Source of the DNA: Bdellovibrionales bacterium
Lineage (GTDB): Bacteria > Bdellovibrionota > UBA1018 > CAIMNF01
Assembly (NCBI GenBank): GCA_947502835.1
Contig: CANNBJ010000004.1
Coordinates: 295,669-359,668 of the forward strand
Reading direction: 5' to 3'
Length of the DNA stretch: 64,000 nt
The number at the start of each line of letters is the position of its first letter. Position 1 is the stretch's first letter. The notes under the pieces are model-generated. The model searched no databases. It was not told the origin of the DNA and was given only the letters and a program-made list of their open reading frames with translations. The position numbers were made by a program, and so were the translations under genes. This document shows positions 1 to 64,000 of this stretch, one piece after another.

Positions 1-750
1 GGGTACCCTGGTTCCGGAACCGGATTTTACCTTCCTGGAGTTTCCGCCAAACCCGATAAGTATTTTGACTTGGATGGAGTGACTCCCATCACGAAGCCGT
101 CCTGGATCAGTGATGTGCAATTGGGCGTGACGGGGAGCCCGGGGCCCAATGTGTGCGCCACAGTGGGAGGACCGGCTGCTGGACCGTTTGATGTGGGCGG
201 TTTCTACAGAGTCAGCGAGGCGGACTGCTCCTCCTCGCTCACCGGAGCCACCCTGAGTGTTCCTGTGTTCATTCGGGTGATCTTGAATCGCGATACGGCC
301 TTCATTGGAACGCGCGAGAATCTCATGCTGCAGCTTGAGTATCGAGCGACCGGATTGCGACCGAATTCGGATGGATCGTCTTCAAATCCTGAGGAAAATC
401 TCGATCATCTGTGGAAGGTGTTTCTCGGGCAGACGCTTTTGTCGTCTGCAAGCCTGACTCCGTTTTCAATCCTGATCCCGCCGAACTATGCGCATTGGTG
501 TACCACCGGTTCCGGGAATTACGATTCCTCAAGTTGTCAGCCGATTGCCGCAAATCGGAGCGCGCCTCCGATCGTGAAACAGGTTTTGATTCCGCTCTCG
601 AGCAATTCAAAACAATCGGTCATTCAAATTCAACGTGTGACGGGCCGGATTCATGCGAATCCCGGCCAAGTGAGTTCGTTTTGCTCTACGGGAAATTCAC
701 CCTTGTGTCTGGGAGTGGTCTTCCACTCTTTGACACTGCTCAGGATGTGA
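1..750 (+). CDS. 3' portion of a secreted protein gene that begins upstream of the window (frame 1 is open from base 1; the ORF track only lists it from the first Met at 70)
   Basis: No stop in frame 1 from 1 to 750. Cys/Gly/Ser-rich composition similar to the next three secreted proteins. Stop at 750 lies 3 bp before the next gene start. Confidence 0.45.
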   Translation, partial: GYPGSGTGFYLPGVSAKPDKYFDLDGVTPITKPSWISDVQLGVTGSPGPNVCATVGGPAAGPFDVGGFYRVSEADCSSSLTGATLSVPVFIRVILNRDTAFIGTRENLMLQLEYRATGLRPNSDGSSSNPEENLDHLWKVFLGQTLLSSASLTPFSILIPPNYAHWCTTGSGNYDSSSCQPIAANRSAPPIVKQVLIPLSSNSKQSVIQIQRVTGRIHANPGQVSSFCSTGNSPLCLGVVFHSLTLLRM

Positions 751-753
751 GAC

Positions 754-1851
754 ATGAAAGAGGCAAGATGGGCATTGCTTCCATTGCTCCTTCTCGGGTG
801 TGCCCGGGAGATTGACCCTGCATCCTTCCAGGAATCCGCACCCGCGGCCACTGCTGCACCCGGAACCGACGAGGCGTCCGCTCGATTCATCTTCCATCGG
901 GACAATTTCACGAATCTAGAGGATTTCGTGACTTTCCAGAATACCGGATTTTCCTGTCTCGGCGATGTCACAAAAACCTTTCGCACCCAGGGAGGGGATT
1001 ATTCCAGCTCTTTTTCGCCATCCTGGAATCCACTCTCAGCGATCCCGTTTGAAATTTCCAATCCGGGCGATGCACTCCAACCGACCTACAAACCCGCATT
1101 CGTAAAAAACATCTCTGTCGACATCACCCGAACTTATTATGCGGAATCCGCGAGTGGAACTGTTCAAACCGATGCCTGTTCCCGAAGAACCGACTCCATC
1201 GCCCCGTCTCCGTGCGCGGATTTTGATCCGGTGTCGACCGGGCCTCTGCCAGCTCCGGGGAGTCCCGTTCCAACCCCGACCCCGCTCCCGACACCCGTGA
1301 ACCCCGCGGATAGGGACGGACTTTTGTTCTACCGGGTTCGGGATCCCTGGTGCCTTGGCCAAGGTGCCATGCAATCCAATGAGCCGGATCTCTCGAAGGC
1401 CTATGTGGGGGGAGTGAACATCGATCTTGATCGAAAGGTGATCGGGGGGAGCGAGGATCTCTTGATGCTGATCACCTATCAATCGTTTGTGTCGGGACCT
1501 TCTTGGCCTTACCTGGGAGGGGGATTGACTTCACTGACCGAGGATGATCACACGAAGCTCAGGGTGGATCTGATTGCGACGGCGCGGGGACTGGATGAAC
1601 TTTTGGAGCGAAAGCAGCCCCGGATGCTTGGAGATTTTGCAGAGTTTGGTGCCGCGGGCGCGGCTCCCATCCTGATCCGGAGCCTGGTGACGCTTGAGGA
1701 CCCGTTTTCCTCGATGAAGACCGAGTCGGTTCTTGTTCCGCTTTCCAGCAATCCATTGGTGGACCGGATCCGGATTGAGCGAATTCGAGGGAGCTATCAA
1801 CTGTATCAGATCGATTTGTATCGCCTAGGGGACCGGCCGCCTGTGAATTGA
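754..1851 (+). CDS. secreted lipoprotein with a Pro/Thr-rich linker, unknown function
   Basis: N-terminus MKEARWALLPLLLLGC carries a lipobox. Internal linker PLPAPGSPVPTPTPLPTPVNP. Tightly packed with flanking secreted-protein genes. Confidence 0.55.
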   Translation: MKEARWALLPLLLLGCAREIDPASFQESAPAATAAPGTDEASARFIFHRDNFTNLEDFVTFQNTGFSCLGDVTKTFRTQGGDYSSSFSPSWNPLSAIPFEISNPGDALQPTYKPAFVKNISVDITRTYYAESASGTVQTDACSRRTDSIAPSPCADFDPVSTGPLPAPGSPVPTPTPLPTPVNPADRDGLLFYRVRDPWCLGQGAMQSNEPDLSKAYVGGVNIDLDRKVIGGSEDLLMLITYQSFVSGPSWPYLGGGLTSLTEDDHTKLRVDLIATARGLDELLERKQPRMLGDFAEFGAAGAAPILIRSLVTLEDPFSSMKTESVLVPLSSNPLVDRIRIERIRGSYQLYQIDLYRLGDRPPVN

Positions 1852-2001
1852 AGGAATGCTTTGGTGAAATGAAGGAGGTTGATCCTGTCAGAATCCTGAC
1901 ACTGTCCAGAAAGTCTTCAGTTTCTGAGCCAAAAAACCGAATGGAAATCGAGGGATTTCGCAAGAATGTTTCTTGCAGCCCTCATGTTTGGGGAAGTTGT
2001 G

Positions 2002-3948
2002 ATGCAGGTTGGGTTCAAGGGAGTTCGTCGACTCCTTGAAAAAACGAGAGTGAAATTCCGGTCCTTCCATGTGCAATGGTCGGGCTTGGGAGTCTTTTTT
2101 CTTTTGGTCTCAGCCGCAATCCAGCCCGCTTGCACCAACATCAAATTCGCGGATCGAAAACTCGCAAGCGAGTTTTTCCTTCCGGATCAGAATTCGGTGA
2201 ACGGGGCATCCTTCAAGATCAACAGCCTCTTTCCGGCATCTGGGGGGGGAGTGTACGAGCTGATTGGTCAAAACGGGGAGTTCGACAATTACTGCAGTGG
2301 AAATTTCGGAGCCTGCTCCTGCGTCTACACCTATACGATCGGGAGCAATGTAAATCAGATTGCCGAATCACAGGTGACCTATCAGGAATCAAATATGCTT
2401 CGGTGCCCGAATGCGGTTCCGACAGGTGCTGCCACATTCAGTGTAAAGATTCAAACCCAGGCCGGAAGCAGTGGAGGCCCGTATTTTTCCAACTCCCTCT
2501 CCTTGAATCTTGAAGCAGGCGGAACTTTCGAGAATTCCGTGGTGTACGCCGATCTTTCGGATGAACGGAGCTATCTCGGGGTCAAGAGATACCAATGCCG
2601 GAGAAATGATTTCATCCCGAGTCCATTTGATTCCGGATTCCTTGATCCGATCCAATCGCAGGATCCGAGGATCATTTACCCATTCAATTTCTATACGACC
2701 AATGTGGGGGAGAGCATGCTTGCCATCCAACGCAACGGGACCGCGGCCGGTTGGGAATGTACCCTGACTCCCACTTTCAACTATTCGCTTCATTGGTGGG
2801 CAAATCCCATGGTCTTCTCGAGCGCACCTTGCACCTCGGCATTTTGTGTGGGAGATGGCGAGCTCATCTATCCCATTGCCTCGCTCGAGAGCGGCCGGAT
2901 TCCTGCTTCGCTTGGCTCCACTGCAACAGGGAAGAGGCGAAGTTCCTTCTCGTTGCTCCCAAGGGCGTATGGAGTGTTCGATGTGCCGGTGATTGCCGCG
3001 GCAGCGCCGAGAGACCTTGTTTCTGCCTTTTACTCAGGCCAGAACATCGACGCCGGACTTACCTTGAGTCCCCTTGGATATGCCGCGAGGCCTGTGATCG
3101 CGGCGGATGGCGGAAGCGCGTGTCCGAACATCACCATTCCTCCGAATGCCCGCTGGGTAAAGCTTTGGAACTTCCGTGCAACCGATCTTGCTTCGCCTCG
3201 TCGCGTTCGAAGCACAATCGCAACGCTGAACCATCCGATTGCATGCCTCAGCTCAGAACCCGATGACCTTTTTGATTCCTGTTACTTTCACGATGCGCCA
3301 AGCAATTCAGGCGCAATCAAGCTTCCTGTAACGGATGCTTCCGGAAGCGCGAGCATGGCGTCCCGGATTGCATTCATGGATGTGAACGGAAGCGGAGGAG
3401 GTGGGCGCGATTCTTCGGCATGCTACAAGCTAAACGCCTACGATACATTCGAGGCGAGCCTTTTTGCCTTCAATTATGAGACCTCGGAGGCGGAGAGCTT
3501 GCTCCGGAGTTATCCTTGGGGAGTCTATTCCACCCTGCCTGCATCTCCCGCTGTCATCACTGAATCGATGGGCACGGGAGTCATGATGCCCGGGGGGGCA
3601 ACTTCGGACACTCTACGAAAGCTTCTGACGGGAATCCCCCGTCCAACCGGGATTCCGACCGATGTGGTGGGTGTCGCCGATACGCTTCCCCTCAGTCAGG
3701 ATTTGTTCTCAGACCACCTGTTTGTGATCACGGATCCATCGGTGAGGGTTGCTGATTTCCAGAATTTGAATTCCAGCGAGTCCAACAATTACCGTCCTGT
3801 GACCTATCGTTCCCGTGGAGCCTGCCCCGGGAATTCGCGGGCCACATGCCTGCAGGATCAAGTGAATTGGGAGCTCAATACAAAAAACATCAACCAACCC
3901 CTTGGACCGGAGGTGTACCCGCTATGCGTGTTGCAATTCTCGGACTGA
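2002..3948 (+). CDS. large secreted lipoprotein, unknown function; start ambiguous (ORF opens at 1966; Met at 2002 precedes the signal peptide)
   Basis: Signal/lipobox GVFFLLVSAAIQPAC-TN. Many Cys. 660-aa ORF with coding-like composition. Confidence 0.55.
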   Translation: MQVGFKGVRRLLEKTRVKFRSFHVQWSGLGVFFLLVSAAIQPACTNIKFADRKLASEFFLPDQNSVNGASFKINSLFPASGGGVYELIGQNGEFDNYCSGNFGACSCVYTYTIGSNVNQIAESQVTYQESNMLRCPNAVPTGAATFSVKIQTQAGSSGGPYFSNSLSLNLEAGGTFENSVVYADLSDERSYLGVKRYQCRRNDFIPSPFDSGFLDPIQSQDPRIIYPFNFYTTNVGESMLAIQRNGTAAGWECTLTPTFNYSLHWWANPMVFSSAPCTSAFCVGDGELIYPIASLESGRIPASLGSTATGKRRSSFSLLPRAYGVFDVPVIAAAAPRDLVSAFYSGQNIDAGLTLSPLGYAARPVIAADGGSACPNITIPPNARWVKLWNFRATDLASPRRVRSTIATLNHPIACLSSEPDDLFDSCYFHDAPSNSGAIKLPVTDASGSASMASRIAFMDVNGSGGGGRDSSACYKLNAYDTFEASLFAFNYETSEAESLLRSYPWGVYSTLPASPAVITESMGTGVMMPGGATSDTLRKLLTGIPRPTGIPTDVVGVADTLPLSQDLFSDHLFVITDPSVRVADFQNLNSSESNNYRPVTYRSRGACPGNSRATCLQDQVNWELNTKNINQPLGPEVYPLCVLQFSD

Positions 3949-6494
3949 TCCTCCTCGCAGTTACCCCCTCTTGTACCAACGTCGGGCAAAGATTCGGACG
4001 CACCACGACGGGGGATCCCTCGGTTTTCACCGGAACAGACTTCAATTCAGTGGCATTCACGCATCAACTGAGCAACGTCTCGGTTGCGCAGGCATCCGGA
4101 GGAGCTACCGGAAATTCAACGCCACAGGTGAACCTGACCCTTGCTTTGAATACGAATGTCGCGGGCTTCACTCCCATCACGCAGTTCTGCGGGACTGGTG
4201 CCAATCCCTGCGCCTGCGAGTTGAATTGGAAGCATACCGACTCCAATGGCCAGCCGCTCTATGATCGTTCCCGCAGGGTGTCGGTCACGACTGTCCAGAG
4301 CGGGAGCGTGAGTTGTTTGATGGCCCAATCGGAATGGGATGAAATCGTACCGGGCGCGATCCTTTCGATTCGCATCGTACCCGTGGGTGGAAATGCAAGT
4401 GGCTTGAATTGTAAAAAAATAGGGTACCGGAAAGGGCAGTCGACCAATCCGAACGGGGATTTCCTGGACGAGACCTTGAACGGATTTCGGAACATCCATC
4501 GCTACACGTGCCATACCAAGCGAAATGCGGCGCATGAAATCCTGAATCGCTTCAGGAGTGTTTCAAAAGTCTCGAGTGCACCCCAAGATGGAAGTGGCGG
4601 GGACCCGGGGGCTTCAAACGAACCCGTGAAGACCTCCGTGGGCACATGTTTCTGCACAGCCCTGTCGGGAGGAGCTGCAAGTGGCGGAGGCAGTTGCAGC
4701 AATCTCCAGTGCCCGAATCTTGCGAGAGCGGGATATTCAGCGCAGAATTATTATCGAAACCTGTATGTCAGATCCGATATTCTGGGCCAAATCAACTCAA
4801 GCAATCTTACTTATGAGTGCCCGAAGGTTCTTGAGTCCGTGAAAGTGAGCGCTGCATCGAGTGCGGGCGCCACCTCAATTCCGCAAGCCGAGCAGAACAA
4901 ATACTGGCCGCTTGATTCTTCCTTTGCGCTCGCAACCCAGTGGTCATCGGAGTGGAGCATTGGAATCATGGCCGGCTCTGTGCTGTTGAAGCCCGGGGAT
5001 CCTAATACCAATCCGGGCACTCCAGAGGTCTGCCGGAACTCGAGCTCTCGATTCAATGAAAACGGGATTTTTCCAAAGTGTCTGGGGTACGCGAAGCCTG
5101 CCAATGGCGATGGAACCTGCGGAACCATGACCGACAGCACCGGAAATGTTCGCCCTCTGGTGCGCCTTCGTCGCTACAGGGCGGTTCTGCCTCCCCGCTT
5201 TGATTCGAACGGGGATCTGGAAGGTGGAGGGAGTCAGGGACAGCAAGGTGGTGGAGGTGGGGGAATCTTTCCGGCGGTGGATGAGATTTATGTAGCGGAC
5301 CGATTGGTTCTTGATCAGAATGCGCTTCCCACCGGAGACATGATTTATGGACCAAAGCCCTGCAACTATGCCTGGTTTGATCATGAGGGCGTGGTGAATC
5401 GGACGGGGACTTCCAATGAGTTTGAGACCAATATCTACACCACGCCCACACAGAACGTAGGGGTGCCGTCCTATGTGGGAACCAATCGTTTTTACCGGAA
5501 TTCGGGAACGTCCGGGTGGGATCCAAGTCTTTCCGTGAATCCGGACGGGCTTGTGTTTCCCAATCACGATCGCTTTGGTCTCGGAATCGAGACCCGGAAC
5601 CAGACTTCGTGCTCGGCGTCGATTCCGATCGTGAATTACAATCAAGGACAGGCACAATCCCTTTCTCTGTTCACCTCAAACTCCAATCGGACCTCGGCTG
5701 CCATCAACTTGGGCGGGTACCTGGTGGGTAGCAAGACCGTCTATCAGGATGAAATTCACCTGCGGCCGATTGATCCGTGGACTCCTCAGTATCTGGAGGA
5801 CACATCCTTCAGGGCCTGCGTTCCGCTTTCAAGCGAGTTTACCGAACCGCCTCTTCACTTTTACAAGGATGCGAACGATCGCTATGCTTGGTGCGCCGAA
5901 GTGTATCCAAGCCAGAATCCCTACTGGTCCGAAATCAATAAAAAGCGAAGAGTATTCAATCCCACCTCGTCCTCTGATCCGGAGCTGATCAATTCCACCA
6001 ATCTTGTGGGTTATCCGACTTCAACGGCCAAGGTTCAAGGATACACTTCCCACGTGGTCAATATTGCAGGTCAGAGTGCTTGTTCCGCGACCCCAGGGAA
6101 TCAGATTTGTACAATGACGACATCCGCGGGAGCCGGGTTCAACAACTGTGTGAGCTTTTTGAATCGCACGTCCGGCCTCACCTGTGATCGGACTGTAATG
6201 TTCAACCCATTTCAGGACTATCGGGATTTCCCGCTTCAGGCAAGTGCCGCCGATACGGAAGCCATGTTGAGTGCCGATCTTGCCAACCAGGGGTCGTTTT
6301 CCTGCACCTATTCTGTGAGCTCGGATCCGCAAAAGGTGAATCGGCAGTTTCCGTCTTCCGCATGTTGCGGAGTCCGGAATGGCGGTCCTGTCTTGAATAG
6401 TCTGATCGGCCCGGGTGCGGGGTCGGGACATCTTGAGCCGTTTTCCGACCCGAGTGCACCGAATTTCCGCTTTTGCGGATCTCCTGTTCGCTAA
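3924..6494 (+). CDS. large Cys/Gly-rich secreted lipoprotein, unknown function
   Basis: Internal Met at 3924 gives MRVAILGLILLAVTPSC-TN, the same C-T-N lipobox context as the previous gene. Overlaps the previous gene by 25 bp, so likely an operon. Contains the GGGSQGQQGGGGGG tract. ORF track lists 3846..6494. Confidence 0.55.
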   Translation: MRVAILGLILLAVTPSCTNVGQRFGRTTTGDPSVFTGTDFNSVAFTHQLSNVSVAQASGGATGNSTPQVNLTLALNTNVAGFTPITQFCGTGANPCACELNWKHTDSNGQPLYDRSRRVSVTTVQSGSVSCLMAQSEWDEIVPGAILSIRIVPVGGNASGLNCKKIGYRKGQSTNPNGDFLDETLNGFRNIHRYTCHTKRNAAHEILNRFRSVSKVSSAPQDGSGGDPGASNEPVKTSVGTCFCTALSGGAASGGGSCSNLQCPNLARAGYSAQNYYRNLYVRSDILGQINSSNLTYECPKVLESVKVSAASSAGATSIPQAEQNKYWPLDSSFALATQWSSEWSIGIMAGSVLLKPGDPNTNPGTPEVCRNSSSRFNENGIFPKCLGYAKPANGDGTCGTMTDSTGNVRPLVRLRRYRAVLPPRFDSNGDLEGGGSQGQQGGGGGGIFPAVDEIYVADRLVLDQNALPTGDMIYGPKPCNYAWFDHEGVVNRTGTSNEFETNIYTTPTQNVGVPSYVGTNRFYRNSGTSGWDPSLSVNPDGLVFPNHDRFGLGIETRNQTSCSASIPIVNYNQGQAQSLSLFTSNSNRTSAAINLGGYLVGSKTVYQDEIHLRPIDPWTPQYLEDTSFRACVPLSSEFTEPPLHFYKDANDRYAWCAEVYPSQNPYWSEINKKRRVFNPTSSSDPELINSTNLVGYPTSTAKVQGYTSHVVNIAGQSACSATPGNQICTMTTSAGAGFNNCVSFLNRTSGLTCDRTVMFNPFQDYRDFPLQASAADTEAMLSADLANQGSFSCTYSVSSDPQKVNRQFPSSACCGVRNGGPVLNSLIGPGAGSGHLEPFSDPSAPNFRFCGSPVR

Positions 6495-8020
6495 AGAAAG
6501 GCATCTGTCCTCCGGTAGGTCCGTGCCTCCAGAAGATCCGGATCACCCGGAGTCTCCCGGCCCTCCAAGGCAGCAATGGAGCAGGCGATTCGGATCAGTT
6601 TGTGACGATCCCTGAGGCTTCCGGTCTCACTCAGGATTGAAATCGCGCGCGATGACTTCGGAATCCAACGTTCGATCCTTTCAGGAGGAATCCGGGAAGG
6701 AGGAGCTCCGTGAACATGCTCAACCAGGGAGCGCGCCTGCCTGATTTCGTTCTCGATCTGTTCAAAAGAAGTGTTCTTTGGTGGGCTTGGGGAGCCAGGC
6801 CCTGAAAAAATCGCCCAAAGGTCGATTCGATCGAGGATCGGGCCCGAGAGTCGATGAAGGTATTTGCGGATTTCCGCCTCGGAGCAACGGCATCCCGGTC
6901 CCCTTTGAACCGCATCCAGCCGGAAGCGATGCGGAAGTCCACCGCAGGGACAAAGATTTCCACTCCCGATCAACTGGAGATCGCATTTGGCCTGCAGGGT
7001 TCCCCGCACGGAACTCACGCTGAAACACTCGGACTGCAGGGGTTCCCTCAAGCACTCCTTTGAATCCCGGGGCCATTCGGGAAATTCATCGGCAAAGAGC
7101 ATGCCCCCGTGAGCAAGCGAGAGTTCTCCTGCACGAAAGGAACCGGAATGAAACGACCCGAGCAAATGCGCGGGCCTGACCTGGGAGTGGACCTGTCGAA
7201 GGGGAGCGTCGAATCCGGGATGCTCATTGCGTGTTTCTTGATAAAGAGCCCTCTCCCATGCGGCACCTTTCGGTGGTGACGGGGCAAGCGCTCCAAACCA
7301 CGCAAGGGATGCCGATTTCCCGGCGCCTTTCGGCCCAAGGAGAAGAGTGTGGTGGCGACCCACGCAGGCGATTTTCAGGATTCGCTCCTGGAGGGGGGCA
7401 AGAGGGAGAAGAAAAGGCGGACTCATCGAAGACTGATGTGATGATTTAGGAAGAGATGAGCATTGAGTGGAACTCCGTGATGAGACTGAAGCAGGGAGAT
7501 CGCGAAGGTGTTCGATCCGGAGCACACCCGCGGGTTTCGGATTGAGCAGCCCGTTTTTTTCCCTCCAGGAGAGCAGTCGAAGGAACTCCGCGTGATCTTC
7601 GGGGCCCAGAATCAGGGTGAGTTGTTCGGGATCGGGAATGGACTTCAACATCAGCTCAATCAGATGTCCCATTTTTCCGCCGGGTTTGATCAAGCCATCC
7701 AGACCAAGCTCGCCCCGTGCAATCACCCTCGAGTCAAGGAGAAGTGCGCCGCTTCCGGAAAGAATCCGAAGGGCAATCGCAAGATCATGCCCGGTTCCCG
7801 ACTTCCGGATGGACGCCGGAGCAAGATTGATCAACACCCGCTTCTTTGGAAAGTCCAGCTCGGAGGCTTGGAATGCGGAGATGATTCGCTCCCTCGCCTC
7901 CTGGATCTCGGGTGCGGGGAGCCCGAGGATCTGGAACCCGGGAATCTGAAAGCGAGCGCTGTATTCGACGGTCAGGACTTCGGGGGTGAGATCCCGGATG
8001 AAGAAGGAAAGAACCTGCAT
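6491..8020 (-). CDS. comM: ComM/YifB-family Mg-chelatase-like AAA+ ATPase
   Basis: N-terminus MQVLSFFIRDLTPEVL...FQILGLPAPEIQEARERI...INLAPASIRKSGTGHDLAIALRIL matches the ComM/YifB N-domain pattern. Walker A GPKGAGKS. 509 aa. Confidence 0.75.
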   Translation of the reverse strand: MQVLSFFIRDLTPEVLTVEYSARFQIPGFQILGLPAPEIQEARERIISAFQASELDFPKKRVLINLAPASIRKSGTGHDLAIALRILSGSGALLLDSRVIARGELGLDGLIKPGGKMGHLIELMLKSIPDPEQLTLILGPEDHAEFLRLLSWREKNGLLNPKPAGVLRIEHLRDLPASVSSRSSTQCSSLPKSSHQSSMSPPFLLPLAPLQERILKIACVGRHHTLLLGPKGAGKSASLAWFGALAPSPPKGAAWERALYQETRNEHPGFDAPLRQVHSQVRPAHLLGSFHSGSFRAGELSLAHGGMLFADEFPEWPRDSKECLREPLQSECFSVSSVRGTLQAKCDLQLIGSGNLCPCGGLPHRFRLDAVQRGPGCRCSEAEIRKYLHRLSGPILDRIDLWAIFSGPGSPSPPKNTSFEQIENEIRQARSLVEHVHGAPPSRIPPERIERWIPKSSRAISILSETGSLRDRHKLIRIACSIAALEGRETPGDPDLLEARTYRRTDAFL

Positions 8021-8054
8021 GGCATCGGCAAGTGCAAGTCCTGTGCGAGGGGGA

Positions 8055-8546
8055 TCAGCGATCGCGAAGGGATTTCAACATCCGGTTTTTCGCATCATTG
8101 ATCCGGGCGGAGGCTTCCTGGTAGAATCGCAAGTCCGAGTCGGACTTTCCTTGCAAAGTATCAGGATGAAACCGTTTGATTGCATCCTTGTAGGCACGAA
8201 CAATCTCGGCCTCCGATGCGTCTTCGCGGATTCCGAGGATTTCATGGGGTTCTCCCTCGAGGCGAATGCCCGGAAGGGAAAGGGGAGGAGGGGATGGCTG
8301 CTCTGCCTGTTTTCTTCGCAGTTTGGCTTGTGCGAGATCCGGACCCGAATTCAGGATCCGGTCAAGATCCCCGCGATCCGCCTCCCGGCTCCTGAAGTTC
8401 GACTGTCCCCGATTGTTCTTGAGAAAGGTCCAAATCAGGAACAAAACCGCAAGGAGGAAGAGGATCTGGATTTTCTGGAAATTTCTTGCGATCCATTCGA
8501 GTGTCGACATGATGCCAGTATAGAAGGCCCGCTTCCTGCAAGGCAA
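8055..8546 (-). CDS. J-domain (DnaJ-like) membrane protein; start may be the internal Met at 8510
   Basis: N-terminal TM segment IQILFLLAVLFLIWTF. C-terminal J domain ILGIREDASEAEIVRAYKDAIKRFHPDT with the HPD motif. Confidence 0.6.
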   Translation of the reverse strand: MPCRKRAFYTGIMSTLEWIARNFQKIQILFLLAVLFLIWTFLKNNRGQSNFRSREADRGDLDRILNSGPDLAQAKLRRKQAEQPSPPPLSLPGIRLEGEPHEILGIREDASEAEIVRAYKDAIKRFHPDTLQGKSDSDLRFYQEASARINDAKNRMLKSLRDR

Positions 8547-8557
8547 GGCTTTGTCTC

Positions 8558-10216
8558 ATGGATGATGCCACACTTGAATCCCTGACGCGGGAATGGATGG
8601 AGGCCTTGATGTTCCATAAGCCCGTGAGGAGCGGTGTGGATGGAGTGCTCCGGGTTTCCGGTGTTGTCCATCTCTACGGGGCAAGCGGGATTCATCTCTA
8701 TGCCGTGGCCGGATGGATCGGGTTCGCCCTGAAACAACTGTGCCGTGTTCTCAAGATTCCCTCGCGTGCATTCTCCTTCCTCGGGCTGCTCTTTTTCCTG
8801 ATTGCGGTGTTGATGATCTGGAGGCTTCAGGGGTTTTCCTTCGCCTTGTTCCGGCCCCTCAGTTCCATTCTGATTCGTGCGGGTTTGCGCGAATCAGGAC
8901 ACAGAGTATGGATTTTCGCGCCCCTGATCCTTACGTTTGCGATCGAATGGATTCTCAGTCATGAAACCGGGCTCTCCCCCGGGGCATCCCACTACTATCT
9001 TGCCGTCGGGGGATCGCTCCTGGTTCTGGGCCGGGGTGATTCATTCCGTTCAAAGCTCGAACTCCATTTCTGGATGGCGATTGCCTCCTGGGTTCCGATT
9101 GCCCTTCTCGATCTTTACTCGGATCACCTCGTTGCTCCGTGGACTCCGTTGATCAGCCTGCTTACGATTCCCCCGCTCACTTTGCTGCTTTTTCCCTCCT
9201 CCTTGCTTGCACTCCTTTTCTTCGGCGGGGTGCCCGAGGCTCTTTTCCGGGTGTGGATGTTGTGTTTCGGGCTTCTGATCCGTGTGCTCGACTTGGTTCC
9301 GGACGTGTACTCGATTGATTTTGATTCCATGACGAGTCCAGCTTTGATCGCGGCTCCGATGATCGTCCTGGCACTCAAGGCCCGGCACTGGTTCGGGCTC
9401 TCCGGTTTCTCTGCGATTCCCCTTCCGGGTGCCCTGATTGCATGTCTGTGGGCAATGGGAGTTCCCCGGGAAGTGAATCAAGTGGTCCAATTCGATGTTG
9501 GTCAGGGGGATGCGGCCTTGATCCGGGAGGGGAGTCGTGCAGAGCTGGTCGATGCGGGGCCCGAGCAGGGAGCCGGACCTGAAGTCTGGATCCGGAGGCT
9601 CAGTCGCTTTGGTGTGAATCGGCTTGATGCCGTGCTCTTCACGCATCTCGACCAGGATCATGTCGGAGGCGTTCATGCCCTGGCCTCGGTGATCCCGATC
9701 GGCTGTCTCGAAATGTCCACGCATCATTCCGGCATCGAAAAAGGAGTGACCCTCAGAGCTTGGGCCTCGAGGCTTCCCGAAGCTCCTGCAATTCGAACAC
9801 AAGGGTGCATCGGGCTCTCGAGGGTGGGTTGGTTCCAAAGCTCCCGGGGCCAAGCCTCCGGAAACCGCTGGATGGGAGGTGTTTTCCGGAGGATCTCGGA
9901 TCGGGAGGCCTACTTTGCGCTCGGGGACGGGGATTCCGGGCAGGAGGAACAATTCGAGCGGAAATTCAGGACCTCGATACAAAATGCAAAAGTCAGGGTC
10001 TGGAAGGTGGGGCATCATGGATCGCGATTCTCGAGCGCCTCCGGATTCCTGGATCACATGAATCCAACAGAGCTCTGGATCTCGGTGGGGCGCAGGAATT
10101 CCTATCAGCATCCATCGCCCGAGACGATGGCACGGCTCACCTTGCAAACAGGAGGAGTGAAACGGACGGATCGTGATGGAGATCTGATCTATCGCAAAGG
10201 GGGTTCGACCTTGTAA
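8558..10216 (+). CDS. comEC: DNA internalization competence protein ComEC/Rec2 (polytopic membrane domain plus metallo-beta-lactamase domain)
   Basis: Multiple TM helices. Metallo-beta-lactamase motifs FDVGQGDAALI and FTHLDQDHVGG. C-terminal HGSRF and YQHPSPETM typical of ComEC. The start may be an internal Met because the annotated start lies only 11 bp from the divergent J-protein start. Confidence 0.75.
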   Translation: MDDATLESLTREWMEALMFHKPVRSGVDGVLRVSGVVHLYGASGIHLYAVAGWIGFALKQLCRVLKIPSRAFSFLGLLFFLIAVLMIWRLQGFSFALFRPLSSILIRAGLRESGHRVWIFAPLILTFAIEWILSHETGLSPGASHYYLAVGGSLLVLGRGDSFRSKLELHFWMAIASWVPIALLDLYSDHLVAPWTPLISLLTIPPLTLLLFPSSLLALLFFGGVPEALFRVWMLCFGLLIRVLDLVPDVYSIDFDSMTSPALIAAPMIVLALKARHWFGLSGFSAIPLPGALIACLWAMGVPREVNQVVQFDVGQGDAALIREGSRAELVDAGPEQGAGPEVWIRRLSRFGVNRLDAVLFTHLDQDHVGGVHALASVIPIGCLEMSTHHSGIEKGVTLRAWASRLPEAPAIRTQGCIGLSRVGWFQSSRGQASGNRWMGGVFRRISDREAYFALGDGDSGQEEQFERKFRTSIQNAKVRVWKVGHHGSRFSSASGFLDHMNPTELWISVGRRNSYQHPSPETMARLTLQTGGVKRTDRDGDLIYRKGGSTL

Positions 10217-11802
10217 ATCCGCCAAGGGCCAAGAGTCTTCAGTTTCCGAAAGTTCGAATCAAGAAAAGAAAAAGAAATCGGATGGTTCTGAAACGTTTCC
10301 TGCGAGCCGACGACAATGTATTCCGCTCCCAGCGATCTTGCTTGCTCCAGCGCATCCCCCGAGCCAAGAAGCACCGAGCCCACTTTTCGTTCCAGCAAGG
10401 TGTAGTTGATTCCCCAGCTCCAGAGCCAGCCGGGATATCCCATCACAACGGGATTTCCGGTGAGACAGGGAATCGGATGATTGTGAATCGGAGTGATGAG
10501 TACCCGTGCGTCGGGCGAGGAGCGCAGCTTCTTGAATTCGGAGGCAAGGTCTTGATCAAGCTCCGTGAACCAGACGGTTTTTTCAATCCCTTGCTGAAAC
10601 GACCAAAGATCGCGGGTGGCACTTGCACACTGGAGTGCGAGAAGGAGGAGGGCGGCGCTCCTCAAGGCACCCTGAAAGCGGTCAAGGAAAAGGCCGAAGA
10701 AGGGAGCAAAAAACAGGAAGGAATAGGTGAAGATTTTGAGATTGTCGTAGAAATAAGGCTGCACACAAAACAACAGAGCGACCAGAAACAAAAGAAAGCC
10801 CGCAAGGGCAAGGGACATGAGATTCCGGTTCCTCCGGGAAAGCACGATTTCAATGAACACAAGCGGCAGAAAAACCCCCGTATTGTAGATCCAGAACCAG
10901 AGGGGGTTCATGGATGCGGCAAGCGGTTGTCCGGCAGCCTCGTTTTGCGCCCATCCCGGGAGAAAGATCCTCCACTGGTGCGGAAACGGATTCGGACTTC
11001 GGAAAAGAAACCAGAGGCAAAGCGCACCGATCCCCCCGATCACCGCACCTCGGCCCACCACCTGTGCGCGATCCGTGAAGTCCCCGGAGTCTTTTCGCGG
11101 GAAGCAGAGCAATGCCAGTAGAAAAAACGGAATCGCGATGAAGCTGTGAAGGTGAACCAGAGGCAGAATTCCAAGCAGAAAGAGTGCGAGCCGCTTTGAG
11201 TGCTTGTTGCTTTTTCCCAGCAGTGTCCCTGTGCTCCAAAGCACGGCACACAATCCGAACAGAAAGGCCCGCTGGGGGTAGAGTTCAAAAAGGAGAAATG
11301 AGGTGAAAATCGATCCGTGTTCGAATTGATTGGTCAGGGGCTTTGCCGGATTCAGTGAGGAATCAAAAATCTGGAGACCCCCCATCAAGAGGAATCCCAG
11401 GGTCGAGTACAGGGAGGCCCGCGGAGAGAGGTTCCACTTTTGGAAAAAACGAAACAGGAGAAACGGGAGAAGAAACAGAAGCAGGGCAGAGGTGAACACC
11501 ATGCCGTGGATCGTTTGGATTCCGAGCCCCATCGAAAGGACGGCCGTGAGCAGATGACTTAAGAACGGGTAGCGGAAGGGAGCGTCCTGGAACAGGGGAT
11601 TCGGATCGAGGATCCAGGAAAGCCCCCGCTGCCGAAAGGCCTCCGTGAAGCTCAAATGGGCCGACCAATCCCCCCAGATCGAGAAACTCCCCACAAGAAG
11701 TCCCTCGCCATCGACGGAGTGGAACAAGGAAATGAAAACCAAAGTGATCCATGTCGCAAGCGAGAGCAGGAGGAGTGGAATTGGCTTAAAAAGCTGTTTC
11801 AT
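10189..11802 (-). CDS. polytopic integral membrane protein, possibly a GT-C-type glycosyltransferase
   Basis: 537 aa with more than 10 hydrophobic helices. Paired divergently, 29 bp apart, with another GT-C-like membrane protein. Confidence 0.5.
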   Translation of the reverse strand: MKQLFKPIPLLLLSLATWITLVFISLFHSVDGEGLLVGSFSIWGDWSAHLSFTEAFRQRGLSWILDPNPLFQDAPFRYPFLSHLLTAVLSMGLGIQTIHGMVFTSALLLFLLPFLLFRFFQKWNLSPRASLYSTLGFLLMGGLQIFDSSLNPAKPLTNQFEHGSIFTSFLLFELYPQRAFLFGLCAVLWSTGTLLGKSNKHSKRLALFLLGILPLVHLHSFIAIPFFLLALLCFPRKDSGDFTDRAQVVGRGAVIGGIGALCLWFLFRSPNPFPHQWRIFLPGWAQNEAAGQPLAASMNPLWFWIYNTGVFLPLVFIEIVLSRRNRNLMSLALAGFLLFLVALLFCVQPYFYDNLKIFTYSFLFFAPFFGLFLDRFQGALRSAALLLLALQCASATRDLWSFQQGIEKTVWFTELDQDLASEFKKLRSSPDARVLITPIHNHPIPCLTGNPVVMGYPGWLWSWGINYTLLERKVGSVLLGSGDALEQARSLGAEYIVVGSQETFQNHPISFSFLDSNFRKLKTLGPWRIYKVEPPLR

Positions 11803-11831
11803 GTGGGAAAATCCTCACTTAGGATTAGATC

Positions 11832-13292
11832 ATGAAGCTCTTTCTTGTTCCACTGATCATCCTTGTGCTGTTGCGATTTTGGGATCTTGACCTGAGACCC
11901 ATCCACCATGACGAGGCGGTAAATGGATGGTTTGTGGACGGACTCTTGACCCGGGGATACTACATTTACGACCCCGAGAATTATCATGGCCCCTTCTTTT
12001 TCTATGTTCTTGCGCTCTTTGAGAAGGTGTTTGGTCGAAGTCTGGCATCCCTCCGGACTCCGGCAGTGCTGTTCGGTGCAGCTCTGACCTTTGCTCCCCT
12101 TTTCTTTCGCAAATGGATCGGATCGAGAGCGGCCTGGATCTCGATTGCGGTGCTGACACTCTCCCCGGCCATCGTGTTTTTTTCCCGCTATTCCATTCAT
12201 GAAACGGCGTTTGTGTTTTCTTGCATCCTGTTCCTGAGACTCTGGCTCACCGTTCGAGAGTCCCCCTCGGGCACAGGGCTTTGGGTGATACTCGGACTTT
12301 CTCTCGGGCTCATGGCTTCCCTGAAGGAGAATTTTGTGGTGTTCGGTGCGGCCCTCGGGTTGGCTGAGCTCGCAGGTGCTGTTCAAGACAGGCGGATGGG
12401 ATTTTTTCGGGAACGCCGGTTTTGGAGAGGGGTTGTGGTGTGTTTCGGGGTTGCACTGCTCATGATCGCAGTTGTGTTCACAGGGGGGTTCCAGGACGGT
12501 GACGGGTTTGGAAAGTTCTTTCTTGCGTTTGCGAAGTGGGCGGGAACAGGCACGAAGGGAAACGGCCACGAAAAGCCGTTTCTGTATTGGGTGGAACTGA
12601 TGGGGCGCTTCGAGTGGCCTGTGTTTGCGGGTCTGATTGCCAGTTTTGTGGTTGCGGTCAGAGACTCGGGGTTTGTCCGATTGAATGCCTGGATCGGGAT
12701 TTTTTCGTGGCTCGTCTATTCGCTTGTCGCCTACAAGACTCCTTGGTGCATTCTGAGTCTTCTGTTTTTCCCGACACTTGCGTTTGGTGTGGTGGTGGAC
12801 AAGACCCTTTTGAAACTCGAATCAGGAAAGAAAACCAAAAACAAGAGTTCACTCCTTCCCCGAAATGTGTTTGCTGGCTTGCTGGTGGCAGGGGGACTCT
12901 TTTCTGGGTACCGGGCGTTTGAGGTCTCCTGGCTCAGTCCGGATCAGGACGGGCATCCTTACATCTATGGCCAGACCTATCGGGATTTTCTTGGGCCCGT
13001 CCACAAGATCCTTGCAAAGGTGGCATCCATGCCGGAAGGGAAGGAGACCACGCGGATCCAGGTTTTGAGCAGGTTCACTTGGCCGCTTCCGTACCTGCTC
13101 GGCGAGATCAAGCAGGCTGGCTACTATGGCGAGAGCAATGCACCTGCCGAGTTCAATGCGGATTTCGTGTTGATGGACGAGGATCTGCTCCCGAAATACG
13201 AGTCAAGGCTGAAGGGCAGGTATGAGCGCGAGGTGGTGCGGGCACGGCAATGGTCCTCTCGCATGGTGTTCATGAGCAAGACCGGGGATTGA
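11832..13292 (+). CDS. ArnT/PMT-like (GT39/GT83-type) membrane glycosyltransferase family protein
   Basis: N-terminus MKLFLVPLIILVLLRFWDLDLRPIHHDEAVNGWF resembles the DE-containing first loop of ArnT/PMT-like GT-C enzymes. Multi-TM, 486 aa. Confidence 0.5.
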   Translation: MKLFLVPLIILVLLRFWDLDLRPIHHDEAVNGWFVDGLLTRGYYIYDPENYHGPFFFYVLALFEKVFGRSLASLRTPAVLFGAALTFAPLFFRKWIGSRAAWISIAVLTLSPAIVFFSRYSIHETAFVFSCILFLRLWLTVRESPSGTGLWVILGLSLGLMASLKENFVVFGAALGLAELAGAVQDRRMGFFRERRFWRGVVVCFGVALLMIAVVFTGGFQDGDGFGKFFLAFAKWAGTGTKGNGHEKPFLYWVELMGRFEWPVFAGLIASFVVAVRDSGFVRLNAWIGIFSWLVYSLVAYKTPWCILSLLFFPTLAFGVVVDKTLLKLESGKKTKNKSSLLPRNVFAGLLVAGGLFSGYRAFEVSWLSPDQDGHPYIYGQTYRDFLGPVHKILAKVASMPEGKETTRIQVLSRFTWPLPYLLGEIKQAGYYGESNAPAEFNADFVLMDEDLLPKYESRLKGRYEREVVRARQWSSRMVFMSKTGD

Positions 13293-13300
13293 TCACCCCG

Positions 13301-14485
13301 TCACTCCCGGGTTGCCGCCTTCACAATTGCATCGAGCAGTGTCCAGTCGTCTTTGAAGTTTTTCGTGTCGCGCCCGAGCCCCTCCGGATCAAAAGCCTGT
13401 CTCCAGATGAAATCAGGATAGCTCGAGTCCTCGGCCCACTCTCCCCCGATGATGCGGTCTGCGGCGTTCAGCTCGAGAACATAGCGGTAGGTTGCCATTC
13501 CATAGTGCTGATTGCCGGGGCCAAGAGGTTCGTACCGGGGGGAAGCTGTCCGATCGTTTTCTTCGCCCGGTCCATGAGCGGAATAGAGTTCGTTGACGTA
13601 CCTGATGGTGGTTTCAAAGGAAAACTCCCGCACGGTTCCAGGCGTTTTGTCTTTTGAGAGGTCCCTGGTCTTCACTCCCGTGATTTTTGATTCAAAGCCG
13701 ACAACCGGATGATTCCACACCTGAAGCCCCGGGTCGCGGTCGATCGCGATTCCGCGTTTTCGAATCCCGATCTCGTTCGTCAGCGCGATGTGGAAGGCAC
13801 CCGCGTTGATGTCACTGCACCCGCCCGTTGCGTTCAGAAGAATGCGATCCTTCGCCCTGCACGCACGACCGATGTAGCCGTGAAAGGGATTCTTCGAAGG
13901 CTCGACTGTGCGGTCAAGATACGAGTAGTAGTAGGCAAGAAGGCCCTTGATGTCGCTTGAGCCGAAGGGAACCCGGATTCCATTTACAGGGGACGTGAAC
14001 AGGATGTTCTTCGGTTCATCGAAATGAAGCGAGGCATGGGTCCAGCCGTTGCAAAGACCCCGCCACCAATCACGATCGCCCGGGTTCTTCTTCCGGAAGA
14101 ACTTTGCCGTCGGAAAATCGAGTTTCCCGCGGACGATGTCGAATTTTTCGGCAGGAGACAGCAGGTTCAGTTGGCCCGGAGCCATCCGGTACACGGTTTC
14201 CGGTTTCGGCAGATCATAGTCCTTGAACTTGAAGGCAAGTGCCGGAACCTGCCAGCGATCCGCGATGTAGCCGCGTGTGGCAGGCCAATAGGAGTCGGAC
14301 CAGCCCTTGCGGGAGGAATCGAGGTTTCCAGAGAGGGGAAGAGAATTCAGGCTGTACACATAGTCAAGCTCAAGGTTCTTCGGATCATTCGCCTCATTCC
14401 AGTTTCGATCGGCGAGGGAGGTGAGCGGGATCAGGGTGAGTAGGATTCCGGGTGCAAAGAGATTTTTGAGAGTCCTGATTTTCAT
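13301..14485 (-). CDS. secreted hypothetical protein (394 aa)
   Basis: Signal peptide MKIRTLKNLFAPGILLTLIPLTSLA. No motif recognised with confidence; a GLCNGWTHAS segment is noted. Confidence 0.5.
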   Translation of the reverse strand: MKIRTLKNLFAPGILLTLIPLTSLADRNWNEANDPKNLELDYVYSLNSLPLSGNLDSSRKGWSDSYWPATRGYIADRWQVPALAFKFKDYDLPKPETVYRMAPGQLNLLSPAEKFDIVRGKLDFPTAKFFRKKNPGDRDWWRGLCNGWTHASLHFDEPKNILFTSPVNGIRVPFGSSDIKGLLAYYYSYLDRTVEPSKNPFHGYIGRACRAKDRILLNATGGCSDINAGAFHIALTNEIGIRKRGIAIDRDPGLQVWNHPVVGFESKITGVKTRDLSKDKTPGTVREFSFETTIRYVNELYSAHGPGEENDRTASPRYEPLGPGNQHYGMATYRYVLELNAADRIIGGEWAEDSSYPDFIWRQAFDPEGLGRDTKNFKDDWTLLDAIVKAATRE

Positions 14486-14552
14486 GGCTGGAAACCTAAG
14501 AGCATTTCAGGTATTTGTCAATGAACCTTGTTTACAAAAAAAGGAAACCAAA

Positions 14553-15323
14553 GTGACCGCATTTCTTGAGTATTTTTCAGAGCTTTATGGCCCGAGGTGG
14601 CCCGATCTGCATGCGGCTCTCGGCCGGGAGCCGGTGCGCGTCGATCGGGAATGCTTTGGAGGATTTGCCCGGTATACCCTCGACTCCGCATCCGTTCGCG
14701 CGGCCCAAGCTCTCCGGGTGAGACCGGGGGATCGGGTGCTTGATCTTTGTGCCGCCCCGGGCGGGAAGGCGCTCGTGTTGCTCGAGTCTCTCGAAGGCAA
14801 GGGCGGTCTCATCGCAAATGAGTTGTCGTCTGATCGAAGGAGACGGCTCAAGGACGTGATTGCAACCCATGTTCCACCGGGAGATCAGGCATTGGTCGAG
14901 GTGACCGGGTTTGATGGAAATCTTTTCGGATTGAAACAAAAGTCCGCATTCGACCGTGTGCTGCTGGATGCCCCTTGTTCGAGCGAGCGCCACATGATGG
15001 AGGATGATCCAAGCGTGCCCGAGTGGAAGGAGTCGCGCACCCGTCAGCTCGCGATGCGGCAGTATTCGTTGATTTGTTCTGCGATTCTAGCGCTCAAGGA
15101 AGGCGGCACGCTTGTTTACTCCACGTGCTCGATTTCTCCCCTCGAGAATGACGGAGTAATCGAGAGGGTTCTAAAGAAAAAAGGAGATCGGGTGGAACTT
15201 GATCCCGACACGGATGACCTGTCGGATCTTGAGCACACCCGATGTGGCTTTCAGATTTTCCCTGATCGGGCCAAGGGAGCTGGTCCGATTTACATTGCGA
15301 GGCTCAAGGTGAAGACTTGCTGA
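14553..15323 (+). CDS. NOL1/NOP2/Sun-family RNA cytosine-C5 methyltransferase (RsmB/RsmF-like); GTG start chosen downstream of the convergent neighbour
   Basis: SAM-binding motif LDLCAAPGGKA. Motif LLDAPCSSER around the catalytic Cys. TCSISPLENDGVI near the C-terminus. The ORF track start at 14421 overlaps the upstream gene; an RBS aaggaaacc precedes GTG at 14553. Confidence 0.7.
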   Translation: MTAFLEYFSELYGPRWPDLHAALGREPVRVDRECFGGFARYTLDSASVRAAQALRVRPGDRVLDLCAAPGGKALVLLESLEGKGGLIANELSSDRRRRLKDVIATHVPPGDQALVEVTGFDGNLFGLKQKSAFDRVLLDAPCSSERHMMEDDPSVPEWKESRTRQLAMRQYSLICSAILALKEGGTLVYSTCSISPLENDGVIERVLKKKGDRVELDPDTDDLSDLEHTRCGFQIFPDRAKGAGPIYIARLKVKTC

Positions 15324-15350
15324 CCTTGTGATCACTTGAGATCAGGCCAT

Positions 15351-16376
15351 CTAGCTGCGAATTGTTTGAGAGTTTCGGATTCGCATGCTGATCTGTTTTC
15401 CGAGCTCGGCAAATGAGTTCATATTCAGAGGAAACTCAAGGAGCACATGAGTGAAGCTCAAGAATGCAAGCCACCTGAGTCCAAGGGAATAGCTCAACGA
15501 GTACAGGACCACCGAGGCCACCCAAAGAAGAACCACGAGCAGGATGCGTGCCCTGGAAACTTGATGCCAGCGGATGACTTCCGTTTTACTGAACCAGTTC
15601 AAGTAGTGATACATATAGGAAAATGAAATTAAGCGCATCAGCATGATTCCTGTCGCTGAACCAAAGAGTTGCTCGTTCACCTGCACAAGGGTGGGTTGGT
15701 TCGAGAAATCGGCATCAAAAACCCTTTGCAGAATGCTCAAGTTGAGTTGAAAAAAGCCGTCTCCTTCGCTGAAGTATGAATCCTTCCCGTACTCAGTTGC
15801 AGCGATGAACTGATGACCCTGAAAAAGCGTGCAAAGAAGCACAGGGCAGAGAAGAAAGACCGCAAATGAGATCATCCCCGACTTGCTTTTGGATTTGAGT
15901 GCGCCCACTAAAATAAAGACGCCTGTAAAAACAAATACGTGAATGAGAGTGGGGAGAAGAATGCTGGAAAGCCAAGTCAGGGTGTTGTCTTGATGATCGG
16001 TGAAAATCAGATTCGAAAAAAGGATCAGGAATACAAAGCCCAACGCTTTCATGGATGCATTGCGCACGAAAGCCATGAGTGCTGAGCCCGTAAATGCAAA
16101 GAAGATTGCCTTTGTGCTCATCAGAAGATGAAACCCCAGAGTGTCCAAAGTGATCAGGACCCCGACAGCCACCAAAACCAGGAAATCGTGTTTGGACTTC
16201 GTAAAATACTTCCGATCGTGAAGCCAGCTGATTTCGGTTAAGTAATGGAGCGGTCCCAAAACGGCATAGGCAAATAAAAACAATTCAAGAGGCATGATGA
16301 ACGCTGCAATCATGCTCAGGAGCATCATTCCTATGTTCAGTTGATTGATTCGGTCTAAATGAATGGGAGTACTCAC
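15351..16376 (-). CDS. polytopic membrane protein of unknown function, lying in a low-GC segment
   Basis: 341 aa with 8 or more hydrophobic helices. AT-richer than its surroundings. Confidence 0.5.
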   Translation of the reverse strand: MSTPIHLDRINQLNIGMMLLSMIAAFIMPLELFLFAYAVLGPLHYLTEISWLHDRKYFTKSKHDFLVLVAVGVLITLDTLGFHLLMSTKAIFFAFTGSALMAFVRNASMKALGFVFLILFSNLIFTDHQDNTLTWLSSILLPTLIHVFVFTGVFILVGALKSKSKSGMISFAVFLLCPVLLCTLFQGHQFIAATEYGKDSYFSEGDGFFQLNLSILQRVFDADFSNQPTLVQVNEQLFGSATGIMLMRLISFSYMYHYLNWFSKTEVIRWHQVSRARILLVVLLWVASVVLYSLSYSLGLRWLAFLSFTHVLLEFPLNMNSFAELGKQISMRIRNSQTIRS

Positions 16377-16515
16377 ACCGATAGGTTAGCACAACATGAA
16401 ATCACGTGTAGACCGTGCGCCACAACGCCAAAAACCCTATTTGCTCGTGATTGTGTCCTGAATGACCCAGTTGAGACTATTCGATTAGGAGAGTAGAATT
16501 GGGGAGGGAAAGGAC

Positions 16516-16935
16516 TTGAACATGAATCAGTTTTTCGTTGCATTGGGGGTACTGGTCGGAACAGCGTCTTTCGCCTGTCCATTGGGTTCCAATTGGTTGC
16601 CGCCCGGGGAGGTATTGGAGTCAGGATGTACGATCATTGCCGCCGGCAATGGTCAAGGGGGGTTTAGCCCGCCTTGGGCGCCTGGCACACTTTATTGCCC
16701 TCAAAGCGTCATGAGTGGTTCCGTCTCTTGTTATTATGTGAAAAAGTGCACGATTCCTGGAGTGGACTATTGCCTGAGAAAGGTTTTTCATCAAAACGGG
16801 ACGATTCAGGTTACCATGAATACACCGCTGGTTTGTCCGAGCGGATTGCACAAAGCGGTGGACAGGTCGGGCAGCACCGACAAATGCATCCGGATAACTG
16901 AAGTTAAGGCATCAGAAGGCGCTGCGATCCGATGA
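16516..16935 (+). CDS. small Cys-rich secreted protein (10 Cys in 139 aa)
   Basis: Signal peptide MNMNQFFVALGVLVGTASFA followed by regularly spaced Cys residues. Confidence 0.45.
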   Translation: MNMNQFFVALGVLVGTASFACPLGSNWLPPGEVLESGCTIIAAGNGQGGFSPPWAPGTLYCPQSVMSGSVSCYYVKKCTIPGVDYCLRKVFHQNGTIQVTMNTPLVCPSGLHKAVDRSGSTDKCIRITEVKASEGAAIR

Positions 16936-16942
16936 CGAGAGT

Positions 16943-17854
16943 CTAAAACCCGATCGAAAAACTGCCACCCACAATCGAAGTGTCGATCGAAGGCGACCAG
17001 AGCACCGACTGGACATAGCCGCCAAAGGAAACAAACAAAGGCGAAACATCGGGCGACCAGGTCAGGGTTCCGCGCGCGGTATCGGGAAGCGCCTCTCCAA
17101 GATGAAACAGGCCGTTTGGATTCGGTGAGCGATGCTCGACATTGAAACTTGCGGAGGCCCTGATACTCACGGTTCGTGAGATGTCGTACCCAAGATTCGG
17201 GCCGAAAGAAAAGAAAAGTGTCTGGCGGTCCGTGAATCCCTGAGGTAGGGGATCGTTGTAGAATTGTGGATTCAGAAACCATCCGAAGCCAAAATGAAAC
17301 GGGCTTTGCGTATTCACGTTCCAGCTCTGCTGAAGGATCAGGGATGTGATTTTTGCAGCATTGATCGAGGCAGGTCCGATCGGAAGGCTGAAGGATGCAC
17401 TCGTGAACACGAACCATCCGTCCACCCGGATCAGGTTCGGAAGGTCGAAGTACAGATACGGATCATACCACTCCGAGGTGCGTCCCCGGATGAATCCCGT
17501 GACGCCCATCACACCATCCGAGACATTCTGGACAATGTCGGCGCCCACTCCGATCTGAAGATCCTCGGTAGCCTGGTATCCGAACTTGAGCGAGTGGAAC
17601 AACTGAACCGGTGCCACATCCGGAATGAACACGTTGTAGGTTTCGATCGGACTGCCATTCAAGCGCGGTCCCATGTAGGAGACCGCGTAGGACCCATGGA
17701 AGTTCCGGAGGATTTCCCCGATCGAGGGAATGGTACCCGGAGCCTTGAAGGTTTGAAGATTGATGTCAGGTCTGTTTGAGCCACGTTGGGCCTGTCCCTG
17801 TGCGTCGAGGGAGACAAAAAGAGCGATCAGAGTGAGGAAAATCCGGGTCCGCAT
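16943..17854 (-). CDS. outer-membrane beta-barrel protein
   Basis: Signal peptide MRTRIFLTLIALFVSLDAQGQA. Alternating amphipathic strands. C-terminal ...GGSFSIGF ends in Phe. Confidence 0.6.
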   Translation of the reverse strand: MRTRIFLTLIALFVSLDAQGQAQRGSNRPDINLQTFKAPGTIPSIGEILRNFHGSYAVSYMGPRLNGSPIETYNVFIPDVAPVQLFHSLKFGYQATEDLQIGVGADIVQNVSDGVMGVTGFIRGRTSEWYDPYLYFDLPNLIRVDGWFVFTSASFSLPIGPASINAAKITSLILQQSWNVNTQSPFHFGFGWFLNPQFYNDPLPQGFTDRQTLFFSFGPNLGYDISRTVSIRASASFNVEHRSPNPNGLFHLGEALPDTARGTLTWSPDVSPLFVSFGGYVQSVLWSPSIDTSIVGGSFSIGF

Positions 17855-17866
17855 CGGACCCGGATC

Positions 17867-20059
17867 TTAAATGAGGTTTGCCTGTTTTAGGAGAGAATCC
17901 CTCTCGGCAAAAAAACTTTCAAGACCATCGATCAGGCGTTTTCGTTGAGATGCCTCGATGTCGTTCTTCAGGTGCTCTGCCAGTTCCTTCCGGATTGAGG
18001 TGAACTCGAGCACCATCATGTGGAAGAGCGCTTCATACTGGGAATCCATCTGGCGGAAGGAGGCGTTTGCCGTGAGTTTCGACCGCGCAAGGCCCTTTTT
18101 GAACTGCAGGGAGGTCAGCGACATTTCCTCGCGTTTTGTCGAGTAGAGCGACTGAAGCAGGTGAACGGTGTTCCGCACTGACCAGTTGTACATTTGAAGT
18201 CCGGAATTCGAAGCCTCTTGAGCATGGTTCTGAAGAAGGTACAAGATCTCCCACTGGCGCTTCATGTAGGTGCGAAGCTCAGCGGTATCCATCGAGTTGC
18301 GGCGCTCAAAAAGCTTAGAGTTGTTTTTCAAGCGGGCAAGGACGCTGCCGCCGGCCTTGAACTCGGAGTCGAATTTTTTGGCAAGAGCCATGATCCGCTC
18401 GTGTCCCGCGGGAAGCGCAAGACCTTTGGTGCGGTTTGCAAGGGTGGAGGTCATGTCGCGAAGAAGGATGAAGGAGCGACCCACATAATGATCCATCTGG
18501 GTTTGTTCGCCGGTTTCATCCATCATCGTGTACGGATGGTCCAGAATGAAGCGGATGTTCCGGTCCCAAAGATAAAGCTGCACTTCCTCTGCGCGCAGTT
18601 TCTCTTTCTCCGCAAAGCGAATGAACGCCGGATCATACTCCTTTTCATTGGCTTTCAGGAAGTTCAGGAACTGGAGATAGCGTTCGGTCTCAAGCCAGGT
18701 GCTCTCGACGATGAGAGGCCAGTTGAGCTGGGTTTCCATCTGCTCGAGTCGCCCAAACCGGGGCGCAATTTCGAGATTTCCCTCATAGGCGATCTGCATC
18801 GCCTTGAATTGACTCATCCGATCCTCCCAGCTCTGGGAGGCGACTTCACGTCGATCCGAGGAGAGGGGCATGCCGGAAACCGGGGTGTTGGCGGAAGGGC
18901 CTGATCCGCTTGCGGGAGCCGGCACCGAGGCGGGTGTTTCGTGTTTCTTTTCGGTCGATTCCGGAGTGGGTGTCACAGCGTCCACGGAGGCGCCACTCAC
19001 GGCTGCTCCACCGATCAGGGTTTTTACTTTATCGGTGGTTTCGATGTACGCGGAGCGAACTTTTCCGACCGCCCACATCGCGTGGGGGTTCATGGGTTGA
19101 GTGATGAAAAAGAAGGTGAAGGGGCTGTAAATGGCCAATGCAACGGAGTAGCCCATGTTCCCGCGAACGACCTTGAAGAACCAACGGACCGGGTCAAGCA
19201 ACACGCGCTCCACGAGTCCCAGCAAATTGCTGAGCGGACGAACCTTGAAGCGGGAAAGCGCGTTTCGGGCATCGGATGCGAGAAGGGGAAGCGTGTAACT
19301 CACGAAGCGGCTCCTGTGCGCGCGCTTTTTGGTCGCGATCAGGGTTTTTCGTTCTCCCTTGATCCTTGCAAAAATGGTCTGACGCTCGCGCCACGTGTAT
19401 ACCGGATCGCGCTCGAGGGTGAGAAGAGACTCGTTCAAACGCAGGATGGCGGGATCCCGCGCGCGAAGGTTGAAGGAGAGGGCCGATCCGCGTGTGAGTT
19501 CGAGGCGTTTCAGGATTCGCTCGATGGTGTGGAGGAGTGTCGTGTTGGCAGTCCCCTCCATGGTCTTCGGGTACTCGACCGATGCGACATTGTAGAGAAA
19601 GTTCACGATCGGGCAGGCGGTCTCAAACACAAGGGAAGGGATGATTTCAAAGCTTCGTGTGCTCGGGCCTTCGCTGAACGCGAACCGGCCGTCGGCGGTG
19701 AAGTGGTGGGTGATCCAGGAAGAGGATCCGTCCAGCATCAACGCTTGCACCATCCAGTGCCCGGAGGTGGTGAGTCCCACCCTGACATACGCGAGCATTT
19801 TCGCGCCCAGGGAATAATTGAAGCCTGCAGTGCCCTCGCTCCTCATCACGGGGAGTGCGTGGATCTGTGAAGAAACCAGAGCCGTTCCTCCGTCAAGGGC
19901 GATTGCGGAAATCATTTCCTCGAAGGTGCGTGCGGGGCGCACGAGAAAGCCTCTCAGCTCCTCCATGCATTGCTCCCTCCGGGAGGGGAGGTTGACCAGT
20001 CGGGGGGGCTGGGTCTGGCTCACGGGTGCGGTTCCTGGTGTGGTGCCGTTCATCTTCAA
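17867..20059 (-). CDS. 730-aa hypothetical protein with a central hydrophobic segment; cotranscribed downstream of the protein-glutaminase-like gene
   Basis: Its stop overlaps the start of the upstream gene by 4 bp (20056-20059). Central segment MGYSVALAIYSPFTFFFI looks like a TM helix. C-terminal half looks helical/coiled-coil. Confidence 0.5.
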   Translation of the reverse strand: MKMNGTTPGTAPVSQTQPPRLVNLPSRREQCMEELRGFLVRPARTFEEMISAIALDGGTALVSSQIHALPVMRSEGTAGFNYSLGAKMLAYVRVGLTTSGHWMVQALMLDGSSSWITHHFTADGRFAFSEGPSTRSFEIIPSLVFETACPIVNFLYNVASVEYPKTMEGTANTTLLHTIERILKRLELTRGSALSFNLRARDPAILRLNESLLTLERDPVYTWRERQTIFARIKGERKTLIATKKRAHRSRFVSYTLPLLASDARNALSRFKVRPLSNLLGLVERVLLDPVRWFFKVVRGNMGYSVALAIYSPFTFFFITQPMNPHAMWAVGKVRSAYIETTDKVKTLIGGAAVSGASVDAVTPTPESTEKKHETPASVPAPASGSGPSANTPVSGMPLSSDRREVASQSWEDRMSQFKAMQIAYEGNLEIAPRFGRLEQMETQLNWPLIVESTWLETERYLQFLNFLKANEKEYDPAFIRFAEKEKLRAEEVQLYLWDRNIRFILDHPYTMMDETGEQTQMDHYVGRSFILLRDMTSTLANRTKGLALPAGHERIMALAKKFDSEFKAGGSVLARLKNNSKLFERRNSMDTAELRTYMKRQWEILYLLQNHAQEASNSGLQMYNWSVRNTVHLLQSLYSTKREEMSLTSLQFKKGLARSKLTANASFRQMDSQYEALFHMMVLEFTSIRKELAEHLKNDIEASQRKRLIDGLESFFAERDSLLKQANLI

Positions 20060-20799
20060 TCCCCCTTCAGGCCTTTCATCATGTTCTCAAGGTCGCCCGG
20101 TCTCCACGAGGTTCGAATGCGAAGGCCCGGGTCGTACCAGTTCGATCCGATGGACCCCGATTGTCCCGTGCGATCGCGCTCGAAATCGATCGGCGAGTAA
20201 TTGAACATCGGTGTTTTCATCACGAAGCAGTAATTGAGCTCCTGGTGGTTGAGGTACTCTTCATAGGTCTCGATCAGGGGGCATTCGGTTTTCGGAAAAA
20301 TGAAGTAGCGGGTCCACTGCGCAATGCTGATCGGACGGGAGTCAAAGCGCTTGATGTCCTCGGGACGCACCCATGAGGGAGGTGAAACAAACACCGGATC
20401 GAACACGCGCTCTTCGACCGAACCGTCGGCAAGTCGCACCGGAATGAGGGGGGCGACATGAAAGGACCATTGGTAGTCGAACTCGCGGCGGTAGCGATCC
20501 GTGAAGAACAAAAAGACCTTCATGCTTCGGATCCCGATGTTGCTGAACAGCTCATGCGACCAGTAGTGGGCCCGCTGGTAGCAACCCGATCTTCGGGTGA
20601 AGATCGAGGTGGGCATCATGTTGTAAAGGTTCTTCGCGCTCTCTTCGCTTGCAAGAAGTGAAGGTTGAAAGCCCCGGATCGACCGGTTGGCCGAGTAGGG
20701 TACCGGGAGTTCCCGGTCGGCGAGCGTCACTTGCGCGCGGGCCTGGCTCAGGAGCGAGAGGGTCAGGAGGGAGGCTGTGAGAAGGGGCTTCAACATCAT
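20056..20799 (-). CDS. secreted protein-glutamine glutaminase-like (transglutaminase-fold Cys-His-Asp) enzyme
   Basis: Signal peptide MMLKPLLTASLLTLSLLSQARAQ. Motifs SGCYQRAHYW, WSFHVAPLI and ERVFDPVFVSPP parallel the GCYARAH / WSYHVAILV / IIDPSLFS triad region I recall for Chryseobacterium protein-glutaminase. Confidence 0.55.
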   Translation of the reverse strand: MMLKPLLTASLLTLSLLSQARAQVTLADRELPVPYSANRSIRGFQPSLLASEESAKNLYNMMPTSIFTRRSGCYQRAHYWSHELFSNIGIRSMKVFLFFTDRYRREFDYQWSFHVAPLIPVRLADGSVEERVFDPVFVSPPSWVRPEDIKRFDSRPISIAQWTRYFIFPKTECPLIETYEEYLNHQELNYCFVMKTPMFNYSPIDFERDRTGQSGSIGSNWYDPGLRIRTSWRPGDLENMMKGLKGD

Positions 20800-20974
20800 G
20801 AGGAGTGGATTAAACTGAAACCGTGTAATGTGTCAATAAATTTTGTTTAATTAAATGGAAATGATTCATTCTGGATTTTTTCCGGGTCTTCGGGCATGGT
20901 CCGGGATCCGGGCGGATGGGGGAGAAAAAGATTGATTAAAAAGGTCAAATCTTCTACTCTCCCGAAAGCGCAAC

Positions 20975-23900
20975 TTGCGAGTAAACCACACGGGAGATTT
21001 TGCACGGGTGTTGGCCAATCGATTGCTTCCTGTCAGATCCAAATTGAAACCCAAGGCGAGTTCCTCGCGCCCGGTGGATCGGGCCGCATACGAACCGAAC
21101 AAGGGCTTCATTGGAAAATACGAGGTCAGTGTCGCGAACTATCTTTTCCGCTCGAAGGGGCGAAGCGGTTACCTGCATTCGCAGTCGCTTGTGGATGCCC
21201 TCCTCGGGCGCACCATTCAGGATCATCACCAGTCGAGCCAGCGCCTCACCCGGTTTCTGAAAAAGCGTGATCTCACGTTTCAGAAAACCGACAAGGACGG
21301 GGTGTACCGGATCTTCACCGTTCCTGTGACGACCTCCGTGGTTCCTCTTCCAAAGTCGGTCTTCAACTCCATCGAACACGCGGCACAGGTGCTGATGGTT
21401 TCGCTCAGGATGGTGCTTCAGAGCATTTACGGGGCAAAGTCGATCCGGGAGAGCGAGTTTGTGAACTCCCTGCCGGCTGAAGTCCGCCAGGCCTTTCTCG
21501 ATGCAACCGAGAACTCGCCCCACTACATTCCCCAACTGCACCACGAGAACATGAAGTCCTACCCGTTCCTCGACAATGTCGGACTCGATCTGGTCTTGGT
21601 CGAGGAGTATTTCCAGAATCGGGGGAAGTTGAGCCAGATGGTGCTTCAGGGGCGGGCACATGAGCTTCCGGAGCTGCCATTCAAGGTTCTTGAGCTGAAT
21701 GCCGGCTCGCCCTCGGGAGCATCCAACAATTCAAACATTCTCGAGGGGATCCTGCGCGAAGACCCTGAGGTCCTTGATGCTCTCGGACCTGTGTTTCCGA
21801 ACGATCATTTCCGCGTGTTGCGCGAAACCTATCGATCCTTGGGTGAGTCCTGGACCGGACGCAAGGATGGAATTCAGGTGCTTCTGCCGCCGGGCGGGGC
21901 CAATGGAGCCGCTCCCGAGATCCACCAGCTCGCGGCCTATTCGGGACTCGTGTACTGCGATCCGGGCCAATTGTTTCAGGATCCGGAAGGGTGGATCCGG
22001 CTTCGCACGGTGGATGGCACCGATCCGGTCGTCACCTCGATTTATTCACGGGTGAACAGCGACAGTGCGCTCTTTGATCGCGAAAAGGGCGTATTGCTTC
22101 GCGACCCTGAAAGCGGCGAATCCATTTATTGCGTCGATGTGCTGAAGCCCTGGAAGTCCTCCGACCCCGAGTTTCTCCAGGATGACAAAGGCAACCCGGT
22201 TCCACTCGAGTCCGATTACGCCATCCCGGGCGCCCTGGATGCCATCGTTCATCGCAAACTTTACATGGGAGGTTTGAACCGACTTCTCGACAACAAGATC
22301 ATTCTCGCGACACTTACGGATTTCGCCCCCGAGTATTTCAGAAGCGAGCTGGAAACGCTCGGGCTTCGCATCGGTTCCAATCGGATCACTCCTCCGGAGT
22401 GCCTCCCCTCCAAGGAGGATTCTCTCGACATCATTGAACGGAATCCCGAAGACTGGGTGATCAAGGCCCCGAATCTCTCGGGCGGAACCGGGGTCCACAT
22501 CCTGATGACCCTGGACGAAAAAAAGCAACGCGAAGTCATCAAGGAGGCCCGTCGCAATCCCGAGCAGTTCGCCTACCAGAAGGTTGTGAAGATCGCGCGG
22601 ATTCCGGTGGCGGTCCGAAGCGGGGGAAAAGCCGGGTTCCGGTTTGCGAATCTTGCCGCCGACATCCGCATGTGGGTGTTTTTCGGCGGCAACGACACGC
22701 TTCCGAGGCTCACGCACAATGCCCTTGTCCGGTATGCGCCAAAAGAAAAAGGCCCGATGAGTTCGATCGTGAACACTTCGAAGGGCGGCGGATACGCTCC
22801 TTTCGTTGTGGTCGATGATCTTGGTGATCCCTCTGCGATTCCCGCGCGGGAACTTGCAACTCCCCATGAGCCCGCTCCGTTTCAGTGCGCACTGCCTGCC
22901 TTTGTCGGGGCCCAGCTCGTGCAAGTTGCGAACATCATCCATGAACTCAGAAAGCTCGTGCGGCAACAGAATCCCGAGACCCATCGGGTTTCAGGGTACC
23001 TCTACTCCCTCAAGCTCCAGGTTCGTGAAATCACCTCCTTCATCCACCCCCGTTGCATGGAGACGATCTACAGCATGATCGAACTCATCGAGAAGCGGAT
23101 CGATCGGAAGGCCATTGCCAGCTATTACGCCCGGATGAACCAGGATCAGGCGCGGTTGGTGTCCTTGCTCCAGTCCCTCGACAACGTCCTTGATGAGGAT
23201 GTGTACATGGTGCTCGACGAGATGAATGTCCTGAACCAGGACATCGTGAATCGCGGGTACAGCTATGAAATGAAGCGGAGCGATCTCTTCAATCTCGGGC
23301 ACCTGAGTTTTCTCCTTCGCCACAAGATCAGCATGCATCCGGAAGAACGCCGGAATCTGAACCGCATTCGGGCCCTGATCAAGGGAATGATTCTTGCCCG
23401 CTTTCCCGCGCGCGGGCTTGCGTTCCTGCTTCGCCAGCGTTTTGAGTCGCTCCTCGACCAGTTTTGTGAGCTTGCCACCAAGCGCCTTCGCGACTCGGTT
23501 CATGCCAGGGGGTTCGCCACACTCTTTGACGGGTCGGTTGAGCAAAGTCAAACCCTGTACCGGGAAACCTTCGTGATCGCGCACGAGGGCCAAGCGCCCC
23601 GATCGGCAACCGAGTGGGAATTGAAGAACGAGAAGCGTCTCGTGGATTCGGACTTCATCGATCCGGAGATCCGCGCCATACGGAGTGAGTGGCTCCGTGT
23701 GATCGAGGAAGCAAAATCGGTGTCGAAGGAAAAACGCGGCAACTTCATTGCCGAGGCGCGAAAGAGGCATTTTTCAAGACATCCAAGGCTCACCGAACTT
23801 CAGAGCATCATCAATCGGCGGGAGAATTCGGACGTTCACTCGCTCATTGCGCTCATGAGCGTGCTCCCGTACGCAGCCTACAATCTTCGTCAGTATGCGA

Positions 23901-24790
23901 TTGATGAGGGAGTCTCCTTTGTCGATCTGTTTTGCGACACCCTGACCCCGAACCGGATCTCGATACTCGATCGGCATGCCCGCAGCCGTGAAAAACTCAA
24001 TCTCGATCAGTTTGCGGGTGAGTGTTTTGCGCGCAAGAAAACCCCGCACGGACTCATTTCGGATGGCGATCGATTCATGTGGATTTCAAAGGAGCAGAGT
24101 CCGCTCGTACAGCTCTATACGATCGGACACGAGTTGATTCATTCCTTCCAGATCGGCGAGGTGATGGAGAACGAGGCTGTGGCACGACGAGCGGGCTCGG
24201 TGGAGTTCGCAGGGTTTCTGAACCATTACGGAAACTTTCTTTCGCTTGCGGCACACACCCTTGAAAAACAACAGTCCGATGTCGCAGCTTATCGGCTTCC
24301 TCTGTACGGACTCGCGGATCGGATCGTGACCCAATTTTTCTCTCCCGTGATCGCGGACATCCGGGAAGGCCTTGCGGGCAGTACCGGCACCTATCACAAG
24401 AGGCTCGACAAGTATGGATCCCTCTTCGGATACATGATGCCGGTGTCCAATGTGGTTCGGGTGAAGGCACTCCGCGAGGTGGTTCCCGCGCTTGAGAATG
24501 CGAAGAATATTCTTTTTGCCAAGGAGTGCGGTCTTGAGATTCCGTTTGATGAGGTCCGGTCCGCATTGCCGACCGCAAACCGCGTGCAGGCGAACCGGTA
24601 CCGCGCGCTGATCACCGGTGCTGCGCAAAGCTGGAAACAGGACTTTGAGGCGCTCCGGGTGATTGCCTCGCATCAGTACTACGGAGTGATGTTCCATCGC
24701 GCAGAGGATGACCGCGAGAACCTTACGATCGAGTCTGATCCCGCGGCGATTTACCTGAACAACGGCTACAACCAGACGGAACAGCAGTAA
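20975..24790 (+). CDS. 1271-aa fusion protein: circularly permuted ATP-grasp (type 2) amidoligase domain, alpha-E-like helical domain, and C-terminal region with HExxH zincin motif; non-ATG start (TTG at 20975) likely
   Basis: CP-ATP-grasp signature stretches WVIKAPNLSGGTGVHILMT (about 22457) and MWVFFGGNDTLPRLTHNALVRY...SSIVNTSKGGGYAPFVVVDD (about 22670-22820). Long helical region at 22.9-23.9 kb. TIGHELIHSF at about 24121-24150. Confidence 0.6.
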   Translation: MRVNHTGDFARVLANRLLPVRSKLKPKASSSRPVDRAAYEPNKGFIGKYEVSVANYLFRSKGRSGYLHSQSLVDALLGRTIQDHHQSSQRLTRFLKKRDLTFQKTDKDGVYRIFTVPVTTSVVPLPKSVFNSIEHAAQVLMVSLRMVLQSIYGAKSIRESEFVNSLPAEVRQAFLDATENSPHYIPQLHHENMKSYPFLDNVGLDLVLVEEYFQNRGKLSQMVLQGRAHELPELPFKVLELNAGSPSGASNNSNILEGILREDPEVLDALGPVFPNDHFRVLRETYRSLGESWTGRKDGIQVLLPPGGANGAAPEIHQLAAYSGLVYCDPGQLFQDPEGWIRLRTVDGTDPVVTSIYSRVNSDSALFDREKGVLLRDPESGESIYCVDVLKPWKSSDPEFLQDDKGNPVPLESDYAIPGALDAIVHRKLYMGGLNRLLDNKIILATLTDFAPEYFRSELETLGLRIGSNRITPPECLPSKEDSLDIIERNPEDWVIKAPNLSGGTGVHILMTLDEKKQREVIKEARRNPEQFAYQKVVKIARIPVAVRSGGKAGFRFANLAADIRMWVFFGGNDTLPRLTHNALVRYAPKEKGPMSSIVNTSKGGGYAPFVVVDDLGDPSAIPARELATPHEPAPFQCALPAFVGAQLVQVANIIHELRKLVRQQNPETHRVSGYLYSLKLQVREITSFIHPRCMETIYSMIELIEKRIDRKAIASYYARMNQDQARLVSLLQSLDNVLDEDVYMVLDEMNVLNQDIVNRGYSYEMKRSDLFNLGHLSFLLRHKISMHPEERRNLNRIRALIKGMILARFPARGLAFLLRQRFESLLDQFCELATKRLRDSVHARGFATLFDGSVEQSQTLYRETFVIAHEGQAPRSATEWELKNEKRLVDSDFIDPEIRAIRSEWLRVIEEAKSVSKEKRGNFIAEARKRHFSRHPRLTELQSIINRRENSDVHSLIALMSVLPYAAYNLRQYAIDEGVSFVDLFCDTLTPNRISILDRHARSREKLNLDQFAGECFARKKTPHGLISDGDRFMWISKEQSPLVQLYTIGHELIHSFQIGEVMENEAVARRAGSVEFAGFLNHYGNFLSLAAHTLEKQQSDVAAYRLPLYGLADRIVTQFFSPVIADIREGLAGSTGTYHKRLDKYGSLFGYMMPVSNVVRVKALREVVPALENAKNILFAKECGLEIPFDEVRSALPTANRVQANRYRALITGAAQSWKQDFEALRVIASHQYYGVMFHRAEDDRENLTIESDPAAIYLNNGYNQTEQQ

Positions 24791-24795
24791 ACCAT

Positions 24796-24842
24796 TCCAC
24801 TATTTTTGCAGTGGATTGCTCCACTGTTGCTGCAGTGGCTTA
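24796..24842. terminator. putative bidirectional terminator between the convergent ATP-grasp fusion gene and glmS, built of alternating CCACTG/CAGTGG half-sites
   Basis: Sequence ccactatttttgcagtggattgctccactgttgctgcagtggcttactccactg can fold into several alternative 6-bp hairpins. Sits between two stop codons. Confidence 0.35.
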
Positions 24843-26699
24843 CTCCACTGTGACCGACTTCGCGAGATTCCTTGGCTTGTCGATGTTCCGGCCCAGGGCC
24901 TTCGCACAACCATAGGCAAGAAGCTGCAGCGGGATCACAGACAGGATCGGCTGCGTCCCCCAGGATGACTGGGGAAGGCCGATGAATTCATTTGAGAGGC
25001 GTTTCGCCTCTTCATCGCCTTCGGTTCCGATCGTGATGATGTGTCCGCCGCGCGCGCGGATCTCCTCAAGGTTGGAGATGGTTTTTGAATACCACTCGTC
25101 TTTCGGCGCAAGCGTGATCACGGTGACTTTCGGGTCAATGTAGGCGATCGGTCCGTGTTTGAGTTCTCCTGCCGCGAAGCCTTCGGCGGGAAGGTAGGTG
25201 AGTTCCTTGAATTTGAGCGCGCCTTCGAGAGCGATCGGGTACATGGTTCCGCGGCCCACGAATAAAATGATGCGCTGATCCTTGAGCGTCTCGCCCATCT
25301 TCATGAACGTTTCGCTTTGCGAGAGCACTTGGTCGAGGTCCTGCGGCAATCGGGCAAGTCCGGTGAAGGACGCTTGTACCGACTCCTTCCCGTCCTGGAG
25401 TCCGCGAAGTCGTGCCACATCCAGCGCAAGTGCGCACAAGATGGTCAGTTGCGAAGTGAATGCCTTGGTGGAGGCGACCCCGATTTCGGGTCCCGCCTTC
25501 GTGGGATATTGAAAGCCGCTTTCGCGCGCGATAGTGGAGTTCGGGACGTTGCAGATCGAGAAGGTCGAAACGCCGGCCTGGTTTGCAAGTCTCAGGGCTG
25601 CAAGTGTATCCGCGGTTTCGCCGGATTGCGAGATCACGCCCACCACGGTTCCGGGCTCGAACACGGGGCTTCGGTAACGGAACTCGGAGGCAATATCGAT
25701 CTGACAATCAAGCCGTGCCCAACGCTCGAAAAAGTATTTTGCCGCCATTGCAGCATGGCTGCTGGTTCCGCAGGCAATGAGATAGAGGCGTTTCACGTTT
25801 TTCCAAAGGACTTCATGGGCTTTTTGATGGTCCCAGATGAACGAGCTCTTTTGATCGACAGGGAGGCGGCCCGTGAGCGTGTCGGCCACCACCAGGGGTT
25901 GTTGGAAGATCTCTTTTAACATGAAGCTCTCAAAGCCGGCTTTCTCAACTTTGTCTGCGGTCCAATCGATCTTCTCGAACGAAAGACCTTTGTTGCTTGC
26001 ACTGGTGAGCTTGACCCCGGTCTCATCCGCTACGAAGATTTCACCCTTGGGCAAGAAGCAGACTTCATTGTGATACGGAACAATCGCTTGGAGGTCGCTT
26101 GCAATCAGGGCCCCGGTTTTCAAGTTCGAGACCACAAGAGGGGCGCCGTTCTGGATTCCAAAAATCTTTCCCGGAATGGACTGAGACATGAGGACAATCG
26201 CATAGTGACCCTCCACCTCGGTCATCGCTTGTTTCATGGCATTGAGAAGTATGGTTTCGGCGGTCGCACCTTCTGATTTTTTTGCGATCTCCCTGCGTCT
26301 GAATTCGATGAGTTGGGCGAAAACTTCTGTGTCGGTTTGCGAGGAGAACTTCACGCCTTCCCGGCTCAGCATGGTTTTGATCTCGGAGTAGTTTTCAATG
26401 ATGCCATTGTGAACGAGGACGATGTCGCCTGCCCGGTGGGGGTGGGCATTGGTTTCGTTTGGCGCCCCATGGGTTGCCCAACGGGTGTGCGCAATTCCTT
26501 GGGTTTCCGTTTTGCCGCACTCAAGACTTGCATCGACAAGTCCTTGCACGGGACCCGCATTGCGCTTGATCTCGAAATTCCCCTTCGAGAAAAGCGCAAA
26601 GCCCGCGGAGTCATAGCCACGGTATTCAAGACGCTTCAGGCCATCCAAAAGAATGGGGAGAGCTTGGTTTTTTCCGACGTATCCGACGATTCCACACAT
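24840..26699 (-). CDS. glmS: glutamine--fructose-6-phosphate aminotransferase (isomerizing)
   Basis: N-terminal MCGIVGYVG with nucleophilic Cys2. Two SIS domains. C-terminal ...KSVTVE. 619 aa. Confidence 0.9.
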   Translation of the reverse strand: MCGIVGYVGKNQALPILLDGLKRLEYRGYDSAGFALFSKGNFEIKRNAGPVQGLVDASLECGKTETQGIAHTRWATHGAPNETNAHPHRAGDIVLVHNGIIENYSEIKTMLSREGVKFSSQTDTEVFAQLIEFRRREIAKKSEGATAETILLNAMKQAMTEVEGHYAIVLMSQSIPGKIFGIQNGAPLVVSNLKTGALIASDLQAIVPYHNEVCFLPKGEIFVADETGVKLTSASNKGLSFEKIDWTADKVEKAGFESFMLKEIFQQPLVVADTLTGRLPVDQKSSFIWDHQKAHEVLWKNVKRLYLIACGTSSHAAMAAKYFFERWARLDCQIDIASEFRYRSPVFEPGTVVGVISQSGETADTLAALRLANQAGVSTFSICNVPNSTIARESGFQYPTKAGPEIGVASTKAFTSQLTILCALALDVARLRGLQDGKESVQASFTGLARLPQDLDQVLSQSETFMKMGETLKDQRIILFVGRGTMYPIALEGALKFKELTYLPAEGFAAGELKHGPIAYIDPKVTVITLAPKDEWYSKTISNLEEIRARGGHIITIGTEGDEEAKRLSNEFIGLPQSSWGTQPILSVIPLQLLAYGCAKALGRNIDKPRNLAKSVTVE

Positions 26700-26867
26700 G
26701 GTGCCGAGACCTTACTAAACGGGGCTTGATCTGGCTAGGATGAATTGCCCGGCAAGGCGCCGAAAATCCCTTGAAATCATTGAAAAAGGGGCGGATTTTC
26801 CGCGTGGCGGGACGAAGAATCTCAGCCGGCATCCCTGAATGGGGTTGTCCTGAGGCTGCTCTGCCCT

Positions 26868-26979
26868 GAAGAGATTGGTACGACCTGTGTTGCGGCCGAC
26901 TCTCGCGAGTGAGGACACACGAAAGCGAGGCCGCAGGACGCGGCTCGGAGGCCAAAACACAGGTCGTACCAATCTCTTC
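26868..26979. repeat. palindromic repeat element copy 1 (conserved ~60-nt core flanked by a copy-specific perfect 24-bp inverted repeat)
   Basis: Arms gaagagattggtacgacctgtgtt / aacacaggtcgtaccaatctcttc. Core gccgactctcgcgag...cgaaagcgaggccgcaggacgcggctcggaggcc is shared, in reverse complement, with the copies at 47175, 48925 and 60541. Confidence 0.7.
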
Positions 26980-27029
26980 ATGGTGAGTGCAGCTCTCGGC
27001 TCAATCTTATTCAAAGATGGCGGTTGGAT

Positions 27030-29648
27030 TCAGCTTTCTGCAAGGAGACTCTTCAGGTCGCCTGCGGTAAGCGCCCCTTCTCCGAGTGCCAGTTTCTGTG
27101 CTTGTAGCTCTCCCATTCTCTCCTCGATCGAACCCTCGACCCTGAATCGATGAATCGTGACGGGCTTTTCCTGACCCATCCGATAGGCGCGATCCTCGGC
27201 CTGGAGTTCGACAAAGGGATTCCACCAGGGCTCACAGAAAATCACATGGCTTGCGCGGGTGAGATTGAGTCCGACCCCTCCGGCATGGAGCGAAAGCAGA
27301 AACACACTTGGGCGGTCTGAATCCTGAAACCTGCTGGTGACATCGCCTCTGTCTTTGGTTGAGCCATCGAGCCGTTGATACGGGAGGGAGTGCGCGCTCA
27401 CCCGTGTCTCGAGCAAATCAAGGAATGCGGTCCATTGGGAGTAGACGAGTACGGAATGTCCCGCATCCAGAAGGTCGGAGACCAGCGCAAGGATTGCCTC
27501 GAGTTTGGTGGAAGACGGAACAGAGCCGGTTCCGGCTGCCTGCTTGGCGCCGTTTTCTCCGGCGAAAAGCCCCTCGTGATTGCAGGCCTGACGTGCGCGC
27601 AGGAGTACCTCAAAGAGCGTGAGCGGCGACAGGGGTTCTCCCGCCTCCAGGATGCGAGCAAGGACCTCCTGTTTTGCCGCATCGAACACGGAGCGATAAA
27701 GCTTTGATTCGCCTTCCGTAAAGGAAACCGAATGCACAAGGTGGGTCTTGGGAGGGAGTTCTGTCAGGACCTCGGCTTTGGTCCGTCGCAAAAAGAAAGG
27801 TCTGCTGGTTTTCAGGTCGAGAGCTTCTTCATCATCAAAAAGCCCCGGAGAAACGAACTGAAACAAACTCCAAAGATCCCGCATGCGGTTTTGAATCGGC
27901 GTACCGGTAAGGGCGAGTCTGAAATCGGCAGTGAGGGTGCTTGTTGCGATCGCCGCCCGGGTTTCGGGATTCCGGATGATGTGAGCCTCGTCGAGCACCG
28001 CGATTTTCCAATGGATGCGCGCGAACCGTTCGGCCTCGGTTCCGAGCAGAGAGTAGGAAGTAAGAACCACATCGGCCTTGTCGTCCAATGTGCGCCCGGC
28101 CCCGTGGTATATGGATACTTTGAGCTCGGGACGGAACCGTGCCGCTTCTGCTTTCCAGTTTTGAAGAAGCGAGACCGGAACCACGATCAGAGAGGGGGAT
28201 TCGAGCACTGCAAGTGTCTGGAGGGTTTTTCCAAGCCCCATGTCGTCAGCCAGAATTGCGCCTCCAAGGCGCATCCATCGATCAAAGAGCCAGTTCACCC
28301 CCTCGTGTTGATAGGGCCGAAGCTTTCCCTGAAGTGATTTTGGAATCGCCGGCAGAAAGGAACCCTGTCCGGGGGGATTCGGGGATGTTCTTGCGAGCGA
28401 GGCCAGAAGCGCTCCGGTTTTTTGCCTCGTCTTCGGATTTCGCTCCCTCAGGCGGAGGAGTTTCAGGATGCTCCCGGATTCTGAAATCGCATCCTGGAGG
28501 GGGAGCTTGAACTCCCCAGCAAGCCAGCTTGAAAGTGCCGACTCGATTTCCGGAAACCGGTGCGAGTTTTTTGTGGCGTGGAGGCGAAAGAGTTCGGAGG
28601 CGGCGAGTGTTCTGGGGTGCCCCGGGTTCAGCTGAAACTGCTCGCGAGCAACATGGCTGAGTTCAGCCTCCTTTTTCGGATCGCGGATCGTGAGTGCACC
28701 GGCGGGCGCCTCATAGTGGATCCTGAGGGTTGCCGAAAATTGGTCCTCTGAAATCGGATGAAGGGTCAATTTCAATTCCGGTTCCACTTCGATGACAGAC
28801 GGGAAAAGTTCCTTGAGGTCCGGAAATTTCATCAAGAGAGAGGTTTCAAGATCGAGGCGTGAAAATCTCTTCGGAACCGCTGCAGGCTCATCAAAGCCGT
28901 AACCCAAAACGCCGTTTTCGATCCAAAGGCCTCCTTGAAGAATCTCAACTCCGGGTTCGCGAGTGAATTCAAGGGTCCATTCGTCTTTGGAGATCTCTCG
29001 AAGCGCGGGTTTGGGGCGTCGGGGAAGACGCTGGACCCGGAGAGTGGGGACGGAGGGGTGCCCGACCACCGGAAGCGGCGGCAGGTCGGTGAGTGCCAGA
29101 AGGACTTCCCGCCATTCGGGAGAGTCCGACGAATAGAGGCCATCAATTTTCAGGTCAACCGGTGAAAGAGCTGGAAGCGGACCCTCAAGCCTCCCGCTTT
29201 GTACGCCTCCCACCCATGCCACCAGTGAGGAGGGCAGGGGGATCTCCTCGTTCCCCTTTTTTAACGCGCGCTTTAGCTGCACTCGAGCAGGCTTTCCAGA
29301 ATCGTTTCCGAGATAAATCCATGAGTACTCGAGTCGCACGCTCGCGCTTTGGCTTTCCTCCGACTTCGAGTCCAGTGTTCCGTTCTCAAGGGCAAGAGCT
29401 GCGGCAACAATGTGGTGACAAGGTTCCACTTTGCTGCCACAATTGCAGTGGGCATCCTGATCTTCTGGCCAGAGGGTGACCTCGAATGCCAGGATCCGCT
29501 CTGCAGTGGTCACTTTGAAACGGAGTTCCTCCGAGACTCCTTCGGGGGAGGTTTTCCTGATTGAATTCAAAACGCGCGATGCTTGCACCCCCTTCGACCA
29601 GACTCCCGGCAGACACTCTTCCTTCAGGCTTTCGATAAATTTTTTCAT
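27030..29648 (-). CDS. SNF2-family helicase/ATPase with N-terminal SWIM zinc finger; start set at internal Met44 to avoid overlapping the divergent phoH2 start
   Basis: SWIM CxC...CxH: AHCNCGSKVEPCHHI. SNF2 motifs LADDMGLGKT (Walker A-like), DEAH box in VLDEAHIIRN, and helicase C motifs. ORF track lists 27030..29777. Confidence 0.75.
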   Translation of the reverse strand: MKKFIESLKEECLPGVWSKGVQASRVLNSIRKTSPEGVSEELRFKVTTAERILAFEVTLWPEDQDAHCNCGSKVEPCHHIVAAALALENGTLDSKSEESQSASVRLEYSWIYLGNDSGKPARVQLKRALKKGNEEIPLPSSLVAWVGGVQSGRLEGPLPALSPVDLKIDGLYSSDSPEWREVLLALTDLPPLPVVGHPSVPTLRVQRLPRRPKPALREISKDEWTLEFTREPGVEILQGGLWIENGVLGYGFDEPAAVPKRFSRLDLETSLLMKFPDLKELFPSVIEVEPELKLTLHPISEDQFSATLRIHYEAPAGALTIRDPKKEAELSHVAREQFQLNPGHPRTLAASELFRLHATKNSHRFPEIESALSSWLAGEFKLPLQDAISESGSILKLLRLRERNPKTRQKTGALLASLARTSPNPPGQGSFLPAIPKSLQGKLRPYQHEGVNWLFDRWMRLGGAILADDMGLGKTLQTLAVLESPSLIVVPVSLLQNWKAEAARFRPELKVSIYHGAGRTLDDKADVVLTSYSLLGTEAERFARIHWKIAVLDEAHIIRNPETRAAIATSTLTADFRLALTGTPIQNRMRDLWSLFQFVSPGLFDDEEALDLKTSRPFFLRRTKAEVLTELPPKTHLVHSVSFTEGESKLYRSVFDAAKQEVLARILEAGEPLSPLTLFEVLLRARQACNHEGLFAGENGAKQAAGTGSVPSSTKLEAILALVSDLLDAGHSVLVYSQWTAFLDLLETRVSAHSLPYQRLDGSTKDRGDVTSRFQDSDRPSVFLLSLHAGGVGLNLTRASHVIFCEPWWNPFVELQAEDRAYRMGQEKPVTIHRFRVEGSIEERMGELQAQKLALGEGALTAGDLKSLLAES

Positions 29649-29748
29649 CGTGATGTTTTTGACTCGCGCGCCACACATCCTATGATACTTTTTAGGCAAG
29701 AGGGAGCGCTTTTTCACAACTCTCTCGAAGCCGGAAAAGGAGCACATC

Positions 29749-31098
29749 TTGAAAAAAGCGTTCATCCTCGACACCAATGTTCTGCTGTTTGATCCACTGG
29801 CGATTTACAAGCTCGGAGCAAATGATGTGATCATCCCGATTGTGGTGATCGAGGAGATCGACCGATTCAAGCGCGAGATGAGTGAAAATGGTCGTCACGC
29901 CCGGCATTTTTCGCGCCTGATCGATGAGATGAGAAAAACCGGAGAGCTCTCCAAAGGCGTGAAGCTACCGAATGGTGGTCAGCTCACTGTTGAACTCGGT
30001 GGCGGCGACATTCCTCTACCTTCAGAGCTCGGAATGGACAAGGCCGACAACAAGATCCTGGGCCTGGCCCTCATGCTGAAAAAAGAACAGCCAAGGCGCC
30101 CGATCCTGTTCCTCACAAAGGACGCAAACCTTCGGATCAAGGCCGATGCGCTTGGAATTGTGGCGGAAGATTATGAGCCCTCAAATGTCGAGCCAGAGCA
30201 GCTCTACACCGGCTCCTCCACAATCAAGGTCGATCCGAGTCTTGTGGATGAATTTTACGCAAACAAGCGATTGCCGTTCTCGGAGCGGATTTTCGAACAC
30301 GAAAAAGAAATCGCAAAAACCCTGTATCCGAACCAGTATGTGATTCTGAAGGATTATGCGAATCCCACGCACACCGCGATGGGGCGTTTTTCAAAGGAGC
30401 TTGAGTCGATCGTGCCGCTCGTGAAGCCGCCCGAAGGCCTTTGGGGGATTTTCCCGAAGAACGCGGAGCAGGCATTTGCGGTTGATGCGCTTCTCAATGA
30501 CGAAGTGAAACTTGTGAGCCTTCTCGGAAAGGCCGGTACAGGAAAGACCCTGTTTGCGATCGCGGCAGGTCTTGTAAAAACCGTGGATGAGGGAGTGTAT
30601 CACCGTTTGCTGGTATCAAGGCCCGTGTTTCCTCTCGGAAAGGACATCGGATTTTTGCCTGGAACGGTCGAAGAGAAGCTCAACCCATGGATGCAGCCCA
30701 TCTATGACAACGTGGACTTCTTGTTCGGTTCCTCTGCAAACCGCAACCGTCGGGGAGCGGGGAAGGGGGCGCAGGAACTCATGAATCAAGGACTTCTGCA
30801 AATCGAGCCGCTCACCTACATCCGGGGTCGTACGATTCCACAGCAGTATTTGATTGTGGATGAGTCGCAGAACCTGACTCCGCATGAAATCAAAACCATC
30901 ATCACCCGAGCCGGTGATGATACGAAGATCGTGCTCACCGGGGACTCGTATCAGATCGATAATCCTTATGTGGATGCAGCCAACAACGGGCTAGTGTACC
31001 TTGTGGACCGATTCAAGGATCAGTCGATTTCTGCGCACGTGACTTTCGTGAAGGGTGAGCGATCGAAGCTCTCTGAGCTTGCGAGTAATCTTTTGTAA
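29749..31098 (+). CDS. PhoH2-type protein (N-terminal PIN domain fused to a PhoH-like ATPase)
   Basis: PIN-like N-terminus FILDTNVLLFDP...IPIVVIEEID. PhoH Walker A LLGKAGTGKT. C-terminal YIRGRT and DESQNLTPHE motifs. Confidence 0.75.
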   Translation: MKKAFILDTNVLLFDPLAIYKLGANDVIIPIVVIEEIDRFKREMSENGRHARHFSRLIDEMRKTGELSKGVKLPNGGQLTVELGGGDIPLPSELGMDKADNKILGLALMLKKEQPRRPILFLTKDANLRIKADALGIVAEDYEPSNVEPEQLYTGSSTIKVDPSLVDEFYANKRLPFSERIFEHEKEIAKTLYPNQYVILKDYANPTHTAMGRFSKELESIVPLVKPPEGLWGIFPKNAEQAFAVDALLNDEVKLVSLLGKAGTGKTLFAIAAGLVKTVDEGVYHRLLVSRPVFPLGKDIGFLPGTVEEKLNPWMQPIYDNVDFLFGSSANRNRRGAGKGAQELMNQGLLQIEPLTYIRGRTIPQQYLIVDESQNLTPHEIKTIITRAGDDTKIVLTGDSYQIDNPYVDAANNGLVYLVDRFKDQSISAHVTFVKGERSKLSELASNLL

Positions 31099-31212
31099 GC
31101 GAGTTCGCTCACGGGTTTGCCAGAAACGGTTCAGACGGGATGAACAGATGAAGGTGCCGTTTGTCGTATTTTTGCTCGTTCAAGGTTTGATCATCAGCGA
31201 GGCAGTCCCGGT

Positions 31213-31530
31213 TCAGGTGAAGAACGGCTTGTTGTTGAGCTCGATTTCGTGCTCGAGATGCCGGCGGTAGGAGCTTGCCAGTAAGCGGAGTTCGTCGGTC
31301 TCTGCACTTGTTTCGAGTGCTCGGAAGAGAATCTTTCCCCGGACCATCATGGTGAGGCTCAGATTGTCTTTTTTGGAACGTTCCTCTTGAAAGCGAACCA
31401 TCTCTTCCAGGAGTTCCATTTTATTCATTCGGTTGATGAGAATTTGATAGTAGGGGTCATGACGAGCCATTCCCCTCTTGTTCCGTTCAGCGACTAAATC
31501 GATTAGAGTCCCGCCGTCCTCGCTCGCCAT
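31213..31530 (-). CDS. small hypothetical protein (105 aa) in an AT-rich segment
   Basis: ORF only; helical, charged composition. Confidence 0.3.
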   Translation of the reverse strand: MASEDGGTLIDLVAERNKRGMARHDPYYQILINRMNKMELLEEMVRFQEERSKKDNLSLTMMVRGKILFRALETSAETDELRLLASSYRRHLEHEIELNNKPFFT

Positions 31531-31706
31531 CCAATGAGATTGATTTCAATTGTTGTGCCATTGACTTGACGCGTCTAAATTAAATTTATTTCCTATGAAA
31601 TACATGAGTTTGCCGTTTTTCTAGGTCGGCACCTTATTTGACCGATGTATTTCGTACAAGAAAGTTTTACGTGAGTTGTCTTAGGTTGGGACGGTTTAGG
31701 ATGAGC

Positions 31707-32642
31707 TCAAAGTTCTACCCTGATCCCCAAGTTCGCACTGAAGCGGTTGAAGTCAGGGGTGGTCCTGTACTGATAGCCTTCGTTCCCCGAATCGGAGCTG
31801 ATGATCGTCATTTCTGGAATATCGAGATAAGTGAATCCAGCCTGAAGGTCCAGAAGGATATGAGGGATGATTTCAAAGAGTATTCCTCCCCCGACGGTGA
31901 TCGCGAGTCCTGTGCCTCTTTGTTTTTGTTCAGTCGCCAAGTCGAAATTATTAAATGATGCAGTTACTACGCTATATCCAACCGCAAGACGGGTGATGGG
32001 TCTGAGCTTGTTTTGGCCAAGGATTGCCTGCAATCCCAAGGAATATGAGTCCATCTGAAAGGTGCCCAGTCCTCGATACACCTGCTCTCCCAATGGCCAA
32101 GAACTATTGAGATTGAATGCGTAATCCTGATCTGCGAGTTCACGATTGAAGGATAGATAAATCCCGTAAGTCTTATTCAGCGTATATCCAAGTGTTCCCT
32201 CGTAGCCCATCTTGGATTTGAAGTCCGTTCCCGTTTGGGTTCCCACGTTGACCCCGGCTAATGAGAGGTTCTCACTAAATCCACGGGCTTGACGGCCTGT
32301 CACGTAGGAGAATCCTCCGCGAAATCCGAAAAAGACTTTCTTGCGGTTGATGACCTCCTCGTCGGTGGGTTTTCTGACCACCTTTGAGAAGCACGTTCGG
32401 GAGGCGCGATGTTCGACACCCGAAAGTCGAAACACCAGGGTCTCGGGTTTTTCGGGATCGGACTGGGTCACGAAGTTCTTCTTGGAGAATGTATCCCCGG
32501 ATGCAGGAGTCCATTTCACGCCGTCAAATCGCTCGACTCCGCAGTCTTTGGAGCCGTGGAATGTTTTTAGGTCCCCTGAATGAGCGGCTTGAGCAAGTGC
32601 GAGAAAAGACAAGAGAGGGATCAGGGCGATTTTCCAGGGCAC
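31707..32642 (-). CDS. outer-membrane beta-barrel protein (OmpA-N/porin-like)
   Basis: Signal peptide MPWKIALIPLLSFLALAQAAHS. Alternating beta-strand pattern. Aromatic-rich C-terminal strands. Confidence 0.55.
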   Translation of the reverse strand: MPWKIALIPLLSFLALAQAAHSGDLKTFHGSKDCGVERFDGVKWTPASGDTFSKKNFVTQSDPEKPETLVFRLSGVEHRASRTCFSKVVRKPTDEEVINRKKVFFGFRGGFSYVTGRQARGFSENLSLAGVNVGTQTGTDFKSKMGYEGTLGYTLNKTYGIYLSFNRELADQDYAFNLNSSWPLGEQVYRGLGTFQMDSYSLGLQAILGQNKLRPITRLAVGYSVVTASFNNFDLATEQKQRGTGLAITVGGGILFEIIPHILLDLQAGFTYLDIPEMTIISSDSGNEGYQYRTTPDFNRFSANLGIRVEL

Positions 32643-32789
32643 AATTCAATTGAATCGCAAGTTGCCCTCAAAGGGAACACCTGGAGCGAGATTCAGGCCG
32701 GGGCGGGGCAGTTTGATGGTTTTTTGACAGTCTCACGCGAGCTCAACTTTTTTCGCGGCCCTTCCGATCTGTCTTTTGAGGACGTGTCT

Positions 32790-33458
32790 ATGAAGATAAA
32801 AAAGGGACTTTTTATTCTGATCGCAGGGTGGGCGATGACCGGATATCCATCCGCACACGCGGTGATCTTTCCGGATCAGGTCATCACGGGAGAGGATTCG
32901 GAGAACGAGAACGGGGATTCGGTGTCCCGGTTCGGCTCGGATGCAAGACGTGCTGAGAAACAGCGGGAACTCTCGCGGGTGCTTCATCCGATTTCCGAGT
33001 CGAGTTTCGAGAATGCGGGCGGAGGCAGGGCCCCGGCATCCGTCATTGAAGCAAAAGGAATGATGGGCGCACCCAAATCAGCGGTGATCCGAAAGCTCAA
33101 AAAAGACAAGGCGTATCAGGAAGTGGCGGTCATCGCAAACGAGCTCGGATTCTTTCCGTCGACCATCTTTGTGACCGAGGGGGTTGCGGTGCGGATGTTC
33201 ATCACCGGCGCTTCCGCAAAATCGCAGTGTTTCATGCTCGATCCCTTTGAGATCCGCAGGCAGGTGCGGAGTCAGAGGGTGGAGGAGATCGTATTCACTC
33301 CGGAACAAGCCGGGAAATTCACATTTCATTGTCCGATGAACGGGGCTAAGGGAACCCTTGTGGTGCGTGAGCTCGATCTTGGGGAGCGTTCTCCCGCCTC
33401 GGCCGAAGGAAGTGATGAAGGGGTTGCGGAAAACTCGGGAGATTCCCGGAAACAATAA
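32790..33458 (+). CDS. secreted protein, possibly cupredoxin-like; first gene of a secretion-ATPase operon
   Basis: Signal peptide MKIKKGLFILIAGWAMTGYPSAHA. C-terminal FTFHCPMNGAKGTLVV resembles a type-1 copper or CuA-like H-C-x-M ligand set (weak). Stop lies 3 bp before the ATPase start. Confidence 0.45.
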   Translation: MKIKKGLFILIAGWAMTGYPSAHAVIFPDQVITGEDSENENGDSVSRFGSDARRAEKQRELSRVLHPISESSFENAGGGRAPASVIEAKGMMGAPKSAVIRKLKKDKAYQEVAVIANELGFFPSTIFVTEGVAVRMFITGASAKSQCFMLDPFEIRRQVRSQRVEEIVFTPEQAGKFTFHCPMNGAKGTLVVRELDLGERSPASAEGSDEGVAENSGDSRKQ

Positions 33459-33460
33459 GC

Positions 33461-34615
33461 ATGTCAGATCAGAACGGCTCCAGTGTATTTGATGATTCCA
33501 TTGCGACCTTTCTCGGGCCGGTGAAATCCTTTCTTGATGATGACTCCGTGTCGGAAGTCATGATCAACGGGCCGCAGGAGATTTTTGTGGAACGCCGAGG
33601 TCTCATCGAGCGGACGGATGCGAAGTTTCGCGATGAACAGGCGCTTGTCGCTGCGGTCCGGAACATCGCCCAGTTCGTGGGAAGAACCATCGATGAGGAT
33701 CATCCGGTTTTGGATGCCCGTCTTCCGAACGGAAGCCGGGTCTGCGCGGTACTTCCCCCTTGTTCGAGAAAGGGCACAACCATCTCGATCCGGAAATTCT
33801 CAAAAGGGAATCCGAGTTTTGTGGATCTCATCAATCGCGGGTCGATCACGAAGGAAGCCGCCCGGTTCCTCGATGTCTGTATTTTTCTTGCCAAGAACAC
33901 GATCATCTCGGGCGGTACCGGTTCCGGGAAAACCACTCTTTTGAACGTGCTTGGTTCGCGGATTCCGAACAACCAGAGAGTTCTCATCATCGAGGATTCA
34001 TCGGAACTCAAGATCCAGACCGATCACGTGGTGTTCTTTGAGACCAAGCACGGGGATGAAAACGGGCACGGGGCCGTGACCATTCGCGATCTGATCAAGG
34101 CGGCGCTTCGCTTGCGTCCGGACCGGATCGTGGTGGGGGAGGTCCGGGGTGCTGAGGCGCTTGATTTGATTTCGGCCATGAACACGGGGCACGGTGGTTC
34201 CATGGGAACGGCGCATGCGAACACTCCTTACGATGCGCTTGTGCGTCTTGAGACTCTTGCCATGATGGGAGACTCGAATGTTCCACCGGCTGCGATCCGG
34301 CGACAGATCGCGGCGGCCATTCATTTGGTGGTGCAGATCAAGCGACTGGGAGATGGATCAAGGAAGGTGACCCACATCAGTGAGGTGATTCCGGAGGTCG
34401 ACGAATTCGGACGCTACCAGATCCGTGATCTCTTCCGGTTCATCCAGCGGGGTCGTACCCCGGAGGGGAAGATTGTGGGTGAGTTCATCCCGGTCGGGAA
34501 TCTCCCTACCTTCATGAATGAAATTGAAACAAACCGCTTGCCCTTCACTCGGGCCCAATTCGCCGCACCCGAGTGGTATCTCAAGATGAAAGACTCCGAC
34601 AAGAAGGCCGCATGA
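33461..34615 (+). CDS. CpaF/TadA/VirB11-family secretion ATPase (T2SS-E/T4P-type)
   Basis: Walker A IISGGTGSGKTT. Asp/His boxes LIIEDSSELK and HGGSMGTAHAN. N-terminal EVMINGPQEIFVER typical of the CpaF family. Confidence 0.75.
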   Translation: MSDQNGSSVFDDSIATFLGPVKSFLDDDSVSEVMINGPQEIFVERRGLIERTDAKFRDEQALVAAVRNIAQFVGRTIDEDHPVLDARLPNGSRVCAVLPPCSRKGTTISIRKFSKGNPSFVDLINRGSITKEAARFLDVCIFLAKNTIISGGTGSGKTTLLNVLGSRIPNNQRVLIIEDSSELKIQTDHVVFFETKHGDENGHGAVTIRDLIKAALRLRPDRIVVGEVRGAEALDLISAMNTGHGGSMGTAHANTPYDALVRLETLAMMGDSNVPPAAIRRQIAAAIHLVVQIKRLGDGSRKVTHISEVIPEVDEFGRYQIRDLFRFIQRGRTPEGKIVGEFIPVGNLPTFMNEIETNRLPFTRAQFAAPEWYLKMKDSDKKAA

Positions 34616-35526
34616 GGACGGGCTTTCGAAGCAGGGGCTTGATCCAGGCGTTGATCCTGGTTTCATGTGCGTCCGCAGGATTACACTCCGGAGCTGCGCG
34701 AGCAGCCGATGATTCCTGCCCTGGATTCCTGAAGGCACTGGTGAAGAGGGCCAAGACATTCTACTCAAGGCAGGCTGCAGAAGACCTCTCTGATACAGTA
34801 CAGCTTTTTCGCAATCCGAAAACGGGCGAGGAGTTCGAGGTGTGTCTCATGGAACGGGTTGGAACGGGTTCAAGAGGCGCAGTCTACCGGATCGCGTACG
34901 GAACCGATGGGGTCCCGAGAGTGGCCAAGATCCAAAAGAGTTTTCGCTTCCCGATGCTTCCCAAGCACAAGATGGTGATCGAGGAGGGGATTGAAGGGGA
35001 GCTCAAGGTGGCGAGTGCTCTAGCAGAACGCATTTCCGCAATCGAGGCCGCGCCATCCTTTCCTAAACTTGCACCTTGGAAAAAGGGTGCATTTCCTGTG
35101 GTTCCCATCCTCGAAACCCTCGAGGGTCCGGGGGGGCTCGTGCTGATCAAGCCCGAGGTCACGAATCCGGTCAAGGTTGAACAACTGGAACTCTCTGCGG
35201 GAGGACGGCTCAGGCCCGAGGTTGAACAGGGACTGCGGGAAATGTATGCGCTACAGGTGGCGGTGCACGAGGCGGTCAGGTCGATTGACAATGCCGCCGA
35301 GGGAATGTTTCTGGACATCGGGCCAAGCAATCTGTTCTGGGTTCAGGACACGGTGGACCTCAAACGTTTCGGGATGAGTCGGCCCGGATTCCAACTCTTT
35401 GAGGTGGATCAGGGGGGAATCGTTACGGGAAATCCTCCGGTACTGAAACGGAACCACCAGTATTTTCCCACCTTCGCCGAGTACCGGATGGCGGTGATTC
35501 TCCACATCCGGGCATTCCGGAAATAG
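34612..35526 (+). CDS. secreted hypothetical protein, translationally coupled (ATGA overlap) to the CpaF-like ATPase
   Basis: Signal peptide MRTGFRSRGLIQALILVSCASAGLHSGAARA. 304 aa. Confidence 0.5.
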   Translation: MRTGFRSRGLIQALILVSCASAGLHSGAARAADDSCPGFLKALVKRAKTFYSRQAAEDLSDTVQLFRNPKTGEEFEVCLMERVGTGSRGAVYRIAYGTDGVPRVAKIQKSFRFPMLPKHKMVIEEGIEGELKVASALAERISAIEAAPSFPKLAPWKKGAFPVVPILETLEGPGGLVLIKPEVTNPVKVEQLELSAGGRLRPEVEQGLREMYALQVAVHEAVRSIDNAAEGMFLDIGPSNLFWVQDTVDLKRFGMSRPGFQLFEVDQGGIVTGNPPVLKRNHQYFPTFAEYRMAVILHIRAFRK

Positions 35527-35527
35527 A

Positions 35528-35869
35528 TCAGCCCGGAGGCCAATGAAGTGCCCGTCCTGCAAGAAAATGCAGGTGCAGATGGAAAACGGTTTGTCCGCCG
35601 TCCTCATTGCAGTTCATCACAACGCGGTATCCTCGTTCCGCGACCCCGAGTTGCGCGGCGATCTCTATTGCCGCAAGGAACATCTCGCCGATCAGGGGAG
35701 CTGTTTCTCGATCAAGATCATTGATGGTGGGGATCTCCCTCTTGGGAACGATCAGCACATGGTGAGGAGCCTGGGGGTTGATGTCCTGGAAGGCGAGGAC
35801 GGAATCGTTCTCAAATATGATTTTTGCAGGGATTTCCCGATTGATGATCTTTGTAAAAAGGGTTGGCAT
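35528..35869 (-). CDS. HIT-family (histidine triad) nucleotide hydrolase
   Basis: HHVLIVPKREI followed by the HLHLHFLAG histidine triad. Confidence 0.75.
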   Translation of the reverse strand: MPTLFTKIINREIPAKIIFENDSVLAFQDINPQAPHHVLIVPKREIPTINDLDRETAPLIGEMFLAAIEIAAQLGVAERGYRVVMNCNEDGGQTVFHLHLHFLAGRALHWPPG

Positions 35870-35901
35870 GATGCCTGTACTTTGGCTAAGGTGGACCTGT
35901 T

Positions 35902-36261
35902 ATGTCAAAAAAACTTTTCGTGGGAAACCTGCCGTTCGAGGTCAATGATGCCGATCTGTCCACCGTGCTCGCTGTGGCGGGCAAAGTGGTGGAGGCGAAG
36001 GTGATCCTGAACAAAAAGACGGGACGATCCAAGGGCTATGGTTTCGTTGAGATGGAAACTGAGGAGCTGGCTCTTGAGGCGGTGAAGAAGTTCGAGGGAG
36101 CCACCTTGAACGAACGCCCACTGACCGTTCAGGTTGCAACTCCGAAGCAGGAGTCACAGGCAAAAAGTGACGAAGGTTCGACCGAGTCCGAATCGACAGA
36201 ATCCGAATCGACCGGAGCTTCTCCGGCGGGCGATGCTGCCGCCGACACCTCCTCAGCATGA
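35902..36261 (+). CDS. RRM-type RNA-binding protein with an acidic Ser/Glu-repeat tail
   Basis: RNP-2 LFVGNLPFEV and RNP-1 KGYGFVEM. Tail STESESTESEST. Confidence 0.75.
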   Translation: MSKKLFVGNLPFEVNDADLSTVLAVAGKVVEAKVILNKKTGRSKGYGFVEMETEELALEAVKKFEGATLNERPLTVQVATPKQESQAKSDEGSTESESTESESTGASPAGDAAADTSSA

Positions 36262-38165
36262 GTACCGATTGGGGTCAGTTCGGATTCTGCCGGGTTTCGG
36301 CTCTGCTTCCGAAAATCGAGCTTGGAAAGCCATTGCTCAATGCAGATAAAATCCTGTCGCTCCTGATTCGGGAATCAAAGGCCGGCGCGCAGGTCGTCTC
36401 GGCTCCCGAGCTTGCCATCACCGGATACACCTGCGAGGACCTTTTTCATTCGGAAACTCTGATTCGTGAATCCGAGCGTGCAATTCAGAAAATCGTCGAG
36501 GGCTCTCAAGGGCACGCGGGCCTTTGGATCATCGGTGGACCGCTTCGGGTGCAGGATGGGCGGCTTTTCAATGGGGCCTTCGTGATCTCCGAGGGAAAAC
36601 TTCTGGGCTTCAGTCCCAAGATTTTCCTCCCCAACATGGGCGAGTTCTACGAGAGAAGGTGGTTTGTCACCGGACGCACCCTTCATGAGAACGTGACCCA
36701 CCCGGTTTTGGGCAGTTTTTTCGCCTCGCCTCACCAGGTGTTTTCTTCGGGGCCGATGCGTGTCGGTGTCGAGATCTGTCATGACCTCTGGGCACCCGAG
36801 GCGCCGTCCACCGGACTCGCCCTTCGCGGTGCGAATCTGATCGTGAATCTCTCCGCGAGCAACGAGCTGGTGGGCAAGGCCCGCTTCCGCAAGAAGCTTG
36901 TCGAAGTGCAGTCACAGAAGATTCATTGCGCGTACATTTATTCGAGTTGCGGAACGAGCGAGTCGAGCAAGGACACGGTGTTCTCGGGCCACAGCTTCGC
37001 CTATGAACTGGGCAAGCTGATCGGTGAGTCCGAGCCTTTCAGCGAGAATGCAGATTGTTTCACCGTGGACTTTGATTTCGAGCGCATCCTGAACTCCCGA
37101 ACCAAGGACATTTGTTTCCTCGAGGCCGTCGAGCATCAGGAAAAAAAGGCGCTCAAGATCCATGAATTCCAGAAAAACGCGGCAACGCTCACGGATCTAC
37201 GCCGTTTTGTGGACCCGCATCCCTTTTTGAGCGAAATTCCTGATTTCGAGGATGTCCTCAACATTCAGGCGTACGGGCTTCTTCGGCGTGCGGAAAGTGC
37301 CGGGGCGAAGAGTCTTGTGGTCGGTGTCTCCGGAGGTTTGGACTCAACTCTTGCCTTGAAAGTTGCGGATCGTGCCCGTGCCTTGTGCGGGAACAAGTTG
37401 AAACTGATCGGGGTCACGCTCCCGGGGCCCGGCACTTCCGGAAAGACTCTCAATTTTGCCCATTCCTTGCTCGATGAACTCAAAGTGGATCAAAAGATCG
37501 AGGTTTCGATCTCGGAGGCGGTGAAGCAGCACCTGAAGGATCTCGGGAAACCCGAGAGTGATCGAAGCGTGGTGTACGAGAATGCCCAGGCGCGTGAGCG
37601 TACCCAGATTTTGTTTGATCTCGCAAACGAGAGCCAGGGCACGGTCGTTGGCACGGGTGACCTCTCCGAGCTTGCCCTTGGCTGGTGCACCTTCAATGCC
37701 GATCATATGGCCCATTATGCAGTGAACTCGGGAGTTCCAAAAACCGTCGTGCGGGGAATCGTCCAGTACTGGGCCGGGATTGCCGCATCAAGAAATCTCA
37801 AGGCGGTTCTTGAGAAGATCCTTGAATCCCCGATTTCCCCGGAATTGTTGCCGCCCGACGAGAAGGGCGAGATCTCGCAGGAGACGGAGGCCTTGATTGG
37901 ATCCTACGAACTCCATGATTTCTTTTTGTATGGCTTTTTGAGCGGAGGGTTTTCAAAAGAAAAGATCCTGCATCTTGCAAAAGTTGCCTTTGCGGGGGAT
38001 CGCGAGCTCGAGCCCCAGATTGAACGCGCGCACTCGATTTTTTTCGGACGATTCTTCTCGCAGCAATTCAAGCGGACCACGCTTCCTCCCGGTCCGAAGG
38101 TCCATTCTGTTTCGTTATCTCCCCGATCCGACTTCCGGCTCCCGGATGAGCTCAAGTCCTTGTGA
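36258..38165 (+). CDS. nadE: glutamine-dependent NAD+ synthetase (N-terminal CN-hydrolase domain plus C-terminal NAD synthase domain)
   Basis: Nitrilase-like N-domain. PP-loop SGGLDSTL. 635 aa. Confidence 0.8.
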   Translation: MSTDWGQFGFCRVSALLPKIELGKPLLNADKILSLLIRESKAGAQVVSAPELAITGYTCEDLFHSETLIRESERAIQKIVEGSQGHAGLWIIGGPLRVQDGRLFNGAFVISEGKLLGFSPKIFLPNMGEFYERRWFVTGRTLHENVTHPVLGSFFASPHQVFSSGPMRVGVEICHDLWAPEAPSTGLALRGANLIVNLSASNELVGKARFRKKLVEVQSQKIHCAYIYSSCGTSESSKDTVFSGHSFAYELGKLIGESEPFSENADCFTVDFDFERILNSRTKDICFLEAVEHQEKKALKIHEFQKNAATLTDLRRFVDPHPFLSEIPDFEDVLNIQAYGLLRRAESAGAKSLVVGVSGGLDSTLALKVADRARALCGNKLKLIGVTLPGPGTSGKTLNFAHSLLDELKVDQKIEVSISEAVKQHLKDLGKPESDRSVVYENAQARERTQILFDLANESQGTVVGTGDLSELALGWCTFNADHMAHYAVNSGVPKTVVRGIVQYWAGIAASRNLKAVLEKILESPISPELLPPDEKGEISQETEALIGSYELHDFFLYGFLSGGFSKEKILHLAKVAFAGDRELEPQIERAHSIFFGRFFSQQFKRTTLPPGPKVHSVSLSPRSDFRLPDELKSL

Positions 38166-38193
38166 GGCCTGCCCGAAGGAAAGGTTCAATGCC

Positions 38194-39204
38194 ATGTTCA
38201 TGATTCCCCGGTTTCCCGCCACTTCCAAATCCAGATCCCCGAAGCGCATTGCCGTTTTGACGAGCGGAGGGGATGCGCCCGGAATGAATGCCGCAATCAG
38301 GGCGGTGGTTCGAACCACCATTGCTCTCGGCTCGGAGTCCATGGGAATCCAGCGCGGATATGCAGGGCTTCTCGAGGGGCTCGTCCATCCGATGGTGCCG
38401 GCATCTGTTGCGAACATCATCCAGCGGGGTGGAACCATTTTACGCACCTCCCGGTGCCCTGAGTTCATGAAGCCTCAGGGCCGGAAGAAGGCGATTGCCA
38501 TCTTGAAGCAGCACGGAATCGAGGGTCTGGTGGTGATCGGCGGCGATGGAAGTTTTCGGGGAGCGAAGCTTCTGCACGAAGAAAGCGGAATCCCCGTGAT
38601 GGGAATTCCCGGAACCATCGACAATGATATTTCCGGCACAGATGACACAATCGGCTTTGACACTGCGGTGAACACCGGTGTTCAGCTCATTGACAAGATC
38701 CGCGATACGGCTTCATCCCATGACCGGATTTTTCTGGTTGAGGTGATGGGGCGCCATTCGGGAATGATCGCACTCCACACCGGAATCGGGGGAGGAGCGG
38801 AAAGCATCATCGTTCCCGAGGTGAAAACGTCCGTGAAGTCGATTTGCGACAGCATTGAGCGCGGAATCCGGCGTGGAAAAACGAGCAGCATCATCGTGGT
38901 GGCGGAGGGTTGCCAATTCGGCGGCGTGGGCCCGCTTTCCAAAGAGCTTGAGACCCTTGGATATTCCACCAAGGTTGCCATTCTCGGTCACACGCAGCGA
39001 GGGGGGAGCCCCTCAAGCCATGATCGACTCCTCGCTTCGACGCTGGGAGCGGTTTCAGTGCATGCGCTTTTGTCGGGTGTGAAAGAGGGCATGGTGGGGG
39101 TTCAGGGACGCCAAGTGAGCGTTGTGAGCTTCAAGAAGATCACGAGAAAGGCCTCCGAGCTTCCCAAAGAGTTGCTCGAGGTGGCAAAAAATTTGGCTGT
39201 CTGA
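38194..39204 (+). CDS. pfkA: ATP-dependent 6-phosphofructokinase
   Basis: RIAVLTSGGDAPGMNAAIRAVV, GGDGS and MGRHSG motifs. Start chosen at the Met preceded by aggaaagg. ORF track starts at 37975 inside nadE. Confidence 0.8.
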   Translation: MFMIPRFPATSKSRSPKRIAVLTSGGDAPGMNAAIRAVVRTTIALGSESMGIQRGYAGLLEGLVHPMVPASVANIIQRGGTILRTSRCPEFMKPQGRKKAIAILKQHGIEGLVVIGGDGSFRGAKLLHEESGIPVMGIPGTIDNDISGTDDTIGFDTAVNTGVQLIDKIRDTASSHDRIFLVEVMGRHSGMIALHTGIGGGAESIIVPEVKTSVKSICDSIERGIRRGKTSSIIVVAEGCQFGGVGPLSKELETLGYSTKVAILGHTQRGGSPSSHDRLLASTLGAVSVHALLSGVKEGMVGVQGRQVSVVSFKKITRKASELPKELLEVAKNLAV

Positions 39205-39218
39205 ATGCGTCCCCGGAC

Positions 39219-39998
39219 TCAGTCCGAAGTCGTCACCATCTGCGGGATCGGCTCGGTTCCATACACCCGCTGGTAGGCTTGCTTCAGGTGGAACCAGCGA
39301 TAAAACACCACGGCAAGAAGGAGGCCGCTCACGATGTCCGCCACATAATGCTGCTTGGTGGTGAGAGTGGAGAGCGCAATCAGAGTGGACCACACAAAGA
39401 AGATCCTGAATCTTACAGGGCTCTTGTCGGACAGAAACGCGAATGACGAGAGGTACACCGAGCTCACGTGAAGACTGGGAAGGCAATTCGTCGCGGCATC
39501 CTGGGTTCGCAGCCAAGTCCAGATCGAGCTGAGCCATGCGGGAGTGTCGGCGGGAACCGGATAGTTTTCGCGTGGATAGATGGTAGGGAACACAACGAAA
39601 ATCGTACAGCTCAGGACCTGCAGAAAAAAGAAGGAGTAGAGGTACTTGTTGATGTTGTCGTGGTGCCGAAGAAGGATGTAGACGAACGCAAAATAAAAAT
39701 ACTCGCTGATGTAGATCAGGACCGAATGTGGAATGAAAGGAGTGTTGAGGTCAATCCACGTCATCGGGAGGAGGCGGGGTTCGCTGAAGGGGTGGTGGTT
39801 CGTGAAGTAGTAAAACGCGTAGCCCAAGGCATACATGATGGCGCCTGCGATGTACTTGTTCTTCCGGGTCACAAACAGGGGAAGTTTCAACATAGGGGTA
39901 CCATACCTTAAATCCGACCAAATCGCATCGATTAAGTGATTGCAAAGCGCCCAGTTTGCTTGATGTTCCGGGGTGCCCCTGATAGGGTCCTGAGTCAC
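39219..39998 (-). CDS. PAP2-superfamily membrane protein (phosphatidic acid phosphatase type 2 / lipid phosphotransferase-like)
   Basis: PAP2 motifs PSLHVS and TKQHYVADIVSG. Multiple TM helices. Confidence 0.6.
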   Translation of the reverse strand: MTQDPIRGTPEHQANWALCNHLIDAIWSDLRYGTPMLKLPLFVTRKNKYIAGAIMYALGYAFYYFTNHHPFSEPRLLPMTWIDLNTPFIPHSVLIYISEYFYFAFVYILLRHHDNINKYLYSFFFLQVLSCTIFVVFPTIYPRENYPVPADTPAWLSSIWTWLRTQDAATNCLPSLHVSSVYLSSFAFLSDKSPVRFRIFFVWSTLIALSTLTTKQHYVADIVSGLLLAVVFYRWFHLKQAYQRVYGTEPIPQMVTTSD

Positions 39999-40042
39999 AA
40001 AGGAATTACAGGAACTTAACCACTTTTTCGGGGAGTTTTTCC

Positions 40043-41473
40043 ATGTTTCTCGACAGTCTCAAGCAAGCCTATCCCATCCTGATTTTGCTCCTGGCCGTTT
40101 GGATCGTGCTCTCCAGGCTCCCGAAGGTGGAGCTCGGGCATACTGCCGAATTTAAACGAAGGCGCTTGTGGAATTGGCTTCCACTCGGACTGACTTATGC
40201 ATTCCTGTACATGGGCCGCTACAACCTCACCGTCAGCAAGAATGCCTTCGGGGATCTGATGTCAAATGCCGACTTCGGGAAAATCTTCGGTGTCGGGACC
40301 ATCGTCTACGGATTTGCCTTTGTGATCAACGGGCCGCTGACCGACAAGATGGGCGGCCGCAAGGCGATTCTTGTGAGTGCCATCGGGGCTTCGATTGCGA
40401 ATTTCCTCATGGGACTTGTGACGTATTTCGGATGGACCGGGAATCTCGTTCTCACGTTTTCGGTTCTGTATGCGCTCAACATGTATTTCCAGAGCTTCGG
40501 AGCGGTTGCGATCGTGAAGGTGAACTCGTCCTGGTTCCATGTGCGCGAGCGCGGCACCTTTGGCGGGATTTTCGGGATTCTGATTTCACTGGGTCTCTAT
40601 TTTGCCTATGACTGGGGCGCGATCATTACGAAAAGCTTCTCGCTGCCTTGGGTGTTTTTCGTTCCGACCCTCATTTTGATCTGCTTTTTCATGATCGCCT
40701 TCGCGCTGGTCCGCGATCACCCCTCCGAGGCGGGCTTCCAGGATTTTGATCCGGGGGATGCGAAAGTGGGCGAGGGAAAATCCCTGACCGTTGTTCAGGT
40801 TGCAAAGCTCATGTTTGCGAACCCCGTGATCCTGACGATCTCCCTGATCGAGTTTTGCAGTGGATTTCTTCGAAATGCGATCATGCAGCTCTACGTGCAC
40901 TTTTCAAAGCAAACCGGGATCTCGCAAACCTTCGTTCCAAAGAACTGGGGGCTGCTCCTGTGTTGCGCCGGAATTCTGGGCGGCGTGTTTGCCGGGACGG
41001 TTTCGGACAAGTTTTTCCAGTCCCGCCGTGGACCCGTATCGGCGGTCCTGTACGGGATCATGTTGGTGGGTGGCGTCTTCGCAAGCTTCATGCTGACAAG
41101 CGAACACCTCGGGTTCTTGTTTGTCACCATGTCGATGGCGATCATTGGTGTGCATGGAATGCTCTCGGGCACGGCGAGCATGGACTTTGGCGGCAAGAAA
41201 AACGTGGGCACCGCTGTGGGCCTGATTGACGGAATGGTGTACCTCGGTACAGCCGCTCAATCGGTTTTTTATGGCGCGATTCTCCCCAATGGCGACGCCG
41301 CAAAAGATCCGGCCAACTGGCAGGCCTGGCCTGTTGCCATGATTCCCATGGCGCTCATCGGGTTCTTGCTCGCGCTCAGGCTCTGGAACGCACACCCGTC
41401 CAAGGGGCGGGACACGAAGCCCGATTTGAAGGTGCCGGTGACACTTACGGCCGAGCAGGCCAATCAGGGTTGA
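40043..41473 (+). CDS. MFS transporter (organophosphate:Pi antiporter / oxalate-formate-like)
   Basis: 12-TM-like hydropathy. MFS signature YMGRYNLTVS after TM1. Confidence 0.65.
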   Translation: MFLDSLKQAYPILILLLAVWIVLSRLPKVELGHTAEFKRRRLWNWLPLGLTYAFLYMGRYNLTVSKNAFGDLMSNADFGKIFGVGTIVYGFAFVINGPLTDKMGGRKAILVSAIGASIANFLMGLVTYFGWTGNLVLTFSVLYALNMYFQSFGAVAIVKVNSSWFHVRERGTFGGIFGILISLGLYFAYDWGAIITKSFSLPWVFFVPTLILICFFMIAFALVRDHPSEAGFQDFDPGDAKVGEGKSLTVVQVAKLMFANPVILTISLIEFCSGFLRNAIMQLYVHFSKQTGISQTFVPKNWGLLLCCAGILGGVFAGTVSDKFFQSRRGPVSAVLYGIMLVGGVFASFMLTSEHLGFLFVTMSMAIIGVHGMLSGTASMDFGGKKNVGTAVGLIDGMVYLGTAAQSVFYGAILPNGDAAKDPANWQAWPVAMIPMALIGFLLALRLWNAHPSKGRDTKPDLKVPVTLTAEQANQG

Positions 41474-41486
41474 TGGGCGGATCATC

Positions 41487-42725
41487 ATGGAGTGGACTGC
41501 AGATCAGACCCGCGCACTTGAGATTCTTTCCGGGCAGAACAATGTGTTTTTGACCGGCGGGGCGGGCACGGGCAAGTCCACCGTGATCTCGGAATTCATC
41601 CGAAAGCAGGAATCCGTGGCGGTTCTTGCATCCACGGGCACCGCGGCCATCCTGCTGGGCGGACGAACCCTTCATTCGTTTTTCGGACTTGGAATCATGG
41701 AAGGTGGTGCCGACGCGGTGGTGGAGCGGGCACTCAAGCACCGCGGGATCGTTCAGCGCCTGCGTAAAACAAAGACGGTGCTCATTGATGAGATTTCCAT
41801 GATCGGTTCCTCCGAGCTTCAATGCGCGGAAAAGATTGCGCGGAAGGCACGCGCGAACTCCGCCCCCTGGGGAGGGCTTCGGATTGTGGCGATCGGAGAT
41901 TTTGCCCAATTGCCTCCGGTGGTCCGTTCCGTTCCGGGGCAAACCGAAACCCAGCGTCCCTGGTGTTTTTCCTCCGAGGTCTGGCGCAATACACTCTTTG
42001 ATCCGGTGGTGATGAAAGAGATTGTCCGTTCGCGGGACTCCGAGTGGAACCGCGTCCTGGGAGAAATCCGCTTCGGTGAAATCGAGGAGCATTCCTTTTC
42101 AATCCTTCAGGAGCGGGTGAGGCCCGTGGGGCTCCAGTTTGAGGGAACCCGGCTGTTTGCGAGGAGAAATCAGGTGGATTCCTTGAACTCGGATCGACTG
42201 AAGATGTTGCCGGGAGCTGCTCGCGAGTATCCAACCGTCTACATGGGGAACGCCCAGCGGTTGGATGAGCTGAAGCGCAATGCCCCGATTCCTGAGTTTT
42301 TGTTTCTGAAGGAGGGAGCTCTGGTGATGTTCCGCCAGAATGATCCGGAATACCGGTTTGTGAACGGCACCCTCGGAAAGATCGTGAAGCTCAAGGATCA
42401 TGAAGTCGAAGTGGAATTGTTTTCCGGAAAAACGATTGAAATGAAACCGGCAACCTTCAGCATGCTCGATGCCGAAGGAAACGTGCTTGCGAGTGCCACG
42501 AATTTTCCGCTCAATCTTGCTTGGGCCTGCACGATTCACAAGGCCCAGGGTGCGACCCTCGACCGTGTGCATGCCGATCTGAACGGAGTCTGGGAGCACG
42601 GGCAAAGTTACGTAGCCCTCTCTCGGGTCAGGTCCTCCGAGGATCTTTCGCTCTCGGGCCTGAGCCCACGAAGTTTCAGGCTTGATCCCGAAGTCGCCGG
42701 ATTCTATCGATCACTCCGGGTGTGA
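41487..42725 (+). CDS. Pif1/RecD-family ATP-dependent DNA helicase
   Basis: TGGAGTGKST Walker A. VLIDEISM Walker B. C-terminal motif WACTIHKAQG. Confidence 0.75.
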   Translation: MEWTADQTRALEILSGQNNVFLTGGAGTGKSTVISEFIRKQESVAVLASTGTAAILLGGRTLHSFFGLGIMEGGADAVVERALKHRGIVQRLRKTKTVLIDEISMIGSSELQCAEKIARKARANSAPWGGLRIVAIGDFAQLPPVVRSVPGQTETQRPWCFSSEVWRNTLFDPVVMKEIVRSRDSEWNRVLGEIRFGEIEEHSFSILQERVRPVGLQFEGTRLFARRNQVDSLNSDRLKMLPGAAREYPTVYMGNAQRLDELKRNAPIPEFLFLKEGALVMFRQNDPEYRFVNGTLGKIVKLKDHEVEVELFSGKTIEMKPATFSMLDAEGNVLASATNFPLNLAWACTIHKAQGATLDRVHADLNGVWEHGQSYVALSRVRSSEDLSLSGLSPRSFRLDPEVAGFYRSLRV

Positions 42726-42815
42726 TGGTTTTGTGGACTGGCATCTTTGAGCGCGCGTGGAATTTGGATTTTTGTTGGTAATCCCCTTGGATTTACGAAG
42801 ATTTGGACTCCGAGG

Positions 42816-43124
42816 TTATATTTTGGATTCAACCCGAGCAACCAGAGAGTACAAACGGTCAAAGTGGTACATTCCTGTTCGGTGTCCATCGCTCCACTCA
42901 ATGTGGATTCCGTACCGACCAACGGGCTCGATCTTGGTGGGTCGAACGCCGGGGTTCAGGGTCTCGCGTTTCAAGGTACGCTTGCCCGTCATCTCATCCA
43001 CACAGGTGGCACACGGGCACTCGAAACGCAGGTCGAGGTAGGAGAGGGTGAATTCCTCTCCCGTATCAAAACCGAGCAGGATCCGGGATTCGTCCGCGGG
43101 GCGGACTTTGGTGAGATTGGCCAT
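42816..43124 (-). CDS. DUF971 (gamma-butyrobetaine hydroxylase-like N-terminal domain) protein
   Basis: LRFECPCATC and IEWSDGH motifs typical of DUF971. 102 aa. Confidence 0.6.
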   Translation of the reverse strand: MANLTKVRPADESRILLGFDTGEEFTLSYLDLRFECPCATCVDEMTGKRTLKRETLNPGVRPTKIEPVGRYGIHIEWSDGHRTGMYHFDRLYSLVARVESKI

Positions 43125-43186
43125 GCGGATGGTTTACCATAAAATGCATTCCAAAATCGGAAAAGTTCCCCTAAGATCACGGCTCC

Positions 43187-44119
43187 ATGGAGCGACTTCC
43201 ATCGAAAAGCTTGAGCCGACTTCTTGACCCCTTGAATCGCCTGTACCGCCATCGGATCGCAAAGAAAATTGCGATGGCGCTCCGGGATACTCCGATCACG
43301 GCAAACCAGGTGACGCTTGCGCACACGTGCGTGGGTGTGTCCGCGGCTTCCATGGTTTTTTTCAAGCAGTATGTTCTGGCGGTCCTTCTCCTTGAACTTC
43401 GCACCATCCTGGATTGCACGGACGGAATTCTTGCGCGACTGAAGGACAGCGCAACCCCCCTTGGCCGCACGCTCGATACCATCGGGGACGGGGTCACGTT
43501 CAATGCCCTGATGATTGCAGGGGCTCTCAGGATCATTCTGGATTTTCCCGGGTACCGACCGTCCCTGATCCTGATTGCCGTGTTCTTTTTTGCCATGATC
43601 GCCGCCCACTGCGGAAGCGTCTACATGCTTATGAAACGCAAGCTCGGGTCGATCATTCTCGAGCAGATCGACACCGTGGAGCGGGAGTGGCGGGAACAGG
43701 CGGCAAAAGTCTACGGTGAGACCAGTTCCTGGATCTCCCGCTTCGGGTATTGGCTGGATACCTTCACGATCCGCTTTGTCTCGGAAGAATGGTACGAGAA
43801 GATCAAGAAACGCCGGAAAGCCGAGGACTGGGAGGCCCGCGCACTTTCGGATGCGACCACCATGAATGAGCTCGCACGGAAAACGAGAAAGACCGAGTTT
43901 GATCATGCAGTCCGCTTCACGGCATTTGTGAGTGATGACAATATTTTCGCCGTCATGAGCCTGAGCTTTCTTCTGACCGAAGCCTTTCCCCTGACGATCT
44001 TTCCCCATGTACATCCTGTTTTGATCGCATTTTCGGCCGGATTCGCCTACGCGATCCTTTCCCTGATCCTCGGGCTCCACTACCTGCATGTGTTTTATCA
44101 TGGCGTTTACCGTGATTAG
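43187..44119 (+). CDS. CDP-alcohol phosphatidyltransferase family protein
   Basis: DCTDGILARL...GRTLDTIGDG matches the D-G-x2-A-R...G-x3-D-x3-D signature. Multi-TM. Confidence 0.7.
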   Translation: MERLPSKSLSRLLDPLNRLYRHRIAKKIAMALRDTPITANQVTLAHTCVGVSAASMVFFKQYVLAVLLLELRTILDCTDGILARLKDSATPLGRTLDTIGDGVTFNALMIAGALRIILDFPGYRPSLILIAVFFFAMIAAHCGSVYMLMKRKLGSIILEQIDTVEREWREQAAKVYGETSSWISRFGYWLDTFTIRFVSEEWYEKIKKRRKAEDWEARALSDATTMNELARKTRKTEFDHAVRFTAFVSDDNIFAVMSLSFLLTEAFPLTIFPHVHPVLIAFSAGFAYAILSLILGLHYLHVFYHGVYRD

Positions 44120-44169
44120 CGAAAATTCCCTTTTCATTTCGCCCCTCTCGAAGGCAAGATGATCGGGTC

Positions 44170-44952
44170 GTGAACCTTGCAGAGAAACTGAAGACTTCCG
44201 TGGAATGGATCGGAGAGCTGACCTTGTTCATGGGGCGTACGCTCCAGAGCATGGGACACATCCGGAGACGCTCCGGGATCTTCCTGAATCAGTGTGAATT
44301 CATCGGGGTGAGCAGCCTTGGCATCTTGTGTGTGGCTGCGGTCTTCATTGGAGCCGTGCTCGGCTATCAGTTGTACAAGTCCTTTGAACTCTTCGGCGCC
44401 CAAGCTCTTGTGGGTGGAACGCTTGGAGTGGGGATTTTCCGCGAAATGGCTCCCGTCATTGGAGCCATCATGGTCACCGGGCGGGCAGGTGCCGGAATCG
44501 GTGCGGAGGTGGCAAGCATGAGAGTGACCGAGCAGATCGACGCACTTGAGGTGATGGGAGTGAATCCCTACGAGTATCTCGTGCTCCCGCGCGTGCTTGC
44601 CGGTGCCGCGATGATGCCTCTTCTTGCATTCCTGTTCGGAGGTGTTTCCACGGTTTCCTCCGCGTTGATCGCCTGTTCGGTGCTCGATTTGAGCTATCCG
44701 GTGTTCTGGAAGGGGTTTCGCCAGTGGACGGATTGGATCGATCTTCTGCATTGTTTTGTGAAGAGCGTTTCCTTCGGTGCGGCACTTGCGTGGATGGGCT
44801 GTTTTTTCGGATTTCGTGCAAGTGGTGGCGCCCGCTCGGTCGGGTTGTCAACCCGCTCCACGGTGGTGGCTGCGTGTTTGATGATTCTACTTTTGGACTA
44901 TTTTTGGACCATGATTCTTCCGCTGCGTGCGGAGCGGTTGTTTTTGAAGTGA
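44170..44952 (+). CDS. mlaE: MlaE-type ABC transporter permease (phospholipid transport)
   Basis: Characteristic REMAPVIGAIMVTGRAGAGIGAEVASMRVTEQIDALEVMGVNP segment. Confidence 0.8.
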   Translation: MNLAEKLKTSVEWIGELTLFMGRTLQSMGHIRRRSGIFLNQCEFIGVSSLGILCVAAVFIGAVLGYQLYKSFELFGAQALVGGTLGVGIFREMAPVIGAIMVTGRAGAGIGAEVASMRVTEQIDALEVMGVNPYEYLVLPRVLAGAAMMPLLAFLFGGVSTVSSALIACSVLDLSYPVFWKGFRQWTDWIDLLHCFVKSVSFGAALAWMGCFFGFRASGGARSVGLSTRSTVVAACLMILLLDYFWTMILPLRAERLFLK

Positions 44953-44984
44953 ATGGGATTGACTGAAGCAGGGCGGAGACGGGA

Positions 44985-46481
44985 ATGGCAAACGCAAACG
45001 AAGCAAGTCGGGCAACAAAGTTCAAAACGGGGATCTTTACTACGGTGGGAATCCTGTTTCTGGGAGGCCTCACAGTTTACATCAACAACAAACCGTACTG
45101 GTGGCGTCCCTGCGAAACCGTTCAGGTGACGATCGAGGATGCCACCGGACTCAAGATGAAATCCCCCGTGAAATCGCTCGGGCTGGATATCGGCTATGTT
45201 TCCGACATCGGTCTGGTTGCAGCAGGAGTGAATCTCCGCATTTGTGTCACGGCACCGGTTTCGATCACACCGGAAACCAAGGCGTATGTGAGGAGCGAAG
45301 GGTTCCTGGGCGACAAGTTCTTGGAGCTTAAACCCGTGAAATACACAGGTGAGCATACGCTCGAGGAGCCGGGTTCACAGCCGAAAGCGCCATCGACACC
45401 TGCAACCGGGGTGCCTGCCGGACCATCTTCCGGGGTTCGACCTGTGGAGCAAAAGGCCGACGATTCCGAGACGCACTCCGGACGAAGGAGGGGCGGCTTG
45501 TCTCTGGCTTGGGTGTGGGAAATGGCATTTCCGAGCGCGCACGCCGATACCAAGAGCGTCCCGGTGGGCGAGAAGTCGACCGACATGCAAGCGCTCATGG
45601 GTGAAATGAAGAGCCTTACCACGACGCTGAAAGAGTCGATCAATCCGGATGAAATCCGCTCCACCATCCGTCAGCTCAATAAAACCCTCGAAGAGGCCTC
45701 GAAAACACTTTCGCCCCAGGGTGGCCTGACCCAGACTGCGCAACGTTCGCTCATCAAGCTGGAGGATGCGATCGATCAGATGCGTGATCAGATAACACGG
45801 ATCAATCAAGGTCAAGGCTCGGTGGGGATGGTGCTGAATGACCCGGCTTATGCAGAAGAACTCAAGAAAGCCCTGAAGGCACTCAATCGATTGCTTGGTC
45901 GGGCAGGTGAAATGCGGCTGGAAATGAATCTCGGAATTTACCAGTTGCCGGCCTTTGAGGCGGCTCGTGCCTCCGTGCTGCTTTCCATTTACCCAAGACC
46001 CGATCGCTATTACCTGCTCGGAGTGGATATGGATCCCCGGGGTGTTTACACCCAGAAAATCACCACGACCGAGATCAGTGGAGCAGGTGCTCCGAATACG
46101 GTGAGTGCCACGGTTCAGGACAAAGGTGGTTTCAACCTCACGGTCATGTTTGGAAGGATCTTGAAGAATCGCTATGACATCAGCGTGGGGCTGCTCCGAG
46201 GGGATGGTGCCGCGTCTTTTGGTGTGAACCTCGGGCCATCCGAGTCACCGCAGCAATTCCAGATTAAAACAGACCTGTATTTTCGCCCGAAAACCATCAA
46301 TGGAATTTGGACTGCCCAGGCAGATGCCCGTATCTATACGATCTTTCAGCCAATTTCGATCTTTTATGTGAGCGCCGGGGTCGAAGGATTCCGAAAAATC
46401 GATGGCCGATTTTCCTACCTCTTTGGTGGAGGGATGCGATTTGAGGACGAGGACATTAAACTCCTGTTCTCGTTCTTGTAA
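44985..46481 (+). CDS. MCE/MlaD-family substrate-binding protein with a long C-terminal extension
   Basis: N-terminal TM segment then MCE domain (VQVTIEDATGLKMKSPVKSLGLDIGYVSDI). Follows mlaE. Confidence 0.65.
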   Translation: MANANEASRATKFKTGIFTTVGILFLGGLTVYINNKPYWWRPCETVQVTIEDATGLKMKSPVKSLGLDIGYVSDIGLVAAGVNLRICVTAPVSITPETKAYVRSEGFLGDKFLELKPVKYTGEHTLEEPGSQPKAPSTPATGVPAGPSSGVRPVEQKADDSETHSGRRRGGLSLAWVWEMAFPSAHADTKSVPVGEKSTDMQALMGEMKSLTTTLKESINPDEIRSTIRQLNKTLEEASKTLSPQGGLTQTAQRSLIKLEDAIDQMRDQITRINQGQGSVGMVLNDPAYAEELKKALKALNRLLGRAGEMRLEMNLGIYQLPAFEAARASVLLSIYPRPDRYYLLGVDMDPRGVYTQKITTTEISGAGAPNTVSATVQDKGGFNLTVMFGRILKNRYDISVGLLRGDGAASFGVNLGPSESPQQFQIKTDLYFRPKTINGIWTAQADARIYTIFQPISIFYVSAGVEGFRKIDGRFSYLFGGGMRFEDEDIKLLFSFL

Positions 46482-46610
46482 TTTTCAGCGTTTTGTCCTA
46501 TCTTCGTAGGTCTTGATTGAAATTAACCTGTCCGGTGAGGGCTGTGTGTCAGCAGCCTGTACGGAGTGGCCTTGTGCCGATCCACGGACCTGTTCGGAGT
46601 ACATTCTCAA

Positions 46611-46781
46611 ATGCGCGAAAAAGTAAGGCTGATCTCTTCAGCAAAAACCGGGTATAGCTACTATACCACCAAGAACAAGCAAAAGCAGACCGACAAGATC
46701 CAGCTCAAGAAGTATGATCCCGTCGCCCGTAAGCACGTGTTGTTTACGGAAACCAAAATGCCAAGCCATTCCAAGAAGTAA
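46611..46781 (+). CDS. rpmG: 50S ribosomal protein L33
   Basis: [25 protein letters not shown]...[18 protein letters not shown] matches the L33 pattern. ORF track starts at 46566; Met at 46611 chosen. Confidence 0.8.
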
Positions 46782-46796
46782 TCGGGAGCAAGAGCC

Positions 46797-47048
46797 ATGA
46801 GAGAAAATCTTCATCCAATTTATCGTGACGTTGTGTTCAAGGATCTGCAAAGCGGGTTCTCGTTCCTTACTCGTTCCACCATCCAAACCAAGGAAACCAT
46901 TACCTGGGAAGATGGAAAAGAGTACCCACTTGCGAAGGTCGAAATTTCTTCCAAGTCCCATCCGTTCTACACCGGCCAAGACCGTCGTGTGGATACGACC
47001 GGACGTGTTGAGAAGTTCATGAACAAGTACAAGAACCTCAAGAAGTAA
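46797..47048 (+). CDS. rpmE: 50S ribosomal protein L31, Cys-less (type B-like)
   Basis: [14 protein letters not shown]...[20 protein letters not shown] matches L31. No CxxC zinc motif. Confidence 0.8.
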
Positions 47049-47092
47049 AGCTTTCCTCCAACGGTAAATCCCGTTTAGCCACGGGAGTTGCC

Positions 47093-47138
47093 TAGGCCCT
47101 CTTCCTTTAGCCAGGAAGTGGGCCTTTTTTTTGGCCCG
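47093..47138 (+). terminator. intrinsic terminator downstream of rpmG-rpmE
   Basis: Hairpin ggccctcttcc-tttagcca-ggaagtgggcc (11-bp stem with one mismatch) followed by T8. Confidence 0.65.
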
Positions 47139-47174
47139 CCGTGAGTGGGAGTTATTTCAAGTGATTTAGAGCTA

Positions 47175-47284
47175 CCTTGCTTTGGATTGATGGTTCTTTG
47201 GCCTCCATGCCGCATCCTGCGGCCTCGCTTTCGTCAGTCCTGACTCGCGAGAGTCGGCCAAAGAACCATCAATCCAAAGCAAGG
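47175..47284. repeat. palindromic repeat element copy 2 (conserved core, 29-bp perfect copy-specific arms)
   Basis: Arms ccttgctttggattgatggttctttggcc / ggccaaagaaccatcaatccaaagcaagg. Core ...gccgcatcctgcggcctcgctttcgtcagtcctgactcgcgagagtcggcc. Confidence 0.7.
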
Positions 47285-47386
47285 CGGACCAAAGCACCTG
47301 AACGAGTGCACCACTACGGAGGGCCAAAAAAATGACCGCATCTTGGCATTTTTGAGCAGACTTATTCTCAGGGGGTCTTTTCGTCG

Positions 47387-47420
47387 GGAGTTACGACTTT
47401 TTGAGCGAGCCAAGGATGGC
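47387..47420. repeat. 34-bp perfect direct repeat, copy A (overlaps the 3' end and stop codon of the AAA+ ATPase gene)
   Basis: ggagttacgactttttgagcgagccaaggatggc is identical to 48804-48837. Confidence 0.85.
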
Positions 47421-48557
47421 TCCTGCCCATAGACGTTGCAAGAAAAGCTCGTAAGGGAGAATCTCGATTCCGTCTTCGGTTTTCGAGGCCTCGCTGAATC
47501 TACCCACGATCATTCCCCGGGGGACTTTGGATTCTTTTAAAAACGCCCGAAGGCCCTTGAAGTGATCGTCCTTCACTTGTTTTGAAAATTTGATTTCAAT
47601 CGCAATTTCACGATCGATGATCAGATCCACCTCATAAGATTTGCTTCGCCAATAACTCATTTCACTCAATGACCTTGAATAAGAAAGGTAGCTTCTGACC
47701 TCTGTCATGATGAACTGCTCAAAGGAGATGCCGATGTCACTATGTGCCTCGCTCAGGTGAAACCTCTTACAGAGGAAATTTGCAACACCACAATCAAACC
47801 AGTACAACTTCGAGCGGCTACTGCCTTTGCGACTCATTCGAGACCGATAGGGCTCAAGCGTGAACGCGAGCAGCGTATCCTTCAGGACTTCGAGATGGTT
47901 CTCAATGGTACGGGCGGGAACACCCGAATCACTGGCGAGTGCTGCAAAATTTAATTCTTGTCCGTTTCCAAGGGCAGCAACTTCAAGGAATCGGACAAAA
48001 CGCTCGTAATTTCGAACCAGAGCTTCGGCCTTGATCTCCTCTGAAAGATAGGTTCGGACATAGGCTTTGAGGTCCTGAAGGGGCTCTTCTGATTGATAGA
48101 TTCGAGGCAGGCCTCCGTAATTCAGGTAGCGAATCAAGTCGAAGTCTGTGATTTCAGAATGACTCAGGGGAAATAAATGGAGTTCGCGCGCCCTCCCCGC
48201 GAGTAGATTGGCTCCACCTCGCTTGAGTTTCCGCACCGAGCTTCCCGTCAAAAGAAACCGTTTTTCGCTGTTTTCAATGAGACGGTGAACCTCATCGAGC
48301 AATTTCGGAAGCTTTTGAATCTCATCGATGACTACGAAGCGAGTTTCAGGTTTGATTTTCTCAGACAAGGCCTTGGGTCGAAGGAGCAGTTCCTCGTAAA
48401 GATCATCATCAAGTAGATCAAAAATCTGCGCGTCCGGAAGACGGGAGCGAACCAGCGATGATTTGCCGGTTCCTCTTGGACCAAAAAGGAAGAGGTTTGA
48501 TTTTTGTAGATGTGCTTCCAGCTTTAGGGATCGAGGATACATGTCGAAAGTATACAA
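47391..48557 (-). CDS. AAA+ ATPase with C-terminal DUF4143-type domain, in a low-GC island
   Basis: Walker A LFGPRGTGKSSL. Walker B VVIDEIQKLP. Architecture typical of the DUF4143 ATPase family. GC clearly lower than flanks. Confidence 0.7.
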   Translation of the reverse strand: MYTFDMYPRSLKLEAHLQKSNLFLFGPRGTGKSSLVRSRLPDAQIFDLLDDDLYEELLLRPKALSEKIKPETRFVVIDEIQKLPKLLDEVHRLIENSEKRFLLTGSSVRKLKRGGANLLAGRARELHLFPLSHSEITDFDLIRYLNYGGLPRIYQSEEPLQDLKAYVRTYLSEEIKAEALVRNYERFVRFLEVAALGNGQELNFAALASDSGVPARTIENHLEVLKDTLLAFTLEPYRSRMSRKGSSRSKLYWFDCGVANFLCKRFHLSEAHSDIGISFEQFIMTEVRSYLSYSRSLSEMSYWRSKSYEVDLIIDREIAIEIKFSKQVKDDHFKGLRAFLKESKVPRGMIVGRFSEASKTEDGIEILPYELFLQRLWAGAILGSLKKS

Positions 48558-48803
48558 TAAACGGCAATTACTTGCTGAAAAATAATCAAAATCGGCAACA
48601 CAATGCTGAAATATCTTTTAATAATGATTTCATAAACTTGTAATTGCCCGAGGCGGGGGCGATCTCTCGGAAGAATCCCTTTTCATCGGGCCTGGCCTTC
48701 AGCCGTGTGGAGGAGCCCCCCTTTTGATTGATGAATTTTTGAAACTGGCCTCGTTCGCCGTTGATGGTTGGAAGATCGAATCAGTAAACCCTTTCATTCA
48801 TCA

Positions 48804-48837
48804 GGAGTTACGACTTTTTGAGCGAGCCAAGGATGGC
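48804..48837. repeat. 34-bp perfect direct repeat, copy B (duplicate of the ATPase 3' end, about 250 bp upstream of the ATPase start)
   Basis: Identical to 47387-47420. Confidence 0.85.
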
Positions 48838-48924
48838 GACAGCGAAAAGAACAGGATGTTCGGGGGGAGTGCCAAGTGGTCTCTTTGAGTGGGCATGGCC
48901 TTTGGGCTTGTGGAGGCGAACCCC

Positions 48925-49020
48925 TTTGGTTCTTGGAGGTTTAGCCGACTCTTGCGAGTCAGGACTGACGAAAGCAAGGCCGCAGGATGCGGCTCGGAGG
49001 CTAAACCTCCAAGAGCCAAA
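48925..49020. repeat. palindromic repeat element copy 3 (reverse orientation relative to copy 2), nested inside a further 21-bp inverted repeat (48878-48898 / 49047-49067)
   Basis: Arms tttggttcttggaggtttagcc / ggctaaacctccaagagccaaa. Core gccgactcttgcgagtcaggactgacgaaagcaaggccgcaggatgcggctcggagg. Outer IR ggtctctttgagtgggcatgg versus ccatgcccactcaaagaggcc. Confidence 0.7.
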
Positions 49021-49074
49021 TGGGATAACCTACCTAAATCTAAATGCCATGCCCACTCAAAGAGGCCAGTTTGA

Positions 49075-49449
49075 TCACTGCTGACCTGAACCCGTGGCCT
49101 CAAGTTTCGCCCGTTCGTCGAGGATTGCATTGAGTTTGCTCTGCGCGATGGCGTCGAACACGATGGAGAGGCCAAAGATTGAAAGCACAACCGCAAGAAG
49201 CGGGTCCGAGTCCGAATCCTTTCCTGTGATGGTTGCGATTTCCTCGGCCTTTTTGTATTCGTGAAAAATGAAATAGATCCCGCAGGTGAGCAGCGAGAGC
49301 AGGTAGACCTTCCAAAAAGAGTACCGCTCCTCTTTGAGCAGATAGTTCAGGGTCTGAATCTGTTTTCTTTGCACGATCAAGTTCCAAAGTCCGCACAAAA
49401 GAATGGTCAGGATCAGGTCAAGGGCGATGTTTCTGGGGGCTGGTCTCAT
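49075..49449 (-). CDS. small membrane protein (DUF4234-like), unknown function
   Basis: 124 aa with three hydrophobic helices. Confidence 0.45.
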   Translation of the reverse strand: MRPAPRNIALDLILTILLCGLWNLIVQRKQIQTLNYLLKEERYSFWKVYLLSLLTCGIYFIFHEYKKAEEIATITGKDSDSDPLLAVVLSIFGLSIVFDAIAQSKLNAILDERAKLEATGSGQQ

Positions 49450-49499
49450 GAAACCTTTATTTCACGAGACGGACCGGGTTGGAAGCCCAAGTTTGAACA

Positions 49500-50489
49500 T
49501 CAGAGCTGCCTGATCCAAAGCAAATTGCGATCAAAAACAAGGGTGTTGCAGTGTCCGGCAAGCTTCGCTTTTCCGCAAAATGAAACTTGGGTTCCGGCCT
49601 CTCTCATCATGAGCGCATCATTCGCGCCATCACCCACCGTAAGGGTTTCCTCTGCTCTGGCGGAGTAGGAGGATTTCAGATTTGCCGCAAGTTTCTGTTT
49701 GTAGGCGGCATCCACAATGGGTCCATCGAGCTCGCCCGTGAAGCACTCGAGATCATCCGTCACGAGATGGTTGCCAAACACCTGGTCGATCAACAGCTGT
49801 TTTTGAAAATGCTTCAGAATAAACTCGAACCCGCCGCTCAGAACCGCAGTCCTCACTCCGGCGGAACGGAATCCTGCAATCAAGGCTTCGCCCCCGGGAC
49901 TCAGCGTGAGCCGTGGAATGATGGCCTCGGCGCGAGCTTTTGGCATGCCGTAAAACAATTTCACCCGTCGCCTGAGTGCTGCTTCAAAATCCATCTTGCC
50001 CTGCATGGCCTCTTCCGTGATGGCCGCCACTTCGGCAAAAAATCCGGCTTCGCGCGCGATTTCATCAATGACCTCTTCATTGATGAGCGTGCTGTCCATG
50101 TCAAAGCAGGCAAGTGTTTTTGCGGCCTTTGCCACGGATTCCGGACGAAGCGACACGAGCTCGGGTCTGGGTGCCGGTTGCGAGCCCGCCAGAATCTCGC
50201 TCCAAAGCGATTCCCGAAGAAGGGCAAACGCATTCAAACGATTGGATTCAAGGGCCGCACGGGGCGGGGGAGCAATTTCGAAATCAAGCCGGAGCGCCTC
50301 TTTTGGCTCAAAACAAAATGAGGTTTTCATCCGGGTGAACGATTCAATGACCGGAAGTCCGGCCTCCATGAGGTGTTGGTTTACCCAGGCAAATAGGCCC
50401 TCCAGCTCCTTTTGGGGGATGACGGGAGTGATCCAGGTCAGAAGATGGGACTCGGCGGTGCTTGGATTCATGATTGCCTTCGGCCCCAA
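49500..50489 (-). CDS. serB: phosphoserine phosphatase (HAD superfamily) with an N-terminal regulatory domain
   Basis: HAD motif I FDMDSTLI. Motif III/IV GDGANDALMMREAG. Confidence 0.75.
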   Translation of the reverse strand: MGPKAIMNPSTAESHLLTWITPVIPQKELEGLFAWVNQHLMEAGLPVIESFTRMKTSFCFEPKEALRLDFEIAPPPRAALESNRLNAFALLRESLWSEILAGSQPAPRPELVSLRPESVAKAAKTLACFDMDSTLINEEVIDEIAREAGFFAEVAAITEEAMQGKMDFEAALRRRVKLFYGMPKARAEAIIPRLTLSPGGEALIAGFRSAGVRTAVLSGGFEFILKHFQKQLLIDQVFGNHLVTDDLECFTGELDGPIVDAAYKQKLAANLKSSYSARAEETLTVGDGANDALMMREAGTQVSFCGKAKLAGHCNTLVFDRNLLWIRQL

Positions 50490-50548
50490 GTGTTTCAGAC
50501 TAAAACAGTCCTTGGCAAGCGGGTTCTGCGTTGGTACCCATTGAAATC

Positions 50549-51850
50549 ATGGCGATTTCCACCGAACCCTACAAGGGCACCCGCGATTTTTACCCCAAAG
50601 ACATGCAATTCCGGAACTGGATGTTTGGAAAGCTCTCCGAAGCGGCGCGCTCGTTTGGCTACCTCGAGTACGGCGGACCCATGATCGAGAGTTTTGATCT
50701 CTATGCCGCAAAGTCAGGCGAAGAGCTCGTTAGCCAGCAGCTCTATCATTTTGTCGATCGGGGGGATCGCAAGGTTGCCGTGCGTCCCGAAATGACGCCC
50801 ACGATGGCGCGTCTGGTGGCGGCAAGAATCCATGAGCTCCCGCGGCCCATCCGGCTTTTCAGCATTCCGAATCTCTGGCGTTATGAGCGGCCGCAAAAGG
50901 GGCGTCTTCGCGAGCACTGGCAGCTCAATGTCGATGTTTTGGGTGGCGATGCGCTTTTGGCCGAAACCGAATTGCTCACTCTCGCGGTTGAACTCATGCG
51001 AAATTTTGGTGGGGGCGATCGCGTTCAGGTGCGGGTGAATCATCGAAAACTCATGGACGCGTTTTTTCGCGACAAACTGGGTCTTACCCCCGAGCAAGCG
51101 CTTCGAGTGGTGAAGGCGATCGATGCAAAAGACAAGGTCGATGAGGCGAAGTTCCTTTTGTGGCTGACCGAGGCCGGAGTCCGTGAGGATCAGGTGGCCA
51201 CCCTGAAGAAATTCTTTACCTCGAATTTCGACGCGATTGCAGCAGAAATGCCCTGCGAAGGTGCGACTCATCTTATGGAGCTTTTCAAGGCCTTGCGCGA
51301 GTCGGGAGTTTCCGATCGTGTGGTCTTTGATCCGACCATCATGCGGGGGCTTGATTATTACACCGGCACCGTGTTTGAGATTTATGATGTGAGCCCCGAA
51401 AACAGACGTGCGATGTTCGGAGGCGGCAGATATGACAACCTGGTCGGGATGTTCGGCGGCAAGGAATCGCTTTCGGGTGTGGGCTTTGGGATGGGCGATG
51501 TTTCGCTACAGAATTTTTTGGAAGTCCATGGACTCGTGCCGAAGTTTGAAAGTGAGATTGATGTGTTCGTGAGTCTGCCAAAGGCGGAGCTTCGCGCACT
51601 TTCAGAGAAGCTTGCCCGGGATCTTCGTGCTGCGGGACTCAATGTGATGACCCCGCTTCAGGTTTCCGGGTTTGGGGCTCAGCTGAAGATTGCAAACAAA
51701 CACGAGGCAAAAGTGGCGGTGTTGTTTGGCGATTCGGAGCTTGAAAAGGGCGAGGTGGTGCTCAAGGTTCTTACCACGGGCGAGCAGCTGCAGGTGGGGA
51801 TCGATGGGGTTGTTGCGAAAGTAGTCGGAATTTTGGGGCCAAGAACCTGA
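50549..51850 (+). CDS. hisS: histidine--tRNA ligase
   Basis: Class II aaRS motifs: N-terminal KGTRDFYP, FRYERPQKGRLREHWQ, and C-terminal anticodon-binding domain. Alternative start at 50531. Confidence 0.85.
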   Translation: MAISTEPYKGTRDFYPKDMQFRNWMFGKLSEAARSFGYLEYGGPMIESFDLYAAKSGEELVSQQLYHFVDRGDRKVAVRPEMTPTMARLVAARIHELPRPIRLFSIPNLWRYERPQKGRLREHWQLNVDVLGGDALLAETELLTLAVELMRNFGGGDRVQVRVNHRKLMDAFFRDKLGLTPEQALRVVKAIDAKDKVDEAKFLLWLTEAGVREDQVATLKKFFTSNFDAIAAEMPCEGATHLMELFKALRESGVSDRVVFDPTIMRGLDYYTGTVFEIYDVSPENRRAMFGGGRYDNLVGMFGGKESLSGVGFGMGDVSLQNFLEVHGLVPKFESEIDVFVSLPKAELRALSEKLARDLRAAGLNVMTPLQVSGFGAQLKIANKHEAKVAVLFGDSELEKGEVVLKVLTTGEQLQVGIDGVVAKVVGILGPRT

Positions 51851-51856
51851 TCCGTC

Positions 51857-52186
51857 TCAATTCAAAACCTGCACTAAAATAAACGGCTGCACGACGACCG
51901 AAAGAAATGGAAAATCAAAGTTCTTTTCCCAGTGTTCGAGGTTTTGGGTGTTGGGCTTGGTGAGGACCCCATCCTTGATCCAGGTCGTGACCTGGTCCTG
52001 ATCGTTCTTGGCGATCGCAAGCGCCGCATCGAGAAGTGCGGTCTCGGGGGCAACAATGATGATCACATCGCGCGCCAAGTGCTTGCGAAGATCACCCCAA
52101 GCTACGGGGCCAATCGAGGCTTTCAATTCCTCGCGAAGTTTGTCATCGGTTTGCGTGGTCATTTCAGTGGTCGCAATAGATATCAA
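51857..52186 (-). CDS. small hypothetical protein (109 aa)
   Basis: ORF only. Confidence 0.35.
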   Translation of the reverse strand: MISIATTEMTTQTDDKLREELKASIGPVAWGDLRKHLARDVIIIVAPETALLDAALAIAKNDQDQVTTWIKDGVLTKPNTQNLEHWEKNFDFPFLSVVVQPFILVQVLN

Positions 52187-52625
52187 ACGAGAAGCGTTTG
52201 GAGCGCGGCTTGTTTGCCGGGATCGAGAGCGTTGCCTCGCAGCTCATCGGGGAGTTCGGGCTCAGAATGTTTGACTTCCGGAAAACAAGAACTTCGCCGA
52301 AGGTAGGCACCCAGTTTGAATCTTCCAAAACCCAGTCCCGGCCCCAATCCGGCTGCAGAAGTTTTTGCTGTTCTTCCGAGTACGCATCCTTGCATGCCTG
52401 GAACATTCCAGGGTAGGCGTCGCTTTTCGAGCAGTAAATCGGATCGGCTTTGAAGACCTGAAGCTCCCGAAGATAGGCAAGCTTCACGGACGCGCAAAGC
52501 GGGGATTGTTTCTTTAAAAAATCACGGAGGTTCATGGCCTGCGAGCAAAGGGGAGCGGAAAGGGTCAAGGCTCCGAGAATCATCAGGATGGTGTGTGGGC
52601 GAAAAGCGGGACGAAGTGCCTTCAT
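52164..52625 (-). CDS. secreted hypothetical protein (153 aa)
   Basis: Signal peptide MKALRPAFRPHTILMILGALTLSAPLCSQA. Confidence 0.45.
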   Translation of the reverse strand: MKALRPAFRPHTILMILGALTLSAPLCSQAMNLRDFLKKQSPLCASVKLAYLRELQVFKADPIYCSKSDAYPGMFQACKDAYSEEQQKLLQPDWGRDWVLEDSNWVPTFGEVLVFRKSNILSPNSPMSCEATLSIPANKPRSKRFSFDIYCDH

Positions 52626-52736
52626 TCAAGGGCTCCTGTTTCTGCGAAGGTTCTCGGTCTTTTTTTGCAATTTGGCAAGCATCGAATTGAATTCCGGCCA
52701 TTGAAATCCGGGGAAGGTCTGGTAGAGTCGCGGGTC

Positions 52737-53159
52737 ATGAAAACCCTTCACGTTCAAAAACTCGATCCTGCGGCCACGGTTCCGGTACGCGCCTATGAAC
52801 ACGATGCGGGCCTTGATCTGTTTTCGCTTGAGCGCCACACCCTTGCTCCGGGCGAGGGCCGGATCTTCAAAACCGGCATCGCAATCGAGCTTGATCCCGG
52901 CTTTGTGGGCTTGATCTGGGATCGATCCTCGATGGGAAAGAGGGGAATCAAGACCTTGGGCGGTGTGATTGATTCAGGATACCGCGGCGAGGTGGGTGTG
53001 ATTTTGTGGAATCTTTCAAAAGAGCCCCAGGAGATCCAAGCAGGCGATAAAATCGCTCAGCTTTTGATTCAGCCGGTGGCAACGCCCATGACCCGCGAGG
53101 TGGAGCTTCTCTCCAGTTCAGAGCGGGGCAAGGGTGGATTCGGGAGTTCGGGGAAATAA
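52737..53159 (+). CDS. dut: dUTP diphosphatase
   Basis: dUTPase motifs AGLDL, GLIWDRSS, GVIDSGYRGE. Start at internal Met (track 52593). Confidence 0.85.
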   Translation: MKTLHVQKLDPAATVPVRAYEHDAGLDLFSLERHTLAPGEGRIFKTGIAIELDPGFVGLIWDRSSMGKRGIKTLGGVIDSGYRGEVGVILWNLSKEPQEIQAGDKIAQLLIQPVATPMTREVELLSSSERGKGGFGSSGK

Positions 53160-53199
53160 GGTTGATTTGAAAATGAATCCGGAGTGACTCCGGGGAGGT

Positions 53200-53949
53200 T
53201 TGATCATGAAGAGCGGAAAAAAACTTAAGTTTGCTTTGGTGGTGATGACGTCCTTTTGTCTTTTCCAGGGGTCGGCATTCGCCATCGATCAGGTGTTGTT
53301 GACCAACGGACGGCTCGTCGAGGGAACGGTGTTGAATGATGTTCCGAATCGTCATGTGGACATCCGGCTCAGCAATGGACGAACCGAAAGGTTTCAAAAG
53401 AGCGAGGTAGCGCGGGTGGAACGTGATGTTCCTTCCAGCAATGATCGCTCGATGCTCGGGAATGAATCCAAGGGGTGGGCGTCCCTTCTGCTTGGGGGGC
53501 ATGTGAATCCTTCCATGAATGCCGGGGCGGGCATGATGATGGATTTCATGTTCGGTGCGAAGGTCGGGATCAATGCAGCAAGCCTTGATTTTGCAAGACT
53601 CGCATTCGCCTTGAGTTACGATTACACCAGCAGCTCGGCGGCTGCGGGTTTTGTGACTTTGAGTCAGGACTTTCATGACCTCAACGTGCAGGCGCTTCTC
53701 ACTCGAATCGGGGGAAGCGGCTTTTATGCCGGTCCAAACATCGGTCTTGCCATGTTCACCGGGGCGGCCGGTTTCGGCGGTGCAGGCTTTTCGAACATGA
53801 ACAGTTACTTCGAATTCGGGTTCGGAGCGGGATATGAAATCTTTGTCTCGCAGGGGTTTGCGATCGGCCCGGACCTCCGGTACGAGGAGATCACCACGAT
53901 TCAGAGAAGCGCACTCAAGTTCGGGCTCCAGGGCAGCTTCCAGTTCTAG
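53200..53949 (+). CDS. outer-membrane beta-barrel protein
   Basis: Signal peptide MIMKSGKKLKFALVVMTSFCLFQGSAFA. C-terminal ...GLQGSFQF ends in Phe. Confidence 0.6.
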   Translation: MIMKSGKKLKFALVVMTSFCLFQGSAFAIDQVLLTNGRLVEGTVLNDVPNRHVDIRLSNGRTERFQKSEVARVERDVPSSNDRSMLGNESKGWASLLLGGHVNPSMNAGAGMMMDFMFGAKVGINAASLDFARLAFALSYDYTSSSAAAGFVTLSQDFHDLNVQALLTRIGGSGFYAGPNIGLAMFTGAAGFGGAGFSNMNSYFEFGFGAGYEIFVSQGFAIGPDLRYEEITTIQRSALKFGLQGSFQF

Positions 53950-53950
53950 A

Positions 53951-54475
53951 TTAAATCCCAAGGTCGCTCATCACCGAGCGGGCGAGGTCGATGTGAATCT
54001 GCTCCTCTTCTGCGATCTTGCGGAAAAGCTCGCCCGTCACGGGATCTGATTTCATGAGCGTCTCGTGAAATTGTTCTCCGGCAATCCTGCCGCGCTCTTC
54101 GGCGTTCGCCATGAAGATCGCGAACTCCTTGGGAGTTGCACACCGATCAAAGGAATTCCAGAGAGCAAGGCTCTGGGGGCGCTCTGCGGGATCCACGCCA
54201 AGCTCCATCATGCGGGCAAGCAGCCAGTTCAGGTGTTTGGATTCTTCCCGGGCCAGTTCAAGCCACGTGTGTTTCACCGTTTCGGGGAGGCCGGGAAAGG
54301 AATGGGCTGCGAGTCGAAACGCGTTCTCGGCTTGTTTCTCGGCGAACGCGACAAAGCGGAGCCTGTCGCCCAAGCCCTCGGCGGTATTCAGCGATCTCGG
54401 GTAGGGGGCTTTTTCGGTTGGAGGGCAAACGGTGAAGGGAGCCCAGACTATTTTCGCGCTTGAAAACGTTCCCAC
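53951..54475 (-). CDS. ferritin-like (diiron-carboxylate-type) domain protein
   Basis: Helical protein with E...H pairs (EESKHLNWLLARMMELG, EEEQIHIDLARS). Confidence 0.45.
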   Translation of the reverse strand: MGTFSSAKIVWAPFTVCPPTEKAPYPRSLNTAEGLGDRLRFVAFAEKQAENAFRLAAHSFPGLPETVKHTWLELAREESKHLNWLLARMMELGVDPAERPQSLALWNSFDRCATPKEFAIFMANAEERGRIAGEQFHETLMKSDPVTGELFRKIAEEEQIHIDLARSVMSDLGI

Positions 54476-54897
54476 GATCCCCCCATTTTCAAGATGGTTT
54501 CAAACTCGCGTGAGCCCACTTCCATGCAAGAAAGCCGTGATTGTTTCAGCAGCGGGAGGGAGGAGAGGGATTTGGTGGTCTTGATCTCGGCCAGTGTGAC
54601 GGGAGTCTCAAGCTTCAAAACGAACTCGACATCGATCTGGGACCAATCTCCCGGTTTTTCGGGATCAGGGTCCGGGTAGGCCTCCTTGCACACGCGGGCC
54701 ACTCCCACCACGGCGCGATCGTCGTTGCTGTGGTAGATCAGGACAAAATCCCCCTTTTTGCAGGTTCGGAGAACGTTTCGAGCCTGGAAGTTGCGGACAT
54801 GGTCCCAGTTGGTTCTCTTTTCTTCCGCAAATCGGTCGATGGAATAGACGTCGGGCTCGGATTTCAGGAGCCAGAATCGGGATGGGGCTTTTGGCAT
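54448..54897 (-). CDS. EVE (PUA-like) domain protein
   Basis: N-terminus MPKAPSRFWLLKSEPDVYSIDRF...NWDHVRNFQARNVLR...GDFVLIYHS matches the EVE domain pattern. Confidence 0.65.
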   Translation of the reverse strand: MPKAPSRFWLLKSEPDVYSIDRFAEEKRTNWDHVRNFQARNVLRTCKKGDFVLIYHSNDDRAVVGVARVCKEAYPDPDPEKPGDWSQIDVEFVLKLETPVTLAEIKTTKSLSSLPLLKQSRLSCMEVGSREFETILKMGGSWERFQARK

Positions 54898-54962
54898 GGT
54901 CTTTCCTTTATCAAAGAGGGCAGTCTTTGAAAAGACCTCGGATTTGATGGTAGGATCTGCTT

Positions 54963-55958
54963 ATGAACCGTGCTCATGGATGTTTTTCCTCAAAAGGCTT
55001 GGGTGTTCTCTCCGTCATGCTGATCCTGGAGTGCCTGACTGGCTGCATGCGGGGCAGTGGCTATCGAAAAGACCGGGAGTTTTATGACGAATCCCAAGGA
55101 GGGTATTACCAGGACCGGGATGGCTCGGATGCGAAATCCGAGGCTCTGGAGCGGCTGAAAGGGCCGAAAAAAAAGGTGCTTTTGCTCTCGTTTTGGAATG
55201 ACACTCCGGTCGGGGATGAGGGGCTTGGTGCCTTTGTCGCCGCAGAGCTGAAACGGGAGTTCTCGGTGGGAGGACGCATCTTGTTTCCCGAGGACGATCT
55301 TGTGAACACTGTGACGAAGGATTTTGTGGATGGGGACCGTGTGCAAGTATCCCAGTTGGTTCGCGAGGGCAGAAAATACGGAGTTTCCGCCGTGATCCTC
55401 GGACGGATTTCCAAGATCCAGTTCCGGCAAAGCCGCGAGGAGGTGGGGATTCTCCGTTCTGCGGAAAGTTCTGTGGTGGTGGATCTCGAGATGAAGGTGT
55501 TTGATGTGGCGACGGGCCGGGAAGTGGGCACTTACCCGAGGTCAGCGGCGGCCTCGAGTTCCACCCGGATTCTCATCGATGAGGATGCCATGACCAACAA
55601 GGCGGCCCGTGAGGAGCTCGCCAAGGAAGCGCTCTACCAAGCGGCGCAGAAGCTCATTCCGGATGCGGTTCTTGCGCTTGAAAAAATGGAGTGGCAGGGA
55701 CGGATCGCGAAAGTCGCGGGAAACAAGGTTTATATCAATGCAGGAAAGGCATCCGGGATTCTTGCAGGCGATATTTTGAAAGTGCTTTCGACCGGGGAGG
55801 ACATCATCGATCCTGTCACAAAGTCCTTTCTCGGGCACTCGGAGGGATTCCTGAAGGGGACCCTTGAGGTCAGTGATTTCATCGGCACGGACAGTGCGAT
55901 GGCAACAGTCCATACGGGCGGGAATTTTCAAGAAGGCGATGTGGTCCGTTTATATTAA
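54963..55958 (+). CDS. lipoprotein of unknown function
   Basis: Lipobox LILECLTGC. 331 aa. Confidence 0.5.
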   Translation: MNRAHGCFSSKGLGVLSVMLILECLTGCMRGSGYRKDREFYDESQGGYYQDRDGSDAKSEALERLKGPKKKVLLLSFWNDTPVGDEGLGAFVAAELKREFSVGGRILFPEDDLVNTVTKDFVDGDRVQVSQLVREGRKYGVSAVILGRISKIQFRQSREEVGILRSAESSVVVDLEMKVFDVATGREVGTYPRSAAASSSTRILIDEDAMTNKAAREELAKEALYQAAQKLIPDAVLALEKMEWQGRIAKVAGNKVYINAGKASGILAGDILKVLSTGEDIIDPVTKSFLGHSEGFLKGTLEVSDFIGTDSAMATVHTGGNFQEGDVVRLY

Positions 55959-56595
55959 CCGGCACACGCCGGATCATCCTTTTCGTTTTACGGATCTCCT
56001 CAAGCTTCAAGACGAGGTGCTTGAGTCCCTGCGCCCCGGTCGGGAGCGTGCGATCCTGTTTTCGGAGTTGGCGCCCACGCTCACCCTGGGAGCCCGGCAG
56101 ATTCATCTTGGGGATGAGCGCACGGAGTTCCTGAAAACCCTTCCCATCGAGGTGGTGGCAGGGGAGCGGGGTGGCAATGAAACCTGGCATGGTCCCGGCC
56201 AGTGGGTGGGCTTTGTTCTTGCCCCCCTTTTGGAGTTTTCGGGGCACGAGCGCGGGGTGAGGGCTGCCGTCATGAAAATGTTGAGCCTGCTTGAGCCGGT
56301 CGCGAAGATCTATCTTCCGGATGCGGCCATTGAGGACGGCTCGCGTCTGGGGATCTGGTCTTCTCAGGGGAAGGTTGCCTCCATTGGGATCAAGATCCGG
56401 GATGGATACACGAGCAGTGGATTTGCGCTCAATTGCGTGCCGAATCCGGCCGCGTTTTTAGGAATTGATCCGTGCGGGATCGCGAGTGCCCGGCCGGATT
56501 TCCTGTTCCGGGACGCAATCAAGCCCGAAACATGGGAGGAAGAATTCCAGAGGATCCCGGAGCTCATCCGGGAGTCGTTTGAAAAAAACGGATGA
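55939..56595 (+). CDS. lipB: lipoyl(octanoyl) transferase
   Basis: ELAPTLTLGARQ, ERGGNETWHGPGQWVGFVL and NCVPNPAAFLGIDPCGI motifs. Start at internal Met (track 55864). Confidence 0.75.
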   Translation: MWSVYINRHTPDHPFRFTDLLKLQDEVLESLRPGRERAILFSELAPTLTLGARQIHLGDERTEFLKTLPIEVVAGERGGNETWHGPGQWVGFVLAPLLEFSGHERGVRAAVMKMLSLLEPVAKIYLPDAAIEDGSRLGIWSSQGKVASIGIKIRDGYTSSGFALNCVPNPAAFLGIDPCGIASARPDFLFRDAIKPETWEEEFQRIPELIRESFEKNG

Positions 56596-56667
56596 GCTTC
56601 GTTTTTTTAAGTTCATTTTTTTAAACGGGTCTTGTTAAACTGTTTTTCCAAGGAGTGTGAGACCCTG

Positions 56668-56898
56668 ATGTCAAAACCAGTCGAACCAAGACCCCGAAAG
56701 CAAGCCCTGAGCATCCCCGGATACGGACAAGGGATTTGGTGGCTCATGGCCGCATCGGCCTTCGTTCTCTTTGCCTTGTTCGCTCTGGAATCGAACCGCG
56801 CGATTTCCGGCGGGCTGGGGATTGGGCCTCAGGTTGAGGTCGAGCGAATCCCCGCAGAAGAGGCCCGGCGCCTCGGAATTTCCCCGAAGCGCAGATAG
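56668..56898 (+). CDS. small single-TM protein, unknown function
   Basis: MSKPVEPRPRKQALSIPGYGQGIWWLMAASAFVLFALFAL. ORF track lists 56632..56898. Confidence 0.35.
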   Translation: MSKPVEPRPRKQALSIPGYGQGIWWLMAASAFVLFALFALESNRAISGGLGIGPQVEVERIPAEEARRLGISPKRR

Positions 56899-57080
56899 GT
56901 CGGATCGACTCCCTGGAAGTCGGCCTAATCTAGATTAATCAATCATTTCAATCTATTAAGGTGTTTTTTTCTAATCTACGACTAATTAAGTAAACTTTAT
57001 CGCCGAAATACCCGATAAAAATGATACGATACAGGAGGGTGGGGGAGATTCCCCCTCCATCCCATTCGTTGAGAGGGCAA

Positions 57081-57848
57081 ATGAACCAGATGCGGGGCTC
57101 ATGGGTGATTCGGAAACTCAAAAAAGGCATTCCTTTTTTGGTGGTGCTCTTTGCGCCTTTGTCCTGCGGACCGAAGTCCTCCTCCATCACCAAAGAGTGC
57201 ATTCTTCCGGTGGACCAAACCGGAACCATCACGGGGCGATGGACGGCAAAGCCCGTCCCGGTTGCGGTGATCGCAAATGATTTCAATTCCGCCGAGCTCT
57301 CCGCCATCTCTGCTGCGATCTCAACCTGGAATTCGTTTTTCAAGGCATCCAAGGGCTTTTCCCTGTATCTCTCGAATTCCGTGCCTGCCGGAACACAGAC
57401 CTACACGATCGCCACGGTGTGCGGGCAGAATCTTGTTTCGGCAAACGGGTTTATGGGACCGGTTCTGATCCAGAAGGCGCGCTCCGGATGGCCCGAGAAT
57501 TGGAAATCGGCCATGGCTCTGACAAGCACCTGTCCCGTCGCCGTTGCGGGTTCACAGTTCCGGTCCTTCATTTCCGGGGTGCTACAAATCAATTTCCAGC
57601 ATTTTTTCAATAGCGGCCAGCCGATCCCGGATCTCCAAAGCGTGGTCGCTCACGAGCTCGGTCACCTTCTTGGTCTCGATCATTCCTGTTCCGGAAGCGG
57701 TTCGCAGGGGATCCCCAGTTGTTCCGGTGCGGACCCCGAGTACCTCGAGGCGCTCATGTACCCTGCGCTCGGATTTGATGGCAATCAGGGAAGGATCAGT
57801 CGCTCCGTTCAGAAGAATGACCAGGAACGCGCAAATTGCCTTTATTAG
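57081..57848 (+). CDS. metzincin-type zinc metalloprotease lipoprotein
   Basis: Lipobox FAPLSCG. Extended zincin motif HELGHLLGLDHS (HExxHxxGxxH). Confidence 0.65.
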   Translation: MNQMRGSWVIRKLKKGIPFLVVLFAPLSCGPKSSSITKECILPVDQTGTITGRWTAKPVPVAVIANDFNSAELSAISAAISTWNSFFKASKGFSLYLSNSVPAGTQTYTIATVCGQNLVSANGFMGPVLIQKARSGWPENWKSAMALTSTCPVAVAGSQFRSFISGVLQINFQHFFNSGQPIPDLQSVVAHELGHLLGLDHSCSGSGSQGIPSCSGADPEYLEALMYPALGFDGNQGRISRSVQKNDQERANCLY

Positions 57849-57870
57849 TGCCCGATGCTAGCGTCGGGGC

Positions 57871-60534
57871 ATGTCGAAATCCGGAAAATCATTTAAAAAA
57901 GTCGAAGGAGTGGATCCGTCCTCGCTTCCCAAGAATCTCGAATTCCCGAAGGTCGAGGCCGAGCTTCAGGCGCGCTGGAGCACTGAGGGCACGTACAGGT
58001 TTCACGAAAATGACACCCGCCCCGTTTTTGCTGTCGACACTCCTCCTCCCACGGTTTCGGGCTCTCTCCATGTGGGCCATATCTTCAGCTACACTCAGAC
58101 CGACATCCTGGCGCGATTCCAGCGCATGAAGGGAAAGAACGTCTTCTATCCGATGGGATGGGACGACAATGGGCTTCCGACCGAGCGGAGGGTGCAGAAC
58201 TTTTTCCACATCCGCTGTGAGGCAAATCAGCCCTACGAGCAGGGGCTTGATCTGCCGCCGATTCTCTCGACGATGACCGAAAAGGAACTCGAGGCAAAGA
58301 AGCTCCCGCAGCGGAACCTTTCGCGCAAAAACTTCATCGAGCATTGCCACAAACTCACACATGAGGACGAAAAGCTTTTCAAGAAACTCTGGAGCCACAT
58401 CGGGTTGTCAGTCGACTGGAGTCTTGAGTACGCGACCATCGACGATCACTCGCGCAAGATCGCACAGTTGAGTTTTTTGGATCTTCACCGCAAGAACGAG
58501 CTGTATCAGGTGGAAGCCCCGACCCTTTGGGATACCGACTTCCAGACCGCAGTGGCGCAGGCGGAACTCGAGGACCGTGAGATTCCGGGCGCCTTCCACG
58601 ACATTGAGTTCGAGGTTGAGGGCGGAGGCACATTCACGATCGCCACCACGAGGCCCGAGTTGCTTGCTGCCTGTGTGGGGATCACCACGCATCCATCGGA
58701 TGAGCGGTATCGCTCGCTCATTGGAAAGTTTGCGGTAAGCCCCCTGTTCGGGGTGCGAGTGCCGATTTTTGGCAGCGAGCTTGTGAATCCCGAGAAGGGG
58801 ACAGGGATCCTGATGGTCTGTACGTTCGGGGATCAAACCGACGTGCAGTGGTGGCGGGAACAGAAGCTGCCGCTCCGCCAGATCATCGGCCGGGACGGAA
58901 GGCTTCAGCCCGTGAATTTTTCGTCCCCGTTGTTTCCCTCACGGAATCCGGAAGAGGCGAGCTCGAATTATCAGGTCATTGTCGGGAAGACCGTGAAGCA
59001 GGCCCAGAAGGCCATCGTCGAAATCCTGCAAGCAAAGGGCGCGCTCAAGAATCCTCCCAAGCCCATTCAGCACGCCGTGAAGTTTTATGAAAAGGGCGAT
59101 CGGCCCGTGGAGATCCTGACCACTCGCCAGTGGTTCGTGAAACTCGTCGACAAAAAAGAAAAAATCATCGAGTACGGATCCAAAATCCAGTGGCATCCGG
59201 AGTTCATGTACTCTCGTTTCAAGAACTGGACTGAGAATCTCAGCATCGACTGGTGCATCAGCCGGCAGCGATTCTTCGGGGTCAGCATTCCGGTGTGGTA
59301 CCCGCTCGATGCAAAGGGGGCGATCGAGTACTCGCGCCCTCTGATGCCGTCACAGGCCCAGCTTCCGGTTGACCCCATGTCGGATGTCCCGGAAGGCTAT
59401 CAGGAATCCCAGCGCGGAAAGCCGGGTGGATTCATCGGAGAGTCGGATGTGTTCGACACCTGGTTCACCTCTTCGCTCACTCCGCAGCTCGGATCGCATT
59501 GGGAGGTGAATCCCGAACGCCACCGCAAGCTCTTTCCGATGGATGTTCGTCCACAGTCACACGAGATCATCCGCACGTGGGCGTTTTATACGATCGCAAA
59601 AGCGATGCTCCATGAAGAAAAAATCCCCTGGAAGCACATTGTGATCTCTGGCTGGGTGCTTGATCCGGATCGGAAGAAAATGTCAAAATCCAAGGGCAAT
59701 GTCGTGACGCCCTCGCAGTTTCTGGACGAGTTCGGTGCGGATGCGGTCCGCTACTGGTCTGGTCTTGCGCGCTACGGGGTCGATACGGCCTTTGATCCGG
59801 GCATCATGAAGATCGGGCGCAGGCTTGCCATGAAGCTCTTCAATGCGGGCAAGTTCGTGCTTGCCCAGGGGGCCATCGAGGGTGCGATCACAGAACCTCT
59901 CGATTTGGCGTTTTTGGCAAAGCTGAAAAAGCAGGTCGAAGATGCAGGGCGTGCCTTTGAAAACTTCGAGCCTGCCCAGGCGCTCATGGAGACGGAGAAG
60001 TTTTTCTGGTCGCACTTCACGGATTCTTATCTTGAGCTGGTGAAGGGCAGAACCTGGGGTGAGAAAACCTCCGCATCCGACCTTGCTGCCAAGGCTTCTG
60101 CGGTTCATGCGCTTCGTTTAGGACTGAGTGCCTTCCTCAGGCTCTTTGCACCCTTCCTTCCGTACACCACCGAAGAAGTGTGGAGCTATGGATTCACTGC
60201 GGTTTCCAAGAGCATCCATCATGCGACCTTCCCGCATGCGGGGGATTTCGACGGGGTCACAGCAGGGGATCCTGCGATCTTTGATGCGGCAATGGCAGCC
60301 CAGAGCGTGATCAACCAGCAAAAAACGGTGTCGAAGGTTTCGATTGCAAGGCCTGTGGTAAAGGCGGGCATGCGAGCCAATTCAAAAACAATCGAGAGCT
60401 TTCTTCCCGCGGCTCGTGATGTGATGGCCGCCTCCAAGGTAGAGCAGATCGACTGGATCAAGGATGAGGCTTTGTCTGCAAATGAGTTCCGGGTGGAAAC
60501 CATCGAATACGGACCGGAGCCGGTAAAGACCTAG
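57871..60534 (+). CDS. valS: valine--tRNA ligase (short, archaeal/eukaryote-like type without C-terminal coiled coil)
   Basis: HIGH-like HVGHIFSY. KMSKS. Editing domain. 887 aa. Confidence 0.85.
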   Translation: MSKSGKSFKKVEGVDPSSLPKNLEFPKVEAELQARWSTEGTYRFHENDTRPVFAVDTPPPTVSGSLHVGHIFSYTQTDILARFQRMKGKNVFYPMGWDDNGLPTERRVQNFFHIRCEANQPYEQGLDLPPILSTMTEKELEAKKLPQRNLSRKNFIEHCHKLTHEDEKLFKKLWSHIGLSVDWSLEYATIDDHSRKIAQLSFLDLHRKNELYQVEAPTLWDTDFQTAVAQAELEDREIPGAFHDIEFEVEGGGTFTIATTRPELLAACVGITTHPSDERYRSLIGKFAVSPLFGVRVPIFGSELVNPEKGTGILMVCTFGDQTDVQWWREQKLPLRQIIGRDGRLQPVNFSSPLFPSRNPEEASSNYQVIVGKTVKQAQKAIVEILQAKGALKNPPKPIQHAVKFYEKGDRPVEILTTRQWFVKLVDKKEKIIEYGSKIQWHPEFMYSRFKNWTENLSIDWCISRQRFFGVSIPVWYPLDAKGAIEYSRPLMPSQAQLPVDPMSDVPEGYQESQRGKPGGFIGESDVFDTWFTSSLTPQLGSHWEVNPERHRKLFPMDVRPQSHEIIRTWAFYTIAKAMLHEEKIPWKHIVISGWVLDPDRKKMSKSKGNVVTPSQFLDEFGADAVRYWSGLARYGVDTAFDPGIMKIGRRLAMKLFNAGKFVLAQGAIEGAITEPLDLAFLAKLKKQVEDAGRAFENFEPAQALMETEKFFWSHFTDSYLELVKGRTWGEKTSASDLAAKASAVHALRLGLSAFLRLFAPFLPYTTEEVWSYGFTAVSKSIHHATFPHAGDFDGVTAGDPAIFDAAMAAQSVINQQKTVSKVSIARPVVKAGMRANSKTIESFLPAARDVMAASKVEQIDWIKDEALSANEFRVETIEYGPEPVKT

Positions 60535-60540
60535 ACGCTT

Positions 60541-60649
60541 AAACTGTCTTTTGGGATTGGTATTTTGTCTCCGAGCCGCATCCTGCGGCCTCGCTTTCGC
60601 GCATCCTGCGCTCGCGAGAGTCGGCAAAATACAAATCCCAAACGACAGT
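60541..60649. repeat. palindromic repeat element copy 4 (conserved core, 26-bp arms); imperfect outer arms extend to 60523-60667 and include the valS stop codon
   Basis: Arms aactgtcttttgggattggtattttg / caaaatacaaatcccaaacgacagtt. Core ctccgagccgcatcctgcggcctcgctttcgcgcatcctgcgctcgcgagagtcggc. Outer arms gtaaagacc / gggtctttac. Confidence 0.7.
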
Positions 60650-60696
60650 TCATGCCTCGGGTCTTTACGCTTCCACGCACCTTATTTTCAATTTAG

Positions 60697-61185
60697 TCAT
60701 TGAAGAATCGCTGGAATGTCGCTTGTCTTCAATTCCATCACGATTGCGGTTTCACCGTTGGAGTAGAACCCCTTCCGTTCATGAGTACGCTTGAATCCGA
60801 TGTGTTCATAAACGCCGATGGCCTGTTCGTTTGAAGCTCTCACTTCGAGAATGATCCTCGGAATTTCCTCGCGCACGGTCTCATTGATCAAGGCGTTCAG
60901 CAGGATCCGGCTCAGCCCGAGACCTCGCCACTTCGGGGCCACGGTCACATTCAAGAGCGAGGTGCCCTCGGCCTGAAGCCAGTACACCAGATAGCCAAGG
61001 ACAACCGAATCCGTTTCGTCGTCGGTGAGGACGAGAACGCGGGAATAAGGGGTATCCATCTCTTTTTGGAAATGGATCTCCGACCAGGGTTCGGGATGGC
61101 TCTCCCTTTCGATCTCAAGAATCGCGGGAAGATCCTCCGAGGTTGCAGGTCGCACGCTGATTGCTTTCGGGTTTTCCATGGGCAT
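60697..61185 (-). CDS. GNAT-family N-acetyltransferase (RimI-like)
   Basis: Acetyl-CoA-binding motif WRGLGLSRILLNALI. 162 aa. Confidence 0.65.
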   Translation of the reverse strand: MPMENPKAISVRPATSEDLPAILEIERESHPEPWSEIHFQKEMDTPYSRVLVLTDDETDSVVLGYLVYWLQAEGTSLLNVTVAPKWRGLGLSRILLNALINETVREEIPRIILEVRASNEQAIGVYEHIGFKRTHERKGFYSNGETAIVMELKTSDIPAILQ

Positions 61186-61271
61186 TTTAGGTATCCCGAA
61201 GGGGTGTGCAAATGCAAGGTGCAGCTGCCGGTGATTTGGGCTAAGCTTTGGGGGCGAGGAGGCGGCATCGA

Positions 61272-62690
61272 ATGAAGCGCGGAGTGATTTATGATGTTCT
61301 CTACGGGTTTGTTCCGATCACCGAGTGGGAGGAGCAGATCATCAATTCGCCCTTTTTCCAGCGTCTTCGTTGGATCAAGCAACTGAGTTTTGCGAACTAC
61401 ATTTTCCCGGGAGCCGAACACAATCGGTTCGGGCACACGATCGGCGTGATGCACTCGATGGACCAGATGCTTCGGGCGCTGGGCCTTGCGGTGCCGGACC
61501 ACGAGCTGTTCGATGCAAAGGCAACTTCTCCCCAGGCCATGCTTCACAAGAGTCTCCGGATCTCGGCTCTCATGCATGACATCGGCACGTTTCCGTTCTC
61601 GCATACGGTTGAATACGCCTACATGAGACATGGAAACGACGAGCGAAGGCTTCCGAAACGCGCAAAAAAGCTTTCCAACAATCATGAACATCTCGGAGCC
61701 TTCATCATCAAGAACACCCGCTACGAGGGTGGAGTGACACGGATCCTCGAGGAGTACGGGTTTGACGTGGCAATGATCTCGAAGATCATCAAAGGCGAGT
61801 CTCCCTATGTGATTGCAAACCAGCTCATGCATTCCGATCTCGATGCCGACCGGATGGACTATCTTCTGCGCGATTCTTATTACACTGGGATCAAATACGG
61901 CCAGTTCGACCGTGATTACATCCTGGCAAATCTCACGACCTTCGAGATCGGTCGCGGCCAGGTCGGTTTCGGGGTTCGGGAAAACGCCATGCGGGCCGTG
62001 GAGGACTTCCTGATTGCCCGCTTCAACTGGTATTCGCAGGTTGTAAAAAACCAGCAATCCTCGAAATTCGACGTGATCTCGACCCAGATCGCCGAGAAGT
62101 TCCTGCAAGAGGACCTGATCCATCAGTTCCACGATCTTCTCTCGATGATCGAGGAGCGGGATGAGCGGTTCTTCTGGTGGAACGACATTTATTTCCTGAA
62201 TCGATGCCAGGAGGTCCGTCACCTTGGTCTGATCGAGGACCGGCCCACCAATGAGTTGATCGAGATGCTTCTGTACCGGAAGGCACCCAAGACCGTGCAT
62301 CATCCCGAGTTTGAGCACCGGATCCTCGAGTCGAGCGGATCCGGGAAGGAACGCGAGAAGCGCATCAAGCGAATCAAGGCGATTGTCGAGGACTTTGAGC
62401 ATGTGATTGAGGAGTATGGAACCGGCGAAGAGTGGATTTTGGCCGACATCCCCGCCAAGGACATTGCCTTCACGGCATCCAAGGACAAGCTCAACAAGAA
62501 GGAACGGAAGGGGCCCCTGTACCTTGAGCTTGAACCGGTGAAGATTGTCACCAAGCGGGGGGGGCCGAAGCTCTTGATCGAGGTCGACAATTCGATCGTG
62601 AAACGCCTCTCCAGCTACATCAATTTCGTGCCGAACGTTTATGCGAACGAGGCGGCGATGAAGCTGTTTAAAGCGAAAAAGTTGCTTTGA
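61272..62690 (+). CDS. HD-domain phosphohydrolase, dNTP triphosphohydrolase (dGTPase/SAMHD1)-like
   Basis: RFGHTIGVMH and LMHDIGTFPFSHT match the R-x-x-H...HDIGH-PFSH pattern of dGTPase-type HD hydrolases. RBS gaggagg precedes ATG 61272. Confidence 0.6.
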   Translation: MKRGVIYDVLYGFVPITEWEEQIINSPFFQRLRWIKQLSFANYIFPGAEHNRFGHTIGVMHSMDQMLRALGLAVPDHELFDAKATSPQAMLHKSLRISALMHDIGTFPFSHTVEYAYMRHGNDERRLPKRAKKLSNNHEHLGAFIIKNTRYEGGVTRILEEYGFDVAMISKIIKGESPYVIANQLMHSDLDADRMDYLLRDSYYTGIKYGQFDRDYILANLTTFEIGRGQVGFGVRENAMRAVEDFLIARFNWYSQVVKNQQSSKFDVISTQIAEKFLQEDLIHQFHDLLSMIEERDERFFWWNDIYFLNRCQEVRHLGLIEDRPTNELIEMLLYRKAPKTVHHPEFEHRILESSGSGKEREKRIKRIKAIVEDFEHVIEEYGTGEEWILADIPAKDIAFTASKDKLNKKERKGPLYLELEPVKIVTKRGGPKLLIEVDNSIVKRLSSYINFVPNVYANEAAMKLFKAKKLL

Positions 62691-62766
62691 CGGGTTGCGG
62701 GTGCGTGAACCGGCCCCTTTCATCAAAAGCATTGCGCACAGGCTGAAGGCGCCTTAAGTTCTAGGG

Positions 62767-63441
62767 GTGGAAGCCTCACGATTGAAATCCCTCATCCTTC
62801 TCTCCGGGGGATTGGACAGCAGCGCCAACCTTGCCTTTGCCCGGCACTTTGACGAGCCGGTGCTCGCGCTCACGATCGATTACGGCCAAAAGGCCGCACG
62901 ACGGGAGATCGAAAGCGCGTCTTTTTTCGCGAAACACTACGGAGTTCCTCATCGGGTGCTGGACCTGAAGTGGCTCGGGGATCTTGGCGGAAGTGCGCTC
63001 ACGGAGGGAGACAAGGGCATTCCCTCGCTTCAGGGCTCGGACCTCGATCATTTGCCGACCACCCAAAAGACGGCGGCCTCGGTCTGGGTGCCGAACCGAA
63101 ACGGTCTCTTCATCAATGTTGCCGCTGCGATCGCGGAGAGCAAGGGCATCCAGCAGGTCGTTGTCGGATTCAATCGCGAGGAAGCGGCGACCTTCCCCGA
63201 CAATTCCTCGCAGTTCCTCGGAGTTTCGACCCTGGCGCTGAGGTACTCGACCCGGAACGGAGTGAAGGTGATTTCCTACACCGAGATGATGGTGAAGACC
63301 GAGATCGTGGATGCGTTGAAGGGGCTCCCGGAGTCGTTTCCCTTTGAGCGTGTGTGGGCTTGTTATGCGGGTGGCGATGAAGCTTGCGGTGTGTGTGAAT
63401 CCTGCAAGCGATTCAGCAGGGCCACGGGAGGTTTGAGATGA
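62767..63441 (+). CDS. queC: 7-cyano-7-deazaguanine synthase
   Basis: PP-loop ILLSGGLDSS. C-terminal zinc-binding cysteines CYAGGDEACGVCESCKRF. GTG start. Confidence 0.8.
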   Translation: MEASRLKSLILLSGGLDSSANLAFARHFDEPVLALTIDYGQKAARREIESASFFAKHYGVPHRVLDLKWLGDLGGSALTEGDKGIPSLQGSDLDHLPTTQKTAASVWVPNRNGLFINVAAAIAESKGIQQVVVGFNREEAATFPDNSSQFLGVSTLALRYSTRNGVKVISYTEMMVKTEIVDALKGLPESFPFERVWACYAGGDEACGVCESCKRFSRATGGLR

Positions 63442-63995
63442 AGTCGCTTTGGATGGAAACCCCGATGCCCTATCACGGGCCCGAGCTCAGGCCTCATTTC
63501 ATTCTCTCGAAGTGGAAGATCGAGGGCTCGGCGCTGATCGCCTTTCGAGGGCCGTGCGAGGTGCAGACCGATCATCTTGTGGATTGGGAGGACCGGCTTC
63601 AGAACGATTTCATCCGGGCACGCGAGATGCTTCATTTCCTGGGAGAGTTTTTCGGAATCACGCTGAAGGAAGGGATCTGGATCCAGAGACTCCTTGTTTC
63701 GGAATGGTGCACGGAGTTGCTTCGTGCGGGAATCGAAGTTCGGAGGGAGGGGGATGATCTGTTTGTCGGGAGCCGCAAGCTCAGTGTTTCGATCGTGACA
63801 GCCTCTCCTGTTTCCGTGCTCCTGCATCTGGGTTTGAATCTCGATCCGGAGGGGGCGCCGGTGCCGGCAGTGGGGCTTGCCTCGCTTCTGGATCCGGAGG
63901 TCATTACGCGGCTCACGCTCCGGGTGCTCGAGCGGTTCGAAGGGGAATATCAGAGTGTCGATCGGGCTTCGGTGAAGGTCCGGCCCGTGATCTAG
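63438..63995 (+). CDS. hypothetical protein translationally coupled to queC (ATGA overlap)
   Basis: 185-aa ORF. Not recognisable as QueD/E/F. Confidence 0.4.
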   Translation: MKSLWMETPMPYHGPELRPHFILSKWKIEGSALIAFRGPCEVQTDHLVDWEDRLQNDFIRAREMLHFLGEFFGITLKEGIWIQRLLVSEWCTELLRAGIEVRREGDDLFVGSRKLSVSIVTASPVSVLLHLGLNLDPEGAPVPAVGLASLLDPEVITRLTLRVLERFEGEYQSVDRASVKVRPVI

Positions 63996-64000
63996 GAAAG

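Follow-up and report, generated by a model that had tools for sequence, protein, structure and literature searches.

A lineage-specific fusion of a predicted ATP-grasp ligase and a probable zincin-like domain, apparently wired to the cell envelope in Bdellovibrionota

What might a single polypeptide that joins a predicted ATP-grasp ligase to a helical domain and an HExxH motif do in a member of the Bdellovibrionota, and which of the genes around it belong to the same system? Such a protein is encoded in the 64,000-nucleotide stretch of Bdellovibrionales DNA analysed here (hereafter, the window). The open reading frames of 1271, 247, 730 and 303 aa are found at the positions given, and the motifs that the first-pass annotation quoted (APNLSGGTGVHI, MWVFFGG...TSKGGGYAPFVV, TIGHELIH and GCYQRAH / WSFHVA / FDP) are all present. 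The genes considered are the following.

13301–14485, minus strand: 394-aa TGase_elicitor-like enzyme (Pfam, PDB 3TW5, signal peptide)
16943–17854, minus strand: 303-aa outer-membrane-protein-like gene (OMP; signal peptide, C-terminal ...SFSIGF)
17867–20059, minus strand: p730, an open reading frame of 730 aa, with the ATG probably at 20053
20056–20799, minus strand: 247-aa protein-glutaminase-like (PG-like) enzyme, C73/H114/D134 (Gln_deamidase_2, 2ZK9, signal peptide)
20800–20974, no strand: AT-rich spacer between the divergent 247-aa and fusion genes
20975–24790, plus strand: fusion gene, big1271, an open reading frame of 1271 aa with a TTG start

The spacing on the minus strand agrees with the proposed operon of the 247-aa, p730 and OMP genes: the stop codon of the 247-aa gene is followed after 2 nt by the p730 ATG, and 12 nt separate the p730 stop from the ATG that opens the 303-aa gene. 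A 175-bp spacer, in which no strong sigma-70 consensus was found, separates this three-gene set from the fusion gene. The linked fourth gene, encoding the TGase_elicitor-like enzyme, had been overlooked.

Within the fusion protein, some homologs of which are annotated as approximately 33 aa shorter, we distinguish the following parts (all on the plus strand).

21089–22819, plus strand: complete circularly permuted type-2 ATP-grasp amidoligase module, approximately aa 39–615, boundaries approximate (Pfam, PDB 3N6X, hhalign)
22898–23929, plus strand: family-specific all-helical domain, approximately aa 642–985, with no detectable Alpha-E homology
23942–24739, plus strand: HExxH domain, approximately aa 990–1255, with three beta-strands, a long motif-bearing helix and more helices (AF2, conservation)
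24128–24142, plus strand: HELIH motif, H1052–H1056 (sequence, alignment)
24767–24787, plus strand: conserved C-terminal tail YNQTEQQ, consensus (S/G)YNQTQQ(Q)n

The first approximately 615 residues form a complete circularly permuted type-2 ATP-grasp ligase, the activity of which is predicted. Pfam CP_ATPgrasp_2 matches aa 477–587 (nt 22403–22735, inside the 22.2–22.9 kb region where the match had been expected) at E=1.3e-14, scoring 54 bits where the cutoff is 32. CP_ATPgrasp_1 also scores above its cutoff (E=1.1e-5), and the match to PDB 3N6X (E=3e-6) brings the ExN, K-x-x-x-SGG, R and NxSxGGG motifs into register. Compared by hhalign with seven canonical enzymes, the module gave a probability of 99.0 (E=4e-18, 455 columns), and the ligase residues E240, N242, K497 and R565 are invariant in the family. 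The fusion is not a chance product: full-length homologs (1170–1300 aa, 43–99% identity) that keep the architecture occur in over 100 metagenomic clusters and at 80 loci in genomes. They were found only in Bdellovibrionota, and in a search of 1.84 billion proteins (cluster representatives) the 656-residue C-terminal module was found only fused to this ligase. The proposed arrangement of a ligase, a long helical stretch and an HExxH region in one polypeptide stands, although its middle part cannot be called Alpha-E-like by sequence: Pfam returned no Alpha-E match in the fusion protein even at E<=10, and hhalign against 12 Alpha-E proteins gave a probability of 0.2%. The helical domain does occupy the position that Alpha-E has in canonical operons.

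The HExxH domain is probably a zincin-like putative metallopeptidase, judging from sequence patterns and a predicted structure. AF2 modelled the 656 residues confidently: after the helical domain comes a sheet of three strands, and directly after this sheet the HExxH-bearing helix. Even the most divergent family members keep the pattern TxGHExxHxxQ unchanged, and the invariant residues of the domain comprise T1049, G1051, H1052, E1053, H1056, Q1059, E1067 and ALENAKN (1172–1178). The zincin assignment made earlier finds weak, sub-threshold support: the putative metallopeptidase family DUF6782 was matched by 10 of 12 homologs in the same register, always over the strand and HExxH helix, although these matches are all below the gathering score (12–18 bits against 27, covering approximately 55 of 241 profile positions) and the window copy gave none. 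DUF6782 was the sole family that the region touched reproducibly; in a control family of 29 proteins, no Pfam family touched more than three members in the same weak-match comparison. Fold searches returned nothing significant for the C-terminal module, which includes the HExxH region, and hhalign of the domain against Peptidase_Mx gave a probability of 0.4%.

The genes that travel with the ligase were surveyed in approximately 80 Bdellovibrionota loci, in 34 of which the flanks extend for at least 8 kb each way. The conserved core consists of the fusion ligase, a cytoplasmic protein of approximately 1250 aa, its partner p730 of some 700 aa, and the OMP: p730 accompanies the ligase in 69/69 evaluable loci (co-directional in 55, where the median gap is 17 nt, and divergent in 14), and the OMP gene lies 3' of p730 in 59 of the 61 that could be evaluated, frequently with overlapping stop and start codons. 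The three genes expected to co-occur in relatives were the fusion, p730 and 247-aa genes; this held for p730, whereas the 247-aa gene is present in only 22/81 loci, in varying positions and orientations, and is an accessory member of the system rather than its conserved partner. The commoner transglutaminase-fold partner is the TGase_elicitor-like gene, found in 23 of the 34 well-flanked loci. Turning to the core products, p730 has an alpha/beta domain at its N-terminus and a strongly conserved aromatic hydrophobic segment (aa 301–335), by which the protein may insert into the membrane, although the segment is only moderately hydrophobic (Kyte–Doolittle approximately 1.4). These are followed by a P/A/S/T linker that is disordered, and approximately 330 aa at the C-terminus form a helical bundle. 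The 303-aa protein has no Pfam or PDB match, and the terminal Phe is found in 48 of 54 members of its family.

Operons of the COG2308–COG2307–COG1305 type, with or without Peptidase_Mx and Anbu, have been predicted to ligate peptides (Iyer et al. 2009, as cited in PMC3495828 and PMC5666114), and these two sources read them as performing peptide ligation and its reversal. In annotated plasmid records from other phyla, the ligase, the helical protein (Alpha-E), the transglutaminase and, often or sometimes, a Zn-metallopeptidase are separate genes, as the first-pass annotation had said of described systems; one such operon, that of A. caldus, includes an OMP gene. We know of no circularly permuted type-2 ATP-grasp enzyme with a known substrate. 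The module in the window shares with these operons the ligase family, the functional order of ligase, helical protein and peptidase-type protein, and the presence of transglutaminase-fold enzymes nearby. It differs in that the first three are fused, in that the helical and HExxH parts lack detectable homology to Alpha-E and Peptidase_Mx, in that the transglutaminase-fold partners are secreted and of the TGase_elicitor and Gln_deamidase_2 types instead of Transglut_core (PF01841), in its two added obligatory partners (p730 and the OMP) and Gln-terminal tail, and in its confinement to Bdellovibrionota. It looks like a strongly diverged, lineage-specific fused variant of the ATP-grasp/helical/peptidase/transglutaminase theme that is apparently wired to the cell envelope.

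As the best explanation, held tentatively and at somewhat under an even chance, we propose an envelope-coupled ligase/peptidase module made up of the fused ligase and HExxH peptidase, p730 as anchor, the OMP and secreted Gln-directed enzymes. The ligase would convert a carboxylate to an acyl-phosphate and join it to an amine on its substrate, a peptide or a protein; the HExxH domain of the fusion, acting as a zincin-type peptidase in place of the canonical separate transglutaminase-like peptidase or Peptidase_Mx, might then trim, release or reverse the product, with the helical domain filling the scaffold position of Alpha-E. The N-terminal domain of p730 could anchor the enzyme at the inner membrane, while its hydrophobic segment and long helical C-domain may reach to the OMP, so that the product or substrate would be coupled to the envelope, where the secreted Gln-directed enzymes would act. 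The latter are frequent operon members, yet dispensable. The predicted difference in compartment between the ligase and the secreted enzymes counts against this explanation.

Another reading, which we consider unlikely, is that the three-gene core alone is the unit and performs no Gln chemistry, the secreted enzymes being abundant bystanders and the HExxH domain a structural or regulatory remnant. Consistent with it, both transglutaminase-fold families are lacking from 10 of the 34 well-flanked loci, the PG-like gene moves about, and neither fold searches nor hhalign gave a significant peptidase match. Against bystander status, TGase_elicitor-like genes lie 3' of the OMP gene on the same strand, with gaps of approximately 40–130 nt, in many Bacteriovoracaceae loci, and the PG-like gene of the window is translationally coupled to p730 across its 2-nt gap. 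The family-wide invariance of the HExxH motif and of the residues beside it speaks against a remnant. The 394-aa protein itself matches Pfam TGase_elicitor over approximately 225 residues (E=4.7e-25) and PDB 3TW5 (E=4.6e-10), and the GxCxGW Cys motif is kept in 49 of 50 homologs. These features of the putative enzyme recall the transglutaminase elicitor of Phytophthora (GP42; PF16683), from which it differs in being bacterial, Sec-secreted and operonic with an ATP-grasp module.

The invariant Gln tail of the fusion protein, also overlooked previously, suggests another route, which we regard as improbable: the ATP-grasp domain would extend or use the Gln tail of its own polypeptide, the HExxH domain would cleave the product, and this Gln-rich product would leave through p730 and the OMP; once outside, it would meet the transglutaminase and glutaminase, which would cross-link or deamidate it. 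The final residue in the family is always Gln (..TQSQ or ..SQTQ in divergent members), all 70 intact C-termini in genome loci carry at least two terminal Gln (run length 2 to 8), the tail is disordered in the AF2 model and therefore accessible, and both accessory families act on peptide-bound Gln. RimK and TTL likewise act on protein C-termini, and Pup ends in a Gln that the deamidase Dop makes Glu before PafA ligates it. We draw this only as an analogy of mechanism (that is, ATP-dependent carboxylate–amine ligation at a protein C-terminus) and claim no homology: PafA and Dop share the glutamine-synthetase fold rather than ATP-grasp, the ligase of the present module bears the Gln tail on its own polypeptide, and the protein resembling a deamidase is a secreted one. 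Gln runs are longer near transglutaminase or glutaminase genes (median 6 versus 2), a correlation confounded by phylogeny, yet the QQ end is kept in loci that lack such genes. Contact of the tail with either active site is purely conjectural, p730 has no transporter fold, and the conserved core contains no ABC or other energising component.

Tagging and de-tagging of a Gln/Glu side chain or C-terminus, the function originally suggested, with the ligase writing and the 247-aa enzyme erasing or preparing the same substrate, seems to us very unlikely. The pairing of a ligase with a transglutaminase-fold enzyme is the canonical theme, and the 247-aa protein is, as had been described, protein-glutaminase-like at the domain level (Gln_deamidase_2, E=1.3e-10), aligning with the secreted Chryseobacterium proteolyticum protein-glutaminase at the catalytic core, Cys-His-Asp triad included (PDB 2ZK9, E=8e-5; also 3A54). 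The triad columns are conserved in 26/26 homologs in the loci, and two clades far apart (that of the window and a Bacteriovoracaceae subclade) have the gene upstream of the ligase in divergent orientation. Unlike the C. proteolyticum enzyme, with which only approximately 70 residues align, the 247-aa protein is encoded together with p730 and the OMP in one operon. Against the tagging cycle, the score of the protein against the protein-glutaminase equivalog model is 28.6 bits where the cutoff is 250, canonical partners are not of the Gln_deamidase_2 type, and the gene is missing from 59/81 loci (26/34 when well flanked). A simple pairing on one substrate is also hard to reconcile with the predicted locations, because a signal peptide is found on both transglutaminase-fold enzymes and none on the ligase.

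Least probable of all is trans-envelope signalling, in which the OMP and p730 would sense an external cue (for example, prey contact) and regulate the cytoplasmic ligase/peptidase in a TonB- or anti-sigma-like manner. This is a speculation from architecture alone: the set combines an OMP and a cytoplasmic enzyme with p730, which may have one membrane segment. The named loci come from the known bacterial-predator genera Bacteriovorax and Peredibacter and their families, and one Bacteriovoracaceae locus has a two-component system immediately upstream, but neither a TonB box nor a plug or anti-sigma domain is present and Pfam gives no matches.

The fusion gene, the 247-aa gene and the genes for a 730-aa protein (hereafter p730) and a 303-aa outer-membrane-protein-like protein (hereafter OMP) lie, according to the ORF table, exactly where the first-pass annotation had placed them, and every peptide motif that it quoted was found in the translations. 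They are listed here together with a second secreted-enzyme gene and the neighbouring genes.

6491-8020, minus strand: Mg-chelatase-like YifB/ComM, ordinary flanking gene
8558-10216, plus strand: ComEC (Competence + metallo-beta-lactamase), ordinary flanking gene
11832-13292, plus strand: PMT_2 glycosyltransferase, ordinary flanking gene
13301-14485, minus strand: TGase_elicitor-like secreted protein (Pfam E=4.7e-25; PDB 3TW5 E=4.6e-10)
14421-15323, plus strand: RsmB/F-type methyltransferase, ordinary flanking gene
16943-17854, minus strand: OMP, 303-aa ORF
17867-20059, minus strand: p730, 730-aa ORF
20056-20799, minus strand: protein-glutaminase-like (PG-like) protein, 247-aa ORF
20975-24790, plus strand: fusion protein, 1271-aa ORF
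24840-26699, minus strand: GlmS, ordinary flanking gene
27030-29777, minus strand: SWIM-SNF2 helicase, ordinary flanking gene

The three minus-strand genes (247, 730 and 303 aa) are tightly coupled: the ATG used by p730 homologues, at 20053, lies 2 nt after the stop codon of the 247-aa gene, and the OMP gene starts 12 nt past the p730 stop. A 175-bp AT-rich spacer separates the 247-aa gene from the divergent fusion gene, and promoter and terminator scans at the locus returned nothing informative. Downstream of the module are glmS and the SNF2/SWIM helicase gene, which are unrelated genes; glmS and the methyltransferase gene adjoin the module in the window's clade only. Two ORFs lie between the OMP and rRNA methyltransferase genes: one (15351-16376, minus strand) encodes 341 aa with six hydrophobic segments, the other (16516-16935, plus strand) a Cys-rich product of 139 aa whose N terminus is signal- or lipoprotein-like. 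Neither product has a Pfam match or is conserved with the module, the former being found by jackhmmer only in the window and the latter only in the fusion-family locus L002. ORFs of 882 aa (3846-6494, plus strand), 537 aa (10189-11802, minus strand) and 256 aa (11799-12569, minus strand) match no Pfam family at E<=0.001.

As judged from its sequence, the ATP-grasp ligase of the fusion protein is intact, and we regard this assignment as solid. The protein exceeds the Pfam cutoffs for both CP_ATPgrasp_2 (PF14403; 54.4 bits versus a cutoff of 32, E=1.3e-14) and CP_ATPgrasp_1 (25.1 bits versus 23.1, E about 1e-5), and above-threshold ATP-grasp scores were also obtained for 7 homologues. Alignment by hhalign of the family's first 615 residues with 7 canonical circularly permuted (CP) type-2 ATP-grasps gave a probability of 99.0 (E=4e-18) over 455 columns and template positions 25-482 of 482 (that is, the whole canonical enzyme), and served as the positive control for the profile-profile work. 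The motifs follow the permuted order (the Mg-binding ExN before the K...SGG loop, Arg and NxSxGGG), with E240-x-N242, K497...S502-G-G, R565 and N600-T-S-K-G-G-G aligning with PDB 3N6X, a circularly permuted ATP-grasp and the only PDB entry that sequence and profile searches with the full family brought up; across 23 sequences (homologues of 50-88% identity) the catalytic residues do not vary. The first-pass call of a CP ATP-grasp thus stands on its Pfam scores, the whole-enzyme alignment and the catalytic motifs. In databases the protein goes only by the names 'circularly permuted type 2 ATP-grasp protein' or 'hypothetical', to which a single JGI record of the family adds 'predicted Zn-dependent protease', and literature searches on the fused family, on CP ATP-grasps in Bdellovibrionota and on PF14403/COG2308 gave nothing on the fused family.

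The first-pass annotation had also read an Alpha-E-like region and a zincin in the remainder of the protein. An AlphaFold2 model of the C-terminal 656 residues, built from 58 sequences, is confident (pLDDT 87.4, pTM 0.87) and places a ~345-residue all-helical region before three short strands, a long HExxH helix, more helices and a disordered tail. The search for Alpha-E in the helical region was negative at every level: no Pfam match to PF04168 (COG2307) at E<=10 (control Alpha-E proteins score E=2e-91 on that model), an hhalign probability of 0.2% against 12 verified Alpha-E proteins, and no counterpart in the family alignment to the 'ER' motif (xRYxERAEN) present in 12/12 Alpha-E proteins, the nearest invariant pair being R684-E685, in reversed order. 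We know of no solved Alpha-E structure. Homology of the helical region to Alpha-E is therefore not supported by these comparisons, and the likeness that is left is one of analogy, in position and in helical character.

The zincin part of the call fared better, albeit in part. H1052-E-L-I-H1056 sits in a model helix (fragment residues 428-458) preceded by strands at 380-383, 400-405 and 417-423 (fragment numbering), with block-mean pLDDT over the strands and HExxH helix of 83-96. TxGHExxHxxQ, E1067 and ALENAKN are invariant, most divergent members included, and the alignment offers the invariant E1067, E1168 and E1174 as candidate third metal ligands. Pfam and NCBIfam searches with the window copy's C-terminal module, permissive Pfam scans of its two halves and a PDB profile search gave no match, and Foldseek against the PDB gave none at E<=0.001. 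The HExxH region reached an hhalign probability of 0.4% against 33 Peptidase_Mx (PF15887) proteins, from which it also differs in motif context (HFRHExGHY in Peptidase_Mx versus TIGHELIHxxQ in the fusion protein). When 12 C-terminal fragments were scanned singly against Pfam, however, 10/12 matched DUF6782 ('putative metallopeptidase family') below threshold (best E=5e-4) and 2 of the 12 matched Peptidase_M78, also below threshold, with the strand and HExxH helix always falling on the same profile positions (~55-112); in the same scan of 29 p730 proteins, no single family was hit by more than 3 of them. This reproducible but sub-threshold signal is the sole positive sequence signal for a peptidase and, taken with the negative profile comparisons, makes a putative zincin-like peptidase plausible but unproven. 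When 1.84 billion cluster representatives were searched exhaustively with an HMMER profile of the C-terminal module, 67 proteins came up, all of them full-length fusions (1170-1300 aa) or fragments of such, and the module therefore exists only joined to the ATP-grasp ligase.

The comparative context rests on 80 loci, returned by a search that covered a single genome for each species, with neighbours identified by tblastn and then by jackhmmer on all ORFs. Nearly all loci are titled Bdellovibrionota (for example, Bacteriovoracaceae, Halobacteriovoraceae, Bdellovibrionales/Oligoflexia MAGs, Bacteriovorax stolpii and the cultured Peredibacter sp. HCB2-198). Three are labelled Nitrosovibrio (L004), Flavobacteriaceae (L056) and Nonlabens (L062) MAGs; their proteins share 45-70% identity with the Bdellovibrionota family, the longer contigs of L004 and L056 keep the Bdellovibrionota gene order, L062 holds the ligase gene only, and these labels are probably MAG binning or labelling errors. 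The p730 gene adjoins the ligase fusion in 69/69 loci with enough sequence, in 55 of them coming directly after the fusion on the same strand at a median gap of 17 nt, and in the 14 loci of the window's clade being divergent from it, and an OMP gene follows p730 in 59/61; on these counts the conserved core is the fusion protein, p730 and OMP. At L081 (Bacteriovoracaceae, JBFWTE010000001.1) the fusion is directly preceded, on its own strand, by a two-component pair (7630-9712; response regulator and HAMP/HisKA histidine kinase).

Neither core partner could be placed in a described family. Sequence and profile searches with p730 found no PDB match and permissive Pfam scans of its halves were empty. 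Both p730 and the C-terminal module are families with confident models and no detectable relatives. We rejected p730 as a candidate for the missing Alpha-E, hhalign of its halves being negative against Alpha-E, as it was against CP ATP-grasp, Peptidase_Mx and the fusion protein's own helical domain. A signal peptide and the C-terminal end ...SFSIGF mark the 303-aa protein, whose homologues have a terminal Phe in 48/54 cases and which matches no Pfam or PDB family; we describe it, from these features, as OMP-like.

Secreted enzymes of two families, both with known chemistry on peptide-bound glutamine, accompany this core. The 247-aa protein carries a signal peptide, scores 41.8 bits on Gln_deamidase_2 (PF18626; cutoff 25) and aligns C73, H114 and D134 with the C42/H83/D103 triad of Chryseobacterium protein-glutaminase (2ZK9), the triad columns being kept in 26/26 PG-like homologues. 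It reaches only 28.6 bits on the NCBIfam equivalog NF040782 (cutoff 250), however, so the domain and triad of the first-pass protein-glutaminase call hold and the protein is, by these scores, a distant relative rather than an ortholog. The TGase_elicitor-like gene at 13301-14485, ~2.5 kb past the OMP gene and outside the interval of the first-pass annotation, belongs to the system: its product scores 88.6 bits on PF16683 (cutoff 25), the GxCxGW catalytic Cys motif is present in 49/50 homologues, and in Bacteriovoracaceae its homologues share the operon of the ligase fusion, often two in tandem. One such operon encodes the fusion (1253 aa) and proteins of 739 aa and 313 aa followed by a 532-aa TGase_elicitor (gaps 8, -4 and 126 nt). 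All TGase_elicitor-like and PG-like proteins examined have signal peptides. Of the 34 loci flanked on each side by >=8 kb, 23 have TGase_elicitor-like genes, 8 have PG-like genes and 24 have either; the PG-like gene, which the first-pass annotation had highlighted, is thus accessory.

The premise that ligase, alpha-E and transglutaminase are normally separate genes was borne out in canonical operons taken from annotated plasmids: ligase, alpha-E, transglutaminase in Rhizobium, Paracoccus and Sphingomonas; the same with a divergent 'putative zinc-binding metallopeptidase' in Hymenobacter (L093); ligase, alpha-E, a convergent metallopeptidase and a giant transglutaminase in Caballeronia and Burkholderia (L089, L090); and transglutaminase, ligase, alpha-E, OMP in Acidithiobacillus. 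Pfam identifies the products as Alpha-E (E=2e-91), Peptidase_Mx (E=2e-110) and Transglut_core. The metallopeptidases of L089, L090 and L093 are Zn-ribbon + Peptidase_Mx proteins encoded beside ligase and alpha-E, and a peptidase partner is therefore not new; new are only its fusion and its unrelated sequence. Whereas canonical operons pair the ligase with a Transglut_core (PF01841) protein, the enzymes here are Sec-secreted members of other families. The module lacks two canonical features (detectable Alpha-E homology and a Transglut_core partner) and has, as novelties, two obligatory components and a Gln terminus. We suggest that it probably works like, and derives from, the CP ATP-grasp/Alpha-E/transglutaminase(/Peptidase_Mx) theme. 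The outer-membrane beta-barrel gene annotated after the canonical operon on Acidithiobacillus caldus plasmid mpAca1.1 (L091, 4901-5965) gives the CP type-2 ATP-grasp class a second example of an attached OMP; its product has no detectable homology to the OMP family described here (hhalign 0.4%).

These observations can be combined into a composite envelope model, which we put forward tentatively and as somewhat short of probable. The ligase would form an amide bond on a peptide or protein and the fused HExxH domain would trim or reverse the amide product, in the part assigned to the separate peptidase of canonical operons, which the literature interprets as systems of peptide ligation and its reversal (PMC3495828, PMC5666114); p730 would tether the fusion protein to the inner membrane and reach OMP, and the secreted enzymes would act on whatever arrives at the envelope. 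On record for this model are the intact ligase, the invariant HExxH in its strand-helix context, the obligatory p730/OMP linkage and the frequent operonic linkage to two secreted Gln-directed families. Its weak points are the sub-threshold zincin signal, the uncertain membrane insertion of p730, the location of ligase and Gln-directed enzymes in different compartments, and a searchable literature that yielded no experimentally defined substrate for CP type-2 ATP-grasp/Alpha-E/transglutaminase systems. The same separation of compartments confronts the rival given by the first-pass annotation, in which ligase and deamidase-like enzyme directly tag and de-tag a substrate.

A further rival takes its cue from the C terminus of the fusion protein (window 24767-24787, plus strand; consensus (S/G)YNQTQQ(Q)n). 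Intact fusion proteins end in 2-8 Gln in 70/70 genome loci, the sole exception to a Gln-Gln end being a contig-end artefact, and the most divergent family members close with ..TQSQ or ..SQTQ. In the AlphaFold2 model the tail is disordered, and no general Gln-terminal tail was seen on canonical ligase, Alpha-E or Peptidase_Mx proteins. Gln runs are longer near a transglutaminase or glutaminase gene (median 6 versus 2), a difference confounded by phylogeny. In self-primed Gln-peptide synthesis, which we consider improbable, the ligase would use its own or a sister molecule's C-terminal Gln tail as primer or handle and would thereby be self-modified or conjugated, the putative zinc peptidase would free a Gln-rich product, p730 and OMP would pass it to the surface, and transglutaminase or protein-glutaminase would cross-link or deamidate it. 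If true, Bdellovibrio-like bacteria would possess a Gln-peptide pathway of their own that runs without the ribosome, a functional analogue, from unrelated parts, of Pup/Dop/PafA or RimK. That the secreted-enzyme genes are unrelated neighbours would accord with the 10/34 well-flanked loci, mostly Halobacteriovoraceae, that have neither enzyme; two distant clades have the PG-like gene upstream of the ligase in divergent orientation, a recurrence that argues against pure chance. Trans-envelope signalling is another rival, and phage-derived and defence-system readings were dropped because PHROGs and PADLOC searches were empty.

Systems of CP type-2 ATP-grasp, Alpha-E and transglutaminase occur in several bacterial phyla, and the fused variant, although not categorically new, gives a tractable entry to this uncharacterised ligase class: it joins ligase and putative peptidase in one polypeptide, its two strictly co-inherited partners point to the cell envelope, and it combines linkage to two enzyme families of known chemistry with a conspicuous invariant Gln terminus. 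As the module is present in cultured Peredibacter sp. HCB2-198 and Bacteriovorax stolpii, the predictions are directly testable.

Follow-up and report, generated by a model that had tools for sequence, protein, structure and literature searches.

A divergent protein-glutaminase-like gene in a conserved Bdellovibrionota gene cluster encodes a predicted exported glutamine amidohydrolase

Introduction

What is known of protein-glutaminases (EC 3.5.1.44) comes almost entirely from a few Bacteroidota, whose enzymes are used in the food industry. To our knowledge, the physiological role of protein-glutaminases is essentially unstudied; our literature searches returned nothing on such a role and nothing relevant on Bdellovibrio together with a deamidase or a transglutaminase. 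On the level of gene neighbourhoods, the closest described systems are the operons of circularly permuted ATP-grasp, alpha-E and transglutaminase-like peptidase genes that were reportedly delineated by Iyer, Aravind and co-workers in 2009. The characterised protein-glutaminases (Chryseobacterium proteolyticum, PDB 2ZK9 and 3A54; Flavobacterium FBPG, PDB 8Z3I) are zymogens whose active site is shielded by a pro-peptide of ~114 aa, and in the Chryseobacterium-type precursor ~176 residues precede the catalytic Cys (signal peptide, 114-aa pro-peptide and 41 mature residues). Their catalytic triad is numbered Cys156, His197 and Asp217 (PMC4214742; numbering also from PMC13298967). Another Cys-His-Asp glutamine amidase of the same fold is NTAQ1, the N-terminal glutamine amidohydrolase of human and mouse, whose nearest structural neighbour is protein-glutaminase (PMC4214742).

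Here we describe a protein-glutaminase-like (PG-like) gene and its surroundings in a stretch of 64,000 nucleotides from an uncultured Bdellovibrionales bacterium, which is referred to as the window.

Results

The PG-like protein is a member of the protein-glutaminase family

The gene and the features of its product are as follows.

20056..20799, minus strand: PG-like gene, 247-aa precursor, ATG start
20734..20799, minus strand: signal peptide, aa 1-22, predicted cleavage ARA/Q, assigned from sequence features by inspection
20581..20583, minus strand: codon of Cys73, the predicted nucleophile, aligned with Cys42 (mature numbering) or Cys156 (pro numbering); conserved in 183/183 relatives
20458..20460, minus strand: codon of His114 in the motif W-S-F-H, aligned with His83/His197; conserved in 183/183 relatives
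20398..20400, minus strand: codon of Asp134, aligned with Asp103/Asp217; conserved in 181/183 relatives, with gaps in the other two

A sequence-only reading of this DNA had proposed a secreted protein-glutaminase-like enzyme at 20056-20799. The span proved exact, and the frame lies on the minus strand, which had not been stated. The strings quoted in support of a Cys-His-Asp motif are all present in the translation, namely RRSGCYQRAHYW (aa 69-80), DYQWSFHVAPLIPV (aa 108-121) and EERVFDPVFVSPP (aa 129-141). The frame is a real, conserved gene, with 26 full-length homologs, 1,028 family representatives and a dN/dS of 0.08-0.09.

The proposed homology was confirmed on the level of both sequence and predicted fold. 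An HMM alignment, suggested as a check, matched aa 70-140 to Pfam PF18626 (Gln_deamidase_2) with E=1.3e-10 and 41.8 bits, above the gathering cutoff of 25, and this domain is present in 26/26 homologs. In a phmmer search of the PDB, sequence hits were obtained to protein-glutaminases only (2zk9/3a54, E=8e-5 to 2e-4). Cys73, His114 and Asp134 align in sequence with the protein-glutaminase triad at identical spacing (+41/+61), so that the earlier assignment of the three motif neighbourhoods holds; Trp111 is likewise found in 183/183 relatives. Structure prediction, another suggested check, yielded an AF2 model with a pLDDT of 89.9, for which Foldseek returned only six matches at E<=1e-3, all of them protein-glutaminases. 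The predicted structure thus has a papain/transglutaminase-like fold of the protein-glutaminase type. The TM-scores of the matches are modest (0.35-0.48), and regions outside the core therefore differ. The next Foldseek match, the N-terminal glutamine amidase hNTAQ1, is marginal (E ~0.6, TM 0.23). By these sequence and fold matches, the gene product is a protein-glutaminase family member with a complete predicted Cys73-His114-Asp134 triad. From the alignment together with the fold match we infer that the triad is also equivalent in three dimensions.

The signal peptide of the earlier reading was borne out as well. In the N-terminus MMLKPLLTASLLTLSLLSQARA/Q, a basic n-region is followed by a hydrophobic core, with a Kyte-Doolittle value of 2.1 over 12 residues, and by a c-region with an A-x-A site, and a small-x-small-Q/E/G cleavage pattern is conserved in 24/26 PG-like homologs. 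These features support Sec-type export and predict a mature protein of 225 aa and 26.6 kDa (Q23-D247). Cys173 and Cys191, which are kept in 181-182 of the 183 relatives, would fit an extracytoplasmic disulfide.

The PG-like protein is a divergent short form

With the characterised protein-glutaminases the PG-like protein shares PF18626, the core fold, the triad spacing, export by a signal peptide and the motifs GCYxRAH, WxYH/WxFH and (I/V)xDP, but the identity is only ~26% over ~135 aligned residues. The match to the NCBIfam equivalog model NF040782 reaches 28.6 bits, far short of the cutoff of 250, and is confined to profile positions 175-244 of 321. Judged by these scores, the protein is neither an ortholog of the Chryseobacterium enzyme nor an equivalog. 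The pro-peptide is missing as well: Cys73 has just 72 residues in front of it, and as 22 of these make up the signal peptide, ~50 are left between the cleavage site and Cys73. The last ~100 residues, which contain the conserved Cys173/Cys191 pair, diverge from the characterised enzymes. Moreover, the gene comes from Bdellovibrionota instead of Bacteroidota and lies in a conserved operon.

The closest relatives in sequence are long-form PG-like proteins of Bdellovibrionota (270-320 aa, 29-37% identity; e.g. P0026 and the copies at loci L013-L022, L025 and L054). They share the triad, the Cys pair and the signal peptide with the window protein, which represents a minority short form among its relatives, and some of them adjoin the same gene module. 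They differ by a conserved N-terminal extension of ~90 aa at the position of the protein-glutaminase pro-peptide. This extension has no detectable similarity to the protein-glutaminase pro-region, and the NCBIfam protein-glutaminase model matched only their catalytic part. A database search with a protein-glutaminase fragment returned two truncated Chryseobacterium-type proteins only.

The PG-like gene is the first gene of a conserved operon

Around the gene, the following further elements of the proposed transcription unit were assigned.

20809..20836, minus strand: promoter-like element TTGACA-16 nt-TTTAAT, 3' end 9 nt before the PG-like ATG
17867..20053, minus strand: 728-aa gene; N-terminal alpha/beta domain, hydrophobic motif, low-complexity linker and C-terminal helical domain
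16943..17854, minus strand: 303-aa gene, third in the operon; signal peptide, Gln-containing N-terminal tail and a body ending in ...SFSIGF

Of the promoter-like element, TTGAC and TTTA.T are kept at the loci L006 and L007. A scan for consensus promoters and terminators found nothing above shuffled expectation; the element was not listed because position 2 of its -10 hexamer is a T. No Shine-Dalgarno sequence is present upstream of the PG-like ATG.

The sequence-only reading had deduced a functional unit with a downstream 730-aa gene from a 4-bp overlap of stop and start codons. A TTG at 20059 does share four bases with the PG-like TGA (20058-20056). However, the start of the downstream gene is more likely the ATG at 20053, which lies 2 nt past the PG-like stop, is preceded by GGGGGA and opens a frame of 728 aa. 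P0027, a homolog with 98% identity, and most of its cluster are on record with this same length. The overlap is also not conserved, the gap between the two genes ranging from ~1 to 121 nt in other genomes. It thus lends no support to a functional unit, and the part of the claim that stands is carried by gene order at orthologous loci: PG-like, 728 aa and 303 aa follow each other in all loci of the window clade with upstream sequence, except L035, and the 303-aa gene is conserved 3' of the 728-aa gene. This order supports the PG-like gene as the first gene of an operon with the other two. Since the region from glmS to PMT is wholly syntenic across the window clade, little can be concluded from adjacency in this clade by itself.

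The 728-aa protein has at least 186 homologs, contains an invariant hydrophobic motif at aa 299-335 and corresponds to no Pfam family. The 303-aa protein has no PDB or Pfam matches; its signal peptide and C-terminal motif suggest that it may be an outer-membrane beta-barrel-like protein. The GC content is uniform at ~0.56, and a horizontally acquired island is not supported. A reading of the locus as a defence system was rejected, as PADLOC gave zero hits.

The operon belongs to a module that recurs across Bdellovibrionota

Two further genes of the window belong to this neighbourhood.

20975..24790, plus strand: giant gene, divergent from the operon, up to 1,271 aa; PF14403 (E=1.3e-14) and PF04174 (E=1.1e-5)
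24128..24142, plus strand: zincin-like HExxH of the giant protein, codons H1052-E-L-I-H1056, assigned from its invariance among 35 homologs
13301..14485, minus strand: secreted GP42-type transglutaminase-like gene, 394 aa, PF16683 (E=4.7e-25)

The true start of the giant protein is probably ~34 codons in. Of its ~1,250 aa, the N-terminal half is a circularly permuted ATP-grasp ligase (PDB match 3n6x, glutathionylspermidine-synthase-like, E=3e-6), followed by a C-terminal domain with the HExxH motif, in which H1052, E1053, H1056 and E1067 are invariant in the 35 homologs. The transglutaminase-like gene is syntenic at L001, L003, L004, L009, L010, L027, L029, L030, L032 and L033. Like GP42 of Phytophthora and its Vibrio homologs (PF16683, PDB 3TW5), the transglutaminase-like neighbours of the module are secreted members of this family. 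The unusual 'CH' motif of GP42 persists in the long paralogs as WEGICHGW, whereas the short ones have C-N or C-D. The window copy is one of the latter, with Asn in place of the His (G-L-C143-N-G-W), and may be non-catalytic. A literature search found no link between the PF16683 family and any protein-glutaminase.

For an analysis beyond the window clade, the 728-aa homologs were clustered at 70% identity, each of the 42 clusters being taken as one lineage, and co-occurrence was counted in those 26 lineages that had 8 kb or more of flanking sequence. The companions of the 728-aa family across Bdellovibrionota are the ATP-grasp/HExxH, outer-membrane-like, GP42-type and PG-like genes. The ATP-grasp gene is adjacent in 24/26 lineages, a transglutaminase-like gene is found by the module in 13/26, a PG-like gene in 9/26 (none nearby in the remaining 17/26) and both of the latter in 7/26. 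Even if a chance of 5% per window is assumed, the binomial probability of the co-occurrence of PG-like gene and module is <=3e-6. The PG-like gene takes three different positions relative to the module, and in a rough neighbour-joining tree the module-linked copies are interspersed with stand-alone paralogs, many of which lie off the module. A toxin-immunity reading with the 728-aa protein as the immunity factor was rejected, because the 728-aa family goes with the ATP-grasp gene and in most cases has no PG-like gene beside it.

The outer-membrane-like protein of the module often has a Gln-rich N-terminal tail. Its median Gln content is 11% where transglutaminase-like or PG-like genes are present versus 4.5% where they are not (Mann-Whitney P=5e-4, kinship between lineages being ignored). 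The tail of the window 303-aa protein is only mildly Gln-rich (4/37 residues).

As in the Iyer/Aravind operons, a circularly permuted ATP-grasp ligase, here the PF14403 and PF04174 giant, is linked to Cys enzymes of the papain/transglutaminase fold. Unlike in those operons, the Cys enzymes of the module belong to PF18626 and PF16683 and are exported, the ligase, at ~1,250 aa, carries an HExxH domain at its C-terminus, and the ~700-aa and outer-membrane-like partners are peculiar to the Bdellovibrionota module. Pfam searches of the giant protein, of the 728-aa protein and of the neighbours gave no match to alpha-E (PF04168) or Transglut_core (PF01841), even with the threshold relaxed to E<=10.

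Discussion

By analogy with the characterised family, we infer that the PG-like protein has deamidase activity, and we consider it probable that it acts as a periplasmic or surface glutamine amidohydrolase which edits envelope proteins of the module. In such a reaction, His114, oriented by Asp134, would activate the thiolate of Cys73, which would attack the gamma-carboxamide of a peptide-bound glutamine. Ammonia would depart to leave a gamma-glutamyl thioester, and water would resolve the latter to glutamate. As there is no pro-peptide of ~114 aa, folding in the periplasm should suffice to yield an active enzyme. Its substrates would be envelope proteins of the module, the best candidate being the Gln-rich N-terminal tail of the outer-membrane-like protein. 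Conversion of tail Gln to Glu, or hydrolysis of gamma-glutamyl isopeptides, could limit or reverse cross-linking of the transglutaminase type, in a putative interplay with the transglutaminase-like proteins. As no signal peptides or strong transmembrane segments were found in the ATP-grasp and 728-aa proteins, their direct biochemical link to an exported enzyme is unexplained.

The same deamidase chemistry could instead serve a stand-alone digestive or attack secretome, in which prey or environmental proteins are loosened and solubilised for proteases and the neighbouring genes are unrelated. The Chryseobacterium protein-glutaminase is an extracellular enzyme of a proteolytic bacterium. Most PG-like paralogs stand alone, the family is multi-copy (two loci in one MAG, two copies in L019), and the PG-like gene at L025 adjoins a secreted papain-family peptidase. 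The genome matches all fall into predatory lineages (Bdellovibrionales, Oligoflexia, Bacteriovoracaceae, Halobacteriovoraceae and Micavibrio), but the scan used patterns of the window clade and the taxonomic spread is biased accordingly. Chance would hardly place PG-like genes next to the ATP-grasp/728 module so repeatedly and in three arrangements, and the coupling to the 728-aa gene is tight in the window clade. We regard a secretome role as unlikely.

A more far-reaching version of envelope editing would be a so far undescribed Bdellovibrionota system of envelope cross-linking. With the Gln-rich periplasmic tail of the outer-membrane beta-barrel serving as acyl donor, secreted GP42-type proteins would form gamma-glutamyl isopeptide links, for which a second envelope protein or amines of the cell wall are conceivable partners. 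The PG-like enzyme would be the dedicated antagonist, capping Gln as Glu or hydrolysing the links, and the cytoplasmic giant ATP-grasp/HExxH and 700-aa proteins would form the conserved core. In this complete form, the proposal is speculative and rather improbable.

Very unlikely, in our view, is that the same Cys-His-Asp machinery catalyzes another reaction, either as a transglutaminase or as a cysteine endopeptidase or isopeptidase after the manner of LapG. In the LapA adhesin system, LapG (PDB 4FGO) is the periplasmic Cys protease that cleaves an outer-membrane-anchored protein in its periplasmic tail. It is a peptidase and not an amidase, and its resemblance to the PG-like structure is much weaker than that of protein-glutaminase. 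NTAQ1, although an amidase, is cytosolic and specific for N-terminal Gln, unlike the exported PG-like protein.

The persistent adjacency to an amide-forming ATP-grasp ligase and the periplasmic location could also point to a non-protein substrate. The amide hydrolysed, gamma-glutamyl or iso-glutaminyl, would then be part of the stem peptides of peptidoglycan or of an exported product of the ligase, either a small molecule or a polymer. Bdellovibrionota are known for extensive cell-wall remodelling enzymes. On the other hand, the module contains no recognisable transporter, no transmembrane helix is predicted for the 728-aa protein, Pfam identified no peptidoglycan-binding domain, and the nearest characterised relatives act on protein- or peptide-bound Gln, which makes such a substrate a remote prospect. 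Finally, a chance frame or an inactive, degenerate relic is effectively refuted by the 26 full-length homologs and 1,028 family representatives, the dN/dS of 0.08, the invariant triad and the confident structure model.

The conserved genomic context ties an enzyme of the protein-glutaminase type both to transglutaminase-like neighbours and to an outer-membrane-like protein whose tail is rich in Gln, which should make a cellular role of such enzymes experimentally approachable. The five-component cluster itself, built around the giant ATP-grasp/HExxH fusion, is uncharacterised and widespread in Bdellovibrionota. Should the link prove merely syntenic, the PG-like gene would still be a divergent new source of protein-deamidating enzymes, given its predicted activity, and as a natural short form free of a pro-peptide it could be expressed more simply than the zymogen forms.

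The gene and its export signal

An open reading frame with an ATG start occupies exactly 20056..20799 on the minus strand and encodes 247 aa. The three peptide strings from which the sequence-only reading had proposed a secreted protein-glutaminase (PG) were found at aa 69-80, 108-121 and 129-141 of this PG-like protein. This is a real gene: public assemblies hold the exact protein and close copies, annotated as 'hypothetical protein', and its dN/dS is 0.08-0.09 in comparison with two orthologs of 82-83% identity. The signal peptide claimed before is supported by sequence features, as the N-terminus (MMLKPLLTASLLTLSLLSQARA followed by QV) is organised into n, h and c regions like a Sec signal peptide, the small-x-small-Q/E/G pattern for its putative cleavage is present at the same place in 24 of 26 homologs, and no lipobox cysteine was found in this N-terminus. 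The predicted mature protein comprises Q23-D247.

A promoter-like TTGACA-16 nt-TTTAAT element at 20800-20840 (minus strand) ends 9 nt before the ATG, which is not preceded by a Shine-Dalgarno sequence. Together with the retention of the element in the orthologous loci L006 and L007, this suggests a leaderless or near-leaderless transcript. The intergenic region contains a ~37-nt insertion relative to the same two loci.

Family assignment and predicted active site

Pfam PF18626 (Gln_deamidase_2) matched aa 70-140 with 41.8 bits (cutoff 25, E=1.3e-10), and only protein-glutaminases (2zk9, 2ksv, 3a54, 3a56; E=8e-5 to 2e-4) were recovered by phmmer from all PDB sequences. In the phmmer alignment, S71-G-C73 is placed on D-G-C42 of PG (Cys156 in pro-enzyme numbering), W111-S-F-H114 on W-S-Y-H83 (His197) and V-F-D134-P on I-I-D103-P (Asp217), the residues of the PG catalytic triad (PMC4214742, PMC13298967); the triad spacing of +41/+61 is the same in both proteins. 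Among 1.84 billion cluster representatives, 1,028 relatives were recovered by profile search, 435 of them at E<=1e-10. Cys73, His114 and Trp111 are invariant in 183 aligned sequences, and Asp134 is found in 181. Another pair of cysteines, C173 and C191, occurs in 181-182 of the 183 and would fit an extracytoplasmic disulfide.

AlphaFold2, given 26 homologs, produced a confident model (pLDDT 89.9, pTM 0.85). Foldseek returned six matches to it at E<=1e-3, all of them protein-glutaminases (probability 1.00, TM 0.35-0.48); the next match, the glutamine amidase hNTAQ1, followed at E ~0.6. Thus, the HMM alignment and the structure prediction that had been named as checks both point to the PG family, the predicted Cys-His-Asp neighbourhoods align with those of PG, and the observation and family call of the sequence-only reading are correct. 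An exported Gln amidohydrolase is the best-supported reading; a less likely rival is that the triad serves a peptidase, isopeptidase or transglutaminase.

Differences from characterised protein-glutaminases

With the equivalog model NF040782 the PG-like protein scored 28.6 bits (cutoff 250), over the catalytic core only; it is not an equivalog of the Chryseobacterium enzyme. In characterised protein-glutaminases, a pro-peptide of ~114 residues shields the active site (PMC13298967). The distance from the signal-peptide site to Cys73 is ~50 residues in the PG-like protein, compared to 41 in the mature Chryseobacterium enzyme, which leaves no space for a pro-peptide. The gene encodes a known kind of enzyme in a new version that lacks the pro-peptide. 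The 183 aligned sequences are bimodal: a minority 'short form', to which the window's clade belongs, has 57-80 residues ahead of the Cys, and the majority 'long form' has 100-160, including a conserved extension of ~90 aa. No relation of this extension to the PG pro-region was detected with the NCBIfam PG model or in a database search with a PG fragment.

Operon structure and neighbouring proteins

20056-20799, minus strand, PG-like gene
17867-20053, minus strand, 728-aa gene
16943-17854, minus strand, 303-aa gene, outer-membrane-like
20975-24790, plus strand, ATP-grasp gene (1,271 aa)
24128-24142, plus strand, HExxH motif in the ATP-grasp gene

A functional unit with the downstream gene, then counted as 730 aa, had been deduced from a 4-base stop/start overlap. 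This overlap requires TTG at 20059 as the start of the downstream gene. An ATG at 20053, 2 nt past the PG-like TGA and with GGGGGA ahead of it, gives 728 aa, the length recorded for a homolog of 98% identity and for most members of its cluster, and the gap in other genomes varies from about 1 to 121 nt. The overlap is therefore not the evidence for a unit; what stands of the claim is the conserved gene order. At every orthologous locus examined (L001-L004, L006-L012, L027-L030, L032, L033 and one further contig), the PG-like gene is followed on one strand by genes of about 700-730 and about 300-330 aa, divergent from a gene for ~1,250 aa. The exception is L035, which keeps the divergent layout and lacks the PG-like gene. 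Within the window's clade gene order alone is weak evidence, since synteny extends over the entire glmS...PMT region.

The 1,271-aa protein contains circularly permuted ATP-grasp domains (aa 235-590; PF14403, PF04174) and matches the glutathionylspermidine-synthase-like structure 3n6x. Its C-terminal region of ~650 aa gave no Pfam match; an HExxH motif there (H1052, E1053, H1056) and E1067 are invariant in 35 homologs, which suggests a ligase fused to a putative zincin-like metallopeptidase. Both this protein and the 728-aa protein lack signal peptides and strong transmembrane segments and would be cytoplasmic. The best-conserved stretch of the 728-aa family, aa 299-335 (GYSVALAIYxPFTFYFITQPMNPHAMWAVGKVR), is moderately hydrophobic, lies under the usual transmembrane threshold, is modelled with pLDDT <50 and precedes a linker rich in Pro, Ser and Ala; it may serve to contact the membrane or to bind a partner.

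A ~1.6-kb segment (15351-16935) separates the 303-aa gene from an RsmB/F methyltransferase gene. It is missing in the close relative L007 and in L001 and L003, where the flanking genes abut. Two ordinary genes, unrelated to the PG-like finding, lie just past glmS (27030-31098).

15351-16376, minus strand, multi-pass membrane protein, 341 aa
16516-16935, plus strand, Cys-rich ORF with signal peptide, 139 aa
27030-29777, minus strand, SWIM-zinc-finger SNF2 helicase
29749-31098, plus strand, PIN-PhoH fusion

A recurring module in Bdellovibrionota

The main interest of the PG-like gene lies in the conserved, uncharacterised Bdellovibrionota module around it, on which we found nothing in the literature. 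The 728-aa family, in which no Pfam domain was found, served as anchor: at least 186 homologs, with 60 further metagenomic loci added, fell into 42 lineages at 70% identity, and neighbours were counted in those 26 lineages for which 8 kb or more of flanking sequence was available.

Neighbours of the 728-aa gene (number of lineages out of 26; assignments Pfam-confirmed for a sample only)
ATP-grasp gene: 24
Homolog of the 303-aa protein detectable by BLAST: 16
Transglutaminase-like genes of GP42 type (PF16683), frequently in twos or threes: 13
PF18626 PG-like gene: 9
Transglutaminase-like and PG-like genes together: 7

The PG-like gene takes three positions. In the window's clade it leads the 728-aa operon; in L025 and L036, and as a second copy in L082, it diverges from an operon of ATP-grasp, 728-aa and outer-membrane-like genes; and in L054, L062, L068 and L082 it and a transglutaminase-like gene form a divergent pair just past the outer-membrane-like gene. 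Its presence in 9 of 26 lineages corresponds to P ~3e-6 under an assumed null rate of 5% chance per window. As 17 of the 26 lineages have the module without a PG-like gene close by, this gene is accessory to the module and not part of its core. No module genes were found near the stand-alone paralogs at L013-L024, and module-linked copies are mixed among stand-alone paralogs in a rough neighbour-joining tree without bootstrap. A free-standing deamidase with a predatory or digestive role is a further, less likely reading.

Candidate substrate and proposed mechanism

Because the neighbourhood recurs, we infer that the substrates of the PG-like enzyme belong to the module; a non-protein amide is the rival reading. 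The outer-membrane-like protein offers the most concrete candidate, its Gln-rich tail. The 303-aa protein has a signal peptide, and its body ends in ...SFSIGF (...DFSVRF in relatives), resembling in sequence an outer-membrane beta-barrel signal. The N-terminal tail of the family, compared between the window's protein and homologs in L025-L084, is variable and of low complexity. At loci with transglutaminase-like or PG-like genes it is Gln/Asn-rich with a median of 5 Gln (11%; e.g. QSNDQALQNMQSNNSSNAALAQASGANQTYQSSNTGQVLQIGMPQKSLGRR in L054), compared to 1.5 Gln (4.5%) at loci without them (one-sided Mann-Whitney P=5e-4, 19 vs 6 loci, uncorrected for phylogeny). L044 likewise has a Q-rich tail. 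The window's own tail, which includes QGQAQRGSNRPDINLQTFKAPGT, has 4 Gln in 37 residues, vs 4.4% in the body.

Acting as a periplasmic or surface amidohydrolase, the PG-like enzyme would need no zymogen processing to be active. Cys73 would form a gamma-glutamyl thioester, ammonia would depart, and water would convert the thioester to Glu. The resulting loss or reversal of Gln-based acyl-donor sites could counter the transglutaminase-like proteins.

Transglutaminase-like genes and other PG-like contexts

Secreted PF16683 GP42-type genes occur in the window and in L040, L054, L059, L082 and others, often as two or three tandem paralogs past the module. GP42 uses a C-H motif (PMC10318531), which long paralogs of ~555 aa keep (WEGICHGW); short ones of ~400 aa have C-N or C-D instead. 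The window's short copy (13301-14485, minus strand) reads G-L-C-N-G-W, with C-N in place of the C-H of GP42.

In the distant lineage L025 (2051-4025), a long-form module-linked PG-like gene adjoins genes for a CAP-domain protein and for a secreted peptidase of the papain family (PF00112); past the module come a DUF2126 gene and genes for PLP-dependent enzymes. In L024, a Rhodospirillales MAG (8835-11070), PG-like ORFs that lack signal peptides form a tandem array in which small ORFs of ~128 aa lie between them; one of the PG-like ORFs is apparently broken over two frames. The layout resembles polymorphic toxin/immunity cassettes and puts the fold to a quite different use.

Follow-up and report, generated by a model that had tools for sequence, protein, structure and literature searches.

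Why should palindromes that share a conserved centre have arms that differ from copy to copy and yet remain complementary? This question was raised by four intergenic repeats in a 64,000-nucleotide stretch of a Bdellovibrionales genome (the window, to which all positions below refer). An earlier note had described them as palindromes of about 110 nt and had read their covariation as the signature of selection on structure, either in RNA or in cruciform DNA. Our analysis favours, with a probability of about 0.7, a MITE, that is a non-autonomous DNA transposon of about 198-202 bp, of which the palindromes form the inner stem and the tip. The complementarity of the arms seems to be maintained by copying of DNA from arm to arm, and not by selection on RNA.

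Copies, ends and extent of the element

The four copies were recovered where they had first been described (Table 1). The core pattern matched four times, with 0 matches expected by chance, and a covariance model run with filters off detected no fifth copy in the window. A weak model match at 36188-36300 (12.8 bits, E = 0.73) falls within called ORFs, lacks the core motif and was discarded. The shared core and its hairpin, GCCGCR-TCC-TGCGGC, were also confirmed, as was the compensatory pair of copy 3 (CCTTGC...GCAAG), which recurs in 5 of 26 aligned copies. The core segment previously written as ten unspecified nucleotides is in fact a second small hairpin, and it covaries (its first pair is UA in 13 copies, CG in 11 and GC in 2).

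Table 1. Copies of the element and associated features in the window.
Feature	Limits	Strand	Core	Core-pattern match	Other positions and remarks
Copy 1, full element	26825..27022 (outer limits approximate)	-	26896-26951	26920-26944	covariance-model hit 26870-26977
Copy 2, full element	47129..47331	+	47202-47257	47209-47233	perfect 29-bp inner arms 47175-47203 and 47256-47284; degenerate terminal repeats ~47130-47154 and ~47306-47330
Copy 3, best-preserved	48872..49073	-	48945-49000	48969-48993	terminal inverted repeats 48874-48898 and 49047-49071
Copy 4	60497..60695 (outer limits approximate)	+	60568-60624	60575-60599	covariance-model hit 60542-60650
Truncated relative, E2 type, same superfamily	48737..48861	-			hairpin A = GAACATCCTGTTC
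AAA_14/DUF4143 ATPase gene	47391..48557	-			bracketed by copies 2 and 3

The extent of the repeats had been underestimated. Palindromy runs about 45 nt further, and conserved terminal inverted repeats of 25-27 bp, beginning CAAACTGG, lie outside the limits first given. In well-preserved copies they read CAAACTGGCCTCTTTGAGTGGGCATGG...CCATGCCCACTCAAAGAGGCCAGTTTG and are conserved across loci. CAAACTGGCCTCTTTGAGTGGGCATGG and its complement were found at both ends in 13 paired copies, the AACTGG-to-AACTGG spacing being 197-199 nt in 12 of the 13; one MAG uses the end variant AAACTGCCCCCTTTGATTGTGCTT. The ends are flanked by direct 9-bp target duplications, matching at 9/9 positions at L036 (TATCAGCTT) and L044 (GCATATTGC), 8/9 at L021 (by eye, from the flanks) and 7/9 at L038 and L045; shuffled left/right flank pairs score at least 7/9 in approximately 5% of trials. 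Because the boundaries were drawn too narrowly, with repeats and duplications left outside, these features were overlooked, and the statement that the family is not a conventional MITE is not supported. The element is small, non-coding, multi-copy and dispersed, and its presence or absence differs among close relatives. Insertion of the core into pre-existing unrelated palindromes and an inverted duplication of the target, the latter proposed in the earlier note, were both rejected, since a family consensus runs through the arms and the copies have their outer motifs in common; the duplications are moreover direct and external to the element.

Preservation of the ends is uneven. In the window, terminal repeats are clear for copy 3 only, partial in copies 1 (degenerate, about 12/25 consensus matches) and 2, and absent in copy 4. 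Target duplications have decayed or are absent at older copies, those of the window included. Many copies, copies 1 and 4 among them, have no recognisable terminal repeats or duplications, and for these a MITE origin is suggested by homology of the centre only.

The elements are intergenic and lie directly downstream of gene ends, in either orientation. Copy 1 separates an SNF2-helicase gene (stop at 27030) from glmS, and copy 2 lies directly beyond a hairpin and T8 run that read as a terminator downstream of rpmE (L31). Between copy 3 and the stop of a DUF4234 gene (49075) there are at most a few bases. The outer arm of copy 4 contains the stop codon (60532-60534) of an 887-aa class I aminoacyl-tRNA synthetase gene, the next gene being a convergent GNAT gene that ends at 60697. 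This context was derived from codon-trained ORF calls, which agree with database gene calls around rpmE/rpmG. Integron attC sites have conserved outer R''/R' sites (GTTRRRY) and a variable centre, and form cassette ends in an array beside an integrase. This identity was rejected: here the pattern is reversed, with a conserved centre and a variable stem, and instead of forming an array the copies are interspersed among housekeeping genes (aminoacyl-tRNA synthetase, glmS, rpmE).

Searching genomes with the core, as the earlier note had proposed, did reveal additional copies. Copies with the exact core numbered 23 and were confined to three Bdellovibrionales MAGs among 185,579 species genomes; 10 more were found in metagenome contigs, and the covariance model added further, diverged copies, giving a total of more than 45 at different loci. 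The metagenome matches L033, L037, L040 and L042 were set aside as chance 22-mer occurrences inside unrelated sequence. The family was thus found only in a narrow set of Bdellovibrionales MAGs and in metagenome contigs of freshwater type.

Mobilisation would take place in trans, by a DDE-type transposase from an insertion sequence with matching ends. A terminal-repeat scan of the window and of all fetched loci detected MITE ends and solo ends but no autonomous insertion sequence with such ends. In a scan of viral contigs, all 24 matches (24/24) were due to chance, and copy 3 gave no blastn match against plasmids. The AAA_14/DUF4143 gene was also considered as a source of the mobilising enzyme and rejected, the two homologues whose surrounding DNA was compared (86% and 65% identical) having no element nearby. 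This gene family is very large (7,836 matches), and a DUF4143 fragment adjoins an element in another MAG. The gene was treated as variable cargo and not as part of the element.

Pairing and sequence change in the inner arms

The arms were compared in an alignment of 26 copies, with 28 arm pairs counted. Their covariation, as first reported, is real and strong: 26 of the 28 pairs have changes on both sides, and 89.7% of arm cells pair, compared with 68.5% for shuffled alignments and approximately 40% when partners are slid. The inner stem is 88-97% Watson-Crick, whereas identity between copies is about 44%. The arms had been described as perfect inverted repeats, which is correct for copy 2 (29/29); copies 1, 3 and 4 have 2, 3 and 3 mismatches over 28 pairs. 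They had also been described as unrelated between copies, and this description was not borne out. A weak consensus, approximately TTGGAATGATTCGGTTTTT, adjoins the core across the 26 copies, with TTT/AAA nearly invariant, and the subfamily of copy 3 is alike over its full length at different loci. The arms are diverged homologues.

Comparison of strains was informative about how the arms change. Compensated double changes and one arm-to-arm conversion tract of at least 45 nt are already present between strains with 96.6-98% identical flanks. Between the window and L029, whose flanks are 98% identical, GGTTTAG/CTAAACC is replaced by GGATTAG/CTAATCC, and between L004 and L007 an A-T pair has become T-A. 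At L026, the gene-proximal half of copy 3 resembles the fold-back of the distal half (69/73) more than its own counterpart (61/73). In more distant relatives the core is inverted between unchanged arms (L004 versus L007, and L043 versus copy 3/L036); a third apparent inversion, L009/L012, was discarded since it involves different elements at neighbouring positions.

G·T pairs account for about 1% of inner-stem cells, no more than their share among random mismatches, and A·C is as common or commoner. Changes compensated within 2-3% divergence, together with this lack of G·T enrichment, indicate that mutational copying suffices without selection on RNA; the covariation is therefore not by itself a signature of selection on structure. 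We suggest that the inner arms diverge after insertion, a change in one arm being copied to the other by replication template switching or by arm-to-arm gene conversion. This step is inferred from the differences between strains and from what is known of quasipalindromes. The flip of the tip could result from the same copying process, or from recombination between the arms. Two considerations count against arm copying. Pairing drops sharply after about 24 bp, the next positions, a T·T mismatch and beyond it an A-T pair, being conserved, and this boundary fits a defined functional stem equally well. Moreover, in large bacterial populations selection could fix compensatory pairs quickly.

Strains with 97-100% identical flanks also differ by presence or absence of elements and by rearrangement. 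Both copy 3 and the AAA_14/DUF4143 gene are present in the window strain and missing from strains that are 97-98.5% identical (in the flanks, for copy 3). The truncated E2 element lacks its 5' half and abuts copy 3; in related strains a complete E2 occupies this site and copy 3 is missing. L001/L008, considered as an empty-site pair, gave no clean case, the site in L008 being taken up by another repeat family.

The conserved tip and other explanations

The whole element folds as a long hairpin, in which the terminal repeats are followed by a middle with poor pairing, then by an inner stem of 24-26 bp and finally by the 56-nt tip (for the 202-nt DNA of copy 2, -67.3 kcal/mol, z = -11.4). The tip forms a three-way junction of hairpin A, helix P3 and hairpin B, and RNAalifold returned the same junction. 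It is conserved at 42-46 of 46 positions in all but one of 32 copies, though the ends decay. Since a transposase normally requires the element ends alone, MITE biology leaves this constant tip unexplained. Selection for something read on the folded DNA could account for it, and so could gene conversion among copies; the cores do recombine with each other, L026 being a hybrid fused at hairpin A. In an inverton, inverted repeats flank a promoter-bearing segment that a dedicated recombinase flips. Here the 56-nt core is flipped between orthologues; the segment is very short, promoter-like sites were found in none of the copies, and no recombinase gene adjoins them.

Transcription of the tip and stem, as a 3'-UTR element, a terminator or stabiliser, or a small RNA, would place the arms and the junction under selection for RNA folding. 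The TCC loops and junction bases are fixed while the stems covary, also between subtypes E1 and E2; in hairpin A, and on a single strand, 16 copies have G·U where the other 10 have A-U; and the elements directly follow stop codons. Hairpin A of copy 3 with its T-rich run was also flagged as terminator-like, and bcr1 MITEs of Bacillus are transcribed and have compensatory changes (PMC3184786). However, orientation relative to the flanking genes is random (11 co-directional versus 9 antisense in tandem-gene contexts), the tip is flipped between orthologues, and copy 2 lies past the apparent rpmE terminator. Arm conversion over 45 nt and compensated changes occur within a few percent of divergence, and the 24-bp stem has no excess of G·T. 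Rfam returned nothing at gathering or E-value thresholds, and a hammerhead or other ribozyme was rejected, as the reverse strand reads CUCGCGAG...CGAAAG without the catalytic CUGAUGA. By sequence criteria, the family seems to have no fixed strand, no wobble-tolerant covariation and no match to a curated family. Thus, the absence of G·U enrichment and of orientation bias, together with arm conversion and core flips, point to DNA rather than RNA; we regard an RNA role as unlikely, and of the two structures originally proposed, cruciform DNA is closer to the truth.

The persistence of the tip could instead mean that the 24-bp stem and 56-nt junction constitute a functional module, read by a protein of the host or of the element as folded or cruciform DNA or serving as a flip-flop switch, which the MITE spread and selection retained. 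We hold this to be unlikely; if it is true, Bdellovibrionales would possess a structure-specific genomic DNA signal of a new class. A related proposal, in which the stem and tip are kept as a site for a host protein (cruciform- or junction-binding, or nucleoid) and the MITE was the vehicle, is also unlikely. It agrees with the retention of the core (42-46/46) and inner stem (20-24/24) in copies whose terminal repeats are gone, with orthologous cores that differ by 0-1 changes against about 10-12% in the flanks, with the sharp stem boundary and the conserved T·T and A-T positions beyond it, and with orientation independence, as expected of a cruciform that presents both strands. Against it, there is no known partner protein, the family is limited to a very narrow clade, and gene conversion among identical 56-nt cores could produce equal conservation without function. 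Movement as folded single-stranded DNA, with an HUH/Y1 (RAYT-type) or similar enzyme binding the three-way junction, would also keep the arms complementary, as only hairpin-competent copies would spread. REPINs carry hairpin-preserving mutations, and the conserved folded tip with variable stems, the strictly Watson-Crick pairing and the two inverted copies that bracket a gene, like REPINs around a RAYT gene, are all in keeping with such movement. But 9-bp direct duplications and long terminal inverted repeats of about 25 bp are marks of DDE transposition and not of Y1 enzymes, the bracketed gene encodes an AAA_14/DUF4143 ATPase instead of a Y1 transposase, the two homologues of that ATPase compared (86% and 65% identical) have no element close by, and GTAG-type REP features were not seen. 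A REPIN-like origin is therefore very improbable, and the MITE remains our preferred reading.

Relation to known elements and processes

Bacterial MITEs whose length is about 190-235 bp, whose terminal repeats span 21-29 bp and whose duplications span 7-9 bp have been described, namely Chunjie (PMC3184786) and QMITE2 (PMC10969869). Chunjie, from Geobacter uraniireducens Rf4 (Chen et al. 2008, as presented in PMC3184786 and PMC10969869), resembles the present family by description: it measures 178-235 bp, is bounded by inverted repeats of about 21 bp next to direct repeats of 9 bp, forms a very stable long hairpin, is intergenic and sometimes overlaps gene ends, and has many partial copies without terminal repeats or duplications. 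It is described as A+T-rich, whereas our family has approximately 50-60% G+C, and the accounts in these two papers describe no invariant three-way-junction centre like the one found here. QMITE2 of Coxiella burnetii is likewise similar (about 190 bp, terminal repeats of 23-29 bp, direct repeats of 7-9 bp) but differs in host and sequence; its copies that lose their ends resemble REP palindromes, as do window copies 1, 2 and 4, and some QMITE copies yield small RNAs (PMC10969869), for which nothing comparable is known in the present family. The bcr1 element of the Bacillus cereus group shares with it small size, mobility, compensatory pairing and a branched cruciform-like fold. However, bcr1 is about 155 bp long, has 5-bp duplications, and its compensation was read as acting at the RNA level (PMC3184786), whereas the present family has 9-bp duplications and shows neither G·U enrichment nor a bias towards one strand.

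At inverted repeats, template switching homogenises the arms and inverts the spacer (PMC8604942), and it can also preserve hairpins (PMC8794818). The quasipalindrome template switch (Ripley model; PMC7202029, PMC8604942, PMC8794818) predicts both changes observed here, rewriting of the arms and inversion of the spacer, although it is a mutational process and not an element family. The inversions in PMC8604942 concern spacers of a few bases; the spacer flipped here measures 56-57 nt, and recombination between the 24-29-bp arms would account for its inversion equally well.

Altogether, the kind of mobile DNA is already known in bacteria but this MITE family is undescribed, and it adds to what is available for a group of Bdellovibrionales MAGs that is uncultured and has received little study. 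Hot spots of rearrangement coincide with the elements: breakpoints fall at hairpin A and at the edge of the core, and between two copies a gene has been gained or lost. This is relevant to assembling and comparing these genomes. They also provide a natural example of misleading covariation: copy-specific stems around a conserved loop mimic selection on RNA, while strain comparisons show stems rewritten from arm to arm and the loop flipped at the DNA level. A point worth pursuing is the three-way-junction tip, which outlasts the transposon ends.

Layout and occurrence of the palindromic element

The palindromic family is a real feature. Searching the window for the core with a 25-nt pattern (up to three mismatches) gave a match in each of the four copies placed there by the earlier note, where none is expected by chance. 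A covariance-model search with filters off found no fifth copy in the window. The earlier description was largely right but too narrow, as the flank layouts of 41 copies revealed that it covered only the middle of the element. Self-complementarity extends well past the ends first assigned to the copies. In copy 3 it covers 73 nt per side (81%), ending outward in a perfect 17-nt motif.

From the outside inwards, the 41 flanks define a conserved terminal inverted repeat (5'-CAAACTGGCCTCTTTGAGTGGGCATGG), about 20 nt that are alike within subfamilies and weakly self-complementary, an inner stem of 24-26 bp and a central tip of 56-57 nt. The AACTGG-to-AACTGG spacing of the full unit was 197-199 nt in 12 of 13 copies. 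In well-preserved copies, 9-bp direct repeats lie on either side of the element: among loci from related MAGs and metagenome contigs (L numbers), TATCAGCTT at L036 and GCATATTGC at L044 are both 9/9, with 7/9 at L038 and L045 and 8/9 at L021 (read from the flank layout). Terminal inverted repeats, target duplications, small size, lack of coding capacity and many dispersed copies identify the element as a MITE; the first two of these features contradict the earlier opinion that it was not a conventional one. Similar MITEs are Chunjie, at 178-235 bp with 21-bp repeats and 9-bp duplications (PMC3184786), and QMITE2, at about 190 bp with repeats of 23-29 bp and duplications of 7-9 bp (PMC10969869). 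Searches of the window, the compared loci and viral contigs yielded no autonomous insertion sequence whose ends match. In the tip, hairpin A, helix P3 and hairpin B meet in a three-way junction, a fold on which a hand-drawn structure and RNAalifold concur. Modelled as 202-nt single-stranded DNA, copy 2 folds end to end (-67.3 kcal/mol, z = -11.4).

When one genome from each of 185,579 species was scanned for exact cores, 23 occurrences were returned, all in three MAGs labelled Bdellovibrionales; metagenomes contributed 10 further true copies along with four chance matches. A covariance model built from 26 copies detected additional ones, including a diverged subtype, E2, whose first hairpin is GAACA-TCC-TGTTC (elsewhere CCGCA-TCC-TGCGG). 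Neither an Rfam search nor blastn against plasmids gave a match. Over the 8 kb compared, the window matches a 436-kb ENA metagenome contig (ERZ27280207 k141_2525812) at 100% identity.

Positions of elements and associated features
Feature	Sequence	Positions	Core match (strand)
Copy 1 (outer limits approximate)	window	26825..27022	26920-26944 (-)
Copy 2	window	47129..47331	47209-47233 (+)
Copy 3	window	48872..49073	48969-48993 (-)
Copy 4 (outer limits approximate)	window	60497..60695	60575-60599 (+)
17-nt outer motif of copy 3	window	48881-48897 and 49048-49064	
Apparent rpmE terminator	window	47093-47137	
AAA_14/DUF4143 ATPase gene	window	47391-48557	
Truncated E2	window	48737-48861	
Synthetase gene end in copy 4 outer arm	window	60520-60534	
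Stretch similar to second repeat family	window	47338-47365	
Second repeat family	L008; L012	1245-1424; 6380-6550	
Strain-specific 2.9-kb segment (MAG JAGWXK01)	L007	5495-8000	
Solo half-element	L024	11306-11383	
24-nt string opening insert	L005; L039	1946-1969; 811-834	

Pairing and sequence of the arms

The inverted repeats, first described as perfect and entirely copy-specific, are real, but only copy 2 is perfect (29/29 paired); among 28 counted arm pairs, copy 1 has two mismatches and copies 3 and 4 three each. Nor are the arms strictly copy-specific. The 5' arms have a mean identity of 44% between copies and share a weak consensus with a nearly invariant core-adjacent TTT/AAA, and copy 3 is alike over its full length with copies at four different loci (L035, L036, L038, L044). 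Pairing is nevertheless kept, with 88-97% Watson-Crick cells at distances 2-24 from the core (40-70% farther out) and changes on both sides in 26 of 28 arm pairs. The contrast between arm pairing and low arm identity is striking.

Such covariation had been taken as the signature of selection on structure. Copy 3 varies among strains of the window population. At L029 (flanks 98% identical) the arms read GGATTAG/CTAATCC against GGTTTAG/CTAAACC in the window, a compensated transversion pair; an A-T to T-A change also separates L004 and L007. At L026, the gene-proximal half agrees at 69/73 positions with the window's distal half folded back and at only 61/73 with its own counterpart, which amounts to arm-to-arm copying over at least 45 nt. 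Template switching at inverted repeats has two documented outcomes, arm homogenisation and spacer inversion (PMC8604942, PMC7202029), and is also shown to generate and sustain hairpins (PMC8794818). Because the strain differences match these outcomes, the arm "covariation" is mainly attributed to concerted evolution of both arms at the DNA level. Selection may also contribute to arm complementarity; the earlier inference of selection on structure is not needed.

Four observations favour DNA over RNA. G·T pairs occupy only about 1% of cells in the inner stem, close to their share of random mismatches, and A·C is at least equally common. Between same-direction genes (codon-trained gene calls), 11 elements are co-directional and nine antisense. 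The tip is inverted relative to the orthologous flank between L004 and L007, and at L043 it is reversed with respect to the outer parts of its own element, as compared with copy 3 and L036. Finally, copy 2 lies past the hairpin and T8 run of what appears from sequence to be the rpmE terminator. This apparent intrinsic terminator (GGCCCTCTTCCTTTAGCCAGGAAGTGGGCC, then T8) was not flagged by a simple terminator scan, and its T run is overlapped by the 5' end of copy 2.

Strain-variable segments and neighbouring repeats

The elements cluster and recombine, and adjacent copy pairs occur at five loci. The AAA_14/DUF4143 ATPase gene, bracketed by copies 2 and 3, is absent from strains with 97-98.5% identical flanks (with L023, L024, L026). 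Instead, these strains have a complete E2, an additional armless copy together with a flank duplication, or CCTCCATGCCGCGTCCTGCGGCTCGGAGG, a hybrid mini-palindrome in which two inverted cores are fused at hairpin A; a truncated E2 is retained in the window. No element was found near homologues of the gene at the homologue loci compared, and the gene is therefore regarded as cargo. It shows a weak PD-(D/E)XK match, and its presence/absence junctions fall inside or beside repeat elements.

Other strain-specific segments adjoin elements. The one at L007 contains a HepT-like gene along with a DUF4143 fragment, and has the terminal-repeat motif as direct copies at its boundaries. The solo half-element at L024 consists of arm and terminal repeat and shares 81% identity with copy 3. 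It sits at the edge of a segment of GCA_027488645.1 in which an 87-aa ORF and a PIF1/AAA_30 helicase gene are found; this segment is absent from the window strain. At several loci the upstream gene extends 17-40 nt into the element, and the outer arm of copy 4 contains the last ~12 codons and stop of an 887-aa class I aminoacyl-tRNA synthetase gene; element insertions thus appear to have given the upstream genes new ends.

A second, unrelated intergenic repeat family (...AAGATGCGAAGT...GAGGCGT...ACGCCGGAAT...TTGGACGCAGCAG...CCTTTTCAGCAGTCTG) was observed at sites adjoining elements in MAGs. A stretch resembling this family, GCATCTTGGCATTTTTGAGCAGAC, lies beside copy 2; the window contains no other copy. 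An identical 24-nt string, TCGCCTACGCATCCTGCTCCGGCG, opens inserts of ~58-66 nt at L005 and L039, located inside hairpin B in one copy and inside hairpin A in another. Such inserts could be tiny nested insertions or template-switch expansions of the CGCATCCTGC hairpin motif.

Conservation of the tip

Of 32 copies, 31 match the consensus at 42-46 of 46 tip positions (32/46 in the exception), and this holds where terminal repeats can no longer be recognised. Between orthologues the cores differ at 0-1 positions, compared with roughly 10-12% for the flanks. Tip stems covary between subtypes while tip loops are fixed. A transposase should require none of these features. Either the folded tip is read by something, or the 56-nt cores are homogenised by gene conversion with one another. 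Conservation of the tip goes beyond what MITE transposition accounts for.
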